Assembly (NCBI GenBank): GCA_963725075.1
Contig: CAVRXA010000003.1
Coordinates: forward strand, 2,485 to 66,484
Source of the DNA: an uncultured Acidobacteriota bacterium
Lineage (GTDB): Bacteria > Actinomycetota > Acidimicrobiia > Spongiisociales > ZC4RG35
Length of the DNA stretch: 64,000 nt
Direction: 5' to 3'
In this document: in pieces, positions 1 to 64,000 of the stretch
How the letters are laid out: every line of letters begins with the position of its first letter
How positions within the stretch are numbered: the stretch's first letter is position 1
Program-made: the position numbers and the translations under genes
Notes under the pieces: model-generated
The model's database searches: none
Told to the model about the DNA's origin: nothing
Seen by the model: only the letters and a program-made list of their open reading frames with translations

Positions 1-409
1 CATTGCCGAGGCCCGGGAATGGCGTCTTCGCCACGGCGGGACCGTTTTCGCCATGTGGCCATATGCGGCCTCGGCATTGGTCAGCCTCGAAACCCGTCTG
101 CCCCGGATGAAGACGTATCGGGATCACGCCCTGGCGATCGCCGATGCCCTGCGTGACCTCGATCGGGTGCGGGTGGTTCCCGATCCGCCTCATACCTCGA
201 TGTTCCATCTTCACCTGAACGTCCCGTCGGAATTGTTGAAGGCCAATGCGCTGCGGATTGCCGAGGAGGAGGGGATCTGGACCTGGAAGACGACTTTCAC
301 CGGAACCCATCCCGATTGGCAGATCGTCGAGCTCACGGTTGGTGATTCGACGCTCGACTTCGAGCCAGGTGAGGTTCGCGACTTGATCACCCGCCTCATC
401 GCCGACTGA
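1..409 (+). CDS. Low-specificity threonine aldolase family protein, C-terminal part (5' truncated by window)
   Basis: Frame 2 is open from the window start: IAEAREWRLRHGGTVFAMWPYA..., then VVPDPPHTSMFH. EARxWRxRHGG is typical of PLP-dependent threonine aldolases. Confidence 0.7.
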   Translation, partial: IAEAREWRLRHGGTVFAMWPYAASALVSLETRLPRMKTYRDHALAIADALRDLDRVRVVPDPPHTSMFHLHLNVPSELLKANALRIAEEEGIWTWKTTFTGTHPDWQIVELTVGDSTLDFEPGEVRDLITRLIAD

Positions 410-423
410 TCCTCAGTCCAGGA

Positions 424-473
424 TTGACGGGTCCTCACTGACCTGGCATACTGAACCAAATGGTTCAGTATGC
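424..473 (+). promoter_or_regulatory. Sigma70-type promoter (TTGACG-17-CATACT) with a 13-bp perfect inverted repeat operator over the start codon
   Basis: GCATACTGAACCA-AA-TGGTTCAGTATGC at 446-473; TTGACG at 424-429; ATG at 460 lies 7 nt after the -10 (leaderless). Confidence 0.75.
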
Positions 474-795
474 GACGCTCGACCGGACTCTGGGGGCGAT
501 CTCCGACCCGACCAGACGTCAGATCCTGGACCGGCTCGGTCGCGGACCGGCCTCGATCACCGAGTTGGCGCGACCGTTGGCCATGTCGTTGACCGGTCTC
601 AAGAAACACGTCCGGATCCTCGAGGAGGCCGAGCTGGTGGTCACCGAGAAGGTCGGGCGGACCCGGAGTTGTCGGCTCGGCCCATCCCGGATGGACGACG
701 CGTTCGACTGGATCGAGTTCTACCGGAAGCAATGGGACCGCCGACTCGACGGGCTCGAGGCCTATTTCGAAGAGAAGAAAGGAGACGAACGATGA
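460..795 (+). CDS. ArsR/SmtB family transcriptional regulator
   Basis: AISDPTRRQILDRL...SITELA...KHVRILEEAELV..EKVGR winged HTH; ATGA overlap with the SRPBCC gene. Confidence 0.92.
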   Translation: MVQYATLDRTLGAISDPTRRQILDRLGRGPASITELARPLAMSLTGLKKHVRILEEAELVVTEKVGRTRSCRLGPSRMDDAFDWIEFYRKQWDRRLDGLEAYFEEKKGDER

Positions 796-1244
796 GTTAC
801 GAGCTCAGAGTGGAGAGGTTGATCGATGCCACCCCGGAGGAGGTATTCGACGCCTACACCGATCCCGAGGCGATGAGGGTGTGGTTCACCATCCTCAACG
901 AGGGGATGATCGTCGAGAACGAGATCGACCTCAGGGTGGGCGGGACCTGGGAGAGCGCCTGGGGTTTCTCCCCTGACGAGATGTTCCGCGAGACCCAGGT
1001 CTTCGAGGTCGTCGACCGGCCCCACCGGCTGGTCAGCAAGTCCAGCGGGAGCTCACCGGATGGCAGTGGCATCGATGACACAACGGTCGAGATCATCTTT
1101 GAGGACGAAGGGGGGAAGACACTGATGAAAGTGATCCACTCCGGGCTCCCCGACGAGTCGAATCGGGACTTCTTCGCCGATGTCGCCTGGCAGGGATTCT
1201 TCGATCGCCTCCAGGCCTACTTCGCCGCGAAGGTCGGCGGCTGA
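792..1244 (+). CDS. SRPBCC/AHA1-like (START fold) ligand-binding protein
   Basis: ELRVERLIDATPEEVFDAYTDPEAMRVWF...DLRVGG...GWQGFFDRL-like pattern; canonical ArsR-SRPBCC pair; ATG at 792. Confidence 0.88.
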   Translation: MSYELRVERLIDATPEEVFDAYTDPEAMRVWFTILNEGMIVENEIDLRVGGTWESAWGFSPDEMFRETQVFEVVDRPHRLVSKSSGSSPDGSGIDDTTVEIIFEDEGGKTLMKVIHSGLPDESNRDFFADVAWQGFFDRLQAYFAAKVGG

Positions 1245-1289
1245 TCCGATCCTGATCGGCGGCGCTCCTCACGTAGGGTCGGCGCCGCC

Positions 1290-2294
1290 GTGGAAATCGC
1301 CATCGTCGGGACCGGCAAGGTCGCCGAGCGCAACTACATACCGGGCCTGCTCCGACACGACGATGTCTCGTTGACCCTCTACTCGAGGACGAGGGAACGT
1401 GCCGATGCCCTGGGCGAGCGATTCGGGGTGCCGGTAGCCGGCTCCCTCGACGAATTGTTGGGGCGGGAACCGGAGGCGGTGTTCGTGCTCACCGGTGAGC
1501 AGGAGCGTCTGGAGGTGACCCGCGCAGCTTCTTGGCGTTCCGGCCCAGGCGGTTGTTCCTGGAAAAGCCTCTGGTGGCCAGGAACGGCCAGGCCAATGTC
1601 GTGGAACAGGACTTCTGGGACGGCAAGGCCCTCCTCGAGGAGGCCAACGCGGCAGGCGCCGAGGTGGCGATGGTGTTCAACTACCGGTTCTTCGACCAGA
1701 CGGTGCGTGGCCGGCAGATCATCGAAGACCGTGATTTCGGTGTGCCGGTGAGTGTCGTGGCGCTTTCCCACTACGCCACCTGGAGCCATTGCATCGATTT
1801 GATACTGCTTTTTGCCGGTCCGGTCGGGCGAATCTCCGCCCAGCAGGGCACTCGGGTCCATGAGCATCCCGCCTCGGGGACGGCGGCCGACATCGCCGCC
1901 TCCTTTCTGATCGGTGAGGACGCCACCGGGACTCTTCTCGGCACCAATGCGATCGATTGGGGGTTTCCCCTCTTCGAGTTGATCGTTGCCTTCGAGCGTG
2001 GTCGTCTCCACTTTCGCGGTCTCGATGAGGAGATGGAGGTGCTCGACTCCGACGGCGACGTGCATCGAGATCATCACGCCGAGCCGGGAAACCTCCCGCT
2101 GGGACAAGTACGACGCCTCATTCGAGAAATCCATCGACGCCTATCTCGACTCGGTTCGGGCGGGCCTCCCACCGCCGGTTCCGGGCATCGCAGGCCTTCG
2201 CGAACTGCAGTTCGAAGCGAGTCTCAAGCGATCGATCGCCGAGCAGCGTCCGGTGGTCCCTGATGATGATTTCCCGATCGAGCCGGTACGGTGA
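1290..2294 (+). CDS. Gfo/Idh/MocA family oxidoreductase (two frameshifts, ~1530 and ~2065)
   Basis: IAIVGTGKVA Rossmann start; LEKP motif and FNYRF in the next frame; C-terminus in a third frame ending 2294. Confidence 0.8.
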
Positions 2295-2304
2295 CCGCCG
2301 TCAA

Positions 2305-3259
2305 ATGCGATACATCGAGATAACCGACATCGAGCAGCCCGTTTCGGTCCTCGGTCTGGGCACCACTTCCACGATCTTCACACCTGCCGGAGATGACCGG
2401 GTTGCCGAGCTCATCGACGCCTACCTCGCCGCTCGGCGGGAACTGCATCGACACCGCCCACATCTATGGGTTCGGCGAGAGCGAGAAAGCTCTTGGCCGG
2501 TGGCTAGAGCAATCGGGTCGACGTGATGACATCCTTCTGATTACCAAGGGCTGCCACCCACGCGTAGACGAGGCCGGGCGGTTTGGTCCGCCACGCGTCA
2601 CGCCCGAAGCGATCCACACCGACCTGACCGAGAGCCTGGAGAGACTTGGGATCGATCACGTCGATCTGTACCTGCTGCACCGGGACGACGAGACGGTGCC
2701 TCCCGGCCCGCTCCTGGAGGCGCTCAACGAGGAGAAGGCGAGCGGCCGGATCAGGGCGTTCGGTGCCTCCAACTGGACGGTCAAACGGCTCGACGAGGCC
2801 AACCAGTATGCCGCCGAGCATGGGCTCGCCGGGTTTGCCGCGTCCTCGCCGGGTCTGAGCCTGCCCCGCCCGGTCGCCATGCAGTTTCCCGGCACGTTGT
2901 TCGCCGACGACGACACCCGCCGCTGGCATGCCGAGACCCGGCTGCCGGTGTTCGCCTGGACCTCGCTGGCGGCCGGATTCGCCAGCGGTCGGTTTCGACC
3001 CGATGACACGGATGTGGACGAGAGCACCAGGGCCTTCTTCTCCGAGGACAACTTCGAGCGGATGCGGCGGGCACAGGAGGTGGCCGAGAGACGGAACGCA
3101 TCGGCTCTGCAGGTCGCCCTCGCCTTCGTCCTGGGTCAGGAGTTCCCGGTTGTCGCCCTCGTCGGCCCTTCCCGGGTCGAGAATCTGCATGGCACGCTGG
3201 GCGCGCTCGACGTCGACCTGACCCCAGACGAAATGCGCTACCTCGATCTAGAGACCTAG
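2305..3259 (+). CDS. Aldo/keto reductase (frameshift ~2425)
   Basis: VSVLGLGT, then IDTAHIYGFGESE, ITKG, SLERLGIDHVDLYLLHRDD, FGASNW. Confidence 0.88.
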
Positions 3260-4263
3260 CGGCGGCGCCCCTCGCGCCTGCTCCCGACAGTGGCCTTCGG
3301 CACTGAGGCGTCGAGCCGATCGCGGATCTCGTCGAAGCTCGGACGCTCATCGGCCACGAAGCCATCGACCGCTTCCCGGATTGCGGCGGTGTGGTCTGGA
3401 GTCGACCCGCAACACGCTCCCACGATCCTCGCCCCCGAGCGCAGGGCCAGCTCCACGTAGTCGGCCATTCCGTCCGGACCGATCGGGTAGGTCAGACCGC
3501 CTTCGGTTTGATAGAGCGGAATCCCGCAGTTGGCCTTGGTGATGGTCACCGCCTCGGGCGCGACCTCGCCCAGGGCATGTGCCGTGGCAACCGCGTCTCC
3601 GGGGCCGATGCCGCAGTTGGCGCCGATGGCGGCGACCTCTGAGTGCCCTAACCACCACCGCCCGAAGTCCCGGGGATGGATGCCCATCATGGTGTGGCCG
3701 GCTGTGTCGAAGCTCAGAGTGGCGGCGATCGGGAGACCGGTTCCGGCCGCGGCCTCGACCGCCGCGTTGAGCTCCTCGTACGAGGAGATGGTCTCGATCC
3801 AGATCACGTCCGCTCCGGCCTCTGCCAGCGCCTCGCACTGTTCTGTGAACACCTCGACGCCGCGCTGATGGGACAGGGTGCCCAGCGGCTCGAACAGCTC
3901 ACCGGTGGGCCCGACGCTCCCCGCGATCGCAACCGGACGATCGGCAAGGTCTGCGGCCCGCCTCGCCACCGCGACCCCGGCATGGTTCAGCTCGGCCACA
4001 CGGTCCCCGAGTTTGTGGAGGTCGAGACGAAGCCGGTTGCCCCCGAAGGTGTTGGTCAAGACGATGTCGGCGCCGGCCTCGATGAACCTGCGATGGACCT
4101 TCTCGACGAGGTCGCTTTCTTCGATGTTGAGCAACTCGGGGCAGCCTCCGCCTTCGAGGCCGAGTGAGAAGAGCGTTGTCCCCATTGCCCCATCGGCTAC
4201 CAGGTAGGGGTTGGCAGCGAGCAGATCGGTGAAAACTGTTCTTGCAGCGTCTTGATGGGCCAT
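3256..4263 (-). CDS. bmt: Stand-alone homocysteine S-methyltransferase domain (Bmt-like; Hcy-binding module of a split B12-dependent methionine synthase)
   Basis: DGAMGT, AGADIVLTNTFG, GSVGPTG, GANC and VGACCG Zn ligands; 335 aa with no pterin or B12 domain. Confidence 0.85.
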   Translation of the reverse strand: MAHQDAARTVFTDLLAANPYLVADGAMGTTLFSLGLEGGGCPELLNIEESDLVEKVHRRFIEAGADIVLTNTFGGNRLRLDLHKLGDRVAELNHAGVAVARRAADLADRPVAIAGSVGPTGELFEPLGTLSHQRGVEVFTEQCEALAEAGADVIWIETISSYEELNAAVEAAAGTGLPIAATLSFDTAGHTMMGIHPRDFGRWWLGHSEVAAIGANCGIGPGDAVATAHALGEVAPEAVTITKANCGIPLYQTEGGLTYPIGPDGMADYVELALRSGARIVGACCGSTPDHTAAIREAVDGFVADERPSFDEIRDRLDASVPKATVGSRREGRRR

Positions 4264-4332
4264 CTCCGTCTCCTGTTGTGAAGGCGGCCCTCAAACGAGG
4301 GAACCGCCGCAGCGAGTGCCGGGCGGTTCTTC

Positions 4333-4393
4333 CATCCCGACGCTTTAGCCGCATTTCTTGAGCGCCCGCAAGCTGTGGATCAAATCGGCGCTT
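4333..4393 (-). ncRNA. SAM-II (SAM_alpha)-like riboswitch
   Basis: Minus strand AGCGC-CGAUUUGAUCCACAGCUUGCG-GGCGCU-CAAGAAAUGCGGCUAAAGCGUCGGGAU has the SAM-II hallmarks (P1 stem, GAUUU, UUGC, GCUAAA) and lies upstream of a methionine-synthesis gene. Confidence 0.8.
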
Positions 4394-4428
4394 TCAAGGG
4401 AGGATACGCAAGTTGACGTCAGCTGACA

Positions 4429-4458
4429 AGGAAGACGGCCCCGGAGGGCCGTCTTCCT
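4429..4458 (-). terminator. Intrinsic terminator-like hairpin after the substrate-binding protein gene
   Basis: AGGAAGACGGCCC-CGGA-GGGCCGTCTTCCT perfect 13-bp stem, about 19 nt past the stop at 4477. Confidence 0.7.
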
Positions 4459-4476
4459 CGAACGTCACCGATGCGA

Positions 4477-5470
4477 TTACTGGTCTGCCAGCCAGGCTGA
4501 CCAGACGTCCTCGTTGTCTGCAATCCACTGGGCGGCGACGTCGGCGGCCTCTTCGCCGTCGATCTCGACCGCGGGCAGCATGCCGAGCTGGTCCTCGGTA
4601 GTGATGGTGAACTTCTCCAGGAAGGACTGCACGTTCGGAGCCTTCTCTGCGAGTTGGGCCGAGGCGTACTTGGTGAGCACGTCCTCGGGGTAGTCACAGT
4701 CGATGGCGGCCGGGTCCGCGTAGCAGTCCTCGTTGTATTCGGGGAGAAGGACGTTGACCAGGTCGTAGGCGGCTACGGCCGCAGTCGGGGTCCACCAGTA
4801 CATGAGGATGGGCTCCTCGGCGGCGAATCGAGTGTCGAGCTCGGCGACTGTGGAGGCCTCGCTCCCTGAGAAGACGACCTGGAACGGCAGCTCGAGGTTG
4901 GCGATGATCGCCTCGTCGTACTGGGAGTAAGAGGGGTCGGTCCCCAGGAAGCGACCGTTCTCACCGGTCTCCGCGGTGGCGAACATTGCCGCCACCTCCG
5001 GATCGGCGTAACCCTCCCAGGTGGCCAATTCGGGGTTCGCGTCGATCACGTACTGCGGGGTGAACCAGCCGATCTTGCCGATTGCCCCCAACTCGCCAAT
5101 ATCGACAACGCTGCCGTCGTCGATGATACGCCTGCTCTTCCTCGACCACGCCAGAGGGCCAGACCTCGAGCACTGCGTCCAGCGAGCCGTCCGAGAGCCC
5201 GGTGAACATGGTGTTCTCGTCGATGGCGACGATCTCGACCGGGTTGCCCAGCTCCGCCTCGATCAATTGGGCGGCGATCTCGGCGTTGAGCGCCGAAGCG
5301 GTCCACGCATTCGCCACGATGTTGATGGTTTCCCCTTCTCCACCTGCCGCTGCGGTGGTGTCGGCGCCGCCGTCGGCGGCTGCCTCGGTCGTTGCGGTTC
5401 CGCCGTCGTCACCACATGCGGCCAACAGCAGCGCCATGGCCGATATCAGGATCCAGATTCGCTTTTTCAT
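4477..5470 (-). CDS. Glycine betaine/proline-type ABC substrate-binding lipoprotein (ProX/OpuAC family; frameshift ~5125)
   Basis: Lipobox LLAAC, T/A-rich linker, NAWTAS, LEVWP, GWFTPQY, YWWTP; two overlapping ORFs join. Confidence 0.88.
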
Positions 5471-5552
5471 GGTTCTCCTAGGGCCCGCGGCCGACGATCG
5501 CGGCCGGAAAGGGCCGCTGGTACATTACCGACGTGGCTGTCACGAAGGGGCT

Positions 5553-6576
5553 GTGACCGGCGACGTATGCCTGTCGGTCGAGCACATCTGGAAAGTCTTT
5601 GGTGCTAAGCCCGACAAGGCAATCGAGATGGCCGGTAGCGGCGCATCCCGCGAGGAGGTGCAGCAGGCGACCGACTGCACCATCGGCGTGCGCGATGTCA
5701 CCTTCGACGTGGGCCGCGGGAGAGACCTTCGTCGTCATGGGCCTGTCCGGCTCGGGCAAGTCGACCCTCATCCGTTGTGTTTCCCGTCTCAACGACGTGA
5801 CACGGGGCAAGGTCCTTCTCGACGGCGAGGACCTGACCGCGATGAGCGTCGACCAGTTACGGGACGTCCGCAGACACAAGATGTCGATGGTCTTCCAGCA
5901 TTTCGGCCTGTTCCCACATCGACGGGTGATCGACAACGCCGCCTACGGGCTCGAAGTCCAGGGTGTCGACAAGGCCGAGCGTTACGAGCGGGCGACGAAG
6001 GTGCTCGAGGTCGTCGGCCTCAAGGGATGGGAGCAGAGCTTTCCCCAGCAGCTGTCCGGCGGCATGCAGCAGCGCGTCGGGTTGGCCCGAGCGTTGACGG
6101 TGGACCCCGAGATCATGTTCTTCGATGAGCCATTCTCCGCCCTGGATCCCCTCATCCGACGTGACATGCAGGACGAGCTCATCAGGCTCCAGGAGACTCT
6201 GCAGAGAACGATCGTCTTCATCACCCACGACTTCTCCGAGGCCATAAAGCTCGGCGATCGCATCGCCATCATGAAGGACGGAGGGTTCGATCAGGTGGGC
6301 ACCGCGACGGAGCTGATCAGCGATCCCGCCACTGACTACGTGCGGGAATTCACCAAGGAGATCCCCAAGGCCAAGGTGCTTACCACGGCCGCCGTGCTCA
6401 AAGAGGGTACGGGCGCACCCAACGGCCGGACGGTGCAGCTCGACGACACCATCGAGACGGTGCTGCCGGCGCTGCTCGACGACGACGCCGATATCTGGGT
6501 AGAGGACCCGGACGGGAAGCAAGTCGGGGTGGTGGATCGTCGGGCGGTGGCCAAGGCCATCGAGCCGGAGAGATGA
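5553..6576 (+). CDS. proV: Glycine betaine ABC transporter ATP-binding subunit (ProV/OpuAA; frameshift ~5715)
   Basis: HIWKVFG N-terminus; FVVMGLSGSGKST, MVFQHFGLFPH, LSGGMQQRVGLARAL, DEPFSALDPLIR. Confidence 0.92.
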
Positions 6577-8507
6577 CCGACGTCCTCCAGCCCTCTGATG
6601 TGGCCCTTGCCGAGGAGGGAGCGGGGCGGTTCAGGATCCGGGCATGGTGGATCGTCGGCATTGTCGGCATCATCCTGCTTCAGGTCCTTGTCACCTCGCC
6701 CACGTTCCCCGCCCTATGGGACACATACATCTCGGAGCCGGTCGATCAGTTCTCAGCATGGCTTCGGGAGAACCGCCAGCTCCATCCCGCCTTCACCGGG
6801 TTCTTTCATCCCCTTCTCCGCTGCGGTCGACTGGGGTCTCAGGACGGTTGAGTCGTTCCTTCTCTGGCTTCCCTGGTTCGTCCTCCCCATGGCGGTGTTC
6901 CTCGTCATCTTCAGGACCGGGGATTGGAAGACCGCCCTCGTGGCCCTCGCCGCGGTCCTCTATCCCGGTCTGATCGGTCTCTGGGACCACCACCATGGAG
7001 ACGCTCTCTCTGATGACCATCGCCGTCGTGATCGCGTTGGCCATCGGGATCCCCTTGGGCGTGTGGGCGGCCCGCTCGGCGCGGGTCGATCGCGCGATCA
7101 AACCAGTCCTCGACGCGATGCAGACGATCCCCGCTCCGGTCTACTTCATCCCCATGGTCCTCCTGTTCGGCATCCGACGGGTGCCGGCCACGATCGCCAC
7201 GGTCATCTACTCCCTGCCCCCTGCAGTGAGACTGACCACTCTCGGCATCCAAGGCGTTCCCCGTCCGTCGGTGGAGGCGGCCGAGATGTACGGGTCCACC
7301 GGGCGGCAGACGCTGTTCAAGGTGCAGCTGCCGATGGCGATGCCCTTCATCATGACCGGGGTCAATCAGACGATCATGATGGCTCTGGGCATCGTGGTGC
7401 TGGCCACACTCCTCGGCGCCGGCGGACTGGGTCAGGAGGTGCTCCAAGCTTTGAACCAGCGGCGCACCGGACGCGGTCCTGGCCGCGGGCCTCGCCATCG
7501 TGGCGGTGGCGATGGTTCTGGACCGAGTTGGACGGTCGCTCGCCTTCGCCGACAGGACCCGACCTGCTTCGCGGCGCTACGTGATCACCGCGCTGGCGTT
7601 GGTCCTGGGGGGGATCGTGGTGGGGCGTGTCATGGGCTGGGTCGAGTTCCCGGCGGTATGGGAGGTCAGGGTCTTCGATCCGGTCGACACCTTCGTGCGC
7701 TGGGGACGGGACAACCTCTCCTTCATCACCCGCCCGGTGAACGATTTCATCGTGGCGGGGCTGCTCATCCCCGCCCGCGACTTTCTCATCGTCACTGTGG
7801 CCTGGCCGGTGCTCATCGCCGTCGACCGCCATCCTCTGCTGGAGGCTGAAGGGGGTGGGTCTGGCGATCTTCGCCGGGGCAGCCCTCCTCATGGTCGGGC
7901 TGATCGGGATGTGGGAGCTGTCATTGGGGACCCTGGTCCAGGTGCTGGCGGCGGCTCTCATATCGGTTGCCATCGCCATCCCCGTGGGGATCTGGGCCGG
8001 TCGAAGCCCGAGGGTCGAGAAGGTGCTGACCCCGTTCCTCGACGCCCTCCAGACCATCCCCTCGTTCGTGTTCATCATCCCGGTGATCCTCTTCTTCACC
8101 GTTGGCCAGGTCCCCGGCATCATCGCCGCAGTCCTCTACGCCATCGTCCCCGGCATCCGGATCACCGCGCTCGGCATCAAGGAGGTCCCCGAGGAGAGCG
8201 TCGAGGCATCCGAGACTTTCGGGGCCACCCGGCGGCAAACGATGTTCGGGGTGAGGATCCCCCTCGCCGCTCCAACCATCCTGGCTGCGGTCAACCAGGT
8301 GATCATGATGGTCCTCGCCATGGTGATCATCGCCGGGCTGGTCGGGGGTGGAGCACTCGGTTACGAGACGGTCAAGGCATTGACACCGCGGCGAGACCGG
8401 TCTCGGGTATCGAGGTCGGATTCGCCATCGTGGTGATGGCGATCATCCTCGACCGGGTCACCCAGGCATGGGCGGCCAGGCTCCAGCCACCGACTCCTGC
8501 CCCCTGA
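6573..8507 (+). CDS. proW: Glycine betaine ABC permease with two fused ProW domains (several frameshifts)
   Basis: Two copies of LDAxQTIP / EA(A/S)ExxG / VNQxIMMxL spread over successive frames. Confidence 0.82.
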
Positions 8508-8532
8508 CCTGCCACTACTACCGTCCCGAAAC

Positions 8533-9993
8533 ATGAGTCTCGACACCCAGCAGCTCTATATCGGCGGCACCCGGGTGGACGCCGTTTCGGGGGAGACCTT
8601 CGCCACGATCAACCCCGCCACCGGTGAGGAGATCTGTCAGGTCCAGCATGCCGGGACCGCTGATGTCGACCGGGCCGTGGCGTCATCGCGGGAGGGATTC
8701 GAGGTCTGGCGTCAGATGTCGGGAGCGGAACGGGGCCGGATCCTCAACCGGGCTGCGGGTCTCCTTCGGGACAACAACGAGGAGCTGGCCCGGCTCGAGG
8801 TGCTCGACACCGGCAAGCCGATCCAGGAGGCGATCGCCGTCGACGTCCTGTCCGGCGCCGACGCCGTCGAGTACTACGCCGGCCTGGCCGCGAGCATCCA
8901 CGGTGAGACCTTCGATCTGGGCAGTGCCTGGGCCTACACCCGTCGCGAGCCCCTCGGGGTTTGCGTCGGGATCGGAGCCTGGAACTACCCGATCCAGATC
9001 GCCTGCTGGAAGTCAGCCCCGGCCCTCGCCTGTGGCAATTCGATGGTGTTCAAGCCCGCCGAGCTCACACCGCTCACTGCGCTGAGACTTGCCGAGATCT
9101 ACACCAAGGCCGGGCTCCCGGATGGGGTGTTCAACGTCGTTCAGGGTGATCACCGCACCGGGGAGGCGCTCGTGGCTCATCCCGACGTCGCCAAGGTGTC
9201 GCTGACCGGCGAGGTGGGCACCGGGAAGATCGTCATGGCCAACGCCGCCGCCACCCTCAAGCACGTGACCCTGGAGCTGGGGGGGAAGAGCCCGCTGATC
9301 ATCTTCGACGACGCCGATCTCGACAATGCAGTCTCCGCCGCCCTGATGGCCAACTTCTACACCCAGGGCGAGATCTGCTCCAACGGGACCAGGGTCTACG
9401 TCCACGAGGAGATCCACGACGAGTTCCTCGACCGTCTGGTCACCCGGACCTCGAAGATGAAGATCGGCGACCCGATGGATCCCGACACCCATGTCGGGGC
9501 GCTCATCTCGCGTGAGCACATGGACAAGGTTCTCTCCTACATCGAGGCAGGGAAGACGGCCGGGGCAACCGTCGTCATCGGTGGGGACCGTCCTTCCGAC
9601 CCCTCGTTGGAGGGTGGCTATTTCGTCGAGCCGACCGTGTTCGATGCCTGCACCGACGACATGTCGATCGTCCAGGAGGAGATCTTTGGGCCGGTCATGG
9701 CGGTGCTCAGCTTCAGGGACGAGGACGATGTCATCGCCCGGGCCAACGACACGCCGTACGGGCTGGCGGCGGGTGTTTTCACCAAGGACATCCAGCGCGC
9801 CCACCGGGTGGTGGCCCGGCTCGAGGCGGGGACGACCTGGATCAACAACTACAACATCACCCCGATCGAGATGCCATTCGGCGGCTACAAGCAGTCCGGG
9901 ATCGGCCGGGAGAACAGCCTGGTCACCATCAACCACTACACCCAGGTCAAGAGCGTGTACGTGGAGATGGGCGACGTCGAGGCGCCGTACTAG
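8533..9993 (+). CDS. betB: Betaine aldehyde dehydrogenase
   Basis: [59 protein letters not shown]; betaine transporter context. Confidence 0.92.
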
Positions 9994-10012
9994 GTAGGAA
10001 TCCGAGAGGGAG

Positions 10013-10852
10013 GTGAGGAAAGTGGCTGATCGCTTCCTGGCGGGCAGGACCGCCATGGTGACGGGCGGGGCATCGGGGATGGGGCTGGCAATGGCTCAGG
10101 CGTTTGCGTCGGAGGGTGCCAACGTCAGCATCGGGTCCCTCCTCTCTGCCGGTTCGAAGACCGAAGGTGAAGTGGTCCACATCCCGGGTCAGGAGCAGAT
10201 GGAACACGCCATCTCGGTCATCGAGGGGGAAGGGGTGGAGTGTCTCGGCCTCGACCTCGACGTCACCTCGGACGATTCCGTCGAGGCGTTTCACCAGGCG
10301 ACGGTGGACCGGTTCGGCCCGGTCGACATCCTGGCCAACGCAGCCGGCATCACCGCCGAGCAGACCATCGTCGGACACCCGGACGCACTGTGGGACAAGG
10401 TGATCGACGTCAATCTCACCGGCACCTACCGGGCGATCAAGCGGGTGCTCCCCGGGATGATCGAGAGAGAGTGGGGCCGGATCATCAACATCGCCTCCAC
10501 CGCGGCGTCGGTGGGTGCGGTCACTTCGGGCGCCTATTGCGCATCCAAGGCCGGGGTCGTCGGACTGACCAGATGTGTCGCTCTCGAGGGTGCCCCGCAC
10601 GGGGTCACTTGCAACGCGATCAGCCCGACCTGGGTCGATACCTCATTCGGCCGGGAGTGGATGTCCGACATCGCCGAGAAACAGGAGCATCGGTCCGGGG
10701 AGGAGTACATCTCCGACGTGGAGAAGACCAATCCCCAGGGTCGTCTCATTTCCCCGACCGAGATCGGCGCCCTGGCCCTCTTCCTGTGTAGCGACGGGGC
10801 CAGGGGGGTCACCATGGAGGATCTGCGCGTCTCGGCCGGATCGCTCTGGTAG
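10013..10852 (+). CDS. Short-chain dehydrogenase/reductase (3-hydroxybutyrate dehydrogenase-like)
   Basis: TGGASGMG, NAAGI, NIASTA, YCASK, NAISPTWV. Confidence 0.88.
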   Translation: MRKVADRFLAGRTAMVTGGASGMGLAMAQAFASEGANVSIGSLLSAGSKTEGEVVHIPGQEQMEHAISVIEGEGVECLGLDLDVTSDDSVEAFHQATVDRFGPVDILANAAGITAEQTIVGHPDALWDKVIDVNLTGTYRAIKRVLPGMIEREWGRIINIASTAASVGAVTSGAYCASKAGVVGLTRCVALEGAPHGVTCNAISPTWVDTSFGREWMSDIAEKQEHRSGEEYISDVEKTNPQGRLISPTEIGALALFLCSDGARGVTMEDLRVSAGSLW

Positions 10853-10906
10853 ACAGACAGCGAAATTGAGAGCCACGATGCCACATGTGACACCTCTAGC
10901 TCCCAA

Positions 10907-11850
10907 TTACGAGGCGTCGACCCCCTTTCTGCGTTTCACCTCTGCCACGACCGCCTCGAGGATGGGGTGGAGATCGCCGATCACGGCGTAGTCGGCCTTG
11001 GTCACCATGGGAGCTTCGGGGTCGTTGTTGATGGCCAGCACGTTCTTCGACGCCATCATCCCCACCCAGTGCTGGATCGCCCCCGAGATCCCGCACGCGA
11101 TGTAGAGGTTGGGTGCCACCCGGGTCCCGGTCTGCCCCACCTGGTCGGAGTGAGGCCGCCAGCCGTTGTTGGTGACTACCCGGGAGCAGCCGACCGCACC
11201 TCCGAGTAAGCCGGCCAACTCCTCCAGGACGGCAAAACCCTCAGGCGAGCCGACGCCGCGGCCCCCGCTCACCACGACAGGGGCGGTGGTGAGGGTGATC
11301 CCCTCCGAGATGGTGACACGTTCCACCACCCTGGTCCGCTCCAACTCCTCGGGCAGGTCCGGAGTGAATTTCTCGACCGGAACCTCTCCAATCCCTCGGC
11401 GCCGTCGAAGACGTGAAGTGCGATCGTCGCGAGTTTGATCGGGGCGGATAGACGGGCGTCTTCGAGAAGACTCCCACCCCAACGCGCCCGGGTCAGCTTC
11501 CAGTCATCCCCGTCTGGGCGGATCTCGGTCACGTTCGAGGCGAGAGGGAGGCCCAGCCGGGCGGCGACGTGTGCCATCACCTCGTTGCCCCGCTCGGTGC
11601 CGGCGGCCAACACGACCTCTGGGGACTCTGCCTCGACCACTTGGGCCACTGCCTCGCCGATGGCCTCCGGGGCATAGTCGGAGAACATGGGGTGATCGAT
11701 CTCGAGGCGACGGGAAACGCCGGCGATCTGGCACGGCCCGACACTGACCGAGCTGACCTCACCGAGGGTGGCGGCCACGGTGACGGCCTGGAGAGAGGTG
11801 TCGATGGTTGCACCCGCGATGTGCTCGACGAATACGAGAACCTGGCTCAC
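10907..11850 (-). CDS. etfA: Electron transfer flavoprotein alpha subunit (frameshift ~11385)
   Basis: VVSGGRGVGS, QVGQTG, LYIACGISGAIQHWVGM, AINND; N-terminus VSQVLVFVEH from GTG 11850. Confidence 0.9.
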
Positions 11851-12612
11851 AGGAGACCAAGCTCCTCGAGCAGATCGGCCACGGCAGCAGCGGCTTCGGG
11901 TCCCTCGCCCAAGACGGCGGTGGCGCTGGCCACCTCGGGCGGAGTGACGAGACGCAGCATCTCGAGCCCTCCCGGTGAATGCGCCGGCTCGGTATGTTCC
12001 GACTTCGACTTTCTTCGCCTTGAGACGGGAGGGGAGGGTCGGGTAGCGGGGAAGATTGATCCCTTCTTTGACCGCAACGACAGCGGGCAGGGGGAGGCGA
12101 TAGACCTCGAATCCGGCGTCGGTCTCGCGGCGGGCAACCAACGTGTCGCCTTCGATGTCGATGCCCTTGATCCCGGTGATCACTGGCCGGCCGAGGGCAT
12201 GGGCCACCCTGATCCCCACCTGGTACCCGCCGGCGTCGGCGGACTCGTTGCCGAAGAGGATGAGATCGAACCCGCCCCCTTCCGTCTCCAGCGCGCCGAT
12301 TCGATCGGCCAAAGCCGACGCTGTCGCCTGTGGGTCCCAATCGGAGCCGTCGGTCGTCAGGAGCGCTGCCTCGTCCGCCCCTACCGACACCGCGTAACGA
12401 AGCTGCTCCTCGGCCTCGGCCGGGCCAAGGGTCAGCACGGTCACGGTGCCGCCCTGTTGCTCCTTGATGCGGACCGCCTCTTCGACGGCGCACTCCTCGT
12501 GTGGGCTGATGGTGAAGGGGAGATGCCGGGCGTCGACCGCCTGCTGGTCCTCTGTCAGGACGATCCGGGCCCCGGGAGCCGGGACCCGCTTCACGCAAAC
12601 GAGGATCCTCAC
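11847..12612 (-). CDS. etfB: Electron transfer flavoprotein beta subunit (frameshift ~11990)
   Basis: MRILVCVKRVP, AVEEAVRIKE, LILFGNESAD, GINLPRYP. Confidence 0.92.
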
Positions 12613-15116
12613 ACTTTCATCCGCTCGTCGCCGGGGTCGAAGAGAGGGGTCGACCCGGCCACCGCCACCTTCACCGGGTAGAGCTCGTTCATGTACATCA
12701 CGGCGAGGTCGTTGCCCACTACGGCGTGTTCCGGCGGTAGATAGGCCATCAGGAGGTACTTGCCCACCGACGGTCCGGCCCCTGCGGTGGTGACATACGA
12801 GGGCCGCCCCTTGCGGTCGGTGATGCGGCCCCCATCGGGAGTGGTGATCGGCTCCCGCCCGGTGGGATAGCGCTTGATCCCGTCACGAGGAGAGACATGG
12901 TCCTCGACCGTAAGGGTGCAGAGGATCGCCGCCGGCTCCTCCTCGCGGGCGGCCAGATAGGCCTCCTTCCCGATGAAGTCGTGCTCCTTGACCCGTGGCC
13001 GGGCCAACCCCGCCTCGACGGGGTTGTACTCGCTCTCCAACTCGGAGCCCATCAGGCGATAACCCTTCTCCAGCCGGCCCGTGGTCCCGTAAACCCCGGC
13101 GCCCACGGCTACCACGCCGAGATCCTGGCCGGCCTCCCACAGCTGGTCCCACATCGGGCGACCAGCCTCGGTGGGCACGTAGACCTCCCATCCCAGGTCG
13201 CCGACATAGGAGATCCGGAAGAGCCGGGCGTTGATCGAGCCGAAGTCGACCGCCTGGGTCGTCCCGTAGGGGAAGGCCTCGTTGCTGACGTCGTGGTCGG
13301 TCATCGACGAGACGAGGTTGCGCGCTTCGGGTCCCCAGACCCCGATGGTGGTGTAGGCCGAGGTGGAATCGCTCATGTGAACGGACCCGTCTTCGGGGAG
13401 ATGGATCCGGAACCAGTGCTTGTCTCTCGGTCCGTCGAAGGCCCCGGTGATCACCCTGAAGTGCTCCTCGCCCAGCCTGAGCACGGTCAGGTCCGCCTTG
13501 AACCCTCCCGACCCGGTGAGCAGCGGGGTGTACACCGAGCGGCCAACGGCCACATCGGCGTTGTTGACCGTCATCCGCTGGATGTAGTCGACGACCCCGG
13601 GGCCGGTGAAGTCGAAGATGACGAACGGCGCCAGGTCGACGAGACCCACTTTCTCCCGCATGGCCAGGTGCTCGGCGTTTTGGATGGGTGACCACCAGCG
13701 TCGGTCCCATTCGTGGGGCCGGTCTTCGATCCCGTAGTGGTCGACGAGGGGGGCATTCGACTCGTACCAGTGCGGGCGCTCCCATCCTCCGGCCTCGAAA
13801 TAGACGGCGCCGAGCTCGGCGGTGCGGGGATGCACCGGAGAGAGCTTCTTGTCCCGTTCGGAAGCCCATTGCTCCCGGGGATGGACGATCCCGTACGTCT
13901 TGTTGAAATGCTCCGAGCACCGGGCCCGGATGTGATGCTCGGTGCGGGCGTAGGGGTAGAAGCGGGCGATGTCCGAGGCGTGGGGGTCGAGCTCGGGATA
14001 CCCGTTGGTCATCCACTCCGCCACCGCCCGCCCCGTCCCCGGGCCCTCCTTGATCCAGATGGCGGCCGCCGACCAGAGATTTCGCACCTCGACCGTCTCG
14101 CCGATGAGGGGCATGGCGTCGGGGGTGAGGGAGAGCAGTCCGTTGATGGCGTACTTGATCTCCGCCCCGGAGAGAATGTCTGGCATCAGCTCGAGCGCGT
14201 CCTCCAACTGGGCGTCGAAGTCGTCGTCGGTGAAGGGGAGCTCGGTCGGGGAGAGCCGTGCCTCGGCGATCGATGGGATCTCATCGGGGGAATGGAATAT
14301 CGGGCGATGGGCGTAGGAGCCGACTTCCATCGACCCCGAGGTCTGTCGCTCGTACATGAAGGTGTCCATGTCGCGGACGATGGGGAAGGCGAGCTCCTTC
14401 CCGGACTCCTGCAGGATCGGGATCGGCCCGACGTCGATCATCTGGTGCACCGCAGGGGTGAGTGGGATGCTGGCCCCGGCCATCCGGGCGATCCGGGGGC
14501 TCCACACCCCGCAGGCGATCACGACGTACTCGGCCTCGACTCGGCCCTTGTCGGTGACGACCGCCGTGACCCGCCCTCGATCGGTCTCGATGCCGAAGAT
14601 CTCGGTGTTGGCCATGGTCTGCAGCGCACCCAGGCCGGTCGCCCTCTCCCTGAAGATGGTCCCCGCCCGCAGCGAGTCCACCGCCGACACCGTGGGGAAG
14701 TAGCAGCCGCCGAGAAGGATCTCCTCGTTGATGAAGGGGACCAGCTCCTTGATCTCGGCCGGGGTCACCAGATGGGCCTCCATGTCCCAGTTCTTCGCCG
14801 AGCTCATCCGTCTGCGGAGCTCTTCCATCCGCTCCTCGGTCCGGGCCACTTCGATGCCGCCGCAGGTGACGTTGACCCCCATCTCCTCGTACTGACGCTG
14901 GCTGTCGAGGGTGAGCATCGCCATCTCTTTGTTGTGATCGACCGGGAAGATGAAGTTGGAGGCGTGGCCCGTCGAGCCGCCTGGATTGGGCAGCGGTCCC
15001 TTGTCGATTTGGACGATGTCACGCCAGCCGAGCTCGGCGAGATGGCCCACGACCGAGTTGCCGACGATCCCCGCTCCGATCACCACCACGCTCGCACTGG
15101 AAGGCACATCACTCAC
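12609..15116 (-). CDS. Dimethylglycine/sarcosine dehydrogenase-type flavoprotein (DAO + GcvT folate-binding domains)
   Basis: VVIGAGIVG, GGSTGHAS (flavinylation His), WERPHWY, RLEKGYR; 835 aa; translationally coupled to etfBA. Confidence 0.88.
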   Translation of the reverse strand: MSDVPSSASVVVIGAGIVGNSVVGHLAELGWRDIVQIDKGPLPNPGGSTGHASNFIFPVDHNKEMAMLTLDSQRQYEEMGVNVTCGGIEVARTEERMEELRRRMSSAKNWDMEAHLVTPAEIKELVPFINEEILLGGCYFPTVSAVDSLRAGTIFRERATGLGALQTMANTEIFGIETDRGRVTAVVTDKGRVEAEYVVIACGVWSPRIARMAGASIPLTPAVHQMIDVGPIPILQESGKELAFPIVRDMDTFMYERQTSGSMEVGSYAHRPIFHSPDEIPSIAEARLSPTELPFTDDDFDAQLEDALELMPDILSGAEIKYAINGLLSLTPDAMPLIGETVEVRNLWSAAAIWIKEGPGTGRAVAEWMTNGYPELDPHASDIARFYPYARTEHHIRARCSEHFNKTYGIVHPREQWASERDKKLSPVHPRTAELGAVYFEAGGWERPHWYESNAPLVDHYGIEDRPHEWDRRWWSPIQNAEHLAMREKVGLVDLAPFVIFDFTGPGVVDYIQRMTVNNADVAVGRSVYTPLLTGSGGFKADLTVLRLGEEHFRVITGAFDGPRDKHWFRIHLPEDGSVHMSDSTSAYTTIGVWGPEARNLVSSMTDHDVSNEAFPYGTTQAVDFGSINARLFRISYVGDLGWEVYVPTEAGRPMWDQLWEAGQDLGVVAVGAGVYGTTGRLEKGYRLMGSELESEYNPVEAGLARPRVKEHDFIGKEAYLAAREEEPAAILCTLTVEDHVSPRDGIKRYPTGREPITTPDGGRITDRKGRPSYVTTAGAGPSVGKYLLMAYLPPEHAVVGNDLAVMYMNELYPVKVAVAGSTPLFDPGDERMKV

Positions 15117-15185
15117 GTCTGAAAACCTCGTTCTCCGGTCAGGTCAATCATGGCCCACCATGGACCCTGGTGGGGCGGCAGACTA

Positions 15186-15224
15186 GTGTTCCAACATATA
15201 GCACAGCCCCGCATCGTGGAACAC
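15186..15224. promoter_or_regulatory. Putative IclR-family operator 1 in the divergent promoter region
   Basis: GTGTTCCA-N23-TGGAACAC; same arms and spacing as the site at 19765-19801. Confidence 0.65.
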
Positions 15225-15252
15225 CTCTGAAGACACGGTGTGACGACATGGA

Positions 15253-15960
15253 GTGGCGATGGCCGACGATGAACTCGATCTGAATTCACTTTCCGACCCG
15301 GATCTGGTGAACCAGATGCACGACGACCTCTACGACGGTCTTGCCGATGAGATCGTCGAGGGGACGGAGATCCTGCTCGGCCGGGGCTGGGATGCGCAGG
15401 CGGTGCTCAATGACGCCCTTGTCGAGGGGATGCGCATCGTGGGCATCGATTTCCGGGACGGCATCCTCTTCGTCCCCGAGGTGCTGCTCGCCGCAAACTC
15501 GATGAAGGCGGGCATGGAGATCCTCCGGCCACTTCTCGCCGAGACAGGCGCCCAAACCATCGGCAAGGTCGTGATCGGGACAGTGAAAGGCGACATCCAC
15601 GACATCGGGAAGAACCTGGTCGCGATGATGCTGGAAGGGGCCGGGTTCGAGGTGATCAACCTGGGGATCAACACCGATGCCGACGAGTTCATCGCCGCGC
15701 TCGACGAGCACAAGCCCGACATCCTCGGGATGTCCGCCTTGCTGACCACCACCATGCCGTACATGAAGGTGGTCATCGAAGCTCTGAAGGAGAAGAACAT
15801 CCGGGACGACTACATCGTCATGGTCGGTGGCGCCCCGCTCAACGAGGAGTTCGGCCAAGCGATCGGCGCCGATGCCTATTGCCGTGACGCTGCTGTTGCA
15901 ACGGAGACCGCCGAAGCGCTGGTGCTGGCTCGCCGGCTCACCGGAGGTGAAGACCAATGA
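15253..15960 (+). CDS. Corrinoid (B12-binding) protein, cap + B12 domain
   Basis: FVPEVLLAA cap; GTVKGDIHDIGKNLV (DxHxxG), SALLTTT, VGGAP. Confidence 0.93.
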   Translation: MAMADDELDLNSLSDPDLVNQMHDDLYDGLADEIVEGTEILLGRGWDAQAVLNDALVEGMRIVGIDFRDGILFVPEVLLAANSMKAGMEILRPLLAETGAQTIGKVVIGTVKGDIHDIGKNLVAMMLEGAGFEVINLGINTDADEFIAALDEHKPDILGMSALLTTTMPYMKVVIEALKEKNIRDDYIVMVGGAPLNEEFGQAIGADAYCRDAAVATETAEALVLARRLTGGEDQ

Positions 15961-16568
15961 GCGACGAGGGCGATCGCCTGCTTGTGATCGCCTGCGGAGC
16001 GCTGGCCCGCGAGATCCTCGATGTCGTGCGACTCAACACGCTGGACTGGGTCGATGTCGAGTGTCTCCCCGCCACGCTTCATAACACCCCCGACCTCATA
16101 CCTGCCGCGGTCGAGGCGCGCCTCGACGCCGCTGAGGGGCGGTACCGAAGCGTCTTCGTCGGATACGCCGACTGCGGGACCGGCGGCCTCCTCGACCGGG
16201 TGCTCGAAGCCCGGGGAGTGGGACGTCTCCCCGGGGCCCATTGCTACGAGTTCTACGCCACCGGCCCCGGCTTCTCCGACCTGCACGCCCGGGAGCCAGG
16301 CACCTTCTATCTGACCGATTTCCTGGCCCGCCATTTCGATCGTCTGGTGTGGGCCGGTCTCGGCCTCGATCGCTGGCCCGATCTCCGTGACGCCTACTTC
16401 GGCAACTACCGCCGTCTGGTCTATCTCTCCCAGGTCCCCAATTCCGACCTGGTTGAACGCGCCAGGGCGGCGGCCGCAAGACTGGGTCTCTCGTTCGAGC
16501 ACAGAGATGTCGGGTACGGCGACCTGGCCTCCACCCTCGTCGAGGTCACCCGACGGGTGCCGGCGTGA
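15957..16568 (+). CDS. DUF1638 family protein
   Basis: VIACGALARE, LHNTP, YADCGTGG, PGAHCY, GTFYLTDF; typical neighbour of corrinoid proteins. Confidence 0.85.
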   Translation: MSDEGDRLLVIACGALAREILDVVRLNTLDWVDVECLPATLHNTPDLIPAAVEARLDAAEGRYRSVFVGYADCGTGGLLDRVLEARGVGRLPGAHCYEFYATGPGFSDLHAREPGTFYLTDFLARHFDRLVWAGLGLDRWPDLRDAYFGNYRRLVYLSQVPNSDLVERARAAAARLGLSFEHRDVGYGDLASTLVEVTRRVPA

Positions 16569-16890
16569 GTCCCAAAGAGATCGACACCGCGACCGGGGAC
16601 CACAGCTGACCGTCATCCGCTGGCGGGAGATCCCCGCCCAGGTGCTCGCCCGCCGGGGCGACGAGACCGCCAAACGCGAGCTGTCGGCCAGGTTCCAGGT
16701 CGCCATCGACCGTGCCGCCATGTACGCAGGTCTGTTCGGGACCGACGAGTACCTGTCGGAATGGGCCAAGGACACGAGGCCGTGCGGGGACGACCTCGAG
16801 GCCGAAGTCGCCGACGAAGCGGCGCGTTTGGAGACCGAATACGACTCCGAGACTTTGAACGATCTCGCCGCCAACGGGGGGACGCGATGA
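16565..16890 (+). CDS. Small 'virulence factor' domain protein (PF13769-like); probable indel near the start
   Basis: VIRWREIPAQV...LSARFQVAIDRAAM...YLSEW; GTG at 16565 overlaps the upstream stop but is out of frame with the body. Confidence 0.7.
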
Positions 16891-17783
16891 CCGACACCGT
16901 CGTCTCCTCGGAGACCCGAGAAGTCGTGATTGGCTTCGAACGTCCCTTCGTCCTGATCGGGGAGAGAATCAATCCAACCGGACGTCGGCTCCTCGCCGAG
17001 GAGATGAAGAACGGCGACTTCTCGCGGGTGGAGACTGACGCCTTGAGTCAGGTTGGCGCCGGGGCGCAGATGCTCGATGTCAACGCCGGCATCCCCCTCG
17101 CCGACGAGCCCGCACTTCTGGCCAGGGCCGTCGAACTGGTCCAGTCGTTGACCGATGTCCCCTTGTCCATCGACTCGTCGATCGTCGCCGCCCTCGAATC
17201 CGGGCTCCTCGCCTATCGGGGGAAGGCCCTGGTCAACTCGGTCACAGGGGAGGAGGAGCGTCTCGAACAGGTGCTTCCTCTCATCGCAAAGCACGGGGCG
17301 GCCGTGGTGGCGATCTCCAACGACGAGACCGGGATCTCCGAGGATCCCGATGTCCGGTTCGAGGTGGCCAAGAAGATCGTCGGACGGGCCGCCGATCACG
17401 GCATTCCCCGGGAAGACATCGTGGTCGATCCATTGGTGATGCCGATCGGCGCGATTTCAACCGCCGGGAGACAGGTGTTCCACCTCATCCGGAGGCTGCG
17501 CGATGAGTTGGGGGTCAACACCACCTGTGGGGCGTCCAACATCAGCTTCGGGCTCCCCAACCGGGCCGGGATCAATGCCGCCTTCCTGGCCATGGCGATC
17601 GGTGCCGGCATGACATCGGCGATAACCAACCCGCTCGAGGCCGAGATTCGCCAATCGATCATGGCCGCCGATGTCTTGAACGGCCGTGACCCCAATTGCG
17701 CCACCTGGATCAAGACTTATCGGGAGCCACCCGCCGCCGGCGAGGAGGGCCGTCGCCGTGAGAACCGCCGCCGTCGCGGCTGA
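16887..17783 (+). CDS. Methyltetrahydrofolate:corrinoid methyltransferase (pterin-binding domain)
   Basis: LIGERINPTGR, LDVNAG, LSIDS, VNSVTGE, DPLV, GASNISFGLP. Confidence 0.92.
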   Translation: MTDTVVSSETREVVIGFERPFVLIGERINPTGRRLLAEEMKNGDFSRVETDALSQVGAGAQMLDVNAGIPLADEPALLARAVELVQSLTDVPLSIDSSIVAALESGLLAYRGKALVNSVTGEEERLEQVLPLIAKHGAAVVAISNDETGISEDPDVRFEVAKKIVGRAADHGIPREDIVVDPLVMPIGAISTAGRQVFHLIRRLRDELGVNTTCGASNISFGLPNRAGINAAFLAMAIGAGMTSAITNPLEAEIRQSIMAADVLNGRDPNCATWIKTYREPPAAGEEGRRRENRRRRG

Positions 17784-17789
17784 CCGGCC

Positions 17790-19742
17790 GTGACGCGTCA
17801 GGTGGTGTTCAGCCCTTCGGGGCGACGCGGGGCGTTTCCCGAGGGCACCACAGTCCTGGACGCCGCCCGGGCCCTGGGAGTCGACCTCGACTCGGTATGC
17901 GGCGGCAGGGGGATCTGCGGACGCTGCCAGGTGGTCATCGGGAGCCGACCAGGCGTCGAGGCCCGCCCTGACCGTCTATCCGAGCCCGGTCCCACCGAGA
18001 CCGACTATCAGGGCCGGCGACCGCTGGACGCCGGCCACCGTCTCGGTTGTGCTGCCCGGATCGTGGACGACGTCGTCATCGATGTCCCGGCGGACAGCCA
18101 GGTCCATCGCCAGGTCGTGCGCAAGCGGGCAGGTGTGGCCGCCCTGCCGGTCGATCCCGTCGTCCGGCTCCATTACGTCGAGGTTCCCGAGCCCGATCTG
18201 GCCAGCCCGACCGGAGACCTGGAGCGTCTCCTCGCCGCTCTCGAACAGGAGTGGGGTCTGAGCGGACTGGTGGTGGACCCGCCGGTCCTGCATGATCTCC
18301 AGCCGACCCTGCGTCGGGGCGACTGGGCGGTGACGGTGGCGGTGCGTCATGCCCGGGATCTGATCGGGATCTGGCCCGGCTTCCGTGATCTCGCCCTCGG
18401 GGTGGCCTTCGACGTCGGCTCGACCACCATTGCCGGCCATCTCTGCGATCTGCTGACCGGGGCGGTTCTCGCTACGAGTGGCGTGATGAATCCCCAGATC
18501 GGGTTTGGTGAGGATCTGATGAGCCGTGTCTCGTACGTGATGATGAACGATGACGGGGCCGCACGCCTCACCGATGTGGTGCGAGGCGCCCTCGACGACT
18601 TGCTCGGGGAATTGGTCACCGACGCCGGGGTGGAGCGGGACGACGTCCTCGAGCTCAGCCTGGTGGGCAACCCGATCATGCACCACCTGGTCCTCGGGCT
18701 CGACCCGCGGGAGTTGGGCACCGCTCCATTTGCTCTGGTAACCACCTCGGCCCTCGACACCCCCGCTTCCGACCTCGGGCTGCAGGCCCACCGTGGTGCC
18801 CGGGTGTATTCGCTTCCCTGCATCGCCGGTCATGTCGGCGCCGACGCGGCCGGGGCAGTGTTGTCCGAGGGCCCACACCGCGGTGATGCGCTTCAGTTGC
18901 TCGTCGACGTGGGGACGAACGCCGAGTTGGTGCTGGGGAACAAGGACCGCCTGCTGGCCGCGTCCAGCCCGACCGGGCCTGCGTTCGAAGGTGCGCAGAT
19001 CTCCTCAGGGCAGCGTGCGGCGCCGGGGGCGATCGAGCGGGTCAGAGTCGACCGCTCGACTCTCGACCCCCGTTTCTCTGTCATCGGCCAGGAGATGTGG
19101 TCGGACGAGCCCGGCTTCGACAGCGGTGCCGTCACCGGGATCTGCGGGTCGGGGATCATCGAGGCGATAGCCGAGCTGCATCTGGCCGGAGTGATCGACA
19201 CCGACGGGGTGATCCGCCCACCGGCCCATCCTTCGTCACGAGTGGTGGCGTCGGACCGAACCTTCTCCTACGTCTTATGTGCCGAGCCTCTGATAGAGGT
19301 GACACAGAACGACGTGAGGGCCGTCCAACTGGCCAAGGCGGCGCTTCACGCCGGGGCCCGACTCCTGATGGACCATTACGGCATCGACCAGGTCGACGAG
19401 ATCAGGCTGGCCGGTGCCTTCGGAAGCCACATCGATCCCCTGTACGCAATGGTGCTGGGGATGATCCCCGACTGCGACCTCGAGCGAGTCTCGGCGGCCG
19501 GGAACGCTGCCGGGGTCGGGGCGATGATGGCCCTTCTCTCGGGTGTGGCGCGTACCGAGATCGAGGAGGTGGCCCGGCAGATCGTGAAGGTGGAGACCGC
19601 GGTCGAGCCACGATTCCAGGAGCATTTCGTGGCTGCTCTCGCCATACCCCACAAGACCGACCCCTACCCGCTCCTCTCCAAGGTGGTGGACCTGCCACCT
19701 AGGCCCGAGCCAGGGGAGCGGCGGCGGAGACGCTCGGAATGA
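17790..19742 (+). CDS. ATP-dependent corrinoid reductive activator (RamA/RACo-like; 2Fe-2S + ASKHA)
   Basis: CGGRGICGRC..C ferredoxin; DVGSTT, GEDLMSR, VDVGTNAE, GPAFEG, GICGSG, AGAFG. Confidence 0.9.
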   Translation: MTRQVVFSPSGRRGAFPEGTTVLDAARALGVDLDSVCGGRGICGRCQVVIGSRPGVEARPDRLSEPGPTETDYQGRRPLDAGHRLGCAARIVDDVVIDVPADSQVHRQVVRKRAGVAALPVDPVVRLHYVEVPEPDLASPTGDLERLLAALEQEWGLSGLVVDPPVLHDLQPTLRRGDWAVTVAVRHARDLIGIWPGFRDLALGVAFDVGSTTIAGHLCDLLTGAVLATSGVMNPQIGFGEDLMSRVSYVMMNDDGAARLTDVVRGALDDLLGELVTDAGVERDDVLELSLVGNPIMHHLVLGLDPRELGTAPFALVTTSALDTPASDLGLQAHRGARVYSLPCIAGHVGADAAGAVLSEGPHRGDALQLLVDVGTNAELVLGNKDRLLAASSPTGPAFEGAQISSGQRAAPGAIERVRVDRSTLDPRFSVIGQEMWSDEPGFDSGAVTGICGSGIIEAIAELHLAGVIDTDGVIRPPAHPSSRVVASDRTFSYVLCAEPLIEVTQNDVRAVQLAKAALHAGARLLMDHYGIDQVDEIRLAGAFGSHIDPLYAMVLGMIPDCDLERVSAAGNAAGVGAMMALLSGVARTEIEEVARQIVKVETAVEPRFQEHFVAALAIPHKTDPYPLLSKVVDLPPRPEPGERRRRRSE

Positions 19743-19763
19743 GGCTCTGCCCCTTCCCGGCTC

Positions 19764-19802
19764 CTGTTCCATGATGTAGTCTGGTACCGCATCATGGAAC
19801 AG
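19764..19802. promoter_or_regulatory. Putative IclR-family operator 2 overlapping the mttB-like start
   Basis: 13-bp perfect inverted repeat CTGTTCCATGATG...CATCATGGAACAG enclosing a TAGTCT -10-like hexamer. Confidence 0.65.
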
Positions 19803-21332
19803 ACCAGCACGGGACGTCGGGGCGGTGGCCGCGCCGCCCGGCAGGCGGCGAGGACCGCTCGGGCCATCGAGTCAGTGCCGTTCCTCACCCGCAAGCTGAC
19901 ACCGGTCGAGGTGCTCGATGAGGAAGGGCTCTCGCTGATCGAGTCCAATGCAGACCTGCTCCTCGAGAGAGTCGGCATCGAGGTGGGCAACTTCCCCGAG
20001 GCGTTGGAGATCTTCCGTGACGGTGGATGTGAGGTCACCGACACCCGGGTCAGATTCCCTGCCGGGCTGGCCAGGAGCCTCATGGCGACTGCGCCGTCGA
20101 CCTTCACCCAACACGCCCGCAACCCCGAGCACGACGTTGTGATCGGCGACCCCCATCTCGTCTTCGCCCCGGCCTACGGGTCCCCGTTCGTCCGTGACCT
20201 GGAAGGAGGTCGTCGCTACGCCACCCTCGCCGACTTCGAGAACTTCGCCCGTCTGACCCACATGACCCCTGCCCTGCATCACGGCGGCGGGACCCTGTGC
20301 GAGCCGGTCGACCTGCCGGTCAACAAACGGCATTTCGACATGGTCCTGGCCCACATCAAGAACCACGATCGGGCGTTCATGGGCTCTGTCACCGCCCCCG
20401 AGCGGGCCCAGGACACGGTCGACATGGTCAGGATCCTGTTCGGTGGAGACATCGACCAGGGGAAGACGGTCCTTTTGTCTCTGTGCAACGCCAACAGCCC
20501 GATGAGCTGGGACTACAACATGCTCGGCTCGGCCAAGGTCTACGCCGAGAACAACCAGGCGTGTCTCATCACCCCCTTCATCCTCTCCGGGGCGATGGCG
20601 CCGGTCACCGTGGCCGGGACCGCAACCCAGACCCTCGCTGAGGCGATGGCCGGCATGGCGTTCTGCCAGTTGGTGCGACCCGGTGCGCCTGTTGTGTTCG
20701 GGTCCTTCGCTTCCTCGATCTCGATGCAGTCAGGTGCTCCCACGTTCGGCACCCCCGAGCCGGCAATGGTGCTTTTCGTGATGGCAGCCCTGGCCCGGCG
20801 ACTCGGTGTCCCCTTCCGCAGCGGGGGGAATCTCACCGCGGCGAAGACTCCTGACTACCAGGCGGCCTATGAATCGGCCGCCACCTTCCTTCCCACTCTT
20901 CTCGCCGGGGTCAATTTCGTGCTCCACACCGCCGGCTGGCTGGAGGGAGGGCTGGTCATGGGGTATGAGAAGTTCGTCCTGGACGCGGATCAGGCATCGA
21001 TGGCCGAGGCCCTGGTCGGGGGTCTGGACCTCTCGGATAACGGTCAGGCACTCGACGCCCTCCTCGACAATCCGCCCGGACAGCATTTCCTGGGGAACCC
21101 CCACACCCTGGCCAACTTCGAGAACGCCTTCTGGCGCAGCGCCACCGCGGACAACAACAGCTTCGAGCAATGGCTGGAGGCGGGATCCCAGGAGGCCGCC
21201 TCGAGGGCGCACACCATCTGGCGCAAGATGCTGACCGAGTACGAGCCGCCGCCCCTGGATGAGGCCGTCGAGGCGGAGTTGACCGAGTGGGTGGCGCAGC
21301 GCAAGGCCTCTTTCCCGGACTCGGATGTCTGA
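19794..21332 (+). CDS. Trimethylamine methyltransferase (MttB) superfamily, non-pyrrolysine (MtgB-like quaternary amine:corrinoid methyltransferase)
   Basis: APAYGSPFV, CEPVDLP, NANSP, GAPTFGTPE, RSGG, HTAGWLEGG; no in-frame TAG. Confidence 0.9.
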   Translation: MEQTSTGRRGGGRAARQAARTARAIESVPFLTRKLTPVEVLDEEGLSLIESNADLLLERVGIEVGNFPEALEIFRDGGCEVTDTRVRFPAGLARSLMATAPSTFTQHARNPEHDVVIGDPHLVFAPAYGSPFVRDLEGGRRYATLADFENFARLTHMTPALHHGGGTLCEPVDLPVNKRHFDMVLAHIKNHDRAFMGSVTAPERAQDTVDMVRILFGGDIDQGKTVLLSLCNANSPMSWDYNMLGSAKVYAENNQACLITPFILSGAMAPVTVAGTATQTLAEAMAGMAFCQLVRPGAPVVFGSFASSISMQSGAPTFGTPEPAMVLFVMAALARRLGVPFRSGGNLTAAKTPDYQAAYESAATFLPTLLAGVNFVLHTAGWLEGGLVMGYEKFVLDADQASMAEALVGGLDLSDNGQALDALLDNPPGQHFLGNPHTLANFENAFWRSATADNNSFEQWLEAGSQEAASRAHTIWRKMLTEYEPPPLDEAVEAELTEWVAQRKASFPDSDV

Positions 21333-21334
21333 GC

Positions 21335-22156
21335 ATGAGTGACGTCCTGGAACGAGCTCTCCTCACCGGGGCCGACTTCGAGGTGATACCCCTCGACGGC
21401 GTGCTGGACAAGGCATCTTCGATCGAGCCGGGCTCGACGGTCTCAGTGACCGCCTCGCCCACCCGGGGGATGAGCCCCACCCTGGATCTGGCCATCGAGC
21501 TCCAGACCCGGGGCCATCGGGCGGTGCCCCACCTGTCGGCCAGGACGATCGAGAACCGCCGCGACCTGGCTTCGATCATCAAGCGTCTGGACGACGGAGG
21601 GGTGGGACAGGTCTTCGTCACCGGGGGTGATGGACCGCCACAGGGTGACTACTACGACGCGCTCTCGCTGCTCGAAGACATGGCGGCGGTCGGTCATCCC
21701 TTCCTCGAAGTCGGGATCACCGGGTATCCCGAGGGCCACCCGGCCATCTCACCCGGCCGTCTCCGCCAATCACTGCTCGAAAAGCAGTCGCTTGCGACGT
21801 ATGTCGTCACGCAGATGTGTTTCAGCCCGGAGACGATCGTTGAATGGATCACCTCCATCCGGGCCGATGGCGTGACCCTCCCCGTCAAGGTCGGGGTGCC
21901 CGGTGCGGTCGATCCCACCCGTCTCCTCAGCATCGGGGCGCGAATCGGCGTGGGTGAATCGATGAGGTTCCTCGCCAAGAACCGTGGCTCGATCCTCGGG
22001 ATGCTGCGTCCGGGCCGGTACCAGCCCGACAGGATCATCGGACGGCTCGCCCGTCTCGGCGAGGACCTGGGGATGACCGGCATCCACATCTTCACTTTCA
22101 ACCAGGTCGAGCCCACGGTCGCCTGGCACCGCAAGGCGCTGTCGAGGGTGACCTGA
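21335..22156 (+). CDS. metF: Methylenetetrahydrofolate reductase (MetF-like)
   Basis: VPHLSAR, GYPEGHP, VTQMCF, HIFTFN; ATG at 21335. Confidence 0.85.
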   Translation: MSDVLERALLTGADFEVIPLDGVLDKASSIEPGSTVSVTASPTRGMSPTLDLAIELQTRGHRAVPHLSARTIENRRDLASIIKRLDDGGVGQVFVTGGDGPPQGDYYDALSLLEDMAAVGHPFLEVGITGYPEGHPAISPGRLRQSLLEKQSLATYVVTQMCFSPETIVEWITSIRADGVTLPVKVGVPGAVDPTRLLSIGARIGVGESMRFLAKNRGSILGMLRPGRYQPDRIIGRLARLGEDLGMTGIHIFTFNQVEPTVAWHRKALSRVT

Positions 22157-22902
22157 TGGCGGTGCAGTCGATCGATCGCGCATTCCAGGTGCTCAAGGCG
22201 TTGGCAGTGGAGCCCTCGGGTGTGACCGAGCTCGCCTCCCGGGTCGGTCTGCCCAAGTCGACCGTGGCCAGGATGCTGTCGAGCCTCGAAGACCAGGGCG
22301 CGGTGACCAGGGGGCCGGACGGCACCTCGTATGCGATTGGCATCGGGCTGGTCGAGATTGCCGGCGCTATCGATGCCACTGCAGCGCTCGCCACCGCGGT
22401 CCGCCCACATCTGGTCTGGCTGTCCGATCAGCTCGGTGAGGCCGCCGGCTTCAGCATCCCGACCGGATACACCATCCAGTACATGGTGCAGGTGGAGAGC
22501 CCAAACCCCGTCCAGGTCCGTGACTACACCGGTCTGATGGTGCCGATGCATATCGGCCCCTCCGGTCTCTGCGTGATGGCGCAATGGCCGGCCGAGGAGG
22601 TCGATCGCTACCTGAGCCGTCCACTCGAGGCGTACACGTCGCACACGGTGGTGGATTCCGGCGAGATCCGGGCAAGGCTGGAAGCGATCCGGGGCTCGGG
22701 CCATTGCTGGATCCGTGAGGAATTCGCCGAGGGGATCAACTCGGTGGCGGCTCCGGTGCTGGCCGACGGAAAGCGTGCCCTCGGCGCAATCCACGTCCAC
22801 GGCCCGGCCTACAGGTTCCCGGCTGATGGACGAGCCGACTCCATCGCCTCGCTCGTGATGGATGCCGCGGCCCGCTTCTCCAGTCGATCCGACACCGTGT
22901 GA
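22156..22902 (+). CDS. IclR family transcriptional regulator
   Basis: VQSIDRAFQVL..GVTELA..GLPKSTVARML HTH; SVAAPV C-terminal effector domain. Confidence 0.93.
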   Translation: MAVQSIDRAFQVLKALAVEPSGVTELASRVGLPKSTVARMLSSLEDQGAVTRGPDGTSYAIGIGLVEIAGAIDATAALATAVRPHLVWLSDQLGEAAGFSIPTGYTIQYMVQVESPNPVQVRDYTGLMVPMHIGPSGLCVMAQWPAEEVDRYLSRPLEAYTSHTVVDSGEIRARLEAIRGSGHCWIREEFAEGINSVAAPVLADGKRALGAIHVHGPAYRFPADGRADSIASLVMDAAARFSSRSDTV

Positions 22903-22962
22903 AGCCAGTGAGCTGAAGCACTGGCACCGAATACTCGCCCGGTCGATGAGCATCTTGAAGCG

Positions 22963-22994
22963 ATGGCATGACAGTGGCATGATTAGCGCATGCC
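22963..22994 (+). promoter_or_regulatory. Possible TA autoregulatory operator
   Basis: TGGCATGA direct repeat twice plus a GGCATG...CATGCC inverted repeat over the antitoxin start. Confidence 0.45.
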
Positions 22995-23226
22995 AAGAGT
23001 GAGAGTGAGTACGACCGTCGACGAAGGGTTGATCCAAAGCGCCAGACGGCTTCGAGCACCATTGAACGACGCGGCGATCCTGGATGAGGCCCTGGCTGCT
23101 CTGCTCACCCGCCATCGAGAAGCCGAGATCGACCGCAGTTACGCCGTTTATGACCAGCATCCACTGGACGAGCCCGACGATTGGGGGGATCTGGCGTCGT
23201 TCCGCAAGGGCGCGGCAGCCTCATGA
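22990..23226 (+). CDS. mazE: Type II antitoxin (MazE5-like)
   Basis: RVSTTVD...[28 protein letters not shown], recalled as resembling M. tuberculosis MazE5; ATGA overlap with the toxin. Confidence 0.8.
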
Positions 23227-23552
23227 CAGGAGTGCCCGCAAGGGGGGAGGTCTGGTGGTGCGAGTTGCCTGAGATCTCACGGCGCCCTGTAGTGGTTCTC
23301 TCCCGTGATGCAGCCATTCCGAGACTCCGGCGCGCACTGGTGGCGCCTTGCACCACCAATGTGCGCGGACTGGCGAGCGAAGTGGTGCTCGAGCCGGGCG
23401 AGGACCCGGTGCCACGACGATCTGCGGTCAACCTCGACTCGGTCGAGAGCGTCTCTGTCGGTGTCCTCGTGGAGCGCGTCGGTCGTCTCAGCGACGACCG
23501 AATGCGCGAGATCTGCGCGGCGCTGGCGATCGCGGTCGCCTGCGGTCCCTGA
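23223..23552 (+). CDS. mazF: PemK/MazF family endoribonuclease toxin (MazF5-like)
   Basis: RGEVWW...RRPVVVLS...VAPCTT...NLDSV...GRL. Confidence 0.92.
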
Positions 23553-23623
23553 TCGATCGCAAGCAAGCCGGCACCCCCTTCCCCTAAGGTTGAACCACCG
23601 TTCAGGATTCGAGGAGGACAGCG

Positions 23624-24802
23624 GTGGCCAACGAACGTCGCGAGATGCTGGAGAAGAGCACCACGCTCTATTTCGGCCCCTGGTACCGGAGATCGCCCTT
23701 CTTCGAGTCGACGCTTGCCGCCGGCTGCTCCTCCTACGACATCTACAACCACATGTACCTGCCCGCCTACTACGACGACCCCGACGTGGAGTACTGGGCG
23801 CTGGTGAACGGGGTCACGATGTGGGACGTAGGTGTCGAGCGAACGGTCGAAGTAAGCGGGAAAGATGCCGACCGGCTGATCGACTACATCACGTGCCGGG
23901 ACCTGACCAAGTGCGCCGTCGGCCAGGGGAAGTACATGCCGGTCATCGCTCCCGACGGCGGGATCGTGAACGACCCGGTCCTGCTTCACGTCGGCGAGAA
24001 CCGGTGGTGGATGCAGCTGGCCGACTCCGATGCCGGGCTGTACGCCCTCGGCGTGGCGGCCGGCCGCTTCGATGCGGACGTCACTCTGCCGGACGTGCAC
24101 CCGATGCAGGTGCAGGGACCACTGGCAGCCAAGACCCTGGAGAAGCTGGTCGGGGCCGGCATCTACGACATCAAGTACTACTGGCTGGGCGAGTTCGAGA
24201 TCGATGGGATCCCGGTCGTGATCAGCCGCACCGGGTGGACCGCCATCCCCGGGTTCGAGATCAACGTCCTCGATCGGCGTGATGGCACCGCCCTCTGGGA
24301 CGCGGTGGCGGCCGCGGGCGAGGAGTTCGACATCCGCCCCATTGCCCCATGTGAGGCGCGCCGGATCGAGGCCGGGATCTTCAACTACGGGTCCGACATG
24401 ACCCTCGATGACACTCCGTTTCATCTCAGCGGCATGGAGCGTCTGGTGGAGTCGCAGGACCAGGACTACCTGGGGAAGGCGGCGTTGGAAAGCATCCGGG
24501 AGACAGGGGTCGACCGCAAGCTCGTCGGGATGTTCCTCGAAGGCGACCAGTTGCGGGCCGAGCTGTCACAGCCCTGGCCGGTGCTCTTGATGGAGATCGA
24601 GGTCGGTCGGGTCACCGACGCGGTTTGGTCGCCCGGGCTGGAGCGGAACATCGGGTACATGTGGGTCCCGATCGAGCTGCTCGACCACGGGACCCGGGTC
24701 GAGGTCGTGACCGAGGACGGTGAGGAGCTGACCGCGGTCGCGGCGAGCCTGCCCTTCGTCGACCCGCAGAAGAAGGTGCCGGCCAAGAGCCTCAGCGTCT
24801 GA
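23624..24802 (+). CDS. GcvT-family THF-dependent methyltransferase, DmdA (DMSP demethylase)-like
   Basis: YNHMYLP, WDVGVERTVEVSGKD, TCRDL, VNDPVLL, WWMQLADSD, VQGP, SRTGW, RIEAG..NYG.D. Confidence 0.8.
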   Translation: MANERREMLEKSTTLYFGPWYRRSPFFESTLAAGCSSYDIYNHMYLPAYYDDPDVEYWALVNGVTMWDVGVERTVEVSGKDADRLIDYITCRDLTKCAVGQGKYMPVIAPDGGIVNDPVLLHVGENRWWMQLADSDAGLYALGVAAGRFDADVTLPDVHPMQVQGPLAAKTLEKLVGAGIYDIKYYWLGEFEIDGIPVVISRTGWTAIPGFEINVLDRRDGTALWDAVAAAGEEFDIRPIAPCEARRIEAGIFNYGSDMTLDDTPFHLSGMERLVESQDQDYLGKAALESIRETGVDRKLVGMFLEGDQLRAELSQPWPVLLMEIEVGRVTDAVWSPGLERNIGYMWVPIELLDHGTRVEVVTEDGEELTAVAASLPFVDPQKKVPAKSLSV

Positions 24803-26626
24803 GCAGCTCGAGGACCTGTTCGACCACGAGGTCCGGGTGGTCCCAGATCACCATGTCGAGCCCTGATTCGTTGGCGATGACGGAGCGCGAGTCGGTCGAG
24901 AGCGCGGCGTAGAAGGCCAGCCCTTCTTGCCAGTAAGTGTTCACCGCGTCAACGGCCTCACGTCCAAATGCGTCGATGAAACCTCGCGACTGGAACACCG
25001 AGTCCGGATCCTGTTCGATCACTGTCAAAGGCACGTTCCCGAGGCCATCGAGAGATTGGGAGACCTCGGCATCCAGATCGAGCCACGGTGGGTGGCCTGC
25101 CAGGTCCGGGAGGAGATCATCGTAGAAGTCCTGGAACCCGACCGGCTTCGGGTCGACCAGCACCAGGCCGGCAATATCGTCACGCCCATCGGCAAACAGA
25201 CGGGCAGCGTGCACACCGTCGACGGCAGCGGCCAACACGTAGGGCCCGGAGATCCCGGCCTCGCTCAGAGCCTGCTCGAGGTCGGCAGCTTGTTGTTGCG
25301 GCGTCGTCTCACCCTCCACGTATCCGTTGGAGCAGACGACGTATCCCTCGCTGGATAGCTCGGCCTGGATGACCGACCACGACCCGTAGTCGATCCAGTC
25401 TGAAGGTTGGAGGATGACAGTGGGGCCACCGGACTCGGCGCTCCCGGTGCAGAGCAAGCGATGGGGGAACCGATTCCAGTCGTCGACCACGATCGGGCCC
25501 ATTTCGATGAGGTCGGCGCTGGTGTCGAGCCGGATCAAGGCTCCGCGGTGATAGAAGGTCACCCAAAGCGCCCCATCGGCCACTGCCAGCCCGCCGGGCT
25601 TGCCGGGCATCGGATATCGGTGCTGCTCGCCAGTTGCCGGGTCGATCCGGATCAAGAGATGGTCGGTGCTCGAGGTCACCCAGAGATCGCCGTCGAATTC
25701 GATCAGGTCGAGGAGCCCGAAAGTGAGGCCGGCAAACGCTCCGAACTCGCCCGAATTCGGGTCGTAGACGTTGAGGTTGGTCCCCCAGGGATAGTCGCCA
25801 TCCAGCAAGAAGAGGCGGCCGTCCGCTTCCGCGACCTGGCGAATTCCCGATCCGCTCATGGTCTCCAACCCTCGTTCGGTCGGGATCACCATGTCGCCGA
25901 GCTGCCCACTTTCGGACAAGCTGGAGATCAGGTCAGTGCCGGGGTCGTTGACCCAGAGATGGCCAAGCCCATCGCCCCCCTTGAGCTCCCCCGGAACCGT
26001 GGCGATGATCTCCCCCTCGGTCGATATCCGGATCACATCAGCCTGCTCACGGCCGACCCACAGACTGTCTCCCAGCCAATTGGCCCACCCAGGCACTCCA
26101 CCGACGGGGATGGTCAGATCGACCTCTCCGCTTTCTGGGTCGAACCGCAGCACCGTGCCGCCGTTGTCAGGACTTATCAGCCAGAGTCGACCGCCGCCGA
26201 CGACCACGCCCTCGACGCGGGCGTCGATGGGATAGGTCGCCTCGATTTCTCCTGACTGAGCAGACACCTCTTGGAGAAGGTTCTGCAGGGTGGTCATCAC
26301 CCAGATGCGTGTCGCCGTCGACGTCCATCGCCTGAAGACCGCCTGACGCCAGCGGAACTGCCTCATCGATACCCCGGATACGCAGCGAGGCCGTCGAGAT
26401 TCGGGGCGAAGACCGATGGGGGATCGTGCGGAGCGCCACCGGGATGGCGACCGCGATCACTGCTGCAAATGAGGCGACGGCGATCAGCCAGGGTCTACGC
26501 CACACCGCGGCAGAGGGAGCTCAGGGACCCGGACACGCCAATCCGCTCGTCGACCTTGGTCCGTAGTCGATTCGCGTCAGCATGCATGTCGCGGGCCGGA
26601 TCGGCGCGCTCCATCAGCTCCATCAT
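24792..26626 (-). CDS. Membrane-anchored protein: anti-sigma-like N-terminus + TM + beta-propeller + degenerate alpha/beta hydrolase (two or more frameshifts near the N-terminus)
   Basis: ATGA overlap with the sigma stop; MMELMERADPA; TM WLIAVASFAAVIAVAIPV; repeated LWV...RID blades; C-terminal GPYVL...AGLVLVD fold. Confidence 0.6.
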
Positions 26627-27177
26627 GTCGAGGCCTCCTTGGGTGAAACTTGCGAGGATCCGGGAGCGAGCCGGTCGAGTCGAGCCCTCAATCGAGCCCG
26701 TGCCCGGTGCAGCCGTTGGTCGACCGCGTTCTCCTTGATGCCCAGAACCTGGGCGATCTCCGCTCGGCTCAGACCATCCCAGGAGGAAAGGCGGAGCAAC
26801 TCCTGGTCGGTTCTGCCCAGCTGTTCGAGCGCGGACAGCAGGTCATCGAACTCGCCGTCCGAACTGGTGCCGGGTCCCTGAGGGGTGGTCTGCTCCAAAC
26901 GCGCCGACAGCCTGTTTCGACGCTGACGGCTTCGGTACTGACTCCCCACCACCCGATGGGCGACTCCGAACAGCCATGCCTTTCTGGCATCACCCTCCGG
27001 CATGTCTTCGATGCGGCGCCAGGCAACGGCGAACACATCGGCAGCGGCATCTTCGGCATCGGTGGGGCCGAGGCGGCGAGCGCAATACCGGAAGATGGCG
27101 TTGTAGTTGGAGTCGAACAGATGGTCGAAGCGAACGCTTGGGTTCTCGGTCAGCTCGATGGCACTTCGCTCGGACAC
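26623..27177 (-). CDS. ECF RNA polymerase sigma factor
   Basis: DAEDAAADVFAVAWRR, AWLFGVA (region 2); LSRAEIAQVLG...RLHRARARL (region 4). Confidence 0.92.
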   Translation of the reverse strand: MSERSAIELTENPSVRFDHLFDSNYNAIFRYCARRLGPTDAEDAAADVFAVAWRRIEDMPEGDARKAWLFGVAHRVVGSQYRSRQRRNRLSARLEQTTPQGPGTSSDGEFDDLLSALEQLGRTDQELLRLSSWDGLSRAEIAQVLGIKENAVDQRLHRARARLRARLDRLAPGSSQVSPKEAST

Positions 27178-27221
27178 ATCTGCCTTTCCGACATGTTATG
27201 TGCCCGGATCAGCCGCTCTGC

Positions 27222-27720
27222 TTACACCTGTCCCGGCTGATCCTCCATCGGCGTGAGCCTGATGATCGGGATCTTGCGGTCGGTCTTCTCCAGGTAGGAG
27301 CCGTATCCGGGAGCCAGCGACACGATCCGATCCCACGCCTCCTGGTATTCCTCGCCCGTCGAGCGAATCGGCGTGGACACTGGTCTTGTGCTTATCGACC
27401 GTGGCCCAAGCCTGATCGGGATTGGCGGCGAGGTTGTGACACCAGCCCGGGTGCCGAGCCGCGCCACCGTTGGAGCCGACCACGAGCCATGCGCCTGGAT
27501 GCTCCGGGTCGTCGAACCGGCCGAGCAACGCCTTTCTCTCTTTCCCGCTCTTGGCTCCCATCGTGGTCAGCAAGACGAGCGGCAGGCCTTGCATCTTCAT
27601 GCGATCGCCCATCGTGTTGAAGATGAGATTGCCCAAACCCGCCCCGGCCTTCATCAGGGCTTTGGCGAAGCCGGGTATCTCGGTACCCCGGGTTCCTTTG
27701 GGAGAGAGCGTCACCGCCAT
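27222..27720 (-). CDS. F420-dependent nitroreductase family (Ddn-like) oxidoreductase (frameshift ~27355)
   Basis: LLTTMGAKSGKER, VVGSNGG...HPGW.HNL.ANP, YGSY..KTDRKIP. Confidence 0.88.
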
Positions 27721-27768
27721 TCGGGGGAGCCTATTCGACCGCGACTTCAGCCCACTTAGCATCGGGGC

Positions 27769-28701
27769 ATGAGCGATCGGGATGCGGTGCTGGTAACCGG
27801 GGCGCGCGGGTTCATCGGCGCCTGGGTGGTCAAGACACTGCTGGCCGACGGTCGGGGAGTAGTGGCGCTCGATCAAGATCCGGATCGAGCCCGTCTCGCT
27901 CAGGTCCTCGAGGACGACGATGACAGCTCTCTGACCGAGGTAGCCGGTGACATCACCGATCTCCCGGCGTTGAAACAGGCCCTAACCGACAATCGGATCG
28001 GTGCGGTCATCCATCTCGCCGCCCTCCAGGTCCCGGCGTGCGCAGCCAACCCTTCCCGCGGCGCGTTGGTGAACGTCGTCGGGACCACCAATGTGCTGGT
28101 CGCAGCCCGTGATGCCGGGATCGAGACTCCGGTGGTCTACGCCAGCTCGGTGGCTGCGTTGAGCCCTAATGGGGACGATGGCCCACCATCGACCATGTAC
28201 GGGGTCTTCAAGAAGGCCAACGAGGGCACGGCACTGCGGATGTGGAGCGATGAGGGAGTCTCCTCCATCGGCATTCGCCCTCACACCGGGTACGGCGTCG
28301 GCCGGGATCAGGGTCTCACCTCCGGACCGACCAAGGCCATGCTCCACGCCGCGGCCGGCCTTCCCTATCACATCGGTTTCGGCGGATCACTCCAGATGCA
28401 GCACGGGCAGGACGTGGCCCGGGTGCTCGTGGCCGCCGCTGACTCTGGCTTCGAGGGCGCCATCGTGCTCAACCTTCCGACACCAGCCACCGACATGGCG
28501 ACGATCGTCGCCGCCATCGAGGCGGCGGCGCCGGAATCGGCCGGGTCGATCACCTTCGATGAGACACCGCTCCCGTTCCCACCCCAGCCAGTGCCCGATG
28601 ACGTCGAGGCCATCCTTGGCAACCATCTCCGAGACGCCACTCGAGGCGCGGGGTGGAATCGACAATCCGCCAATTCGAGCGATTGCTGGCCCGTGGGCTG
28701 A
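27769..28701 (+). CDS. NAD-dependent epimerase/dehydratase (possible frameshift near the 3' end)
   Basis: VTGARGFIG, IHLAALQ, YASS, YGVFK. Confidence 0.85.
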   Translation: MSDRDAVLVTGARGFIGAWVVKTLLADGRGVVALDQDPDRARLAQVLEDDDDSSLTEVAGDITDLPALKQALTDNRIGAVIHLAALQVPACAANPSRGALVNVVGTTNVLVAARDAGIETPVVYASSVAALSPNGDDGPPSTMYGVFKKANEGTALRMWSDEGVSSIGIRPHTGYGVGRDQGLTSGPTKAMLHAAAGLPYHIGFGGSLQMQHGQDVARVLVAAADSGFEGAIVLNLPTPATDMATIVAAIEAAAPESAGSITFDETPLPFPPQPVPDDVEAILGNHLRDATRGAGWNRQSANSSDCWPVG

Positions 28702-28729
28702 TCACACCTCGCAGTTAGGCTCGGGCGCC

Positions 28730-30066
28730 GTGTCGATCGTGCCTGAGGTCAAATTCACTCGCTCCGGGACGGTCGACCTCGCCTATCAGGTCTATGGGGA
28801 GGGTCCGCTCGACATCCTGTTGATGATCGGATGGGTCTCGCACCTAGAGGTTCTCTGGGAGCTGCCCGAATGCCGGCGATTTCTCGAGCGCTACGCGGCG
28901 ATGGGACGGGTTGCCCTGTTCGACAAGAGGGGCACCGGTCTCTCCGACCGACCGTCGACCGAGGCCAGCACCGACGAGATGGTGCCCGACGTCCTCTCGG
29001 TCATGGACGCCGTCGGGATGGAGCGGGCTGCCCTCGTGGGCTGGACCGATGCCGCGGCGATCGCTATGACCGTGGCGGCCACGCACCCACAGCGGGTGTC
29101 CGCCCTTGTGTTGGGCGAGGTGCTCGCCACTTCGACCCCTGATGAGGACCATCCCTGGGGCCCCGACCCCGAGGCGTTCGAGACGGTGGCAGGAGTGATC
29201 GAGCAGGGGATGTGGGGCCAGGCCATCCTCCTTCCACTGATCGCCCCTTCGGTGACGGATGATGAGCGGATCGTGAGCTGGTTTCGCAAGCTGGAGCGGA
29301 TGTCGGCCACTCCCAGCATGGCGGCCAGTCTGATGCGACGAATGCTGGAGATCGACTTGCGCCCGCTGCTGTCGTCGGTGACGGCACCCGCCCTACTACT
29401 GCACAGGAAGGATGCTCCCTTCATCCCGGCCGAGGGGATGCACTGGCTGGCGGAGCATCTGCCCAACGGCCAATACGTCGAGGTACCGGGCGACGAGACA
29501 CCGGGTTTCCTCGGCGACGTGGATGGTCTCATGGACGAGATCGAGGAGTTCCTCGTTGGCACGAGGGTCGGGAGCGGCGGTCGACCGGCGGGTGGCCACT
29601 GTCCTGTTCAGCGACGTGGTCGGCTCGACCGAGCGCGCGGCAGGAGTGGGGGATCGGGTGTGGAGCGGTCTGCTGGAGAGTCATCGGGCTGAGGCTCGTC
29701 GTCTCGCTGACGCGATACGGCGGCAGGGAGATGAACACCGCCGGGGACGGCTTCCTCATCGTCTTCGAGAGCCCGACACCCGCCATCGAGTGCGCGTTGG
29801 CGATGTGCGAGGCGAGCCGGAGCGCCGGTCTGGAGATCCGCGTCGGTCTACACAGTGGCGAGGTGGTGTTCGAGAGCGGAGACGTGACTGGGATGGCAGT
29901 CCACATCGGCGCCCGTGTGTCCGCCCTCGCATCGCCCGGAGAAGTGCTGGTGTCCCAGACCGTGCGTGACATGGTGATCGGCTCACGATTCGTGTTCGAG
30001 TCACGGGGCCGGCACGAGCTCAAAGGTGTGCCCGGGGCGTGGGATCTCTACCGGGTGGTGGGCTGA
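28730..30066 (+). CDS. Alpha/beta hydrolase-class III adenylate/guanylate cyclase fusion (Rv1900c/LipJ-like; two frameshifts)
   Basis: [20 protein letters not shown]; then [36 protein letters not shown]. Confidence 0.88.
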
Positions 30067-30146
30067 CTCCGCGAGGGCGATTTCGCTCACCCGGCAAGGG
30101 CCAACGCCGCTCGGTATCGTGGCGAGACCGCTCGACCGAGGAAGCA

Positions 30147-31589
30147 ATGACGCAAACCGCAATGAAGACCCTGGCCAATTTCTACGGTGGTGAGCAGCAG
30201 GCCCCGCTCGATGGGGCGACGATGCCGGTGGTCAACCCGGCCACTGAGGAGCAATATGCCTCGGCCCCGCTCTCGTCGGCCGCCGATGTCGATGCGGCTT
30301 GTCGGGCGGCAGCGGATGCCTTCCCTGGGTGGCGCGATGCCACCCCGTCGGAGCGGAGTCTCGCCCTGCTTCGCATCGCCGACGCGCTGGAGGCCAATGC
30401 CGATGAGCTGACCAGGATCGAGGTCGAGAACACCGGGAAGCCGTTCGGGTTGACTTTGTCCGAGGAGATCCCTCCGGCGGTCGACCAGATCCGCTTTTTC
30501 GCCGGCGCGGCCCGTCATCTCGACGGTCTCTCGGCCGGTGAGTACATGAGCGGGCATACCTCGATGATCCGGCGTGAGCCTTTAGGTGTCTGCGCTCAGG
30601 TAGCGCCGTGGAACTACCCGCTGATGATGGCTGTCTGGAAGTTCGCCCCGGCGCTGGCTGCGGGGAACACAGTCGTCCTCAAGCCCTCGGACACCACCCC
30701 GGCATCGACCCTGAGGCTGGCCGAGTTGGCAGCCGAGTTCCTCCCGCCCGGGGTGTTGAACGTTGTCGCCGGTGACCGGGACACCGGGCGCGCGCTCGTC
30801 TCCCACCCGATTCCCGCCCTCGTCTCGGTGACAGGGAGCATTCGCGCCGGAAAGGAAGTGGCGGCCGCCGCCTCGAGCGATCTGAAGCGGGTGCATCTCG
30901 AGTTGGGAGGAAAGGCTCCCGTCATCGTCTTCGACGACGCAGATGCCGAAGCGGCCGCCGAAGGCATCGCCGGCGCAGGCTATTTCAACGCTGGTCAGGA
31001 TTGCACCGCCGCCTCGCGGGTGTTGGTCGGTAGCCGTATCCACGACGACTTCGTATCGGCGCTGGCAGAAAGGGCCAACGAGACCACGACCGGGGATCCG
31101 TACGACGATGGCACCGACTACGGGCCGCTCAACAACCCGGATCAGCTCGACCGGGTCAGCGGGCTGTTGGAGCGCGCCCCCGGGCACATCGAGGTTGTCG
31201 CCGGTGGCAGCCGTCTCGACCGGTCTGGCTGGTTCATGGAGCCGACGGTCCTCAGCGGGCTGACCCAGGAGGACGAGATGAGCCAGGAGGAGATCTTCGG
31301 CCCGGTCATCACGGTGCAACCTTTCGACGACGAGCAGGCCGCGCTGGACTGGGCCAACGGTGTCAAGTACGGGCTCGCCTCCAGTGTCTGGACCAAGGAC
31401 CACGGCCGGGCGATGCGCATGGCCAAGTACCTCGATTACGGAGCAGTGTGGATCAATACCCACATCCCGCTCGTGGCCGAGATGCCGCATGGAGGTTTCA
31501 AGCAGTCCGGGTACGGCAAGGACCTGTCCATCTACGCCCTTCACGACTACACCCGGATCAAGCACGTCATGTCATACATCGGTGATTGA
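30147..31589 (+). CDS. Gamma-aminobutyraldehyde dehydrogenase (PatD/Prr-like)
   Basis: [58 protein letters not shown]. Confidence 0.85.
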
Positions 31590-31617
31590 GGGCGCCGGCG
31601 AAAAAATCGGCACAGAC

Positions 31618-31653
31618 GGTCGATCTCGGGTAGGCAGTTTCGTAGTAGGGGTA
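31618..31653 (+). promoter_or_regulatory. Putative ECF42-type promoter
   Basis: GGTCGA...TTCGTAGTAGGGGT resembles the ECF42 TGTCGA / CG-containing -10 motif upstream of yciI. Confidence 0.5.
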
Positions 31654-31689
31654 TGAGAGGGCAAGACGCCCGATCGGAAAGGAACTCTC

Positions 31690-32040
31690 ATGACCAAGTA
31701 CCTGCTGTCGGTCTTCATGGACGAGGGCCAGGAGGAACCTCCTGCCGACGTGATCGAGAAGATGTACGCCGATGTCGATGTCGTGAATGCAGAGCTCCAG
31801 CAAGCCGGTGCCTGGGTATTCGCCGGGGGTTTGCACCCAGCCGACACCGCCACCGTCGTCGATGCGGGCAGTGGCGAGGTCGTGGTCACCGACGGCCCAT
31901 ATGCCGAGACCAAAGAGCAGATCGGTGGCTTCTGGGTCATCGAGGCCAAGGATCTCGACGAAGCCCTGGAATGGGCCGGCAAGGCAACTGTCGCCTGTCA
32001 GGGCGCGATCGAGGTGCGACCCTTCCAGGACGACACCTGA
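31690..32040 (+). CDS. YciI/DGPF family protein
   Basis: TDGPYAETKEQIGGFW..IEVRP. Confidence 0.92.
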   Translation: MTKYLLSVFMDEGQEEPPADVIEKMYADVDVVNAELQQAGAWVFAGGLHPADTATVVDAGSGEVVVTDGPYAETKEQIGGFWVIEAKDLDEALEWAGKATVACQGAIEVRPFQDDT

Positions 32041-32047
32041 GTCGACA

Positions 32048-33274
32048 TTGCCCGGTGTCGAGCTGGCCGTCGTCGACCGCACCTTCCGTGAGGAATCCGG
32101 CAAGGCCATCGCCACGCTGATCCGCCTCTTCGGTGACATCGATGTAGCCGAGGAGGCGGTTCAGGATGCCTTCCTGGTGGCAACGGAGAAATGGCCGGAG
32201 ACGGGGCTGCCACCCAACCCCGGAGGCTGGATCGTCACCACGGCTCGAAATCGCGCCATCGACAAGCTGAGGCGAGAGTCGAGTCGAGAGGAGCGCCATG
32301 CGCATGCAGTCGAACTACAAGCTCAATCCGAGGCCGATCCCGTCGAGGGCCCGGTGAGCGACGACCGGCTCCGACTCATCTTCACCTGTTGTCACCCTGC
32401 GCTCGACACCTCGTCCGCTGTGGCACTGACCCTTCGTCTGCTCGGTGGTCTGCAGACTCCCGAAATCGCACGAGCCTTCCTCGTCCCCGAACCCACCATG
32501 GCGCAGCGCATGGTCAGGGCGAAGCGGAAGATCAAGGCGGCCAACATCCCATATCGGATTCCCGCCGATGCGGACCTGCCCGACCGTCTGGGATCGGTGC
32601 TGACCGTCGTTTACCTCATATACAACGAGGGCTATGCCGCCTCCAGCGGCGACGAGTTGTTACGGGCCGATCTTGCCCTCGAGGCCTTGAGACTTGCCCG
32701 TCTGCTCGCGGATTTGATGCCCGACGAGCCGGAGGCGCTTGGACTCCTCGCCCTGCTGCTCCTCTCCGAGTCGCGTCGTCGGGCCCGAACCGACTCGGAC
32801 GGTTCGATGGTGCTTCTCGCCGACCAGGACCGAAGCCTCTGGGACCGAGCACTCATCGACGAAGGCCAGGCGCTGGTCAAGGCCTGTTTGCGAAGGAACC
32901 GGCCCGGTCCGTTCCAGATCCAGGCTGCGATCGCAGCGGTTCACAGCGATGCAGCGGATGCCCACGACACCGACTGGGACCAGATCCTCCAGTTGTACGA
33001 CATGCTCATGGTGCAGGCACCGACGCCGGTAGTCGCCCTCAACCGAGCGGTGGCTGTTGCCGAGGTCCAAGGCGATTCCGATGCCCTCTCATTGCTCGAC
33101 GACATGGATCTCGATCGCTATTACCTCTACCACGCCACACGGGCCGAGCTCCTGCGGCGGCTGGGTGAGGTCGATGCGGCGGACGATGCCTACGACGAGG
33201 CGCTCGCTCTCGTCTCCAACGAGGTGGAGCGGCGATTCCTGGAGCAGCGGCGCAGGGTCAACTCGTCTCCGTAG
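32048..33274 (+). CDS. ECF42-type sigma factor with C-terminal TPR extension
   Basis: AEEAVQDAF, DDRLRLIFTCCHPAL, LADQDRSLW, TDW.QI..LY; follows the DGPF gene. Confidence 0.9.
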   Translation: MPGVELAVVDRTFREESGKAIATLIRLFGDIDVAEEAVQDAFLVATEKWPETGLPPNPGGWIVTTARNRAIDKLRRESSREERHAHAVELQAQSEADPVEGPVSDDRLRLIFTCCHPALDTSSAVALTLRLLGGLQTPEIARAFLVPEPTMAQRMVRAKRKIKAANIPYRIPADADLPDRLGSVLTVVYLIYNEGYAASSGDELLRADLALEALRLARLLADLMPDEPEALGLLALLLLSESRRRARTDSDGSMVLLADQDRSLWDRALIDEGQALVKACLRRNRPGPFQIQAAIAAVHSDAADAHDTDWDQILQLYDMLMVQAPTPVVALNRAVAVAEVQGDSDALSLLDDMDLDRYYLYHATRAELLRRLGEVDAADDAYDEALALVSNEVERRFLEQRRRVNSSP

Positions 33275-34292
33275 GCGCCGGCCCGGTCGACCGGCGGGCA
33301 ACCAGCGTCGGTGTCAGCTTGATGGAGACAGGTACCGAATCATCGGTGTCTTCGAGGACCTCGAGCATGAGATCCGCCGCCCTCACACCTATCTGATAGT
33401 GCGGGATCTGCACGGTGGTGAGCGGGGGAGAGAGCTTGTCGGCGAAGGGCATGTCGTTGTAGCCGACTACGGAAACATCGCCACCGATCGACCGACCCGT
33501 GTCGCCGAGCACGTCGTAGCAGCCGATGGCGATCAGATCGTTGGCGGCGATGACCGCGGTGAAATCGGCGCGGCGGTCGAGGATCGCCCAGAAGGCCTTG
33601 GCCCCCGGATCTTCGTGGTACCAATCGGCGAAGCTCACCAGGTCGGGGTCCACGTCGAGGCCCATGATCTTCATCCAGGCGACAAAACCCTGATAACGGT
33701 CCAGACCGGTGGAGAGATGCTGGGGCCCTCCGACATGGGCGATCCTGGTGTGACCCAGTTCGACGAGATGACGCACCGCGAGGCCGATGCCGGCGTGGTC
33801 GTCGGTTGTCACCGAGGGGACCTTCTGATCATCGACCGTCCGGTTCACCAGCACTAGTGGCAGCCCGGACTCGACTAGCTCGTCGATCGCCGGGGTGCTG
33901 CGGTGGGCGGTGGCCAGGATCAACCCGTCCACGCGGCGATTCATCATCGACGCAATGAGCTGGCCCTCACGCTCGGCGTCGTTGTCGGTGTTGCCAAGGA
34001 TGAGCGTGTAGTCGGCCGTCCCCAACACGTCCTCGACGCCCCGGACAATGGGTGGGAACAGCGGGTTGGTCAGATCGGGGAGAAGCATGCCTATCGAAAA
34101 GGTCTTGTTCGTCTTGAGCCCTCTGGCCATGGAGTTCGGGCGGTAGCCGAGGTCGCGGGCGGCCAGCGTGACCCGTTCGATGGTCCCCTCGTTGACCAGG
34201 TCGCGGGTTGACGGGTTCAGTGCGCGCGACGCAGTGGAGGGATGGACTCCTGCCTTGTCGGCGACCTCCCGGAGTGTCACGGCTCTCTGCAT
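33258..34292 (-). CDS. LacI family transcriptional regulator
   Basis: TLREVADKAGVHPSTASRALN, LGYRPN..ARGL, SVVGYND, PPLTTV. Confidence 0.95.
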   Translation of the reverse strand: MQRAVTLREVADKAGVHPSTASRALNPSTRDLVNEGTIERVTLAARDLGYRPNSMARGLKTNKTFSIGMLLPDLTNPLFPPIVRGVEDVLGTADYTLILGNTDNDAEREGQLIASMMNRRVDGLILATAHRSTPAIDELVESGLPLVLVNRTVDDQKVPSVTTDDHAGIGLAVRHLVELGHTRIAHVGGPQHLSTGLDRYQGFVAWMKIMGLDVDPDLVSFADWYHEDPGAKAFWAILDRRADFTAVIAANDLIAIGCYDVLGDTGRSIGGDVSVVGYNDMPFADKLSPPLTTVQIPHYQIGVRAADLMLEVLEDTDDSVPVSIKLTPTLVARRSTGPAPTETS

Positions 34293-34298
34293 GCCGGG

Positions 34299-34316
34299 AG
34301 TCTACAAACGAGTGCT
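34299..34316 (-). promoter_or_regulatory. lacI promoter -10 (TAGACT) with overlapping LacI-type operator
   Basis: CTACAAACGAGTGCT at 34302-34316; the minus-strand TAGACT lies 6 nt before the ATG. Confidence 0.6.
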
Positions 34317-34324
34317 GGTGCCGG

Positions 34325-35560
34325 TCAGGGCCTGAGGTCGAGGTATTCCCGGTCGAGCTCTTTGACCGTCCGACACCCGATAAGCGACATGGTCCGTCTC
34401 ATGTCGCTCGCCAAGAGATCGAGGACATGATCCACGCCGGCCTCTCCCGCAGCCCCCAGCCCGTACAGGTATGCACGGCCCGCCATGCAGGCAGTTGCCC
34501 CGAGGGCCAGCGCCTTGACGATGTCGCTGCCTCGGCGGACTCCACCATCGCAGATGATCTCGATTCGGTTCCCGACCGCGTCGACGACGTCGGGAAGAAG
34601 GTCGAGGGGGGCGGGCGCGGAGTCGAGCTGACGGCCACCGTGATTGGAGAGGGCGATGGCTTCGAGTCCCTCGTCGGCGGCGATCCTGGCGTCGTCGACA
34701 GTCTGGATGCCCTTGATGACGATGGGGCCGTTCCACCGTGCCCTCAGCCATTCGACGTCGCTCCAGGACAGGCCCGGGTCGAACTGATTGCTGACGTACT
34801 CGGCAAGGGCAACCGTCTCCCCGCCTTCCCCGACACTCCGCCCGGCGACGTTGGCGAAGACGATCGGGTCGTTCGTCAAGAATTGCCACGTCCAGCCGGG
34901 ATGGACGATGCCGTCCAGGATCGTGGACAGGCCGAGCTTCGGGGGCAACGTGAAGCCGCGTCTCACATCCCGCTCCCTCTTGCCGAACACTGCCGTGTCG
35001 ACAGTGAGACACAGTGCCTCGTAACCGGAGTCCGCTGCCCGCTGCACCATCTCTGCAACCAGGCCTCGATCCTTCCACACGTACACCTGGAACCACAGCC
35101 GCCCCGAACTGACCGCCGCCACCTCCTCGATCGACCGGGTCCCCAGGGTCGAGAGCGAATAAGGAAGCCCGGCGCGCTGGGCGGCTCTTGCCACCGCCAG
35201 CTCACCGGCCGGGTCAGCGATGCGGGTGAAGCCGGTGGGTGCGAGGACCAGGGGGTAGGGGAGGGGCTTGCCGAGAAGGGACGAGGAGGTGTCGACTTCG
35301 CTCACATCCCTGAGAACGCGGGGACGGAACGTCATGCGGCGATAAGCCTCGGAATTGGACCTAAGCGCAAGCTCGTCTTCGGCGCCGCCGTCGATGTAGT
35401 CGAAGACTCCCCGGGGAAGTCGGCGCTTGGCGATGGCGCGGAGATCAGCCACCGAGACGCCCTTGCGCAATCTCCTCTTCGTGGGGCTCAGCTCGAGACC
35501 CCGGAACCGGAGCCCACGGAGCGATCCGAACCAGGCTTTCCTCGGCGTCTGAGGCTGCAT
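34325..35560 (-). CDS. lldD: FMN-dependent alpha-hydroxy acid (L-lactate) dehydrogenase
   Basis: FDYIDGGA, LAPTG, WFQVY, SNHGGRQLD, DGGVRRGSD; divergent from the rhamnose operon. Confidence 0.85.
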   Translation of the reverse strand: MQPQTPRKAWFGSLRGLRFRGLELSPTKRRLRKGVSVADLRAIAKRRLPRGVFDYIDGGAEDELALRSNSEAYRRMTFRPRVLRDVSEVDTSSSLLGKPLPYPLVLAPTGFTRIADPAGELAVARAAQRAGLPYSLSTLGTRSIEEVAAVSSGRLWFQVYVWKDRGLVAEMVQRAADSGYEALCLTVDTAVFGKRERDVRRGFTLPPKLGLSTILDGIVHPGWTWQFLTNDPIVFANVAGRSVGEGGETVALAEYVSNQFDPGLSWSDVEWLRARWNGPIVIKGIQTVDDARIAADEGLEAIALSNHGGRQLDSAPAPLDLLPDVVDAVGNRIEIICDGGVRRGSDIVKALALGATACMAGRAYLYGLGAAGEAGVDHVLDLLASDMRRTMSLIGCRTVKELDREYLDLRP

Positions 35561-35662
35561 GGCCAAACACGGTAGTTGGGCCGACACCCCGTTATCTAGT
35601 GTGATATGTTACATAAGTGAACGTGCCCTAGCGGCCCGTTGACTTCATTGGAGGAAGCTGGT

Positions 35663-37157
35663 TTGAGCGAACCCCGGCCGGTCATAGAGATCAACGGTGT
35701 GTCCAAGCGCTTCGACGCCACGCAGGCTCTGTCCGAAGTCTCCCTCTCCCTCCTCCCCGGGGAGATCCACTCACTCGTCGGCGAGAACGGAGCCGGCAAG
35801 TCGACTCTGATCAAGATCATGACCGGTCTCTACCCTGCCGACTCCGGGGAGATGACCCTCGGGGGCGAGCCGTTTGCCCCACGCAAGCTCGGCCGACGCC
35901 CAGCGTCAGGGCATCGCCGCCATCTATCAAGAGCCATCGGTCTTTCCCGACCTCAGCGTGGCGGAGAACATCTTCATCGGGCATCAGGACCGAGGCTTGG
36001 TCGTGGATCGGCCCACGATGCAGCGGGAGGCGGCGGAGATCCTTGCCACCCTGGACATCGATATCGATCCTCGTTTGCCTGCCGCGGGACTGACCGTCGC
36101 CGGCCAGCAGGCGGTGGAGATCGCAAAGGCGATCTCTTTGGATGTGCGGGTCTTGATCATGGACGAGCCCACGGCGGCGCTCTCGGCCCATGAAGTGGAC
36201 CGCCTGTTCCGCCAGGTGAGAAAGCTCAAGGAGTCCGGGGTGGCGGTCCTTTTCATCACCCACCGACTCGAGGAGTTGTTCACGATCGCGGACCGAATCT
36301 CCGTGTTCCGCGATGGCAAGCACATCTCGACGCGTCCCGCACCCGAGGTCACCGAAGACTCATTGGTGCGAGAAATGGTTGGCCGCGATCCGGCGGAATT
36401 CTTCGCCAGGGGTGAGCACCCCGAAGGCGAAGTCGTGTTGAAGGTCGACTCGCTCGGCCTGGAAGGGGTGTTCTCCGACGTCTCTTTCGAGCTCCGCCGC
36501 GGCGAGGTCCTCGGCTTCGCGGGGTTGGTCGGGGCCGGGAGAACCGACATCGCCCTCTCGCTGTTCGGAGTGGCTCCTGCCGACCAGGGAACTGTGGAGC
36601 TCGAGGGTCAACTCGTTGACATTCGCTCGCCTCAACAAGCACTCGCCAGCGGGATTGCCTACCTCTCCGAGGACCGACGCCGGTTGGGCCTCTCCTTGGA
36701 GCAATCGCTCGTGGCGAACCTGACCCTGGCGACTCTCGATCGGTATACAGGGGCGTTCGGGCTGATCGATCGCGATCTCGAGCGCGAGGACGCTGAAGCG
36801 CTGAGGAAGCGGCTCGGAATCAAGGCGCCAAGCCTGTCCACGCCGGTGAGTCAGCTCTCCGGGGGCAATCAGCAGAAGACGATGCTCGCCAAATGGCTGA
36901 ATGCGAATCCCAAGGTGTTGATCCTTGACGAGCCGACCCGGGGCATCGACGTCGGTGCCAAGGCTGACGTCCACAAATTCATCGATGAGCTCGCAACATC
37001 GGGGATCGCAATCATCCTCATCTCCTCGGACCTCCCCGAAGTGATCGCCATGAGCGATCGGGTGGCGGTGATGCGGGAGGGAAGGCTCATCGGGATCTAC
37101 CCCCGCCGGGAGGCGACGCAGGAGCGAATAATGGCGGCAGCGGTCGGCGCTCGATGA
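35663..37157 (+). CDS. Rhamnose ABC transporter ATP-binding protein (frameshift ~35880)
   Basis: [17 protein letters not shown], second domain [20 protein letters not shown]. Confidence 0.9.
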
Positions 37158-38257
37158 GCCAGGCGCCAGCCCCCAGCGCACCTGAGCGAAGCTCGATGTT
37201 CCTTCGTCCGGAGCGGGTGAAGGAGGCCAGCCTCCTTGGGATCATCCTGGTCACGATCGTGCTGTTCGCATTCCTCATCGAGGGCTACCTCGGTGGTCGC
37301 TTCTTCAACCGGCTCACTACCAGCATCGTGATCGTCGCCATCCTCGCCGCGGGTCAGGCTCTGGTGATCTTCAGCCGCAACATCGATCTGTCTGTCGGTT
37401 CGATCGTCGGGGTCGCCGCCTATCTGACCGGCGACTTTCTCGGCTCGACTGGCACCGGGCCGGTGATAGGGATACTCATCGCGATGCTGGTGGGCGCGGT
37501 ACTCGGGTCGGTCAATGGCCTTCTAGTGGCTTACGGGCGGGTCCCTGCGATCATCGTCACCCTGGGCACGCTCGCCCTCTTCCGAACCCTGCTCGGCGTC
37601 TATTCCGGCGGGGCGAACATCAATGCGGCGTCTCTGCCCGACTGGGTACTCGAGTTCAACAACGTCACACTTTTCTCGATCGCAGGGTTCGACATCCGCC
37701 TGGTCTTCGTGATTGCCCTGTTAGTGGTTGTGGTCTTGCAGTGGTCCCTGGGGAGACTGCGGTGGGGGAGGCGGATCTACGCCATCGGCTCCAATCCGGC
37801 TGCGGCCGCGCAAGCCGGGTTGCCCACTTCGTCACTCGTCTTCTGGTCGTTCGTCGGCTGTGGTGCCCTGGCCGGGCTCGCGGGGTTCATGTTCATGGCC
37901 CGCGCGGGCACGATCAGTGCCACCGCCGGCGCCGGCTTGGAGTTGGAGTCGGTGGCGGCTGCGGTCGTCGGCGGGGTGAGCATCCTCGGCGGCTCGGGGA
38001 CGATGTTCGGGGCCTTCCTCGGCGCGGTCCTGATCGACACCTTGAAGCTCAGCCTGGTGAGGGTCCCTGAGGTGAGCGAGTTCTGGCGTGATGCCCTGCT
38101 CGGGATCTTGATCCTGGCCGCGGTGATCCTCGACATCACGCTCCAAAAACGCTTCAACCGGCGCTGGTCTGCACAGGCGCGTAAGGCGATGGAAGGCGGC
38201 GCACCGACTGCAGTTGGTATGGCGCAGATGGCCGGGGGAGGGGCTGGCGATGCGTGA
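37154..38257 (+). CDS. Rhamnose ABC transporter permease
   Basis: [34 protein letters not shown]. Confidence 0.9.
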
Positions 38258-39236
38258 GTGGGCCAGGAAGCACCGGTGGGAGTCGATCCTGTTTTTCATA
38301 CTGTTGGCGACAATCGTCGTCAACGTCGCTCTCTCGCCGTTCTATCTCGGCCTGGGCAATTTCATCAACCTGTTCTGGTTGTCGATCGAGAAGATCATCG
38401 TCGTCGTGGTGATGACCTTCGTGATCATCAACGGTGAGATCGATCTGTCCGTGGCGTCGGTGATGGGTTTCGCCGCGGCGACGATGGCCACGCTCTATGC
38501 AGGTGGCGAGGTGCCGTTCGCCGTCGCCATCCTCATCGGGCTCGCTGTCGGAGCCCTCGCCGGCCTGCTCCAGGGGCTCGTTGTGACCAGGTTCGGCCTC
38601 CCCTCGCTGGTGGTGACCCTCGCCGGCCTCATCGGGTTCCGTGGCGCGGCTCGAGTGCTTCTCGAAGACCGCTCTGTGGGTGATTTCCCCGGATGGTTCG
38701 ACCGGCTCGGCCAGCAGACCCTGCTCGGCCCTATGCCGTTGGCCCTTTTGATCTTCGGCGTGGGGTTGGCCATCGCCTGGATCCTGTTGGAGCGAAGCGC
38801 CTTCGGCCGCAAGGTCTACGTGATCGGCAACAGCGCCGACGTGGCCCGCTTCTCGGGGATCGAGGTCGGTTCCGTCAAGCTTCGCCTGTTCGTGGCGTCG
38901 GGAACGGTGGCGGCCCTGGCGGGGGTCATGTTCGCGGCCAGGCTCGGCTCGGTGCGGGGAAGCCTCGGTGAGACCTTCGAGTTGGACATCATCACCATGG
39001 TCCTCCTCGGAGGAGTGAGCGTCTTCGGTGGCTCCGGATCGATGCTGGGCGTCGTGCTCGCCATATTCACAGTTCTCAACATCCGCAATGGGCTAGGACT
39101 GGCCAACGTCGACGGGATCACCCAGACCGGGGTAATCGGGTTGCTGCTGATCGGATCGGTCCTTGTCCCCAATCTCGCCCGGAGGTATCGCCTCCGTCGC
39201 CCCGCTCCCGAGGCGATTGCACATGGTCCCCCTTGA
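38250..39236 (+). CDS. Rhamnose ABC transporter permease
   Basis: [28 protein letters not shown]. Confidence 0.9.
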
Positions 39237-39311
39237 CGATGACCGAACGGAGGTAGCAAACCACTCATATCGATGAAAACCGAACACCACAACACGAGGA
39301 GGAAAGGGAAA

Positions 39312-40481
39312 GTGAAAGCAATCAAGCGACGCGGCCGGGTTTTGGCCCCGCTAGTGGTCGTCGCGCTCATTGTCGCCGCCTGTGGCGGAGACACCGGTGA
39401 CACCACGACTACCGCTGGTGAGGCGACCACGACAGCGGCTGAGGCCACGACCACGGTCGCAGCCGAGACGACCACGTCGGCCGCCGCAGATACGACCACG
39501 TCGGCGGCTGCGAGCGAGGCGGTGGAGATCACCGCAGGCGACTCGATCACGTCGACCTTCTTGCCGAAGTGCACCAACATCGCCGTGTTCCCCCAAGCCT
39601 TCGAGGGCTCCCAGGAGGCGGCGGCCGAGCTCGGATCCGCTGACGCGGAGTTCGTCGGCCCGGCCGACTGTGGCGATGCCACGGGGCAGATCGAGTTCAT
39701 GTCCACGGCTGTGACCCAGGGCGTGCAGGCGATCATGGTCTCGAACAACGCTGGGGACGAGTTGGCCCCATCGGCCGAGGCGGCCGCGGAGGCCGGGATC
39801 CCGGTCGTGTCATGGGACTCTCCGATCCCGTCAGCCGCGGGTGAGAGCGTGTTCGTGGCGCAGGTCGACTTCGACGAGACCGGAGTGGTCATGGCGGACA
39901 TGGCTCTGTCGATCCTCGGTGACGACGGTGGCGAGTTCGCCATTCTCTCGGCCACCCCCGAGGCAGCGAACCAGAACGCCTGGATCGCGGCCATGGAGGA
40001 AGCGTTGGCCGCGGACGCCAAGTACGCCAACCTGGTGCTGGTCGACACGGTCTACGGCAACGACGTTGCCGAAGACTCGGTGACGGCGGCGTTGGGACTG
40101 GTCGACTCGCACCCGGACCTGGAGCTGATCATGGCTCCGACCACGGTCGGAATCGTGGCGGCTGCTCAGGCAATGACCCAAGAGGGCCTCTGTGACCAGG
40201 TCAAGGTATCGGGTCTGGGACTCCCAGCCGAGATGGCCGAGTACGTCGAGAGCGGCTGCGCTCCCGAGTTCGCATTGTGGAGCTTCGTGGATCTGGGCTA
40301 TCTGGCCTATTACGTGGCATACGGCCTCGCCACGGAGCAGATCGCGGCTGAGGACGGGCAGGCCTTCGTAGCCGGGCGGATGGGTGAGTACACGATCACC
40401 GCCGACCCGACACGTGATGCCGGCCTCCGTGTCCTAATGGGCCCCTTCAGCGTCTACAACGCTGAGAACCCAGGGACCTGA
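39312..40481 (+). CDS. Rhamnose ABC transporter substrate-binding lipoprotein
   Basis: Lipobox VAAC, T/A linker, NQNAWI, VYGND, APTTVGI, GLGLP, FALW. Confidence 0.88.
39400..39515 (+). repeat. Degenerate tandem repeats encoding a TTT(A/S)AA linker
   Basis: Five imperfect units of about 21-24 bp ([38 protein letters not shown]). Confidence 0.7.
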
Positions 40482-40491
40482 GTCTGTGGTT

Positions 40492-40520
40492 CCGCCCGGG
40501 CCTGTCATAGGCCCGGGCGG
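40492..40520 (+). terminator. GC-rich hairpin after the binding-protein gene (terminator or mRNA stabiliser)
   Basis: CCGCCCGGGCCT-GTCAT-AGGCCCGGGCGG perfect 12-bp stem with no U tract. Confidence 0.55.
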
Positions 40521-40629
40521 GCCTCGGGCTGGGCAAGCGGTGTAAGATTATGCGATATCTAACGCCCGATCGCACACCTCGGCCAAAGGGCAGAGGGAAC
40601 AACGAAGCGGAGACTCGAGACGGGGATCG

Positions 40630-42678
40630 ATGAGCGCCGGTGAACAGCCATCCGTAGTCAACGAGCTGATCGCTCGTTCCAACCGGCTCGGCGCCGATCG
40701 GCGCAATACCAACTACGGAGGTGGCAACACCTCGGCCAAGGGCCGACTGACCGACCCGGCTTCCGGCGGCGAGGTCGAGGTGATGTGGGTCAAGGGGTCA
40801 GGCGGCGATCTGGGCACGCTCACCGCCGATGGGCTATCCGTGCTCCGACTCGACGGTGTGCGCCGTCTTCGCGATGTCTACCGGGGCGAAGACCATGAGG
40901 ACGAGATGCACCAGCTGCTCGACTTCTGCGTCTTCGGGCCGCCTGGCGCTGCCCCGAGCATCGACACCTCGATGCATGGTCTCCTCGAGGTGCCCCATGT
41001 CGATCACCTTCACCCCGACTCCGTGATCGCACTGGCAGCGTCGTCCGACGGTGAGGAGCTGACCAAGCGTTGCTATGGCGATGAGGTCGGCTGGGTCCCC
41101 TGGAAGCGCCCCGGCTTCGAGCTCGCTCTGGACATCGAAGCGCTACGCCGTCAAAGACCGGACTTGCGGGGCGTCGTCATGGGTGGGCACGGCCTGACCG
41201 CCTGGGGCGACAACTCGGAGGCCTGTGAGTCGACCTCATTGGATCTCATCGCCAGAGCGACCGAGTTCATCGAACGCCACGGACGGGCGGAGCCCCTCGG
41301 GCCGATTCGCCCCGGGTTCGAGGCGTTGGCGCCATCGGAGCGGGAGGCTCAGGCCGCGGCGCTGGCCCCGGTGATCCGCGGGCTGGCCGGAACCGACGGC
41401 CCCGTGGTGGGTCGCTGGTTCGACGACGAGGTCGTGCTCGACTTCATCGGTCGCGAGGCGGCGCCCCGAGTGGTCCCCCTCGGCACATCCTGTCCGGATC
41501 ATTTCATCCGGACCAAGGTGCGGCCCCTGCTCCTCGACCTGCCGGCGGCATCGCCACTCGAAGAGCGAATAGACCGGCTCCGTCAGCTGCACGCCGAGTA
41601 CCGGGAGGAGTACCGGGCGTACTACGAGCGTCATGCCGATACCGAGACCCCACCCATGCGGGGGGCGGACCCGGCCATCTTCCTCATCCCCGGCATCGGC
41701 ATGTTCAGCTTCGGAGCCGATAGCCAGACCGCCCGGGTCGCGGGCGAGTTCTACATCAATGCGATCAACGTCATCACAGGTGCCGAGGCGGTCTCGGCTT
41801 ACCAGCCGGTCCCCGAGGCCGAGAAATTCCGCGTCGAGTACTGGATGCTCGAGGAGATGAAGCTGCGCCGGCGCCCACCTCCCAAGCCACTCACCGGGAG
41901 AGTCGCGCTCGTCACCGGCGCCGGTTCCGGCATCGGCCGCGCCATTGCCGAGACGTTCGCCGACTCGGGTGCAGTAGTCGTCGCAGTGGACATCAATCTC
42001 GATTCGGCACGGGAGACGTCCGAGCAAATCGGGTCGAGCGACACCGTGCTGCCGGTCGAGGCAGATGTGACCAATGAGATTGCCGTCCGAAGGGCGATCG
42101 AGGCTGCAGTGCGCGCTTTCGGCGGCATCGACATCGTCGTCAACAATGCCGGCCTCTCCTTGTCCAAGAGCTTGCTCGACACGACCGAGCATGACTGGGA
42201 CCTGCAACACGATGTGATGGCCAAGGGCTCGTTCCTCGTCTCCAAGCACGCCGCCTCGGCGATGATCGACCAGGGACGGGGAGGAGACATCATCTACATC
42301 GTGAGCAAGAACGCGGTTGTGGCCGGGCCCAACAACCTCGCCTACGGATCGGCGAAGGCGAGCCAGGCCCATCAGGTGCGTCTGTTGGCTGCCGAATTGG
42401 GCCGGCACGGGATCAGAGTCAACGGGATCAACCCGGACGGCGTGGTCCAGGGCTCGGGTATCTTCGCCGCCGGTTGGGGGGCGGACCGGGCCAAGGTCTA
42501 CGGAGTTCCCGAGGAGGAGTTGGGCAAGTTCTATGCCGATCGCACCCTGCTCAAGCAGGAGGTGCTCCCCGAGCACGTTGCCAAGGCCGCTCTGGCCCTG
42601 GTGGGCGGAGCGCTGAGCCAGACCACCGGGCTGATGATCCCGGTGGACAGTGGTGTGGCCTCGGCGTTCCTGAGGTGA
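40630..42678 (+). CDS. rhaEW: Bifunctional rhamnulose-1-phosphate aldolase / lactaldehyde dehydrogenase (RhaEW)
   Basis: TNYGGGNTSAK, VKGSGGDL, HVDHLHPD, CPDHF.RTK, EYW.LE, then an SDR domain TGAGSGIG...YGSAK. Confidence 0.93.
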   Translation: MSAGEQPSVVNELIARSNRLGADRRNTNYGGGNTSAKGRLTDPASGGEVEVMWVKGSGGDLGTLTADGLSVLRLDGVRRLRDVYRGEDHEDEMHQLLDFCVFGPPGAAPSIDTSMHGLLEVPHVDHLHPDSVIALAASSDGEELTKRCYGDEVGWVPWKRPGFELALDIEALRRQRPDLRGVVMGGHGLTAWGDNSEACESTSLDLIARATEFIERHGRAEPLGPIRPGFEALAPSEREAQAAALAPVIRGLAGTDGPVVGRWFDDEVVLDFIGREAAPRVVPLGTSCPDHFIRTKVRPLLLDLPAASPLEERIDRLRQLHAEYREEYRAYYERHADTETPPMRGADPAIFLIPGIGMFSFGADSQTARVAGEFYINAINVITGAEAVSAYQPVPEAEKFRVEYWMLEEMKLRRRPPPKPLTGRVALVTGAGSGIGRAIAETFADSGAVVVAVDINLDSARETSEQIGSSDTVLPVEADVTNEIAVRRAIEAAVRAFGGIDIVVNNAGLSLSKSLLDTTEHDWDLQHDVMAKGSFLVSKHAASAMIDQGRGGDIIYIVSKNAVVAGPNNLAYGSAKASQAHQVRLLAAELGRHGIRVNGINPDGVVQGSGIFAAGWGADRAKVYGVPEEELGKFYADRTLLKQEVLPEHVAKAALALVGGALSQTTGLMIPVDSGVASAFLR

Positions 42679-42694
42679 GCCAAGGAGGCGCGAA

Positions 42695-43981
42695 ATGATC
42701 GACCAGGACCGGATCGGCGGGCTGAACGAGGCTTGGACGGCTCCGCTGCAAGCGGATCTGGAGCACCTGGCCGGCCGGCTCGGCCGTCGCACCGGGGCCA
42801 GCGCGGACGATGTGGTGTCGGCACTCGCCGAGTTCGATGTCGCCGCTCCCTCGTGGGCAGTGGGGACCGGTGGGACCAGATTCGGTCGGTTCCCGATCGG
42901 CGGCGAGCCCCGAAACACCGAGGAGAAGATCGACGATGTCGCCCTTCTCAACAGACTGACGGCCAGCAACGGGACCATCTCGCTGCATGTCCCCTGGGAC
43001 GATCCGGACGACCCCGACGGCTTGCGTGAGTATGCCGGGGAACGGTCGATCGGCTTTGATGCGATGAACTCGAACACGTTCCAGGACAACCCTTCGACGA
43101 CCGACGACGGCAAGCTCACCTACAAATTCGGGAGCCTGGCCAACGCCGACTCCGCCGTGCGGGAGGTCGCCATCGAGCACAACAAGTACGTGATCGACCT
43201 GGGGGTCCGGCTCGGGTCGTCCGCACTCACTGTTTGGCTCGCCGACGGCATCAACCACCCGGGCCAGGCGGACCACACCACGCAGTTCGAGCGGGTGGCG
43301 GACGGCCTCGCCGCCATTCACGACCATCTGCCCGACGGCTGGCAGATGTACACCGAGCACAAGCCCTATGAGCCGGCCTTCTATGCCACGGTCAACTTCG
43401 ACTGGGGATCGTCCCTCCTCCTCGCCCAGGCCGCGGGTCCCAAGGCCTCGTGTCTGGTCGATCTCGGCCACCATCTCCCCAATGCCAACATCGAGCAGAT
43501 CGTGAGCCGGCTGGCCATGGCCGGGCGTCTCGGTGGGTTTCATTTCAACGATTCCAAGTACGGCGACGACGATCTCACCACCGGATCGATCAGGCCATAT
43601 CAGCTCTTCCTCATCTTCTGCGAGCTCATCCGGGCCGGCCAGGGTCGGCTACCGGCGCTGGCTTACATGATCGACCAGAGCCACAACATCAAGGACCCGC
43701 TCGAGGATCTGATCCAATCGACCGAAGCGGTGTCGATTGCATACGCCCAGGCGCTCCTGGTGGAGCGCGATGCCCTCCTCGAGGCTCAATCGTCCAACGA
43801 CGCCGCCCTGGGACAGCACTTGCTCCAGGATGCCTTCCGCATCGATGTCCGCCCTCTGGTGGCGGAGGCCCGTCGATTGAAGGGAGGGGCGATCGAGCCA
43901 CTTGATGCCTACCGTTCGATTGGCTACCGCAAGGCGATGATCGAAGAGCGCGGTCTGGCCTCGGTCGCAACCGGGCTGTGA
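42695..43981 (+). CDS. rhaI: L-rhamnose isomerase (RhaI type)
   Basis: PSW..GTGGTRFGRF, LHVPWD, NSNTFQD, EHKPYEP, DLGHH, FHFNDSKYGDDDL. Confidence 0.9.
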   Translation: MIDQDRIGGLNEAWTAPLQADLEHLAGRLGRRTGASADDVVSALAEFDVAAPSWAVGTGGTRFGRFPIGGEPRNTEEKIDDVALLNRLTASNGTISLHVPWDDPDDPDGLREYAGERSIGFDAMNSNTFQDNPSTTDDGKLTYKFGSLANADSAVREVAIEHNKYVIDLGVRLGSSALTVWLADGINHPGQADHTTQFERVADGLAAIHDHLPDGWQMYTEHKPYEPAFYATVNFDWGSSLLLAQAAGPKASCLVDLGHHLPNANIEQIVSRLAMAGRLGGFHFNDSKYGDDDLTTGSIRPYQLFLIFCELIRAGQGRLPALAYMIDQSHNIKDPLEDLIQSTEAVSIAYAQALLVERDALLEAQSSNDAALGQHLLQDAFRIDVRPLVAEARRLKGGAIEPLDAYRSIGYRKAMIEERGLASVATGL

Positions 43982-45393
43982 GCGGCCCGCCCCGGGTCCT
44001 GGCGGTGGATCTGGGAGCGACATCGGTCCGTGTCGCCGGCGTCGACCTGTCGGCGGACGAGCCGGCGGTCGAGGTCCTCCATAGGTGGGAACACTCTCCG
44101 ATCAGGGCGGACGACGGCTCCTTGCGTTGGGACTGGCCCCGGATCGTCTCGGAGGTCGAGGTTGGGCTCGAGCGCGGCCTCGCCACCGGGGAAGTTGCAT
44201 CGATTGGTGTGGACGGCTGGGGCATCGACTACGGGCTGATCGACGGGACCGGGCGACTGGTCGCCCTCCCGTTCTCCTATCGGGACTCGAGGACGGACGG
44301 GTGGCAATCGACCGCCGAGCGAATCGGGCTGGAACGTCTCTATGAGCGCACCGGCGTCCAGATGATGGCGATCAACACCGTTTTCCAGCTGGCCGCGCAT
44401 GACACCGGAGAGCTGGGACGGGCCTCACGGATCCTCCTCCTTCCCGACCTCCTCGTCCACCATCTCACTGGCCTGGAAGCGGCGGAGCGATCCAACGTCT
44501 CGACCACTGCACTCATGGACATACGAACCGGAGAATGGGCCGCCGACCTCCTCGATGAGCTTTCGTTGGATCCGTCTCTCTTTCCTCCGGTAGTCGGTGC
44601 CGGGACCGCGGCCGGCACGTGGCAGGGGGTCCCGGTGAATCTGGTGGGCAGCCACGACACGGCCTCCGCATTCCTGGGGATGCCCGGCGGGTCCAGCGCC
44701 GGAACCGTCTTCGTATCTGCCGGGACCTGGGTCCTGGTGGGAGTGGAGCGCCCGGTCCCGGATACGTCTGATCGGGCACGCAAGGCGAATTTCTCCAATG
44801 AGGCCGGGGCGTTCGGTGGGGTCCGATTCCTCAAGAACGTCGTCGGCCTTTGGATCCTCGAGCAATGCCGTCAGGCCTGGGGCGGGCCTCCGATCGAGAT
44901 GCTTCTCGAAGAGGCGGCGTCCCTCGAAGAGACGGTCCCGACGTTTGACGCCGGAGACCATCGGTTCGTCAGTCCGGCTGACATGCTGCGAGAGGTCCAG
45001 GAAGCAGCCGACCTGCCTCCTGGCACCCCCCGCAGTGTCATCGCGAGAAGTGTCATCGAGTCGATCGTCACCGGCATCGGCGCCGTCGTCGACGAGTTGA
45101 CGGAGCTCACAGGTGAGGGCCCGGCACGGATAGCAGTTGTCGGCGGCGGGGCACGGGTGCCTCTGCTCCACGAGCTCTTGAGCCGCCGAACCGGGATCCC
45201 GGTGGTCAGGGGCTCTCAAGAGGCCACCGCCCTGGGCAATGCCATCGTCCAGGGTCTGGCCATTGGCGTCTTCGGAAGTCTCGACGAGGCTCGCGAATGG
45301 GTGGGTGCGGGTGATGTCACAGATGGGGTGGGTGCGGGCAACGTCACCGGCGGCTTGAATGCGATTCGGCATCGCGAAGGGGAGGCGGAGTGA
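43978..45393 (+). CDS. rhaB: Rhamnulokinase
   Basis: AVDLGATS, GVDGWGIDY, YRDSRT, HDTASA, GTW, FSNE, LKNV.GLW. Confidence 0.93.
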   Translation: MSGPPRVLAVDLGATSVRVAGVDLSADEPAVEVLHRWEHSPIRADDGSLRWDWPRIVSEVEVGLERGLATGEVASIGVDGWGIDYGLIDGTGRLVALPFSYRDSRTDGWQSTAERIGLERLYERTGVQMMAINTVFQLAAHDTGELGRASRILLLPDLLVHHLTGLEAAERSNVSTTALMDIRTGEWAADLLDELSLDPSLFPPVVGAGTAAGTWQGVPVNLVGSHDTASAFLGMPGGSSAGTVFVSAGTWVLVGVERPVPDTSDRARKANFSNEAGAFGGVRFLKNVVGLWILEQCRQAWGGPPIEMLLEEAASLEETVPTFDAGDHRFVSPADMLREVQEAADLPPGTPRSVIARSVIESIVTGIGAVVDELTELTGEGPARIAVVGGGARVPLLHELLSRRTGIPVVRGSQEATALGNAIVQGLAIGVFGSLDEAREWVGAGDVTDGVGAGNVTGGLNAIRHREGEAE

Positions 45394-46148
45394 GCCGGCG
45401 CACTTTCAACAGCCCGGAGGAGCGTCTGGGCGAGGTCAAGGACCTGATATCCGAGCGCGGGGCGGTCCGTATCGACCAGCTGGCCGCCGACTTCGGGGTG
45501 AGCGAGATGACCATCCGCCGCGACCTCGATGAGTTGGAGGCCCTGGGCATCGCTCGCCGGGTGAGAGGTGGAGCCATCGCCCTCGGCCCCGAGCCATTCG
45601 CACAGCGGCATCGGCACAACGCGCGGGCCAAGGGCAGGATCGCCGAGAAGCTCATCGATCTGATCCCGGCCGTTGGGACAGTCGCCTTCGATGCCTCGAC
45701 CACGGTTCATCGTCTTGCTGCCTCGCTCGAGATGGCCCGGGATCTGGTCATCGTGACCAACGGCCTCGACACCTTCCACGCCGCTGTGGGGAAGCCGGGC
45801 ATCACCGCCTCACTCACCGGCGGCACGCAGGAGCCTCGCACCGGGAGCCTCGTCGGCCCGATCGCGGCGCGGGCGGCTCAGGGATTCCTCTATGACGTAT
45901 TCGTCTGCTCGGCCGCCGCCCTGGATCATGAGGTCGGCTCTTCGGAGGCCAGCCTGGCCGAATCTGAGGTGAAGCGTGCGTTTGCCGCCACCAGCAGCCG
46001 AATCATTCTCTCTGTGGACCACAGCAAGCTGGAGACGAGGGCCCAGGCGAGGATGTTCGATCTGATCGACATAGACCTCCTCGTTACCGATCTCGATCCA
46101 GATGACGACCGGCTCACGTCGTATCGACGCCTGGTGAGCCTCGCCTAG
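45390..46148 (+). CDS. DeoR/GlpR family regulator (RhaR-like)
   Basis: VSEMTIRRDL..LE...RRVRGGA, FDASTT, VTN, DHSK. Confidence 0.92.
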   Translation: MSRRTFNSPEERLGEVKDLISERGAVRIDQLAADFGVSEMTIRRDLDELEALGIARRVRGGAIALGPEPFAQRHRHNARAKGRIAEKLIDLIPAVGTVAFDASTTVHRLAASLEMARDLVIVTNGLDTFHAAVGKPGITASLTGGTQEPRTGSLVGPIAARAAQGFLYDVFVCSAAALDHEVGSSEASLAESEVKRAFAATSSRIILSVDHSKLETRAQARMFDLIDIDLLVTDLDPDDDRLTSYRRLVSLA

Positions 46149-46159
46149 GAGGGTGGGTC

Positions 46160-46480
46160 GTGCGGAGAATCGGATTCGTCCTGAAAGTGAGACCAGAGCT
46201 GATCCCGGAGTACAGACGAAGGCACGAGGAGGTTTGGCCGGAGATGCTCGACGCATTGAGCCGCACTGGATGGCACCACTACACCCTCTTCATACGGTCG
46301 GATGGAACCCTCTTTGGCTATTTCGAGACCCCCGATTCTTTCGCGGCCGCTCTCGACGGCATGTCAGGCGAGGAGGTCAATGAGCGCTGGCAGGCCGAGA
46401 TGGCACCATTCTTCGAGGGGACGGGTGGGGCGGCGGACACGATGATGGAAGAGCTCGTCGAGGTGTTTCACCTGGACTGA
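46160..46480 (+). CDS. rhaM: L-rhamnose mutarotase
   Basis: EYRRRHEEVWPEM, YTLF, LFGYFE, WQAEM, EVFHLD. Confidence 0.92.
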   Translation: MRRIGFVLKVRPELIPEYRRRHEEVWPEMLDALSRTGWHHYTLFIRSDGTLFGYFETPDSFAAALDGMSGEEVNERWQAEMAPFFEGTGGAADTMMEELVEVFHLD

Positions 46481-46509
46481 GAAGCCGGGGAGGCGTCTAG
46501 CGTCGCCCG

Positions 46510-48541
46510 ATGAGCCACGACCACCACGGGCATGGTGGAGGTCACCAGGGGCCTACCGACCACCCGGCGGGGCATGACAAACACGCCGGGCACAGCGTGG
46601 CCATGTTCCGGGACCGTTTCTGGCTGTCCCTGGCGATGACCATCCCCATCGTCCTCTACAGCCCGATGATCCAGGAGTGGTTCGGGTACACGGCTCCGGG
46701 ATTTCCCGGGTCGGAGTGGGTAGCCCCTGTGCTCGGCACCGTCATCTTCATCTACGGCGGGTCGCCCTTCCTGCGCGGCGCGGTCCAGGAAGTCCGGGAT
46801 CGGCAGCCGGGGATGATGCTGCTCATCGGCATGGCGATAACGGTCGCCTATCTGGCGTCGTTGGCGACCACGTTCGGCTGGTTCGATCTCGACTTCTGGT
46901 GGGAGCTGGCTGCCCTGATCACCATCATGCTCCTCGGCCACTGGATGGAGATGAGAGCGATCGGTCAGGCCCGGGGTGCCCTCGCCGCCCTGGCAGAGCT
47001 CCTCCCCGACGAGGCGGAGCGGATCGTCGGAAGTGAGCCCGAAACCGTCCCGATCTCCTCGCTCGCCGTCGGTGACCTCGTTCTGGTCCGCCCGGGTGCC
47101 AGGGTCCCGGCCGACGGGGTCATCACCACGGGCGACGCGGAGATGGATGAGTCGATGGTGACCGGTGAGTCGAAGCCAGTGCCCAAGGGTTCCGGCGACA
47201 ACGTGGTCGCCGGAACCGTCGCCACCGACTCGGCGATCCGCATCGAGGTGAAGGCGGTGGGGGAGGACACTGCCCTCGCCGGGATCCAAAGGCTCGTGGC
47301 CGAGGCACAACAGTCCCGCTCCCGGGCCCAGGTCCTGGCCGACCGGGCAGCGGCTGTCCTCTTCTACGTGGCGGTTGGGGCTGCTGCGATCACCGCCACC
47401 GTCTGGTGGGCGCTCGGGCAACCCGAGGACGCGGTCACCCGAACGGTCTCGGTCCTCGTGATCGCCTGCCCCCACGCCCTCGGGCTCGCCATCCCGCTGG
47501 TCATCTCCATCTCCACCGGGTTGGCCGCTCGCAACGGGATCCTGGTCAAGGATCGTCTGAGCCCTCGAGCGCATGCGCACGGTCGACGTCGTGCTCTTCG
47601 ACAAGACGGGCACCCTGACCCGGGGCAGCCATGTTGTGGGCGACGTGGCCGCCATCGACGGCGACACCGGGAAGGTGCTCGCCTGGGCAGCAGCTGTGGA
47701 GGCGGACTCGGAACATCCGCTGGCCAGGGCAATTGTCAATGCTGCCGCCGCACGCGGTGGCCCGGTTCCGCCGGCCACCGGGTTCCGTGCCATGAGCGGG
47801 CGCGGAGTGGAGGCGACGGTCGAAGGGGCTTCGGTGACGGTGGGCGGACCTTCTCTGCTTCGGGAAAGAGGCCGAGAGCTATCGCCCGAACTGGCGCCGA
47901 CGATCATTGGGTGGGAGGAAAAGGGCGCCGCCGTGCTCTATGTCATCAGGGAAGGAAGAGTGATAGGGGCGATCTCGTTGGAGGACGAGATTCGACCCGA
48001 GTCACGCCAGGCGGTCGATCAACTCCACCAGCTAGGTGTCCGTGTGGCGATGATCACCGGCGACTCCCGCCAGGTCGCCGAGTCGGTGGCGGCCGAGCTG
48101 GGCATCGATGAGGTGATGGCCGAGGTCCTGCCCGAGGACAAGCATTCCAGGGTGGCCGAGCTTCAGGAGCGTGGATTGACGGTGGCAATGGTCGGAGACG
48201 GGGTCAACGACGCCCCGGCCCTGGCCCAGGCAGATGTTGGCATTGCCATCGGAGCGGGCACCGATGTCGCCATCGAGTCGGCCGGGATCGTCCTCGCCTC
48301 GGACGATCCGAGGGCTGTCGTGGCCAGCAGGCGCCTATCTTCGGCCGGCTATCGGAAGATGCTGCAGAACCTCGTCTGGGCCACCGGGTACAACGTGGTG
48401 GCCATACCACTGGCCGCAGGCGTCCTGGCCTGGGCCGGAGTGGTCCTGGCACCGGCTGCGTCAGCCATCTTGATGAGTGTCTCCACCATCGTGGTCGCCA
48501 TCAACGCCCAATTCCTCCGGGGCCTGGACCTACACGGTTGA
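46510..48541 (+). CDS. copB: Copper-exporting P1B-type ATPase, CopB/P1B-3 (frameshift ~47560)
   Basis: His-rich N-terminus, TGES, IACPHALG (CPH), DKTGT, SEHP, GDGVND, YN and MSxS. Confidence 0.92.
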
Positions 48542-49304
48542 CAAACTGGATGATGGCGTCGGTCACCTGTTCGGGGTGGGTGATATGAGGGGAATGACCA
48601 CCATCGGGGAGCACCAGCCTCTCGACTGGCCCGCTGACCCCTCGCTCGATCGCATCCAATTGAGCCAGGGTCCCGTATTCGTCATCGAGAGACTGGATGA
48701 GCAAGACGGGACAATCGATGCTGGGCAAGGAGTCTTCGATGTTCCAGTCCCGGAAACCGGGGTCGAGCCAGATCTCGCTCCACCCCCTGAATGTTGCCTC
48801 CGGGTCCCGGTGGTATTTGGCCATTCGCTGGGGGAGATCGGTGGTCTCGAACCGTCTCACCATCTCTTCGATCCCGGCGATGGTCTCCGGCTCGACGAAG
48901 ACATGTGGGGCGATGAGGACCAGACCCGAAGCCCAGTGGTGTTCCCCGCTGAAGATCAACGAGATCGAGGCACCGTCGGAGTGACCGACGAGCACCAGGT
49001 CGGAGACCTCGTATTCGCGGAGGTACTGGTAGAGGACGGCGAGCGCCTCGTGATGCATGAACTCCGGCGTCCGGGGCCTTCTGATCGGTTCCGACCAACC
49101 ATGCCCGGGCCGGCTGTACACCACTCCTGGTCTCCCGGTGGCCACGGCTACGTCCCGGGGCACGTCCTTCCAGGTGCGCATGCTCCCCAACCCGTCGTGA
49201 AGAAAGACCAGCGGGTTTCTGCCATAGGGCGGGTAGATCCGGTATTCGATCGATTCCCAGGACAAGGAGAACGTGCCTTCGAAGGGGCCGCTGTCGTCGG
49301 TCAT
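48501..49304 (-). CDS. Alpha/beta hydrolase
   Basis: FLHDGLGS, VGHSDGAS nucleophile, DEYG, GHSPH; 3' part of the 765-aa shadow ORF; ATG at 49304. Confidence 0.85.
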   Translation of the reverse strand: MTDDSGPFEGTFSLSWESIEYRIYPPYGRNPLVFLHDGLGSMRTWKDVPRDVAVATGRPGVVYSRPGHGWSEPIRRPRTPEFMHHEALAVLYQYLREYEVSDLVLVGHSDGASISLIFSGEHHWASGLVLIAPHVFVEPETIAGIEEMVRRFETTDLPQRMAKYHRDPEATFRGWSEIWLDPGFRDWNIEDSLPSIDCPVLLIQSLDDEYGTLAQLDAIERGVSGPVERLVLPDGGHSPHITHPEQVTDAIIQFVNRVGPGPGGIGR

Positions 49305-49343
49305 GACCGATAGTCTCGCCCGGTCGGGAGTGGCAAGGGAAAG

Positions 49344-50879
49344 ATGCAGACCAACGCCAACATCAGCACCCTGGTCGACGGGTGGCTCCAAGAGGGTCGG
49401 GAGGACGACACCATCCTGATCACTGCCGATGACGTCGCCTGGTCGGCCGGGCGTCTCCACCGGGCGGTATCTGCGATTGCCGCGCGTTTGCGCGACATGG
49501 GGATCGGCAGGGAGGACCGGGTGTTGCTCGTCCTCGACGACACCCCCGCCTTTCCGGCCGCGTTTCTCGGCGCGATGCGGATCGGGGCGGTGCCGGTTCC
49601 GGTCAACTTCCTGGCCCGGCCCGACGACTTCGGGTATTTCCTCGACGACTCCTATGCCTCCACCGCCATCATCGACAGCGGGTTTCTCGAAGTGGTCGGG
49701 CCCCAGGTGGCGGCACGACCATCGGTCCGTCTGGTCGTGGCCAACGGCGATGCGGTGGAGGGCGCCGGGTCCTTCGACGCCTGGCTCGAGGAGACGACGG
49801 TTGAAGTCGATCCGGTGCCCACTCATCCCGACGACATGGCCTTTTGGCTGTACAGCTCGGGGTCGACGGGGAGGCCAAAAGGCGTGGTCCACCGGCACGC
49901 CGATGTGGGGGCGACCTGCACCAACTACGCCGGGCCGGTGCTCGGGATCGGGCAGGGCGACGTGGTTTTCTCGAGTACCAAGATGTTCCACGCCTACGGA
50001 TTGGGAAACAACCTCACCTTCCCGATGTGGACGGGAGCCACCTCCGTCTACCTGACGGGTCGCCCCACGCCGGATCGCCTTCTGGAGCGGGTTCGCACTC
50101 ATCGACCTTCGCTCTACTTCTCGGTGCCGGCCCTCTACAACGCCATCCTCGCCCACCCCGAATTCGACGAGACCGATTGGTCGTCGGTCCGTCTCGGGAT
50201 CTCGGCAGCCGAGCCGCTGCCCCCCGAGATATGGCGCCGCTTCCACGATCGCACCGGGATCGAGATCCTCGATGGCGTGGGCTCGACCGAGATGCTCCAC
50301 ATCTATTGCTCGAACAGGGCCGGCGCGGTGAGGCCGGGCACGTCGGGCACACCGGTCGACGGGTATGAGATGGAGGTTCGTGACCCGGAGGGCGCTCTGT
50401 GCCCGGTGGGGGAGGCGGGCGAGATGTGGGTCCGGGGGCCGAGCGCCCTGACCACCTACTGGCACCAGTACCAGCGAAGCCGGGACAAGATCCGCGGTGA
50501 CTGGTTCCTCACCGGTGACCGGTATCGGCAGGACGAGGACGGCTACTTCTGGTACGAGGGACGGGTCGACGACATGATGAAGGTCGGCGGGCTGTGGGTG
50601 AGCCCGATCGAGATCGAGAACCGGCTGATGGAGCACCCTTCGGTACGGGAGGCGGCCGTGGTGGCGGTGGACATCGAGCACATGTCCCGGATCAAGGCCG
50701 TGGTGATCCTCACCGAGGGTGTCGCCGCCGGTGGTGACCTCGACGCCGAGCTGCAGACATGGTGCAAGGCCGAATTGCAGCGCTACCAGTTCCCCCACGT
50801 CATCGAGTACGTCGAAGACTTCCCGCGGACGGCGACGGGGAAGATCCAGCGCTTCAAGCTGCGCGAGACAGCCGTCTGA
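49344..50879 (+). CDS. Benzoate-CoA ligase family protein
   Basis: FWLYSSGSTGRPKG, KMFHAYGLGN, DGVGSTE.LHI, TGD, GR.DDM.KVGG.WVSP, PRTATGKIQR. Confidence 0.9.
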   Translation: MQTNANISTLVDGWLQEGREDDTILITADDVAWSAGRLHRAVSAIAARLRDMGIGREDRVLLVLDDTPAFPAAFLGAMRIGAVPVPVNFLARPDDFGYFLDDSYASTAIIDSGFLEVVGPQVAARPSVRLVVANGDAVEGAGSFDAWLEETTVEVDPVPTHPDDMAFWLYSSGSTGRPKGVVHRHADVGATCTNYAGPVLGIGQGDVVFSSTKMFHAYGLGNNLTFPMWTGATSVYLTGRPTPDRLLERVRTHRPSLYFSVPALYNAILAHPEFDETDWSSVRLGISAAEPLPPEIWRRFHDRTGIEILDGVGSTEMLHIYCSNRAGAVRPGTSGTPVDGYEMEVRDPEGALCPVGEAGEMWVRGPSALTTYWHQYQRSRDKIRGDWFLTGDRYRQDEDGYFWYEGRVDDMMKVGGLWVSPIEIENRLMEHPSVREAAVVAVDIEHMSRIKAVVILTEGVAAGGDLDAELQTWCKAELQRYQFPHVIEYVEDFPRTATGKIQRFKLRETAV

Positions 50880-50884
50880 CTCGG

Positions 50885-51571
50885 CTACTCGAGAGTGTCG
50901 ACCCAGCGGACTCCCAAGCCCTCGAGTCGCTCTCTGAACCCGTAGAAGTCGACACCGAGCTCACCGGCCGCGAGACGTGCCCTGACTTCTGTCTCCCGCT
51001 CCAGACGGTTGCGGGCCGCTTCCAGGACCTCGACGGCGCGCTCTCGCTCCACCACGACCACCCCGTCGTCGTCGGCCACCACGACGTCGCCCGGGCCGAC
51101 GGTGACGCCCCCGCACACGATCGGCAGGTTCACCGATCCCGGGGTGGCTTTCACCGTCCCCGAGGCGTGGATGGCTCGTGACCAGACGGGGAGACCCATG
51201 CGCCGGAGATCTGACACGTCGCGAACCCCGGCATCGATGACCACGCCTGCACATCCTCTGGCCATCACCGAAGTGGCGAGCAACTCACCGAACATCCCGT
51301 TCGTCGAGGGCGCGGTCGTTGCCACGACGAGGATGTCTCCTGGCTCGATGACCTCGACTGCGGCGTGGATCATGATGTTGTCTCCCGGGGCGCAGGAGAC
51401 CGTCACTGCAGAGCCGGCAATGCGAGTCCCCTCCTGAATGGGTCTGATCCCCGGATCGAGGAGGGCGTTTGCACCTGCCTCGTGAACCGTGGCCACCCCG
51501 GCAGAGCCCAGCCCGGCCACGACGTCGGCGGCGACCCGGGGCACATTTCGCACCACGATTCCGTCTCGCAT
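50885..51571 (-). CDS. ligK: 4-carboxy-4-hydroxy-2-oxoadipate (HMG/CHA) aldolase
   Basis: GVATVHEA, PGDN.MIH.A, FGELLATS, DAGVRD, GTVKAT.GSVN, ADDDGV. Confidence 0.92.
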   Translation of the reverse strand: MRDGIVVRNVPRVAADVVAGLGSAGVATVHEAGANALLDPGIRPIQEGTRIAGSAVTVSCAPGDNIMIHAAVEVIEPGDILVVATTAPSTNGMFGELLATSVMARGCAGVVIDAGVRDVSDLRRMGLPVWSRAIHASGTVKATPGSVNLPIVCGGVTVGPGDVVVADDDGVVVVERERAVEVLEAARNRLERETEVRARLAAGELGVDFYGFRERLEGLGVRWVDTLE

Positions 51572-51572
51572 C

Positions 51573-52301
51573 TCAGGCCAGCTCCCTGGCTACCTGGGGG
51601 AACACACGTTGGTATGCCTCGGCCTTGGCTTCCGTCACCAGACCGAGGTTTGGGCCGGAGTTGCGCTGGGCCTGCACTCCGCGTCTGGTCGCGACGTCGG
51701 TGTAGTAGTCCCAGAGGTGCTCCTGACCCTCCATGCACCGCATCGCTTCGAGCTTCTGTTCCCACACCTCGGTTATGTCGAGCAGCACGTCGGGCATGAA
51801 GCCCGAGTACTCGGTCTGATGGGGCTCGAAGAGGAAAACCGGTGGAGCCCCGATCACGTCTGTGCCCGGGTCGTAACCCGCCGCCTGGGCGATGATACGG
51901 GCCTGGGTGGCGATCGAGTGTGCCGTCTCGTGATCGCGATTCCACGGGTCACGATCGTTGTGAGTGAGAACGACGGAGGGGCGGATCTCCCGATAGACCT
52001 TCACCAGGCGGTCGAGCAGCTCAGGTGTCTCGACCAAGGGATAGTCGTCTGCATCGAAGGCACGCAGGTCGGCTCCGAGTACCTTGGCCGCGGCGTCCGC
52101 CTCGGCATGCCGCGCCTCCTTGACCTGTGCGAGGTCCATGCCCTGACGCCAGTATCGAGCAGACTCCCCGCGCTCCCCGTAGGCGAGGCAGACGACGGTG
52201 ACGTCGTGGCCCCGGTTCGCGTAGAGGGCGATGGCACCACCGGCGCGCCACACGAAGTCCCCGACGTGCGCACTGATCACCAGAAGCGACTCCTGACTCA
52301 T
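51573..52301 (-). CDS. galB: 4-oxalomesaconate hydratase (PIG-L family, GalB)
   Basis: SAH..DFVWRAGG, GERGESA, DPWN.DH, FEPHQ.E, Q.HLW.YY. Confidence 0.9.
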   Translation of the reverse strand: MSQESLLVISAHVGDFVWRAGGAIALYANRGHDVTVVCLAYGERGESARYWRQGMDLAQVKEARHAEADAAAKVLGADLRAFDADDYPLVETPELLDRLVKVYREIRPSVVLTHNDRDPWNRDHETAHSIATQARIIAQAAGYDPGTDVIGAPPVFLFEPHQTEYSGFMPDVLLDITEVWEQKLEAMRCMEGQEHLWDYYTDVATRRGVQAQRNSGPNLGLVTEAKAEAYQRVFPQVARELA

Positions 52302-52361
52302 TCGGCCAACCCTATCTGCGACTCGCGACGGCTAACTTCGCTCCCGAGGCACCTTCGACCC

Positions 52362-53439
52362 ATGAGCTCCGACCCTCCCGGCATTCCTTGCATGTTGATG
52401 CGCGGCGGCACGTCGAAGGGAGCGTTCTTCCTGGCCGACGATCTCCCGCCCAGCGAAGCCGACCGCGACGCGTTGCTGTTGCGGATCATGGGCTCGCCTG
52501 ACCCGAGGCAGATCGATGGCGTCGGTGGTGCCCACCCGCTCACCACGAAGGTGGCCGTGGTTGGTCCTTCCGAGCGGGATGACATCGACATCGAATATCT
52601 CTTCCTCCAGGTCTCGGTAGACCGTCCCGAGGTCACCGACAAGCAGAACTGCGGGAACATGCTGGCTGCGGTCGGCCCTTTCGCCCTGGAACGGGGTTTG
52701 ATTGACGCTGTCCGATGGCCGGGCCCCGGTGCGGATCCTGATGAAGAACACCGGGGGAGTGGCGGTGGCCACATTCCCCGTGGTATCGGGTTCGCCTGTC
52801 TACGCGGGTGAGACGGAGATCGCCGGTGTGCCGGGTGGTGCGGCGGAGATCGTCATCGAGTTCGAGGACATCGCCGGGTCCAGCACAGGAGCCCTTCTCC
52901 CAACCGGCCGGTCGGTGGACGAGGTGGGCGGTGTGGAGGTCACTCTCATCGACAACGGGATGCCGGTAGTCGTGCTGAGGGCGTCAGATGTCGGCGTCGC
53001 CGGAGATGAGACCTGTGAGGAGTTGGAGGCCAATGCCGATCTCCGCCAGAAGCTCGAGGAGATCCGGCTGGCCGCCGGCCCGTTGATGAACCTCGGTGAT
53101 GTGAGCCAAACCACTGTGCCCAAGCTGACTCTGGTGTCCCCACCACGGGCGGGGGGCGCCATCTCCACCAGAACCTTCATCCCGCACCGCTGCCATCAGG
53201 CGATAGGTGTGCTCGGGGCGGTCAGCGTCGCCACCGCCTGCCGATTTCCAGGGTCGCCGGCCGCCCGGTCGGCCAGCCTCCGGGCTGGCTCCGACGTCAT
53301 TCGGATCGAGCATCCGACGGGGACCTTCGATGCCACCGTGCGACTCGACTCCGGGCCCGAGCCCAACGTCCTCGGCGCCGGGATCATCCGGACGGCCCGC
53401 AAGCTGATGGACGGGATGGTCTTCCCCAGGGCGTATTGA
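52362..53439 (+). CDS. galD: 4-oxalomesaconate tautomerase (PrpF family, GalD/LigU; frameshift ~52710)
   Basis: MRGGTSKG, GSPDPRQIDG.GG, QNCGN, IDNGMP, FIPHRCH, EHPTG, RTARKL. Confidence 0.92.
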
Positions 53440-53466
53440 CCGACAGGTCCCCTACAAACGTTTGCT
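53436..53466 (+). promoter_or_regulatory. Promoter region with LacI-type palindromic operator
   Basis: TTGACC at 53436; CTACAAACGTTTGCT at 53452-53466 (core palindrome CAAACGTTTG). Confidence 0.65.
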
Positions 53467-53527
53467 CAGGCCGGCAGCCGGCCTCAGTGGCTGATTAGGG
53501 TTCGCCACCGATCGAGGAGGAGCAAGC

Positions 53528-54841
53528 ATGAGGAAAAAACGCCCGAGTGTGCGATTTCTCGCCTTGGTAGCCGTACTGGCATTGATCGGAGCGGCGTGCG
53601 CCGGCGATGACGCCACCGACACGACGGCGGCTCCCGGAACCACGGCAGGAACGACAGAAGCCCCAGCTACCACCGAGGCTCCGGCCACCACGGAGGCTGC
53701 GCCGAGCACGACAGCAGCATCCGGCGAGGCGATCACGATCGGGATACTCACCGATCTGACCGGTTTCACACCCTGGGCGACCAATGCTCGCGACGGGATG
53801 ATGCTGGCCGCCGAGGAGATCAACGCCGCAGGCGGGGTCGACGGGCGGATGATCGAGCTCGTCGTGGAGGATTCGGCCAACGATGCCGATTTGGGCACGT
53901 CCGGTTACGAGCGGCTGGCCGAGCAGGGGGTGGTCGCCATCGGTGGCATCATCTCCAGCACGGTGGGAGGCACCATCAGCCCTCTGGCCGAAGAGCTGCA
54001 GATACCGACATTCCTGGTCAAGTCGGGCACAGAGGCCGCGCTCACCCCGGACAGCCGGTTCATGTTCCGCACCTGTCTCCCGGCGGCGCCGATGACGGCT
54101 CCGCCCGTAATCCAGTACGTCCAGGAGCAGGGTCTGACCAATGTCGGAGTCATCGTCGCCGATTACCCCTGGGGCCAGTCGTTTGCCGCGGCTGTAGGGC
54201 CCGCGTTGGATACCGCCGGCATCTCGTACGGCGAGATCCAGGTTGCTCCGGTGCCCCCGGATACCGATTTCACCCCGTTTGTTCGGAACATGGCCGACGC
54301 CGGCGCCGAGATGGTCATCGCAACAGGTCATCCGCCAGGGAGCGCGGCCATCGTCACGTTGTCGGCCGATCTCATCGGTGATGTGCCCGTGACCGGCTCC
54401 TGGATCCCACCAGATTTGGCGGTCGGAGGGCTCGCCGACCTGGCCATCGGCCGCTATGTCGACTTTGCCTGCGCCGACTACACCGGGGAGAGTTATGCCG
54501 CCCTGGCTCCGCGTTATCTCGAGTTCTCCGAAAACGTCTTCATGTCGGACGACGCGGTGGCCGGGTTCGGGATCGTCACCATGGTGGCCGACGCAGTCGC
54601 CAATGCCGGCGATGACCCGGTAGCAATCTCGGAGTACCTCCATGGCCAGACGTATGACGACCTGGAGGGATACGCCCATCCTGTGAGCTGGACCGAGTGG
54701 GGCGAGCTGGCGTCGTCGGCACCCGTCGTCAACACGATCAGCGAGGGGCCAGCCCCAGAAGGGTTGAACGAGGCCGGTGAATGGTGGGTCGAGAAGCTGA
54801 CCCAGGCCGAGACGCTGGAGCCGTACCAGCCAGGGTCCTGA
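53528..54841 (+). CDS. Liv-type ABC substrate-binding lipoprotein (probable aromatic acid binding)
   Basis: Lipobox GAAC, TTEAPA repeats, IGILTDLTG, EINAAGGVDGR. Confidence 0.85.
   Translation: MRKKRPSVRFLALVAVLALIGAACAGDDATDTTAAPGTTAGTTEAPATTEAPATTEAAPSTTAASGEAITIGILTDLTGFTPWATNARDGMMLAAEEINAAGGVDGRMIELVVEDSANDADLGTSGYERLAEQGVVAIGGIISSTVGGTISPLAEELQIPTFLVKSGTEAALTPDSRFMFRTCLPAAPMTAPPVIQYVQEQGLTNVGVIVADYPWGQSFAAAVGPALDTAGISYGEIQVAPVPPDTDFTPFVRNMADAGAEMVIATGHPPGSAAIVTLSADLIGDVPVTGSWIPPDLAVGGLADLAIGRYVDFACADYTGESYAALAPRYLEFSENVFMSDDAVAGFGIVTMVADAVANAGDDPVAISEYLHGQTYDDLEGYAHPVSWTEWGELASSAPVVNTISEGPAPEGLNEAGEWWVEKLTQAETLEPYQPGS
53610..53720 (+). repeat. 18-bp degenerate repeats encoding a TTEAPA linker
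   Basis: DTTAAPGTTAGTTEAPATTEAPATTEAAPSTTAA. Confidence 0.65.
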
Positions 54842-54848
54842 TCCTCAG

Positions 54849-55592
54849 GTGCCTCTTCTCGAGCTCGAGGAGGTCGGGAAGCACTTTGGCGGCCTACCGG
54901 CCGTCGACGGAGTGAACCTTGGGGTCGACAATGGCGAGATCCTCGCCATCGTCGGCCCCAATGGCGCCGGCAAGAGCACTTTGCTCAAGCTGATCGTTGG
55001 CCTGGAGCGCCCGACCAGCGGGGGCATCACCTTCGATGGTCGGCAGATATCCGGTCACCCGACTCACACCGTCTCCAGGCTGGGCATCGCCATGGTCCAG
55101 CAGACCCCCCGGGTCTTTCCCAGCATGAGCGTGCTCGAGAACGCCACCCTCGGCGCCGTCTTCGGGTCTGCAGCCGGCCACCGCCGTGAGAGCGAAGCAC
55201 TGGCCATCGGCGGGGAGATGCTGACCCTCGTCGGTCTGGGTGATCGCCAAGACGACCAAGTAGGCAACCTGAATCTGCACGAACGGCGCTTTCTCGAGCT
55301 GGCCCGAGCGCTGGCCGGCCAACCGAAGCTGATACTTCTCGACGAGGTGATGGCCGGGCTCAACGACGCCGAGTTGAGCGCCTCCATCGAGATGGTTCGG
55401 ACCATCCGTGAGCGCTTCGGGATCACGGTCGTTTGGGTGGAGCATGTGATGAAGGCAGTCATGCAGCTGGCGGAGCGGGTTGTGGTACTCGACTTCGGAC
55501 GGGTCCTGGCCGAGGGACCGGCCGAGGCGGTGATGCGTGACGAGGCGGTCGTGAACGCATACCTCGGTTCAGGCGGCCTCGACCATGCTTGA
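54849..55592 (+). CDS. Liv-type ABC ATP-binding protein (LivG-like)
   Basis: [27 protein letters not shown]. Confidence 0.92.
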   Translation: MPLLELEEVGKHFGGLPAVDGVNLGVDNGEILAIVGPNGAGKSTLLKLIVGLERPTSGGITFDGRQISGHPTHTVSRLGIAMVQQTPRVFPSMSVLENATLGAVFGSAAGHRRESEALAIGGEMLTLVGLGDRQDDQVGNLNLHERRFLELARALAGQPKLILLDEVMAGLNDAELSASIEMVRTIRERFGITVVWVEHVMKAVMQLAERVVVLDFGRVLAEGPAEAVMRDEAVVNAYLGSGGLDHA

Positions 55593-56283
55593 GGTGCGAG
55601 GCCTGACCGCCGGTTACCAGGGCGGCGACGTCATCAGGGACATCGGCTTCCACGTCGACGAGGGTGAGGCGGTGATGATCATCGGCTCCAACGGCGCCGG
55701 GAAGACCTCCCTGTTCCGCGCTGTGCTCGGCCTGCTTCGGCCATCCTCTGGCGACGTGGTCTTTCAGGGGGAAGGGATAACCGGGCTGCCTGCTCAGCGC
55801 ATCGCCCGCCTCGGCATCAGCTTCGTGCCCGCTGAGCGGCACCTCTTCCCCCGAATGACCGTCCAGGACAATCTCGCGCTGGGCGCCTACCCGAACCGCC
55901 CCGACCCCACGACCATGAAGGTGGTGCTCGAATTGTTCCCCCGCCTCGCCGAGCGGCGCCGCCAGCACGCCGGCACGATGAGCGGCGGCGAGCAGCAGAT
56001 GCTCGCGGTTGGGCGGGCACTGATGTCCCAGCCTCGTCTCCTCGTTCTGGACGAGCCCACGACGGGATTGGCCCCGAAGCTCGCCGCGGAGGCCTATCAG
56101 GCGCTCGGGATTCTCAAGGGGAGCGGTCTCACGGTCCTCGTCGCCGAACAGCAGGTCCCTCTGGCGATGGCGCTCAGCGATCGGGGATATGTGCTCGAGA
56201 ACGGGGTGATGAGCAAGGAAGGGACCTCGGCGGAGTTGGCCAACGACCCCGACGTGCGCCGGTCATACCTGGGGATCGTGTGA
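55585..56283 (+). CDS. Liv-type ABC ATP-binding protein (LivF-like)
   Basis: GSNGAGKT, LFPRL.ER, MSGGEQQML, LDEP..GLAP. Confidence 0.92.
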   Translation: MLEVRGLTAGYQGGDVIRDIGFHVDEGEAVMIIGSNGAGKTSLFRAVLGLLRPSSGDVVFQGEGITGLPAQRIARLGISFVPAERHLFPRMTVQDNLALGAYPNRPDPTTMKVVLELFPRLAERRRQHAGTMSGGEQQMLAVGRALMSQPRLLVLDEPTTGLAPKLAAEAYQALGILKGSGLTVLVAEQQVPLAMALSDRGYVLENGVMSKEGTSAELANDPDVRRSYLGIV

Positions 56284-57137
56284 TGGCCAACGTCCTCGAC
56301 GGCATCGTTCTCGGGCTCCAGTTCGGGCTGCTCGCCGCCGGGCTCACCCTGGTCTACGGGCTGGGGGGTGTGCTCAATCTGGCGTATGGCCAGATGGCGG
56401 TGCTCTCGGCGATGGCCGTCGTGCTTTCGATGGAGGCGGGCCTGGCCCCGATCCCGGCCGTGGCGGTCGGTCTGGTCGCCGGGGGTCTCCTGGGACTCTT
56501 GCTCGACCTCACCATCCTGCGACCTGTCTATCGGCTCCAGGGGGAGGCCAGGGTCTTGTTGAGCCTCCTCCTGACGCTGGGCATGGCGTTCGTGGTCGAC
56601 GGGTTCCTGACCTGGCGATACCCGACCAAGGCGCTCACTCTCCGTATCGGGGGTGGGCCGGTGGAGATACTCGGGGTGAAAATGGTGAGAGGTGGGGTGG
56701 TTGCCTCGGCGATCACGATTCTGGTCCTGGGAGGGCTGCTCCTCTTCTTCCGCAAGACCACGCTCGGTCGTGCGGTCAGATCCGTGATCGAGAACGAGGA
56801 AGGCTCGCGTCTGGTGGGTATCGATCCGCAGAGGATGCTCCGCCTCATCCTGGTCCTCACCGGCGTCCTGGCGGCGCTGGTGGCGGTGACGCGGTCGCTG
56901 GTGACACCGGTCTCTGTCACGGCAGGCTTCGAACTGACGGTCTCAGCCCTGATCGTCACCGTGGTGGGCGGGTTGGGGAGTGTCGGCGGCGCCATCCTGG
57001 CCGGGGTCATCCTGGGGATCATCAGCACCGTCGCTGCCTCTTCCATCGGGACCGTGCTCTCGCTGATCATCCTGCTGGTGGCGGCGGCAGTGACCATCCT
57101 CATCCGGCCTTCGGGTCTTCTCGGGGTCAAGGAATGA
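56280..57137 (+). CDS. Liv-type ABC permease (LivH-like)
   Basis: GLTLVYG..GVLNLAYG, LGRAVR, VVGGLGS, RPSGLLG. Confidence 0.9.
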   Translation: MMANVLDGIVLGLQFGLLAAGLTLVYGLGGVLNLAYGQMAVLSAMAVVLSMEAGLAPIPAVAVGLVAGGLLGLLLDLTILRPVYRLQGEARVLLSLLLTLGMAFVVDGFLTWRYPTKALTLRIGGGPVEILGVKMVRGGVVASAITILVLGGLLLFFRKTTLGRAVRSVIENEEGSRLVGIDPQRMLRLILVLTGVLAALVAVTRSLVTPVSVTAGFELTVSALIVTVVGGLGSVGGAILAGVILGIISTVAASSIGTVLSLIILLVAAAVTILIRPSGLLGVKE

Positions 57138-58145
57138 TCGAGGACTACACCGAGGGCACCGGGACCGCCGTCGTCGGTGGGACGGAGCAGCGAGCGGCGC
57201 GGTCGCTCGTGGCGCTGATTCTGGCCGATTGCGCTGGTCGGGGCGCTGCTCTCCCTGATCCCTCTCTGGCTTGGCGACTCCCGGGTGATGATGGGTGTGG
57301 CCATCCTCGGGCTGACCTTCGCCTGTTACGCCGTCGGCTTCAACCTGATCTTTGGCAGCACCGGGCAACTCTTCCTCTGCGTCGGGGCACTGGCCGGGAT
57401 CGGGGGCTATGGATCGGCCATCCTCGCCGACAGGGTGGGGTTGCCCCTCTTGCTCAGCATGCTCCTGGCGACGTTGGCATCGAGCCTGTTCGGGGGACTG
57501 CTCAGCTGGGTCGCGGTGCGCCGCTCCCTCGGCGTGATCTTCACGGGGATCATCACACTGATCTTCTCGCTGGTGTTCGGGAATCTCCTGCTCGGAGCCG
57601 CGGGTGTCACCGGGGGCGACGGCGGTTTTCACATCCAGACGGGAGCGGACACGTTCCTCCGGCAGACGATCCCGCCCTATTACCTGATGCTGGCTCTGGT
57701 TCTGATCTATCTGTTGATCCACGGCCTGTTGCGCCGATCTCATATCGGCTGGGCCTTCCGCGCCCTGCGTGACGACGAGGTCGCCGCCGAGCTGGCCGGG
57801 GTGGACGTGGCTCGATATCGGGTCTACGCCGCCCTGATCGGCGCTGCGATGTTGGGCTTGAGCGGGTCGCTCTTTGCGTTCACCGAGGGCACGATCAGCC
57901 CCACTACCTACGGATTTGCCCAGGTGGACGTGGAGACGATGGTGATGCTGGCCTTCGGTGGCATCGGGACCCTGTTCGGCCCCGTCCTGGGCGCGGCCGT
58001 CTTCACTGTCATCGGCGAGCTGATCCAAGATCTAGGCCAGCTCCGCTTGCTGGTATACGGGGCACTGATCATCGCTCTGTTCTTGTGGGTACCCCGTGGG
58101 ATCATCCCAACCCTCGGGGATCTGATACGAAGACGTAAGAGATGA
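57134..58145 (+). CDS. Liv-type ABC permease (LivM-like; frameshift ~57220)
   Basis: NLIFG.TGQ, TGGDGG, RALRDDE.AA, GGIGT..GP, PRGI. Confidence 0.88.
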
Positions 58146-58160
58146 ACCAGAAGGAGCCGG

Positions 58161-59123
58161 ATGCGGTCGAACCGTGACATCGCCCAGCTCGGATACGTCG
58201 AGCTGTTCACGCCGACCTTCGAGGAGAGCACTCGCTTCTTCACCGATGTTCTGTCCATGACACCCCTCGATACAGCCGGTGACAGTGTGTGCCTTCGCAC
58301 CTGGGACGACTACGAGCGGTTCAGCCTCAGGCTCACCGCCAGGGCGGAGGCGGGCATCGGGCGTGTCGGCGTCCGGGCGGTCGACGAGGAAGCTCTTCAC
58401 AGGCGGGTGGACGAGATAGAAGCCTCCGGTCTGGGGAGGGGCTGGGTCGAGGGCCAGCCGGGCCGGGGAGCTACGTATGCCTTCGTCGACCCGGACGGGC
58501 ACGACTGGGAGATCTACTTCGAGTCCGAGCGATACTCCGCTCCGGACACCGTGGTCCCCGCCCTCAAGAACCAAGCCCAGCGCCGGCCCAGCCATGGGAT
58601 CGGGGTGCGCCGTCTCGACCATGTCAACTTCCTGGCGGCTGATGTCGAGGCCAGCCGAGACTTCGTGGTGCCGGTCCTTGGCGCCCTTCCCACCGAACAG
58701 ATCCAACTCGACAGTGGGGCGATCGCAGCCATCTGGATGACCTTCTCCAACAAGGGCTACGACGTCGTCTACACCAACGATTGGTCCGGCACCCCGGGCC
58801 GCCTTCATCACGTCGCATTCGCGGTCGACCAGCGTGAGGACATCCTCCGGGGCGCTGACACCTTCCTCGAGCACGGTGTGTTCATCGAGACCGGCCCCCA
58901 CAAGCACTCCATCCAGCAGACGTTCTTCCTCTATGTGTGGGAGCCCGGTGGCAACCGGATCGAGATCGTCAATGCCGGGGCTCGTCTGGTGCTGGCCCCG
59001 GACTGGGAGCTGATCACCTGGACCGAGGCCGATCGGGCCAAGGGCCAGGCCTGGGGTTTGAAGACGATCGAGTCGTTTCACACCCACGGCACACCACCGG
59101 TCGCCGACCCCTCGGATCGATGA
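58161..59123 (+). CDS. Type I (VOC) extradiol ring-cleavage dioxygenase, catechol 2,3-dioxygenase family
   Basis: IAQLGYVEL, metal ligands LDHVN / LHHVAF / RIE, GPHKHSIQQTFFLYVWEPGGN. Confidence 0.9.
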   Translation: MRSNRDIAQLGYVELFTPTFEESTRFFTDVLSMTPLDTAGDSVCLRTWDDYERFSLRLTARAEAGIGRVGVRAVDEEALHRRVDEIEASGLGRGWVEGQPGRGATYAFVDPDGHDWEIYFESERYSAPDTVVPALKNQAQRRPSHGIGVRRLDHVNFLAADVEASRDFVVPVLGALPTEQIQLDSGAIAAIWMTFSNKGYDVVYTNDWSGTPGRLHHVAFAVDQREDILRGADTFLEHGVFIETGPHKHSIQQTFFLYVWEPGGNRIEIVNAGARLVLAPDWELITWTEADRAKGQAWGLKTIESFHTHGTPPVADPSDR

Positions 59124-60232
59124 CGGCCCGCTTCTTCGATTCCCGCGCCGCCTACCTCCTGTTCAGCACCGCGACCAACGAGAAGCCGGTCGTGGCCACG
59201 CGAATCGGAGCCGAGCTCGATCGAATCGCTCCGGGCAGCAAGGCGCTCCAGGTGCTCGATGCCGGCATGGGGGATGCCACGGTCCTGACCGAGCTGTTGC
59301 GCCGGCTGCACCGAGCTTTCCCCCACGTCCCTTGGCTGGTGGTGGGCAAGGAGATCAGCATCGAGGACGTGAGGATCTCACTCGACAAACTGGCCGATCG
59401 CTTTCTCGAGCACCCGGAGATGGTCTTCGTGGTCACCAACATGTCCTACCGGGAGGCCCCCCATCTGACACCACTTGGAGACGAGGCTGAGATGAGGTGG
59501 ACGACGGTGCCTCTCGAAGGCACGACGGCTTTCGACTTCTCCCGTCAGATCAGAGGTCTCTACGACGCGCTGGCAGACGACTGGGCGGTTCGGACCAGCC
59601 CCAAGACGGGGAATCCCGTTTACGTCCGTCCCTCGGTGCTGGTCCTCTATCGGAAGGACCGGGAATTCATCCTCGGCGATGTCATACCGAGAAGGGGCAC
59701 GGGTCCGGGACTGAGCTATCAGCTGGTCATCGCCTCGCAGCCCTATCGGGCTCGCACCAGCGTCGAGCAGAAGATGAGGACGGTCATAGTCCCCCTGGCG
59801 CGGGTGCTTGCCCCGGGTGGCCGGATGGTGGTGGTCCATTCCCATGGGAACGACCCTGGTCTGGAGATCGTCAGGGGAGTGTGGCCGGAGGAGGACCCAT
59901 TTCAGACCAACCGGCACGTCCTGGCCGAGGCGGCCCCGGATCATTTCACCGAGCCAGGTGACGAGGATCTCATCTTCGAGCCGGCGTCCGACGAGGAGGC
60001 CGTGTTTCGCTATCACCTGCACGCCATGTCCTCGGAGGTGCAGGAGCACATCGGCACCTCGTTGATCGTCGCCGCATGGAACGCAGCTACATACGTGGCC
60101 CAGATCGACGAAGAGCGGTTGTCGGAGGCGGTGGGCAGTGGTCGTTATGTGCCGGCTACCCGGGCGGTGATCCAGGAATACGAGGGGGTTTGGTTCAACG
60201 ACGAGGCCTTCGTGATATCCCGCACCGGGTGA
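59120..60232 (+). CDS. Uncharacterised protein with a SAM-dependent methyltransferase-like fold
   Basis: VLDAGMGDAT resembles SAM-binding motif I; KEIS.ED acidic motif; LAPGGR..VV; ATGA overlap with the dioxygenase. Confidence 0.6.
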   Translation: MTARFFDSRAAYLLFSTATNEKPVVATRIGAELDRIAPGSKALQVLDAGMGDATVLTELLRRLHRAFPHVPWLVVGKEISIEDVRISLDKLADRFLEHPEMVFVVTNMSYREAPHLTPLGDEAEMRWTTVPLEGTTAFDFSRQIRGLYDALADDWAVRTSPKTGNPVYVRPSVLVLYRKDREFILGDVIPRRGTGPGLSYQLVIASQPYRARTSVEQKMRTVIVPLARVLAPGGRMVVVHSHGNDPGLEIVRGVWPEEDPFQTNRHVLAEAAPDHFTEPGDEDLIFEPASDEEAVFRYHLHAMSSEVQEHIGTSLIVAAWNAATYVAQIDEERLSEAVGSGRYVPATRAVIQEYEGVWFNDEAFVISRTG

Positions 60233-60271
60233 GCCTCGGTAGCCTCGCCCGCGAGCAACCAAGGAGAAGAC

Positions 60272-61387
60272 ATGAGCGACCGGCCACCGTTCCGAGCAGA
60301 CCATGTGGGCAGCTTCCTTCGGCCCAAGACTGTGGTGGACGCTCGGGCGCAACGCGCCGAAGGCGACATCGGCCCTGAGGAGCTGAGAGAGGTCGAAGAC
60401 GAGGCGATCGCCGAGGTGGTGCGACAGCAGGAGGACATCGGTCTCCAGGGGATCACCGATGGCGAGTTCCGTCGCTTCATGTTCCATGTCGACTTCCTCG
60501 AGCAGCTCGATGGGGTGACGGTCACCGAGGGCAATTTCCTGGCCAGGTTCCATCGCCTGGACGGGTCGGAGATCGAGTTCTCCCCGCCGACCATGGGGGT
60601 CGACGGCCCGATCCGTCATGCCCGGCCCATCCAGGGGCCGGATTTCGACTATCTCGCCTCCCAGGTCACCAAGACTCCCAAGGTCTCGATCCCCGCCCCC
60701 TCGATGCTGCATTTCCGGGGCGGCCGGCAGGGGATCAGCGAGGACGTCTACCCGGATCTCGAGCAGTTCTTCGACGACCTCACCGCCGCCTATCGGGAGG
60801 AGATCGCCGATCTGGCGTCACGTGGGGCCCGTTATGTGCAGATGGACGACACCAACCTCGCCTATCTCTGCGATCCCGAGGTCCGGGAGCGCACCGCCGC
60901 CCGGGGGGATGACCCCGATGAGCTGACCAGGCTCTACAGCCGTCTTGTCAACGACGCCTTCTCCGACCGCCCCGATGACATGGTTGCCACGATCCATCTC
61001 TGCCGAGGCAACTTCCAGAGCGCCTGGGTGACCAAGGGCGGGTACGAGCCGGTGGCGGAGATCCTGTTCAACGAGATGGATGTCGACGCCTTCTTCCTCG
61101 AATACGACGACGAGCGCTCCGGCGACTTCGCACCCCTCCGGTTCGTCCCGGCCAACAAGATGGTCGTGCTCGGGCTGATGAGCTCGAAACTGGCCGAGGT
61201 CGAAGACGCCGACGAGGTGAAGAAGCGGATCGACGAGGCGGCGGAATATGTGCCACTGGACCAGCTCGCTCTGAGCCATCAATGCGGGTTCTCCTCCACT
61301 GTCCACGGCAACAAGCTGAGCCCCGACGACCAATGGCGGAAGCTGGCCCGCACCGTCGAGGTGGCTCACGACGTCTGGGGTTACTGA
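60272..61387 (+). CDS. Core (single-barrel) cobalamin-independent methionine synthase-like protein
   Basis: RADHVGSFLRP, TDGEFRR, Zn ligands HLCRGN / LEYD / QCGF; 371 aa, lacks the N-terminal folate barrel. Confidence 0.88.
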   Translation: MSDRPPFRADHVGSFLRPKTVVDARAQRAEGDIGPEELREVEDEAIAEVVRQQEDIGLQGITDGEFRRFMFHVDFLEQLDGVTVTEGNFLARFHRLDGSEIEFSPPTMGVDGPIRHARPIQGPDFDYLASQVTKTPKVSIPAPSMLHFRGGRQGISEDVYPDLEQFFDDLTAAYREEIADLASRGARYVQMDDTNLAYLCDPEVRERTAARGDDPDELTRLYSRLVNDAFSDRPDDMVATIHLCRGNFQSAWVTKGGYEPVAEILFNEMDVDAFFLEYDDERSGDFAPLRFVPANKMVVLGLMSSKLAEVEDADEVKKRIDEAAEYVPLDQLALSHQCGFSSTVHGNKLSPDDQWRKLARTVEVAHDVWGY

Positions 61388-61418
61388 GTCAACTGACTGA
61401 CCGGTCGGGTAGGATCGG

Positions 61419-63049
61419 ATGGTGATCGATTTCCAGACCGATCCCGGCCGATACCGCCACTGGCGTCTCCGCTTCGAAGGGCCGGTGGCCTTCCTCGACA
61501 TGGATGTCGACCCGGCCGGCGGGCTCCACGAGGGCTACGAGATGAAGCTCAACTCGTACGACCTCGGTGTGGATATCGAGCTGGCAGACGCCGTGCAGCG
61601 TCTCCGCTTCGAGCACCCCGAGGTGGGGGCGGTGGTGATCGGCTCGCTGAACGACCGGGTCTTCTGCGCCGGAGCCAACATCGGAATGCTCGCCATCTCG
61701 CCCCACCCCCTCAAGGTCAACTTCTGCAAATTCACGAACGAGACCAGACACGCCATCGAGGACGCCACTGCCAACTCCGGACAGCGCTACCTCACCGCCC
61801 TGAAGGGGAATGCCGCCGGCGGCGGATACGAGCTCGCCCTCGCCACCGACCACATCATGCTCATCGACGACGGCTCGTCTTCGGTTGCCTTGCCCGAGGT
61901 CCCGCTGCTCGGGGTCCTGCCCGGGACCGGTGGCCTCACCCGACTGACCGACAAGCGGCACGTCCGCCGTGATCGCGCCGATGTGTTCTGCACCGTCGAG
62001 GAGGGGATCAAGGGCAAGCGCGCACTGGAGTGGCGTCTCGTCGACGAGCTGGTTGCCTCCTCTTCGTTCGATGAGACGGTCAAGAGCCGGGCGCTGGAGA
62101 TGGCCGCGGCCACCGATCGTCCTGCGACCGCCGATGGTGTGGAGCTCCCCCCGCTCCAACGCGAACTGGGCGAGGACATCGTCACCTACAGCTCCATCGA
62201 GGTCGAGATAGATCGGTCTCGCCGCATCGCCACTCTGACCATTCTCGGGCCGGAAGACGACGCTCGAGATCGGAGCGCCGGGTTCTGGCCCTTGCGTCTG
62301 GCCCGTGAGCTCGATGACGCCATTCTCCATCTGCGGGTCAACGAGCTCGAGATCGGCACCCTCATTCTGCGCAGCGCAGGCGACCCAGCCCTGGTCGAAG
62401 GGTTCGACCGCCTCCTCGACGAATCACGAGGACGACTGGTTCCTCGAGGGAAGTGGCGCTGTATTGGAAGCGTCTCTTGAAGCGGGTTGATGCCACCTCC
62501 CGAACCATGATCTGCCTGGTGGAGCCGGGGAGCTGCTTCGTCGGCTTCCTGGCCGAGCTGGTCCTTGCCGCCGACCGCAGCTACATGCTCGATGGCTCCT
62601 GGCCCGGAGAGGAGGCGGAGGCCGTGATGAAGCTCACCCGCTCGTCGACCGGGCTGCTCCCCATGGCCAACGATCTGACCCGTCTCGAGACCAGGTTCTG
62701 GGGCGACGATGCCGGTCTCAAGATGGCCATGAACGCAGTCGGGCACCCAATCGGGGCGGCCGAGGCCTACGAGGCGGGTCTGGTGACCGACGTCATGGAC
62801 GACATCGACTGGGAAGACGAGTTGCGGGTGATGCTCGAGGAGAGGGCCGGATTCTCCCCGGACAGCCTGACCGGCATGGAGGCCAATCTTCGCTTCCCAG
62901 GGCCGGAGACCATGGAGACCAAGATCTTCGGCCGCTTGACGGCCTGGCAGAACTGGGTGTTCTCGCGACCCAACGCCTCGGGCGAGACGGGTGCGCTGCG
63001 GAGATACGGGACCGGTCTCCGTCCCGACTATGACCAGAGGAGGGTGTGA
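61419..63049 (+). CDS. boxC: 2,3-epoxybenzoyl-CoA dihydrolase (frameshift ~62430)
   Basis: IDFQTDP.RY.HW, KLNSYDLGVDIELADA.QRLRFEHP, HPLKVNFCKFTNETR, ETMETKIFGRLTAWQNW. Confidence 0.95.
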
Positions 63050-64000
63050 TGACCGCCGAGATGGTCGACTATGACCTGTTGATCCCGAACAACGTCGGTC
63101 TCGCCGAAGACCCCAAGCTCCGTCGGGCCCTGGAGCAGTGGCATCCCGGATACATCGACTGGTGGATGTCGATGGGGCCCGACGGGTTCCAGATGGCCGA
63201 TGTCTGGCTGCGCACCGCGATCAGCGTCGAGAAGGAGGGTTGGGCCAAGTTCGACTACGTGAAAATGCCCGAATACCGGTGGGGGATCCTCCTCGCGCCT
63301 GCAGTGGACGACCGCACCATCCCCTGCGGCGAGCATGTCGGCGAGCCGGTGTGGACCGAGGTGCCCGGGGCATACCGGGCCATGCTGCGGCGGCTCATCG
63401 TGATCCAGGGGGACACCGAGCCGGCATCGGTCGAGCAGCAGCGATTCCTCGGCTCGACCGCCCCGTCCATCTACGACATGCGCAATCTGTTCCAGGTCAA
63501 CGTCGAAGAGGGCCGCCACCTGTGGGCGATGGTCTATCTCCTCCAGAAGTACTTCGGGCGAGACGGGCGAGAGGAGGCTCAGGAACTGCTCGAGCGTCAG
63601 TCGGGTAGCGCCGAGAAGCCACGGATGCTGGGGGCCTTCAACGAGTCGACCCCGGACTGGCTCTCCTTCTTCATGTTCACCTACTTCACCGATCGTGACG
63701 GGAAGATGCAGCTCGAGGCTCTTGCCCAGTCCGGGTTCGATCCGCTGTCCCGGACCTGCCGGTTCATGCTGGCCGAGGAGGCTCACCACATGTTCGTGGG
63801 GTATACGGGGGTGAAGCGGATCGTGGAGCGCACCGCCCAGGCGATGGTGGATGGCGGTGTCGAGGACCCGTACGACACCGATGCCGTGCGTCGTCTCGGG
63901 GTGATCGACCTCCCTGCCATCCAGCGCAAGGTCAACCTTCATTTCTCCCTGACGCTCGATCTCTTCGGCTCGGAGGAGTCCACCAACGCCGCCAACTTCT
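63049..64000 (+). CDS. boxB: Benzoyl-CoA 2,3-epoxidase subunit B (3' truncated; absent from the ORF track because it has no stop in the window)
   Basis: Translated by hand: IPNNV.L..D.KLRRALEQWHPGY..WW..MGP.GFQ, LRTA, QGDTEPASVEQQ, VNVEEGRHLW, EEAHHM di-iron motifs. Confidence 0.95.
   Translation, partial: MTAEMVDYDLLIPNNVGLAEDPKLRRALEQWHPGYIDWWMSMGPDGFQMADVWLRTAISVEKEGWAKFDYVKMPEYRWGILLAPAVDDRTIPCGEHVGEPVWTEVPGAYRAMLRRLIVIQGDTEPASVEQQRFLGSTAPSIYDMRNLFQVNVEEGRHLWAMVYLLQKYFGRDGREEAQELLERQSGSAEKPRMLGAFNESTPDWLSFFMFTYFTDRDGKMQLEALAQSGFDPLSRTCRFMLAEEAHHMFVGYTGVKRIVERTAQAMVDGGVEDPYDTDAVRRLGVIDLPAIQRKVNLHFSLTLDLFGSEESTNAANF

Follow-up and report, generated by a model that had tools for sequence, protein, structure and literature searches.

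Gene content of the cluster

The window considered here (the whole stretch of DNA that was analysed, 64,000 nucleotides) belongs to a soil member of the Acidimicrobiia (Actinomycetota), represented by a MAG that is 88.7% complete with 4.9% contamination; the public runs containing the window sequence are labelled as soil. One cluster of about 21 kb extends over positions 3256-24802, and scans with Pfam and NCBIfam profiles found in it all eleven of the components that a preliminary description of this DNA had listed. The core of the cluster consists of MtgC, a DUF1638 protein, MtgD, a RamA/RACo activase, a non-pyrrolysine MttB-family protein (MtgB), MetF2 and an IclR regulator, and beside it are MtgE, an OpuA-type uptake system, BetB, and a DMGDH with its own ETF. 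Two genes of the cluster, those for an SDR (10013-10852) and for the DUF1638 protein (15957-16568), were absent from the earlier list.

The gene for MtgC, the putative corrinoid (B12-binding) hub protein, is on the plus strand (15253-15960) and encodes Pfam B12-binding_2 and B12-binding domains, with the motif DIHDIG (DxHxxG) at residues 114-119. The top NCBIfam match of MtgC is "glycine betaine-specific corrinoid protein MtgC" (209.7 bits, under the cut-off of 370); NCBIfam has two models for MtgC, and the protein falls short of the curated cut-off of each. The DUF1638 gene (plus strand; Pfam DUF1638, 94 bits) comes next, encoding a protein thought to help in corrinoid reactivation according to PMC12478193. 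MtgD, a predicted methyl-THF:corrinoid methyltransferase (16761-17783, plus strand; Pfam Pterin_bind), scores 362.7 bits against the NCBIfam domain model NF005719 for such enzymes, with a cut-off of 259, and its likely start is Met43, at 16887. The activase (17790-19742, plus strand) had been called RamA-like. It is more exactly of the RACo/AcsV type, having an N-terminal 2Fe-2S domain with four cysteines and Pfam matches to Fer2, RACo_linker, Raco_middle and RACo_C_ter. The IclR-family regulator is encoded at 22156-22902 on the plus strand (Pfam HTH_IclR plus IclR_C).

MtgE is encoded at the other end of the cluster (3256-4263, minus strand) as a homocysteine S-methyltransferase module, annotated as Bhmt/Bmt type (Pfam S-methyl_trans, 212 bits). 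It lies above the equivalog cut-off of NCBIfam NF005718, "betaine--homocysteine S-methyltransferase" (376.8 versus 338 bits); its cysteines are Cys217 or Cys246, plus the pair Cys284-Cys285.

MetF2 (21335-22156, plus strand) is only weakly matched by Pfam MTHFR (38 bits). Its top PDB match is the S6MTHFR 7xg9, at 118 bits versus 29 bits for ordinary MTHFRs, so that S6MTHFR-like describes the protein better than the earlier term "MetF-like". The S6MTHFR residues E21, D107, Q175, P49 and F269 are kept, and two other named residues are changed (L48 to Ser and C219 to Ile). S6MTHFR oxidises methyl-THF without use of NADH (PMC11868366), and MetF2 resembles an oxidiser of this type in its sequence.

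MtgB (19794-21332, plus strand; Pfam MTTB, 712 bits) is predicted to be a non-pyrrolysine MttB-family quaternary-amine:corrinoid methyltransferase. Its open frame has no internal stop, and it is the sole MttB gene in the host genome. Against PDB 4yyc, probably the Sinorhizobium meliloti MttB protein, it scores 658 bits; the score is 400 bits for Desulfitobacterium hafniense MtgB with glycine betaine bound (9yce/2qne) and 132 bits for MttB, the enzyme that acts on trimethylamine. Of the four residues with which D. hafniense MtgB contacts betaine, three recur in the window protein: Y97, R312 and H348 correspond to Y128, R342 and H378. The fourth, F356, aligns with Gly386; a Trp sits four residues upstream, and it may or may not substitute for F356.

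Uptake and oxidation genes

The uptake genes comprise an OpuAC-type betaine binding protein (4477-5524, minus strand; Pfam OpuAC, 96.8 bits for the C-terminal piece) with a lipoprotein-like N-terminus, an OpuAA/ProV-like ABC ATPase (5553-6576, plus strand; Pfam ABC_tran), and a fused double permease of two ProW-like halves that are 48% identical to each other (6573-8507, plus strand). As assembled, all three are interrupted by extra single bases, near 5125-5127 in the binding protein, near 5717 in the ATPase, and near 6804, 6987, 7474, 7822, 8385 and 8404 in the permease, whose frame changes across these six. Intact genes encode 327-339 amino acids for the binding protein in relatives and 642-645 amino acids for the permease in three relatives.

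BetB, the putative betaine-aldehyde dehydrogenase (8533-9993, plus strand), is above both of its equivalog cut-offs, with 818.5 versus 593 bits for NCBIfam NF009725 and 709.1 versus 668.6 bits for TIGR01804. The adjoining SDR oxidoreductase (plus strand; Pfam adh_short_C2) is under every NCBIfam cut-off among the best 25 of its 212 hits; within the genus it stays beside BetB in all five of the same-genus loci that reach that far.

EtfB and EtfA make up an additional ETF that belongs to the cluster itself (10907-12612, minus strand; Pfam ETF and ETF_alpha), and each gene has one indel found only in the window, a missing base near 11377 and an extra base near 11996. They adjoin the gene for a DMGDH/sarcosine dehydrogenase-type flavoprotein of 835 amino acids (12609-15116, minus strand; Pfam DAO, FAO_M, GCV_T and GCV_T_C), of which no DMGDH or sarcosine dehydrogenase paralogue was found in the host genome at E<=1e-15.

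At the downstream end lies a predicted THF-dependent demethylase of the GcvT/DmdA family (23624-24802, plus strand; Pfam GCV_T plus GCV_T_C), with 3tfh as its best PDB match (219 bits). It had been described as DmdA-like, and membership in the family holds, but it fails the cut-off of the NCBIfam DmdA model (311.7 versus 410 bits), leaving the DMSP demethylation proposed for the cluster unsupported. The gene is syntenic in four of four same-genus versus none of four other-genus downstream stretches examined, and also at two further, nearest loci of the cross-phylum set.

Conservation and host background

The gene order MtgC-DUF1638-MtgD-RamA-MtgB-MetF2 is kept in all 15 related loci, with MtgB identity down to 65%. 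MetF2 follows MtgB in each of the 15, and the DMGDH-type gene and ETF adjoin the core in 13. Orthologues at 62-96% identity occur in several phyla; in a set of 80 cross-phylum loci, each viewed with up to 8 kb of flanking sequence, RamA was present in 51, MtgD in 45, MtgC in 43 and MetF2 in 42, and the IclR gene adjoined the core in 28.

Its gene content marks the host as aerobic, as had been proposed: a COX1 (haem-copper oxidase) match of 514 bits is found elsewhere in the genome. The proposal had cited Box genes, but none was found among the ORFs scanned in the remainder of the window, and it is COX1 instead that supports aerobic respiration. In this MAG, at 88.7% completeness, neither CbiC nor CobS was found; ETF-QO was likewise not found in the host genome, and a second, housekeeping-type ETF is on contig C26.

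Proposed pathway

Judging from homology and gene context, we consider it probable that the cluster represents an Acidimicrobiia version of MtgBCDE, the glycine-betaine demethylase/split methionine synthase that works aerobically and depends on a cobamide. From the same two sources we infer how the pathway would run. Betaine or choline would be imported by the OpuA-type ABC system, and choline would be converted through betaine aldehyde to glycine betaine by BetB, perhaps with the adjoining SDR or with a GMC oxidoreductase encoded elsewhere. MtgB would then transfer one methyl group of glycine betaine to Co(I) of MtgC, leaving dimethylglycine. From methyl-MtgC, the methyl group could pass through MtgD to THF, with the S6MTHFR-like MetF2 oxidising the methyl-THF to methylene-THF, or through MtgE to homocysteine, yielding methionine. 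RamA/RACo and DUF1638 may re-reduce MtgC after its oxidation to Co(II). The DMGDH-type flavoprotein would transfer the next methyl group or groups to THF, its electrons going to the cluster ETF and on to the aerobic respiratory chain, and IclR is probably the regulator of the cluster.

Alternative explanations

The same machinery might instead serve an MtgB that demethylates another quaternary amine (proline betaine, carnitine, gamma-butyrobetaine, choline or another), with the nearby betaine genes serving downstream or parallel steps. Replacement of the F356 contact is in keeping with this, and the roughly 43% identity between the window MtgB and D. hafniense MtgB does not fix specificity; members of the family as similar as MtcB and MtyB (53% identity) are named for different preferred substrates. 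The alignments in the D. hafniense MtgB paper show that enzymes acting on other carboxylated quaternary amines share R312 as well and, though less consistently, H348. The same paper reports, however, that MtcB, MtpB, MthB and MtyB do not retain the aromatic pair, and Y128, the counterpart of the quaternary-amine contact Y97, is invariant together with R342, H378 and W382 in 201 of 201 MtgB orthologues, while its position is Ala or Gly in all 12 readable paralogues, so that Y128 separates the two groups. Moreover, in 13 of 15 loci the neighbouring genes include a dehydrogenase for dimethylglycine, the product expected from betaine, the betaine-making BetB and an OpuAC binding protein are in the same cluster, and the host genome has no other MttB gene. 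We therefore regard another substrate as unlikely and retain glycine betaine, agreeing with the preliminary description that the substrate cannot be read from the sequence with certainty. It is also conceivable that MtgC, MtgD and MtgE together act chiefly as a split MetH that makes the cell's methionine, and that their closeness to betaine genes is incidental. The corresponding parts are required for methionine synthesis in Phaeobacter inhibens and Ruegeria pomeroyi, according to PMC12478193, and of eight genomes that carry an MtgB orthologue but belong to other genera of the order, seven have no MetH match. The host genome, on the other hand, encodes a full-length MetH (contig C11, 1235 bits, a 1163-amino-acid open frame), as do 27 of 30 genomes of the genus, which makes the MtgBCDE module an accessory one there. 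MtgB is present in 13 of these 30 genomes, and MtgC-, MtgD- or MtgE-type split pieces accompany it in all 13; MtgD- and MtgE-type pieces occur in none of the 17 MtgB-negative genomes, two of which have only a weak extra B12-binding-domain match (85-94 bits). With MetH common in the genus and MtgD and MtgE pieces found only alongside MtgB, the module tracks MtgB rather than methionine need, and a primary role as methionine synthase seems quite improbable.

Glycine-betaine demethylation would no longer be running in this host if the cluster were decaying and its uptake system and ETF were pseudogenes, as might be suggested by the ten single-base indels that interrupt five genes as assembled (binding protein, ATPase, permease, EtfA and EtfB). 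All eight of the transporter events, however, are one-base insertions found in the window assembly only, by comparison with five relatives, and the public-run contigs reported to cover them leave out one base at all eight places. Contigs of three runs lack the extra base of the binding protein, those of four out of four runs lack that of the ATPase, and one covering contig of 247 bases is identical to the window except for the absence of the extra base. This contig check took in the eight transporter places; for one contig row, X3 at 6803, the gap is visible only through its span. Since the extra bases are absent from both the relatives and the public-run contigs, they are assembly errors. In addition, third-codon-position GC is high throughout every fragment, and the fragment proteins are 92-99% identical to those of the relative G020 (L022). 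G020 and G006, both low-contig-count assemblies, each carry seven small indels that are theirs alone, almost all 1-bp insertions and several within other cluster genes, while G003 has none, a pattern that fits consensus errors. Decay of the cluster is thus very improbable.

Comparison with known systems

The cluster is a real and complete system, but its kind is already known, since the same system was demonstrated in 2025 in aerobic marine bacteria (Mausz et al.). The predicted first-step chemistry is that of MtgABC of D. hafniense, which carries out anaerobic methyl transfer from glycine betaine to THF. The two MtgB proteins belong to the same TIM-barrel family (400 bits), with Y97, R312 and H348 kept and F356 not (Gly386), while the D. 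hafniense corrinoid protein falls in a different clade according to PMC12478193. Unlike MtgABC, the window system has an aerobic host and is tied to homocysteine methylation and an oxidative MTHFR. For MetF2, the closest solved relative (118 bits) is the S6MTHFR, or type 4 MTHFR, of Sphingobium lignivorans SYK-6. Each takes over in its pathway at the point where another enzyme system has produced methyl-THF, but MetF2 is coupled to a corrinoid-dependent system and S6MTHFR to THF-dependent demethylases such as LigM, DesA, CmuAB and Dmt (PMC11868366).

The mtg cluster of S. meliloti (CP090106.1) has an activase, MtgD, DUF1638, MtgC, MtgB, bmt and a betaine ABC ATPase within 20 kb, and its proteins are 48-75% identical to those of the window (MtgC 75%, MtgD 64%, MtgB 60%, RamA (ASKHA) 56%, DUF1638 52% and MtgE (bmt) 49%). 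It encodes an ordinary-looking MTHFR and an MTHFR C-terminal-domain protein, neither of which matches the window MetF2 at E<=1e-5, and the S. meliloti stretch is without DMGDH, ETF and BetB, all three of which the window has. This cluster is also discussed in PMC12478193.

That paper (Mausz et al., PNAS 2025, PMC12478193) demonstrates MtgBCDE genetically in the aerobe R. pomeroyi. There MtgC accepts the methyl group from an MttB-family enzyme and hands it on either to homocysteine or to THF, in the latter case for a MetF paralogue to oxidise, and with mtgC or mtgD knocked out the bacterium no longer grows on betaine and needs a supply of methionine. The corrinoid-hub model of the preliminary description matches this published one, and every named part has a homologue in the window, but the idea of one corrinoid hub with two exits, having already been stated there, is no longer novel. 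The part set of R. pomeroyi DSS-3 MtgBCDE and the P. inhibens split methionine synthase corresponds one-to-one with that of the window (parts were matched to R. pomeroyi by type, the sequence identities coming from the S. meliloti cluster): separate MtgB, MtgC, MtgD and MtgE, a MetF paralogue, a RamA-type activase and DUF1638. Alike, too, are the aerobic host, the two-exit hub proposed at MtgC, and carriers that appear not to make their own B12.

The differences lie in host and arrangement. The window host is a soil member of the Actinomycetota, whereas the genomes in PMC12478193 are from marine Proteobacteria, with the Actinomycetota represented there solely by 5% of the mtgC reads. The window host has one MttB gene, where marine genomes have as many as seven, and it also has a classical MetH, so that, unlike in R. 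pomeroyi and P. inhibens as described there, the module is not the sole methionine synthase. Finally, mtgE, which in that account is usually away from mtgBCD, is in the window inside one 21-kb cluster, which packs the putative demethylase together with parts for carrying choline or betaine to sarcosine, and possibly to glycine.

Gene content and integrity of the cluster

The source genome (G000), in which the window occupies 2485-66484 of contig C3, is a metagenome assembly of 2.89 Mb in 26 contigs, 88.7% complete with 4.9% contamination. GC content is about 65% throughout the window, and the cluster shows no compositional break. Genes were chosen by third-position GC and then scanned against Pfam and NCBIfam. 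The cluster opens on the minus strand with an MtgE-type homocysteine methyltransferase (3256-4263) and an OpuAC binding protein (4477-5524), followed on the plus strand by an ABC ATPase (5553-6576), a fused double permease (6573-8507), BetB (8533-9993) and an SDR (10013-10852), and again on the minus strand by EtfA and EtfB (10907-12612) and a DMGDH-type flavoprotein of 835 aa (12609-15116). The core operon then encodes the corrinoid protein MtgC (15253-15960), a DUF1638 protein (15957-16568), the methyl-THF:corrinoid transferase MtgD (16761-17783), a RamA/RACo activase (17790-19742), MtgB (19794-21332), MetF2 (21335-22156) and IclR (22156-22902). A small toxin-antitoxin pair separates IclR from a GcvT/DmdA-family gene (23624-24802, plus strand). 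Every component that the preliminary description had listed for a betaine/DMSP demethylation island was found in the cluster by these scans; the Box genes it had also reported were not seen in the ORFs scanned at 26-63 kb, a set that does not include every ORF. A riboswitch or tRNA marking the cluster borders is not supported: the 64-kb window yielded no Rfam match at the gathering threshold and no tRNA.

The toxin-antitoxin pair consists of two small overlapping ORFs at 22990-23552 (plus strand). Of these, the second encodes a PemK/MazF-type toxin (109 aa, 59.6 bits), and the first (78 aa), which has no Pfam match, is presumably the antitoxin. IclR and the DmdA-like gene are only about 75-80 bases apart in three related genomes (G006, G020 and G008), so the pair looks like an insertion in the window. 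Further downstream, 33258-46148 looks like a rhamnose-type sugar catabolism cluster unrelated to betaine, with a LacI regulator, an FMN-dependent dehydrogenase, a sugar ABC transporter, a class II aldolase fused to an SDR, a xylose-isomerase-like protein, an FGGY kinase and a DeoR regulator.

None of the genes for the binding protein, ATPase, permease, EtfA and EtfB reads through as assembled. In the transporter, alignment with five same-genus relatives reveals one-base insertions at eight places (near 5127, 5717, 6804, 6987, 7474, 7822, 8385 and 8404), and in the ETF genes one missing base near 11377 and one extra near 11996; all ten indels are found in this assembly alone. The binding protein has 327-339 aa in the relatives, and in three of the five the permease is a single ORF of 642-645 aa. 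The few-contig assemblies G020 and G006 carry seven unique small indels each, nearly all 1-bp insertions and several of them inside other cluster genes, while G003 has none. Four public runs from two studies, every one labelled soil metagenome, supplied contigs for a second comparison, over 4400-8600. The contigs that cover a given extra base of the transporter are reported to lack it in all eight cases (for the row X3, at 6803, this is seen only through the span of the row), and a 247-base contig that otherwise does not differ from the window is without both extra bases, at 8385 and 8405. On the five relatives and the four runs together we reject a transporter pseudogene, and we conclude that the transporter is intact in nature and that the extra bases are assembly errors. 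For the ETF indels the same origin is probable, the run contigs having been compared over the transporter stretch only. Elsewhere in the window, a P-type ATPase at 46510-48541 (plus strand) is split over two overlapping frames, with the E1-E2_ATPase domain in 46510-48111 and a HAD hydrolase domain in 47573-48541, probably through another single-base assembly error.

Proteins of the core operon

MtgC is a stand-alone protein with B12-binding_2 and B12-binding domains and a DIHDIG motif. It is a candidate for the clade of roseobacter MtgC proteins, which PMC12478193 sets apart from MetH and from D. hafniense MtgC; it is 75% identical to the S. meliloti cluster protein and 37% identical to the B12 domain of the genome's own MetH, and it scores under the cut-offs of both NCBIfam MtgC models. 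MtgD is a stand-alone Pterin_bind protein (NF005719, 362.7 against a cut-off of 259), and MtgE is likewise stand-alone, of the S. meliloti "Bhmt" type (NF005718, 376.8 against 338). One Cys and a Cys-Cys pair can be read from the MtgE sequence, and these we take to be a zinc site, by comparison with MetH and BHMT. The RamA-type activase, with RACo domains and four Cys in its 2Fe-2S domain, and the DUF1638 protein both belong to the operon. BetB passes two NCBIfam equivalog cut-offs (818.5 against 593 and 709.1 against 668.6).

MetF2 matches Pfam MTHFR weakly (38 bits); among solved structures 7xg9 comes closest to it, at 118 bits compared with 29 bits for ordinary MTHFRs. According to PMC11868366, 7xg9 is the S6MTHFR of Sphingobium lignivorans, an enzyme that oxidises methyl-THF and makes little use of NADH. 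It defines a "type 4" of MTHFR whose partners are demethylases that produce methyl-THF; its catalytic residues are given there as E21, D107 and Q175, and its S6-specific residues as L48, P49, C219 and F269. In the alignment with 7xg9, E21, D107, Q175, P49 and F269 are kept in MetF2 as E32, D115, Q176, P58 and F271, while L48 and C219 differ, being S57 and I220.

The last gene of the cluster had been called DmdA-like, and this holds to the extent that the DmdA model is the closest one, although the score (NF009133, 311.7 bits) falls below the cut-off of 410. Its best solved relative is 3tfh (219 bits), which we take to be Pelagibacter DmdA. The gene follows IclR in all four same-genus stretches and in none of the four other-genus stretches. 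As a putative THF-dependent demethylase, its product would also feed MetF2.

Substrate of MtgB

MtgB was compared by score with solved structures and by residue with paralogues. It scores 658 bits to 4yyc, 400 bits to 2qne and 9yce, and 132 bits to 7xcl. Similar MttB-family genes are routinely named "trimethylamine methyltransferase", and the pyrrolysine enzyme of that name, MttB, is ruled out here by the 7xcl score, by a TIGR02369 score of 266 bits against a cut-off of 525, and by a frame that is open without internal stop, and hence without in-frame UAG. MtgB scores 712 bits to PF06253, and the earlier assignment to the non-pyrrolysine kind stands.

The entries 2qne and 9yce show D. hafniense MtgB, in 9yce as a complex with betaine, and according to PMC13080624 the quaternary amine is held by Y97 and F356 and the carboxylate by R312 and H348. 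Residue numbers in 2qne and in the native protein differ by 16, as checked on three residues; on this basis Y97, F356, R312 and H348 align with Y128, G386, R342 and H378 of the window MtgB, which thus retains three of these residues. Four positions before Gly386 there is a Trp (W382). On this alignment the window MtgB is not filed as a strict, betaine-specific member of the D. hafniense type, since F356 is replaced by Gly386. Y128, R342, H378 and W382 are invariant in all 201 MtgB orthologues (80 cross-phylum loci, 120 database relatives and S. meliloti). Nine readable paralogues from related genomes, at 37-43% identity, keep the Arg, His and Trp and have Ala or Gly in place of Y128; three at 26-27% identity keep none of the four residues, and one further paralogue is unreadable at these columns.

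That the same machinery serves an MtgB acting on a quaternary amine other than glycine betaine is an unlikely alternative, in favour of which the loss of F356 counts. According to PMC8604678, MtcB and MtyB share 53% identity and are nevertheless named for different substrates, so an assignment to betaine falls short of proof. Even so, Y128, BetB, OpuAC and the adjacent DMGDH-type gene make glycine betaine the most likely substrate.

Metabolic setting in the host

The source genome has only one MttB-family gene. It encodes a full-length MetH (1235 bits) and only a weak MetE-like gene. In the window, 60272-61387 (plus strand) encodes a 371-aa protein with a partial match to Meth_synt_2, the MetE catalytic domain (60 bits); it may be "core-MetE"-like, a kind discussed by Mausz et al. 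(PNAS 2025, PMC12478193). A very divergent MTHFR-like frame (23-26 bits) at 46074-46664 of contig C11 (minus strand) lies directly beside metH (46852-50247); it probably serves MetH in anabolism and is distinct from the cluster's MetF2. Neither CbiC nor CobS, taken as markers of B12 synthesis, turned up in this genome, which is 88.7% complete, so that their absence is not proven.

COX1 is present at 514 bits. Two further COX1-family matches of equal length, at 11726-12898 of contig C4 and 11196-12368 of contig C5 (70.7 and 70.5 bits), may reflect duplicated contigs or two strains in the bin, which has a contamination of 4.9%. ETF-QO was not found in the whole genome, nor was a second gene of the DMGDH or sarcosine dehydrogenase type at E<=1e-15; both N-demethylations may fall to a single enzyme. 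The SDR beside BetB scores under every NCBIfam cut-off in the best 25 of 212 matches, the best among these being a 3-hydroxybutyrate dehydrogenase subfamily (214 bits against 258). It is kept in all five same-genus clusters and could be the alcohol-oxidising step before BetB; the sole GMC oxidoreductase (BetA-like) found in the genome is on contig C7. Small shares of the sampled words (0.06-0.12) occur in three RNA runs, which speaks neither for nor against expression.

Distribution and synteny

MtgB is encoded by 22 of the 60 relatives, 13 of them among the 30 genomes of the genus. The 13 carriers in the genus all have at least one further type of piece (MtgC-type in 12, MtgD-type in 11, MtgE-type in 10), while none of the 17 MtgB-negative genomes has an MtgD- or MtgE-type piece and two of them have a weaker extra B12-domain match (85-94 bits). 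MetH is found in 27 of the 30, and CobS in 3 of 13 MtgB-positive genomes against 9 of 17 MtgB-negative ones. These counts are descriptive only, because the genomes are kin, and they include three unpublished genomes (G019, G028 and G029), all MtgB-negative with MetH and CobS matches, on which the 17 MtgB-negative genomes, the 27 of 30 with MetH and the 9 of 17 with CobS partly rest. Beyond the genus, MetH was not matched in seven of the eight genomes that have an MtgB orthologue, the same pattern as PMC12478193 describes for marine carriers.

The co-conservation expected from the preliminary description is borne out among relatives: the block from MtgC through DUF1638, MtgD, RamA and MtgB to MetF2 is present in all 15 fetched loci. 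DMGDH adjoins it in 13, the remaining two stopping at a contig edge, and each of the five same-genus loci long enough to show it has the full set from MtgE to IclR. In one locus (L016, G036:C2), about 8 kb lie between the activase and MtgB, the cluster being otherwise collinear. The cluster does not form an island with clean borders: in five same-genus genomes that lack MtgB, searches at E<=1e-30 recovered neither the AKR gene on its flank nor the DmdA-like gene, which means that the region that varies extends past the cluster.

Scanning of species genomes brought up at least 588 stretches that encode MtgB relatives. For the 80 that rank highest (62-96% identity), the record titles name Acidimicrobiia, Actinomycetes, Chloroflexota, Limnocylindrales, Methylomirabilota, Verrucomicrobiia, Burkholderiales, Rhodocyclaceae, Woeseiaceae and others, with several proteobacterial orders among them. 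Within 8 kb of MtgB we counted activase in 51, MtgD in 45, MtgC in 43, MetF2 in 42, DUF1638 in 32, IclR in 28 and DMGDH-like genes in 16, many of these loci being cut by contig ends. The neighbouring MtgC of these 43 loci is 73-97% identical, across Acidimicrobiia, Actinomycetes, Chloroflexota and Gammaproteobacteria, with one exception at 49% (L046). Eight loci from Chloroflexia, Chloroflexota and Limnocylindrales genomes (L050-L053, L056, L057, L061 and L064), with an MtgB orthologue at 69-71% identity, have no MtgC, MtgD or activase within 8 kb and an ABC ATPase nearby instead; this is a different arrangement of the same enzyme.

Because it coexists with MetH, the module behaves as an accessory catabolic unit alongside that enzyme. 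We offer a more specific reading only tentatively and regard it as rather doubtful: MtgB, MtgC and MtgE would form a cobamide-dependent betaine:homocysteine methyltransferase in soil Acidimicrobiia that contain MetH and do not make B12, with methyl transfer from betaine to methionine running directly and bypassing folate, and the genes leading from choline to sarcosine would together be an accessory module that lineages acquire or lose whole and that moves between phyla. If so, betaine turnover in soil, like that in the sea, would depend on scavenged cobamides. Most carriers in the genus have no CobS match, which points to an external cobamide demand tied to soil osmolyte turnover.

Comparison with known systems

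Aerobic B12-dependent demethylation of betaine was established only in 2025, and for marine Proteobacteria only. As described in PMC12478193, in aerobic Ruegeria pomeroyi MtgB (PF06253) methylates MtgC from glycine betaine and MtgD hands the methyl group to THF, with the MetF paralogue MetF2 proposed as its oxidiser; methionine is made by MtgD in reverse together with MtgE, reactivation of cobalamin is proposed for RamA and DUF1638, and mutants in mtgC and in mtgD no longer grow on betaine and become methionine auxotrophs. Such auxotrophy is not expected in our host, because MetH is present. The window holds a homologue of each part of the R. pomeroyi MtgBCDE system, and this homology to a genetically proven system supports the earlier suggestion of one corrinoid hub feeding homocysteine or THF, an arrangement already published there.

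The same paper discusses an S. meliloti cluster with MtgBCDE and reactivation genes. We found this cluster in a plasmid-collection record, where identities to the window proteins are 75% for MtgC, 64% for MtgD, 60% for MtgB, 56% for the activase, 52% for DUF1638 and 49% for bmt/MtgE.

We found no published description of the system in Acidimicrobiia or in soil, although the genome list behind PMC12478193 (its Dataset S2) may already include Actinomycetota genomes. The locus and its relatives place the same module in uncultured Acidimicrobiia, and the closest public-run holders are labelled soil. Particular to the locus are its phylum, the soil labels of the runs in which its sequence occurs, a complete cluster that takes in mtgE, the presence of MetH in the same genome, the S6MTHFR-like MetF2 and a likely dependence on external cobamide. 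With mtgE and such a MetF2 in a single compact cluster that spans uptake through dimethylglycine oxidation, the locus is a handy annotation template and a handy gene set for heterologous reconstitution. The locus opens no new question: its system is already known, in print since September 2025, and what the locus adds is a further carrier.

Follow-up and report, generated by a model that had tools for sequence, protein, structure and literature searches.

A candidate single-pass anti-sigma factor with a serine-less hydrolase-fold ectodomain, coupled to an ECF sigma factor gene in uncultured Acidimicrobiia

On the reverse strand of the window (the whole 64,000-nucleotide stretch of DNA analysed, from an uncultured acidimicrobial genome, here G000), an ECF sigma factor gene is followed directly by a gene for a membrane protein. 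Taken as a whole, the pair is best explained as a translationally coupled two-gene ECF signalling module, in which the partner is an N-in, single-pass anti-sigma factor and sensor with a pseudo-hydrolase ectodomain, the sigma factor is released on a signal and transcribes its operon from its own promoter, and the frame breaks in the window copy of the partner gene are assembly errors. We put the probability of this reading at about 0.6. The features on which it rests are collected in Table 1.

Table 1. Location in the window of the sigma factor gene, its membrane partner and the associated elements.
Feature	Position in window	Strand	Basis
Promoter-like element GTAAG-N16-GGCAC	27200..27225	(-)	conservation, PWM
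ECF (group 4) sigma gene, 184 aa	26623..27177	(-)	Pfam and TIGR02937 above cut-off
Putative anti-sigma/sensor gene, ~610 aa if read through	24792..26626	(-)	ORF frames, DNA alignment
Cytoplasmic N-terminus (MMELMERADPA..RLRTKVDERIG), candidate sigma-binding peptide	26495..26626	(-)	conservation and model
Single TM helix WRRPWLIAVASFAAVIAVAIPVAL	26428..26505	(-)	second frame; residues 46-66 in orthologue model
Seven-bladed beta-propeller	25527..26375	(-)	P0001 model, Foldseek
Alpha/beta-hydrolase-fold domain without Ser nucleophile	24795..25493	(-)	model, Foldseek, VIA-align
Nucleophile elbow YVLAAAVDGVH	25209..25241	(-)	Val at Ser position, then invariant Asp-Gly
Former His loop ESGLDMV, no His	24849..24869	(-)	alignment to true hydrolases

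The sigma factor consists of sigma2 and sigma4 domains only and, at its length, falls within ECF group 4, taken here as sigma factors with these two domains alone and about 170-200 aa. It scored above the cut-offs of Sigma70_r2 (37.4 bits, cut-off 24), Sigma70_r4_2 (58 bits, cut-off 25.7), Pfam Sigma70_ECF (30.5 bits, cut-off 21.1) and TIGR02937 (77.6 bits, cut-off 42.9). The closest solved chains were SigL (6dv9_F, E 2.3e-13) and then CnrH (4cxf_A, E 2.1e-11). None of the named ECF subfamily models (BldN, SigE-Streptomyces, SigK etc.) reached its curated cut-off with the window sigma factor, the best being TIGR02952 (73.1 against 206.45) and TIGR02983 (65 against 141.55).

The partner's ATG at 26626 overlaps the sigma TGA, giving the ATGA overlap that an earlier note on this DNA had described; the junction reads CGACATGATGG, and the same overlap was found in 31 of 33 sigma-adjacent junctions of the family. 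The gene pair itself was present at 44 public genome loci. Five of these were cut at a contig end, and in all 39 with upstream DNA the sigma gene lay directly upstream on the same strand, as expected if the homologues stay next to the sigma factor. Partner homologues numbered 211 proteins at E <= 0.001 among 8000 scored and, given these matches and the 44 loci, the pairing exceeds chance. The family was seen only in metagenome genomes of Acidimicrobiia. ECF operons usually carry their anti-sigma gene at just this +1 position, coupled by ATGA (Casas-Pastor 2021, supplement).

Domain order was taken from the model of an intact orthologue (P0001, 98% identical; pLDDT 85.6, pTM 0.81), which matched the order proposed earlier from the sequence: a short N-terminus, a transmembrane (TM) helix, a propeller and an alpha/beta-hydrolase fold. 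Helices were modelled at residues 2-7 and 18-29, the TM helix at 46-66, the propeller as 28 strands (7 x 4) from residue 86 to residue 366-381, and the alpha/beta domain at 378-610. The TM helix is flanked on its N-terminal (inside) side by Arg-rich residues.

The cytoplasmic N-terminus of about 44 residues (in the window it stays in frame to about residue 33) would be the part that meets the sigma factor. Among the 44 family members D9 and P10 are invariant, and L4, A11, D17, R22 and V25 are each at least 90% conserved; judged on these alignments, its conservation goes far beyond the needs of a membrane anchor. It was modelled as two short helices, with pLDDT of only about 60 in P0001, and these alone precede the TM helix at residue 46, as against the domain of about 80-90 residues found in class I anti-sigma factors. 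A class I domain (four-helix ASD, zf-HC2/RskA-type), taken here as an N-terminal helical domain of that length detectable by Pfam or NCBIfam, was not found: the P0001 N-terminus matched no anti-sigma family in either collection, and the N-terminal 46 aa gave only a chance-level match to PDB sequences (E 0.94).

Two more distant clades carry the same ectodomain architecture with other N-terminal motifs and other sigma factors, again with the ATGA overlap. The sigma factor of one (L063) is 40% identical to that of the window, and that of the other (L062) is SigE-family-like (TIGR02983, 139.2 bits against a cut-off of 141.55). Among distant proteins of this architecture, the N-terminus of P0160 weakly matched the NCBIfam 'anti-sigma factor' model NF052375 (E 2.6e-4, 21 bits; cut-off 100), and that of P0151 weakly matched CU044_5270 (E 0.003), far below the cut-off of 100. 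From one sigma clade to another the N-terminal motif varies in step with the sigma factor, whereas the ectodomain architecture stays; this argues against a different reading of the partner, as a co-transcribed target or effector of the sigma factor. It would then be an anchored exo-protein, its propeller binding or processing some external compound, and the sigma factor would be under some other control. The strong conservation of the 44-residue cytoplasmic peptide and the strict +1 position with ATGA coupling, typical of anti-sigma genes in ECF operons, count against this reading too. The reading draws on the failure of the N-terminus to match a known anti-sigma domain in Pfam or the PDB, and on the resemblance of the propeller to virginiamycin B (Vgb) lyase, an enzyme. 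We consider it unlikely.

The resemblance to Vgb lyase is one of fold. Foldseek matched the propeller to Vgb lyase 2z2o_D (TMt 0.73, rmsd 3.8) and to BamB 3q54 (TMt 0.53), and phmmer and profile searches of PDB sequences returned weak Vgb-lyase matches only. In Pfam, the propeller scored below the cut-offs of Vgb_lyase, DUF6923 and PQQ_2; with 29.5 bits against a Vgb_lyase cut-off of 50, it falls short of the virginiamycin B lyase family, though the fold is similar. Beta-propeller sensor domains have already been noted in putative anti-sigma factors, as recorded in the Casas-Pastor (2021) supplement.

The window's own C-terminal domain was modelled as an alpha/beta-hydrolase fold (pLDDT 89.8), and fold searches bore out the earlier assignment. 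VIA-align returned 1000 of 1000 chains at Z >= 8, with matches of Z 17.6-15.8 and rmsd 2.9-4.2 over 184-217 of 233 residues; Foldseek gave at least 500 matches at E <= 0.001, and the Atlas features scored 0.94 to Abhydrolase_1/6 clusters. Pfam held no match of its own for the domain in the window, and Pfam and NCBIfam searches with the fragments of the window gene returned no hydrolase or anti-sigma family.

Catalytic serine hydrolases have an elbow of the form Sm-x-Ser-x-Sm and a His after the last strand; the window copy has neither. The elbow and His-region peptides quoted in the earlier note are both present (Table 1). In the Ser-aligned column the 44 members carry Gly (36), Val (7, the residue of the window copy) or Phe (1). 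The idea that homologues lack both catalytic residues was thus upheld for Ser, which none of the 44 keeps, and only partly for His: of the two candidate columns one holds His in 0/44 and the other, with a one-residue insertion, in 14/44, the window copy having Asp at the second. Two Asp residues, either of which may be the catalytic acid, are kept in 44/44 members: D491 (after beta6), which is conserved in true hydrolases too, and D539 (after beta7), which is not. Gly stands at the nucleophile position in 9/9 distant proteins of the same architecture inspected (P0143, P0151, P0153, P0160, P0175, P0198, P0210, P0268 and P0136), and in the L062 and L063 proteins as well. GHSxGG and SGH are both intact in the stand-alone relatives of 300-350 aa, and every stand-alone or differently fused relative fetched, with the exception of P0209, retains Ser and His. 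The ectodomain hydrolase has lost its catalytic Ser and, in the window copy, its His.

It is very unlikely that the domain is still catalytic with the invariant Asp469, beside the lost Ser, as a non-canonical nucleophile. Haloalkane dehalogenases and epoxide hydrolases do use Asp nucleophiles, and both enzymes figure in the top structural matches (8ooh_B, Z 17.2; 7ac0, Z 16.1); D469 and G470 never vary in the family, H472 occurs in 43/44 members and D491 is fully kept. However, an ungapped alignment to true hydrolases puts the Asp at nucleophile+1 and not at the elbow apex, and the limits of strand 462-467 and helix 470-478 in the P0001 model suit an apex at position 468. The Val at +2 from the Asp would be a poor elbow residue, and the catalytic His is missing in the window copy and in 30/44 members.

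No characterised relative of the partner was found, its database names being only 'hypothetical' or COG-style. The earlier note had not recognised this domain combination, and neither a characterised relative nor a description of a propeller-plus-hydrolase anti-sigma factor came to light in the sources covered. In the part of the Casas-Pastor (2021) ECF classification supplement available, an anti-sigma factor with an alpha/beta-hydrolase domain was not among 12 'hydrolase' passages and the combination of a propeller with a Ser-less hydrolase was not found; in the main text 'hydrolase', 'propeller' and 'Acidimicrob' each occur 0 times. Among the papers on anti-sigma factors, hydrolase-fold pseudoenzymes, beta-propellers and ECF sigma factors that were examined, none describes the architecture.

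In the window the partner gene is not one open reading frame, as the earlier note had hinted in advising that the indels be polished: four frame changes are needed to read it through (frames A to B to A to B to C), corresponding to one-base indels relative to G006 and G020 (another two genomes carrying the pair) of +1 at about w26521, -1 at about w26428, +1 at about w26376 and +1 at about w26308. That the fragments are nevertheless one gene is borne out by the L002 orthologue, an intact ORF of 610 aa, and by the length of most homologues (about 600-625 aa among the 120 matches listed). The four indels are confined to about 215 nt, a strong local excess for random error, and this counts against reading them as artefacts.

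The breaks are probably assembly consensus errors and not the mark of a real pseudogene: orthologues are intact, the extra base at w26307/8 is absent from public contigs of four soil runs from three studies, and the 1.5 kb downstream shows no decay, with 98.6% amino acid identity and 96.5-100% DNA identity to the intact G006 gene and neither stop nor indel. One public contig (X1) has a net change of -2. A neighbouring gene of the window is also frame-broken, at about w27356, and single-base frame disagreements between the two assemblies affect 5/32 and 4/32 ORFs. They run both ways, G006 itself disagreeing with G000 in 4/32 ORFs, which lends no support to G000 as the sole error-prone assembly. 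All this bears on the alternative that four real frameshifts have inactivated the partner, leaving the sigma factor free (constitutive) or the system dead. In its favour are the net effect of +2, so that the frame is never restored, the clustering of the indels, unlike the sparser disagreements elsewhere, and the distance of the public contigs, of which the best compared differs from the window strain by 33 substitutions and none is identical. Set against these are the intact remainder of the gene, the missing base in all four public runs and the broken neighbouring genes; the indels also sit in the most strain-variable stretch (w26317-26440 holds 12/32 of the X1 substitutions listed). On balance we think a genuine pseudogene improbable.

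Upstream of the operon, a promoter-like element ends 22 nt before the sigma GTG start. Its family consensus is TGTAAG-N16-GGACACATAACAT (TGTAAG-N16-GGACAC), and it is present in 29/29 sigma-upstream regions, whose flanks are otherwise unalignable. A PWM scan of G000 gave one site with a score of 37.8 (next best 10.3; lowest training score 19.6), and in five further genomes a perfect match occurs once per genome, each time at the sigma operon. PWM and pattern scans of these six genomes turned up no second site, which leaves no basis for proposing a regulon; the motif may also be that of a different regulator. The operon's own motif being the only copy per genome, no output other than the downstream protein is in view, a point for the reading of the partner as a target of the sigma factor.

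Under the preferred reading of the partner as an anti-sigma factor, the conserved cytoplasmic N-terminus would most likely keep the sigma factor inactive, and the propeller packed with the Ser-less hydrolase domain would act as the extracytoplasmic receiver of a signal. A signal at the ectodomain would then release the sigma factor, either by the usual route of regulated proteolysis ending with a site-2 protease, for which the M50 homologues encoded in G000 are candidates, or by a conformational change. The freed sigma factor would transcribe its own operon from TGTAAG-N16-GGACAC, as conservation of the element suggests.

Across the ectodomain, and precisely there, G000 and G006 are 96.5-100% identical in DNA, while their flanks reach 73-89%. 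A bolder and quite unlikely reading makes the system a self-contained loop, in which the sole promoter of the sigma factor is that of its own operon, the membrane protein is both sensor and sole output, and the ectodomain is an exchangeable specificity cassette, recently swapped between species and combined with different sigma/N-terminus pairs. The cavity of propeller and pseudo-hydrolase might, for example, bind or trap an external compound, and more of the protein would be made when the compound appears.

Among the main ways in which bacteria perceive their surroundings are ECF sigma/anti-sigma pairs. To our knowledge, most ECF groups still lack an assigned sensing domain and signal. The present pair belongs to a well-delimited, conserved family of uncultured soil Acidimicrobiia in which every member has lost the nucleophile, and it may be a clear-cut example from nature of a receptor derived from an enzyme, one whose ectodomain also serves alongside different sigma factors. 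Confirmation would bring a sensor architecture that is new, possibly a new type of short anti-sigma peptide, and an orthogonal pair of sigma factor and promoter (TGTAAG-N16-GGACAC) that seems to have just one target, while the general picture of ECF signalling would stay as it is.

RsiV, the mycobacterial RskA and RslA, and RsgI are ECF anti-sigma factors that cross the membrane once and carry an extracytoplasmic sensor domain. The window family shares with them a partner gene directly after the sigma gene, the stop/start overlap, a single N-in TM helix with a large ectodomain, and a site-2 protease in the genome (G000). It differs in its cytoplasmic part of about 44 residues, which matches no zf-HC2/RskA-type domain, and in an ectodomain made of a propeller and a Ser-less alpha/beta hydrolase. 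CnrY, the partner of CnrH, is a class II short anti-sigma peptide without a large ectodomain. It has in common with the window family a very short cytoplasmic peptide before one TM helix, and CnrH is the second-best solved relative of the window sigma factor; the window family differs in that its N-terminus shows no sequence similarity to any PDB chain and is attached to a large ectodomain.

In domain content the ectodomain recalls the S9 prolyl-oligopeptidases and acylaminoacyl-peptidases, where a seven-bladed propeller is likewise followed by an alpha/beta-hydrolase domain, and the best whole-chain Foldseek matches were of this kind (9s6b_C, E 8.5e-17; PREPL 8rfb; puromycin hydrolase 3azo_A). 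In contrast to these enzymes, its domains are placed otherwise (TM 0.29-0.37, rmsd 10.7-14.1 A), it lacks a full triad, it lies outside the cytoplasm on a membrane anchor, and the sequence relatives of the C-terminal domain are secreted hydrolases of the Abhydrolase_1 type. Membership of S9 was rejected on the lack of a Peptidase_S9 Pfam match and of the Ser, and on the low TM scores. The closest catalytic relatives are genuine secreted or lipoprotein hydrolases of the same genome (G000 C26:6336-7220 and C13:4153-5034; 28% identity, BLASTP E 2e-9), with which the domain shares a GPYVL...AG.V.VD framework and two Cys. They differ from it in keeping GTSGGG and TGH and in passing Abhydrolase_1 (31.2 bits against 25.8), and they are open frames of about 295 aa that have neither a propeller nor a sigma link.

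GID1 and RsbQ are alpha/beta-hydrolase-fold receptors or non-catalytic members of the fold, and NDRG1, like GID1, is without a full catalytic triad. KAI2/ShHTL7 and NDRG1 were among the fold matches of the window domain. The relation of the window family to these proteins is one of fold only (9-21% identity among the VIA-align matches), and they are not known to be joined to a propeller or linked with an ECF sigma factor as the window family is. What the window family would share with them is a hydrolase fold used, or proposed to be used, for the perception of signals and not for metabolism.

The sigma gene of the window belongs to the ECF type, with Pfam matches to Sigma70_r2 (37.4 bits against a cut-off of 24), Sigma70_r4_2 (58 against 25.7) and Sigma70_ECF (30.5 against 21.1) and an NCBIfam match to TIGR02937 (77.6 against 42.9). 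No specific NCBIfam subfamily scored above its cut-off, the best being TIGR02952 (73.1 against 206.45); the closest solved structures were M. tuberculosis SigL (E 2.3e-13) and CnrH (E 2.1e-11). The ATG of the membrane protein downstream (hereafter the partner) overlaps the sigma TGA (junction …CGACATGATGG…), as had been seen in the window, and this ATGA overlap was found at 31 of the 33 sigma-partner junctions in the family. At one relative's locus, a second and different ECF-like sigma (L026:806-1324) precedes that of the family by ~1.1 kb.

In the window's own genome (G000), the frame from the overlapping ATG reads MMELMERADPA…RLRTKVDERIG and then meets a stop; the TM segment (WRRPWLIAVASFAAVIAVAIPVAL) sits in a second frame and the remainder of the partner in a third. 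The orthologue in genome G006 is an uninterrupted 610-aa ORF overlapping the stop of its sigma, with 98% protein identity to G000 across 505 aligned residues, and G020 shows the same arrangement. A search of 41 genomes (including the unpublished G027, on which no result rests) found full-length unbroken copies in nine genomes of the genus (G006, G020, G018, G007, G015, G014, G023, G005 and G011), confirming that the fragments are one gene, as the earlier note had assumed; copies in G008 and G013, of the same genus, were split across several frames.

DNA alignment placed four one-base differences in G000: +1 at ~w26521, -1 at ~w26428, +1 at ~w26376 and +1 at ~w26308 (w, window coordinate), a net +2. 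These are probably consensus errors of the assembly, because 1.5 kb past the last break runs without stop or indel at 98.6% protein identity to G006, because none of the aligned contigs from four public soil runs (three studies) carries the extra base at w26307/8, and because the net -2 of soil-run contig X1, the sole contig spanning the whole broken stretch (33 substitutions, 6 gaps), cancels the net +2 of G000. The four indels lie within ~215 nt, a local excess that would suit a real pseudogene in G000, as would the finding that none of the aligned public contigs is identical to the G000 strain; we consider a pseudogene unlikely, as the breaks fall where strains vary most (w26317-26440 holds 12 of the 32 X1 substitutions listed) and the gene upstream of sigma is also frame-broken in G000 and intact in G006 and G020. 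When ORFs of at least 150 aa were compared at identity of at least 80%, 5/32 G006 ORFs were split on G000 and 4/32 G000 ORFs on G006, so single-base frame disagreements between the assemblies are common and run both ways, which also favors consensus errors.

At seven public loci out of the 44 (L032, L036, L040, L050, L052, L054 and L058), matches to the partner gene were spread over two or three frames, so broken copies are frequent in some of this group's assemblies. Further isolated one-base gaps relative to G006, at w28266, w28621 and w28647 inside the 27769..28701 (+) ORF region, suggest more frame problems in the G000 assembly or in G006.

Similarity between G000 and G006 was mosaic, with DNA identity of 96.5-100% over exactly the ectodomain-coding part (w24800-26199) and just 73-89% outside it, across the sigma, the segment for the N-terminus and TM helix, and flanking genes, whilst G000-G020 and G006-G020 identities were 73-95% throughout. 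One boundary lies at the stop codon, the other at ~w26200-26300, where the indels begin. The origin is either a sensor cassette exchanged recently between species or a consensus that is chimeric; X1 crosses the mosaic junction, and a chimeric consensus is still compatible with that. The upstream neighbor, a 160-aa protein in G006 that may resemble deazaflavin-dependent nitroreductases, is syntenic in the closest relatives only.

Features of the sigma/partner locus (window coordinates) and of the partner (residues of the intact orthologue P0001; residue counts from 44 members)
Feature	Position	Strand	Basis or residues	G000 copy
Remainder of partner, 524-aa ORF	24792..26366	minus	third frame	
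ECF-type sigma factor, 184-aa ORF	26623..27177	minus	Pfam, NCBIfam	
Promoter-like element (TGTAAG-N16-GGACAC family consensus)	27200-27225	minus	conservation	
Gene upstream of sigma	27222-27720	minus		frame-broken near w27356
Two short helices	P0001 2-7, 18-29		model, pLDDT ~60	
TM helix	P0001 46-66		model	
Beta-propeller, 28 strands (seven four-stranded blades)	P0001 86-381		model	
Alpha/beta domain	P0001 378-610		model	
Ser nucleophile column	468		G 36, V 7, F 1	Val
Nucleophile+1	469		Asp 44/44	Asp
Nucleophile+2	470		Gly 44/44	Gly
Acidic, after beta6	491		Asp 44/44; conserved in true hydrolases too	Asp
Acidic, after beta7	539		Asp 44/44; in true hydrolases not conserved	Asp
First candidate His column	589		L/M/F/Q/D/T, His 0/44	Leu
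His column by MAFFT, one-residue insertion	590		D 21, H 14, E 7, F 1, G 1	Asp

The partner was modelled from P0001 with a 44-sequence alignment (pLDDT 85.6, pTM 0.81), and the models, Foldseek and VIA-align bear out the proposed single TM helix, propeller and alpha/beta-hydrolase fold. Top whole-chain Foldseek matches were S9 propeller-plus-hydrolase peptidases, namely acylaminoacyl peptidase 9s6b_C (E 8.5e-17), PREPL and puromycin hydrolase, with a TM-score of just 0.29-0.37 and rmsd of 10.7-14.1 Å; both domains therefore match, but their mutual arrangement does not. By itself, the propeller matched Vgb lyase (TMt 0.73, rmsd 3.8) and BamB. The window's own C-domain, modelled separately (pLDDT 89.8, pTM 0.89), gave at least 500 Foldseek matches at E ≤ 0.001 and VIA-align Z scores of 17.6-15.8 across 184-217 of 233 residues (Z ≥ 8 for 1000/1000 chains), and a protein-atlas feature search (0.94, Abhydrolase_1/6 clusters) was consistent with the fold. 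As modelled, the C-domain is an alpha/beta-hydrolase fold.

This domain has no Pfam match of its own. It aligns to L059, a genuine secreted alpha/beta hydrolase of G000 (28% identity, E 2e-9; Abhydrolase_1 31.2 bits against a cut-off of 25.8), and among 1.84 billion representatives scanned, 862 matched at E ≤ 0.001, most of them 300-350-aa proteins. Residue columns were read in the ungapped block GPYVLVGxSxGG…AGxVLVD. In this copy both catalytic Ser and His are missing, as the earlier note had it; across the family, Ser is absent from all 44 members and His is present at column 590 in 14. Both residues are kept in the stand-alone or differently fused relatives P0150, P0156, P0161, P0166, P0173, P0174, P0180, P0188, P0222, P0224, P0203 and P0235; P0209, of the same set, does not keep Ser. 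Gly occupies the Ser column in 9/9 distant same-architecture proteins inspected (P0143, P0151, P0153, P0160, P0175, P0198, P0210, P0268 and P0136) and likewise in the relatives at loci L062 and L063, with His kept in some only; nucleophile loss is thus old and general for the architecture. Cysteines C392 and C431, shared with the secreted hydrolases, are invariant in the partner, which fits a predicted extracytoplasmic location.

L059 (G000 contig C26:6336-7220) and L060 (C13:4153-5034) are near-identical secreted/lipoprotein-like alpha/beta hydrolases on different contigs, L060 differing by what looks like a short indel close to its C-terminus. Either a genuine duplication or redundancy within the bin (contamination 4.89%) could explain the pair.

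Scanning one genome per species, we found 44 loci of the sigma/partner family, titled as Acidimicrobiia/Actinomycetota-type metagenome genomes apart from a few with other labels; the family is so far restricted to uncultured Acidimicrobiia. The partner stays beside its sigma, which lies directly upstream on the same strand in 39/39 loci with upstream DNA, the remaining 5 being cut by a contig end within the partner gene. Conservation runs high in the cytoplasmic peptide (M[IM][ED]LLERADPA, then …RLRAKVDERIG), where D9 and P10 are invariant. Full-length relatives occur in other genera (301 genomes of the class searched, including the unpublished G282, on which no result rests). L063 has a different N-terminal motif (MNRSELETLVRQADPA) behind a sigma 40% identical to that of the window, and L062 a third (LEDRLRATLARWADEAP) behind a sigma resembling the SigE family (TIGR02983 139.2 bits against 141.55), both with the ATGA overlap; the ectodomain thus recurs in combination with differing sigma/N-terminus pairs. 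Such reuse, seen in three clades only, would be expected if sigma specificity lay in the N-terminus and sensing in the ectodomain. Distant N-termini gave weak sub-threshold matches to the NCBIfam model 'anti-sigma factor' (E 2.6e-4) and to CU044_5270 (E 0.003); these likewise fit sigma specificity in the N-terminus but fall short of family membership.

The pattern GTAAG-N16-G[GA]CA[CT] was present in 29/29 sigma-upstream regions examined (consensus TGTAAG-N16-GGACACATAACAT), 12-22 nt before the chosen sigma start and in otherwise unalignable DNA. A PWM scan of G000 gave a single site scoring 37.8, against 10.3 for the runner-up and 19.6 for the lowest-scoring training sequence, and a looser pattern gave 4 matches against ~15 expected. 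Five other genomes each had exactly one perfect match, at the sigma operon, their one-mismatch matches being within the range of reversed-pattern control counts, and no second site or regulon beyond sigma and partner was visible in the 6 genomes scanned. A single conserved element fits positive autoregulation, which is usual for ECF sigmas, and the membrane partner itself is possibly the only output. G000 has homologues of the M50 site-2 protease, as most bacteria do, which would make regulated proteolysis of the partner possible.

In databases, relatives are called 'hypothetical' or bear automatically assigned COG names, among them 'pimeloyl-ACP methyl ester carboxylesterase' and 'streptogramin lyase', and a search of published literature returned nothing on a sigma-coupled propeller and pseudo-hydrolase. 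Passages of the ECF classification supplement mention WD40 propellers and a SpoIIP hydrolase domain in putative anti-sigma factors, and no factor in those passages has an alpha/beta-hydrolase domain (Casas-Pastor 2021). A class I anti-sigma domain in the partner was rejected, there being no family match and just two short helices. The N-terminus is similar in size to CnrY-type short peptides, with no sequence similarity to these found in a PDB sequence search. The partner shares its domain order, propeller then hydrolase, with S9 peptidases, and membership of S9 failed by Pfam and Foldseek. Fold matches of the C-domain include KAI2/ShHTL7 and NDRG1, which, like the further hydrolase-fold receptors or non-catalytic members GID1 and RsbQ, offer a functional analogy only. 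The earlier proposal stands as to a pseudo-hydrolase encoded by a single gene in strict linkage with its sigma; we infer that the two work like a single-pass ECF anti-sigma/sensor pair, in which the partner, a putative anti-sigma factor, would bind sigma, a ligand would act at the ectodomain and sigma would be released.
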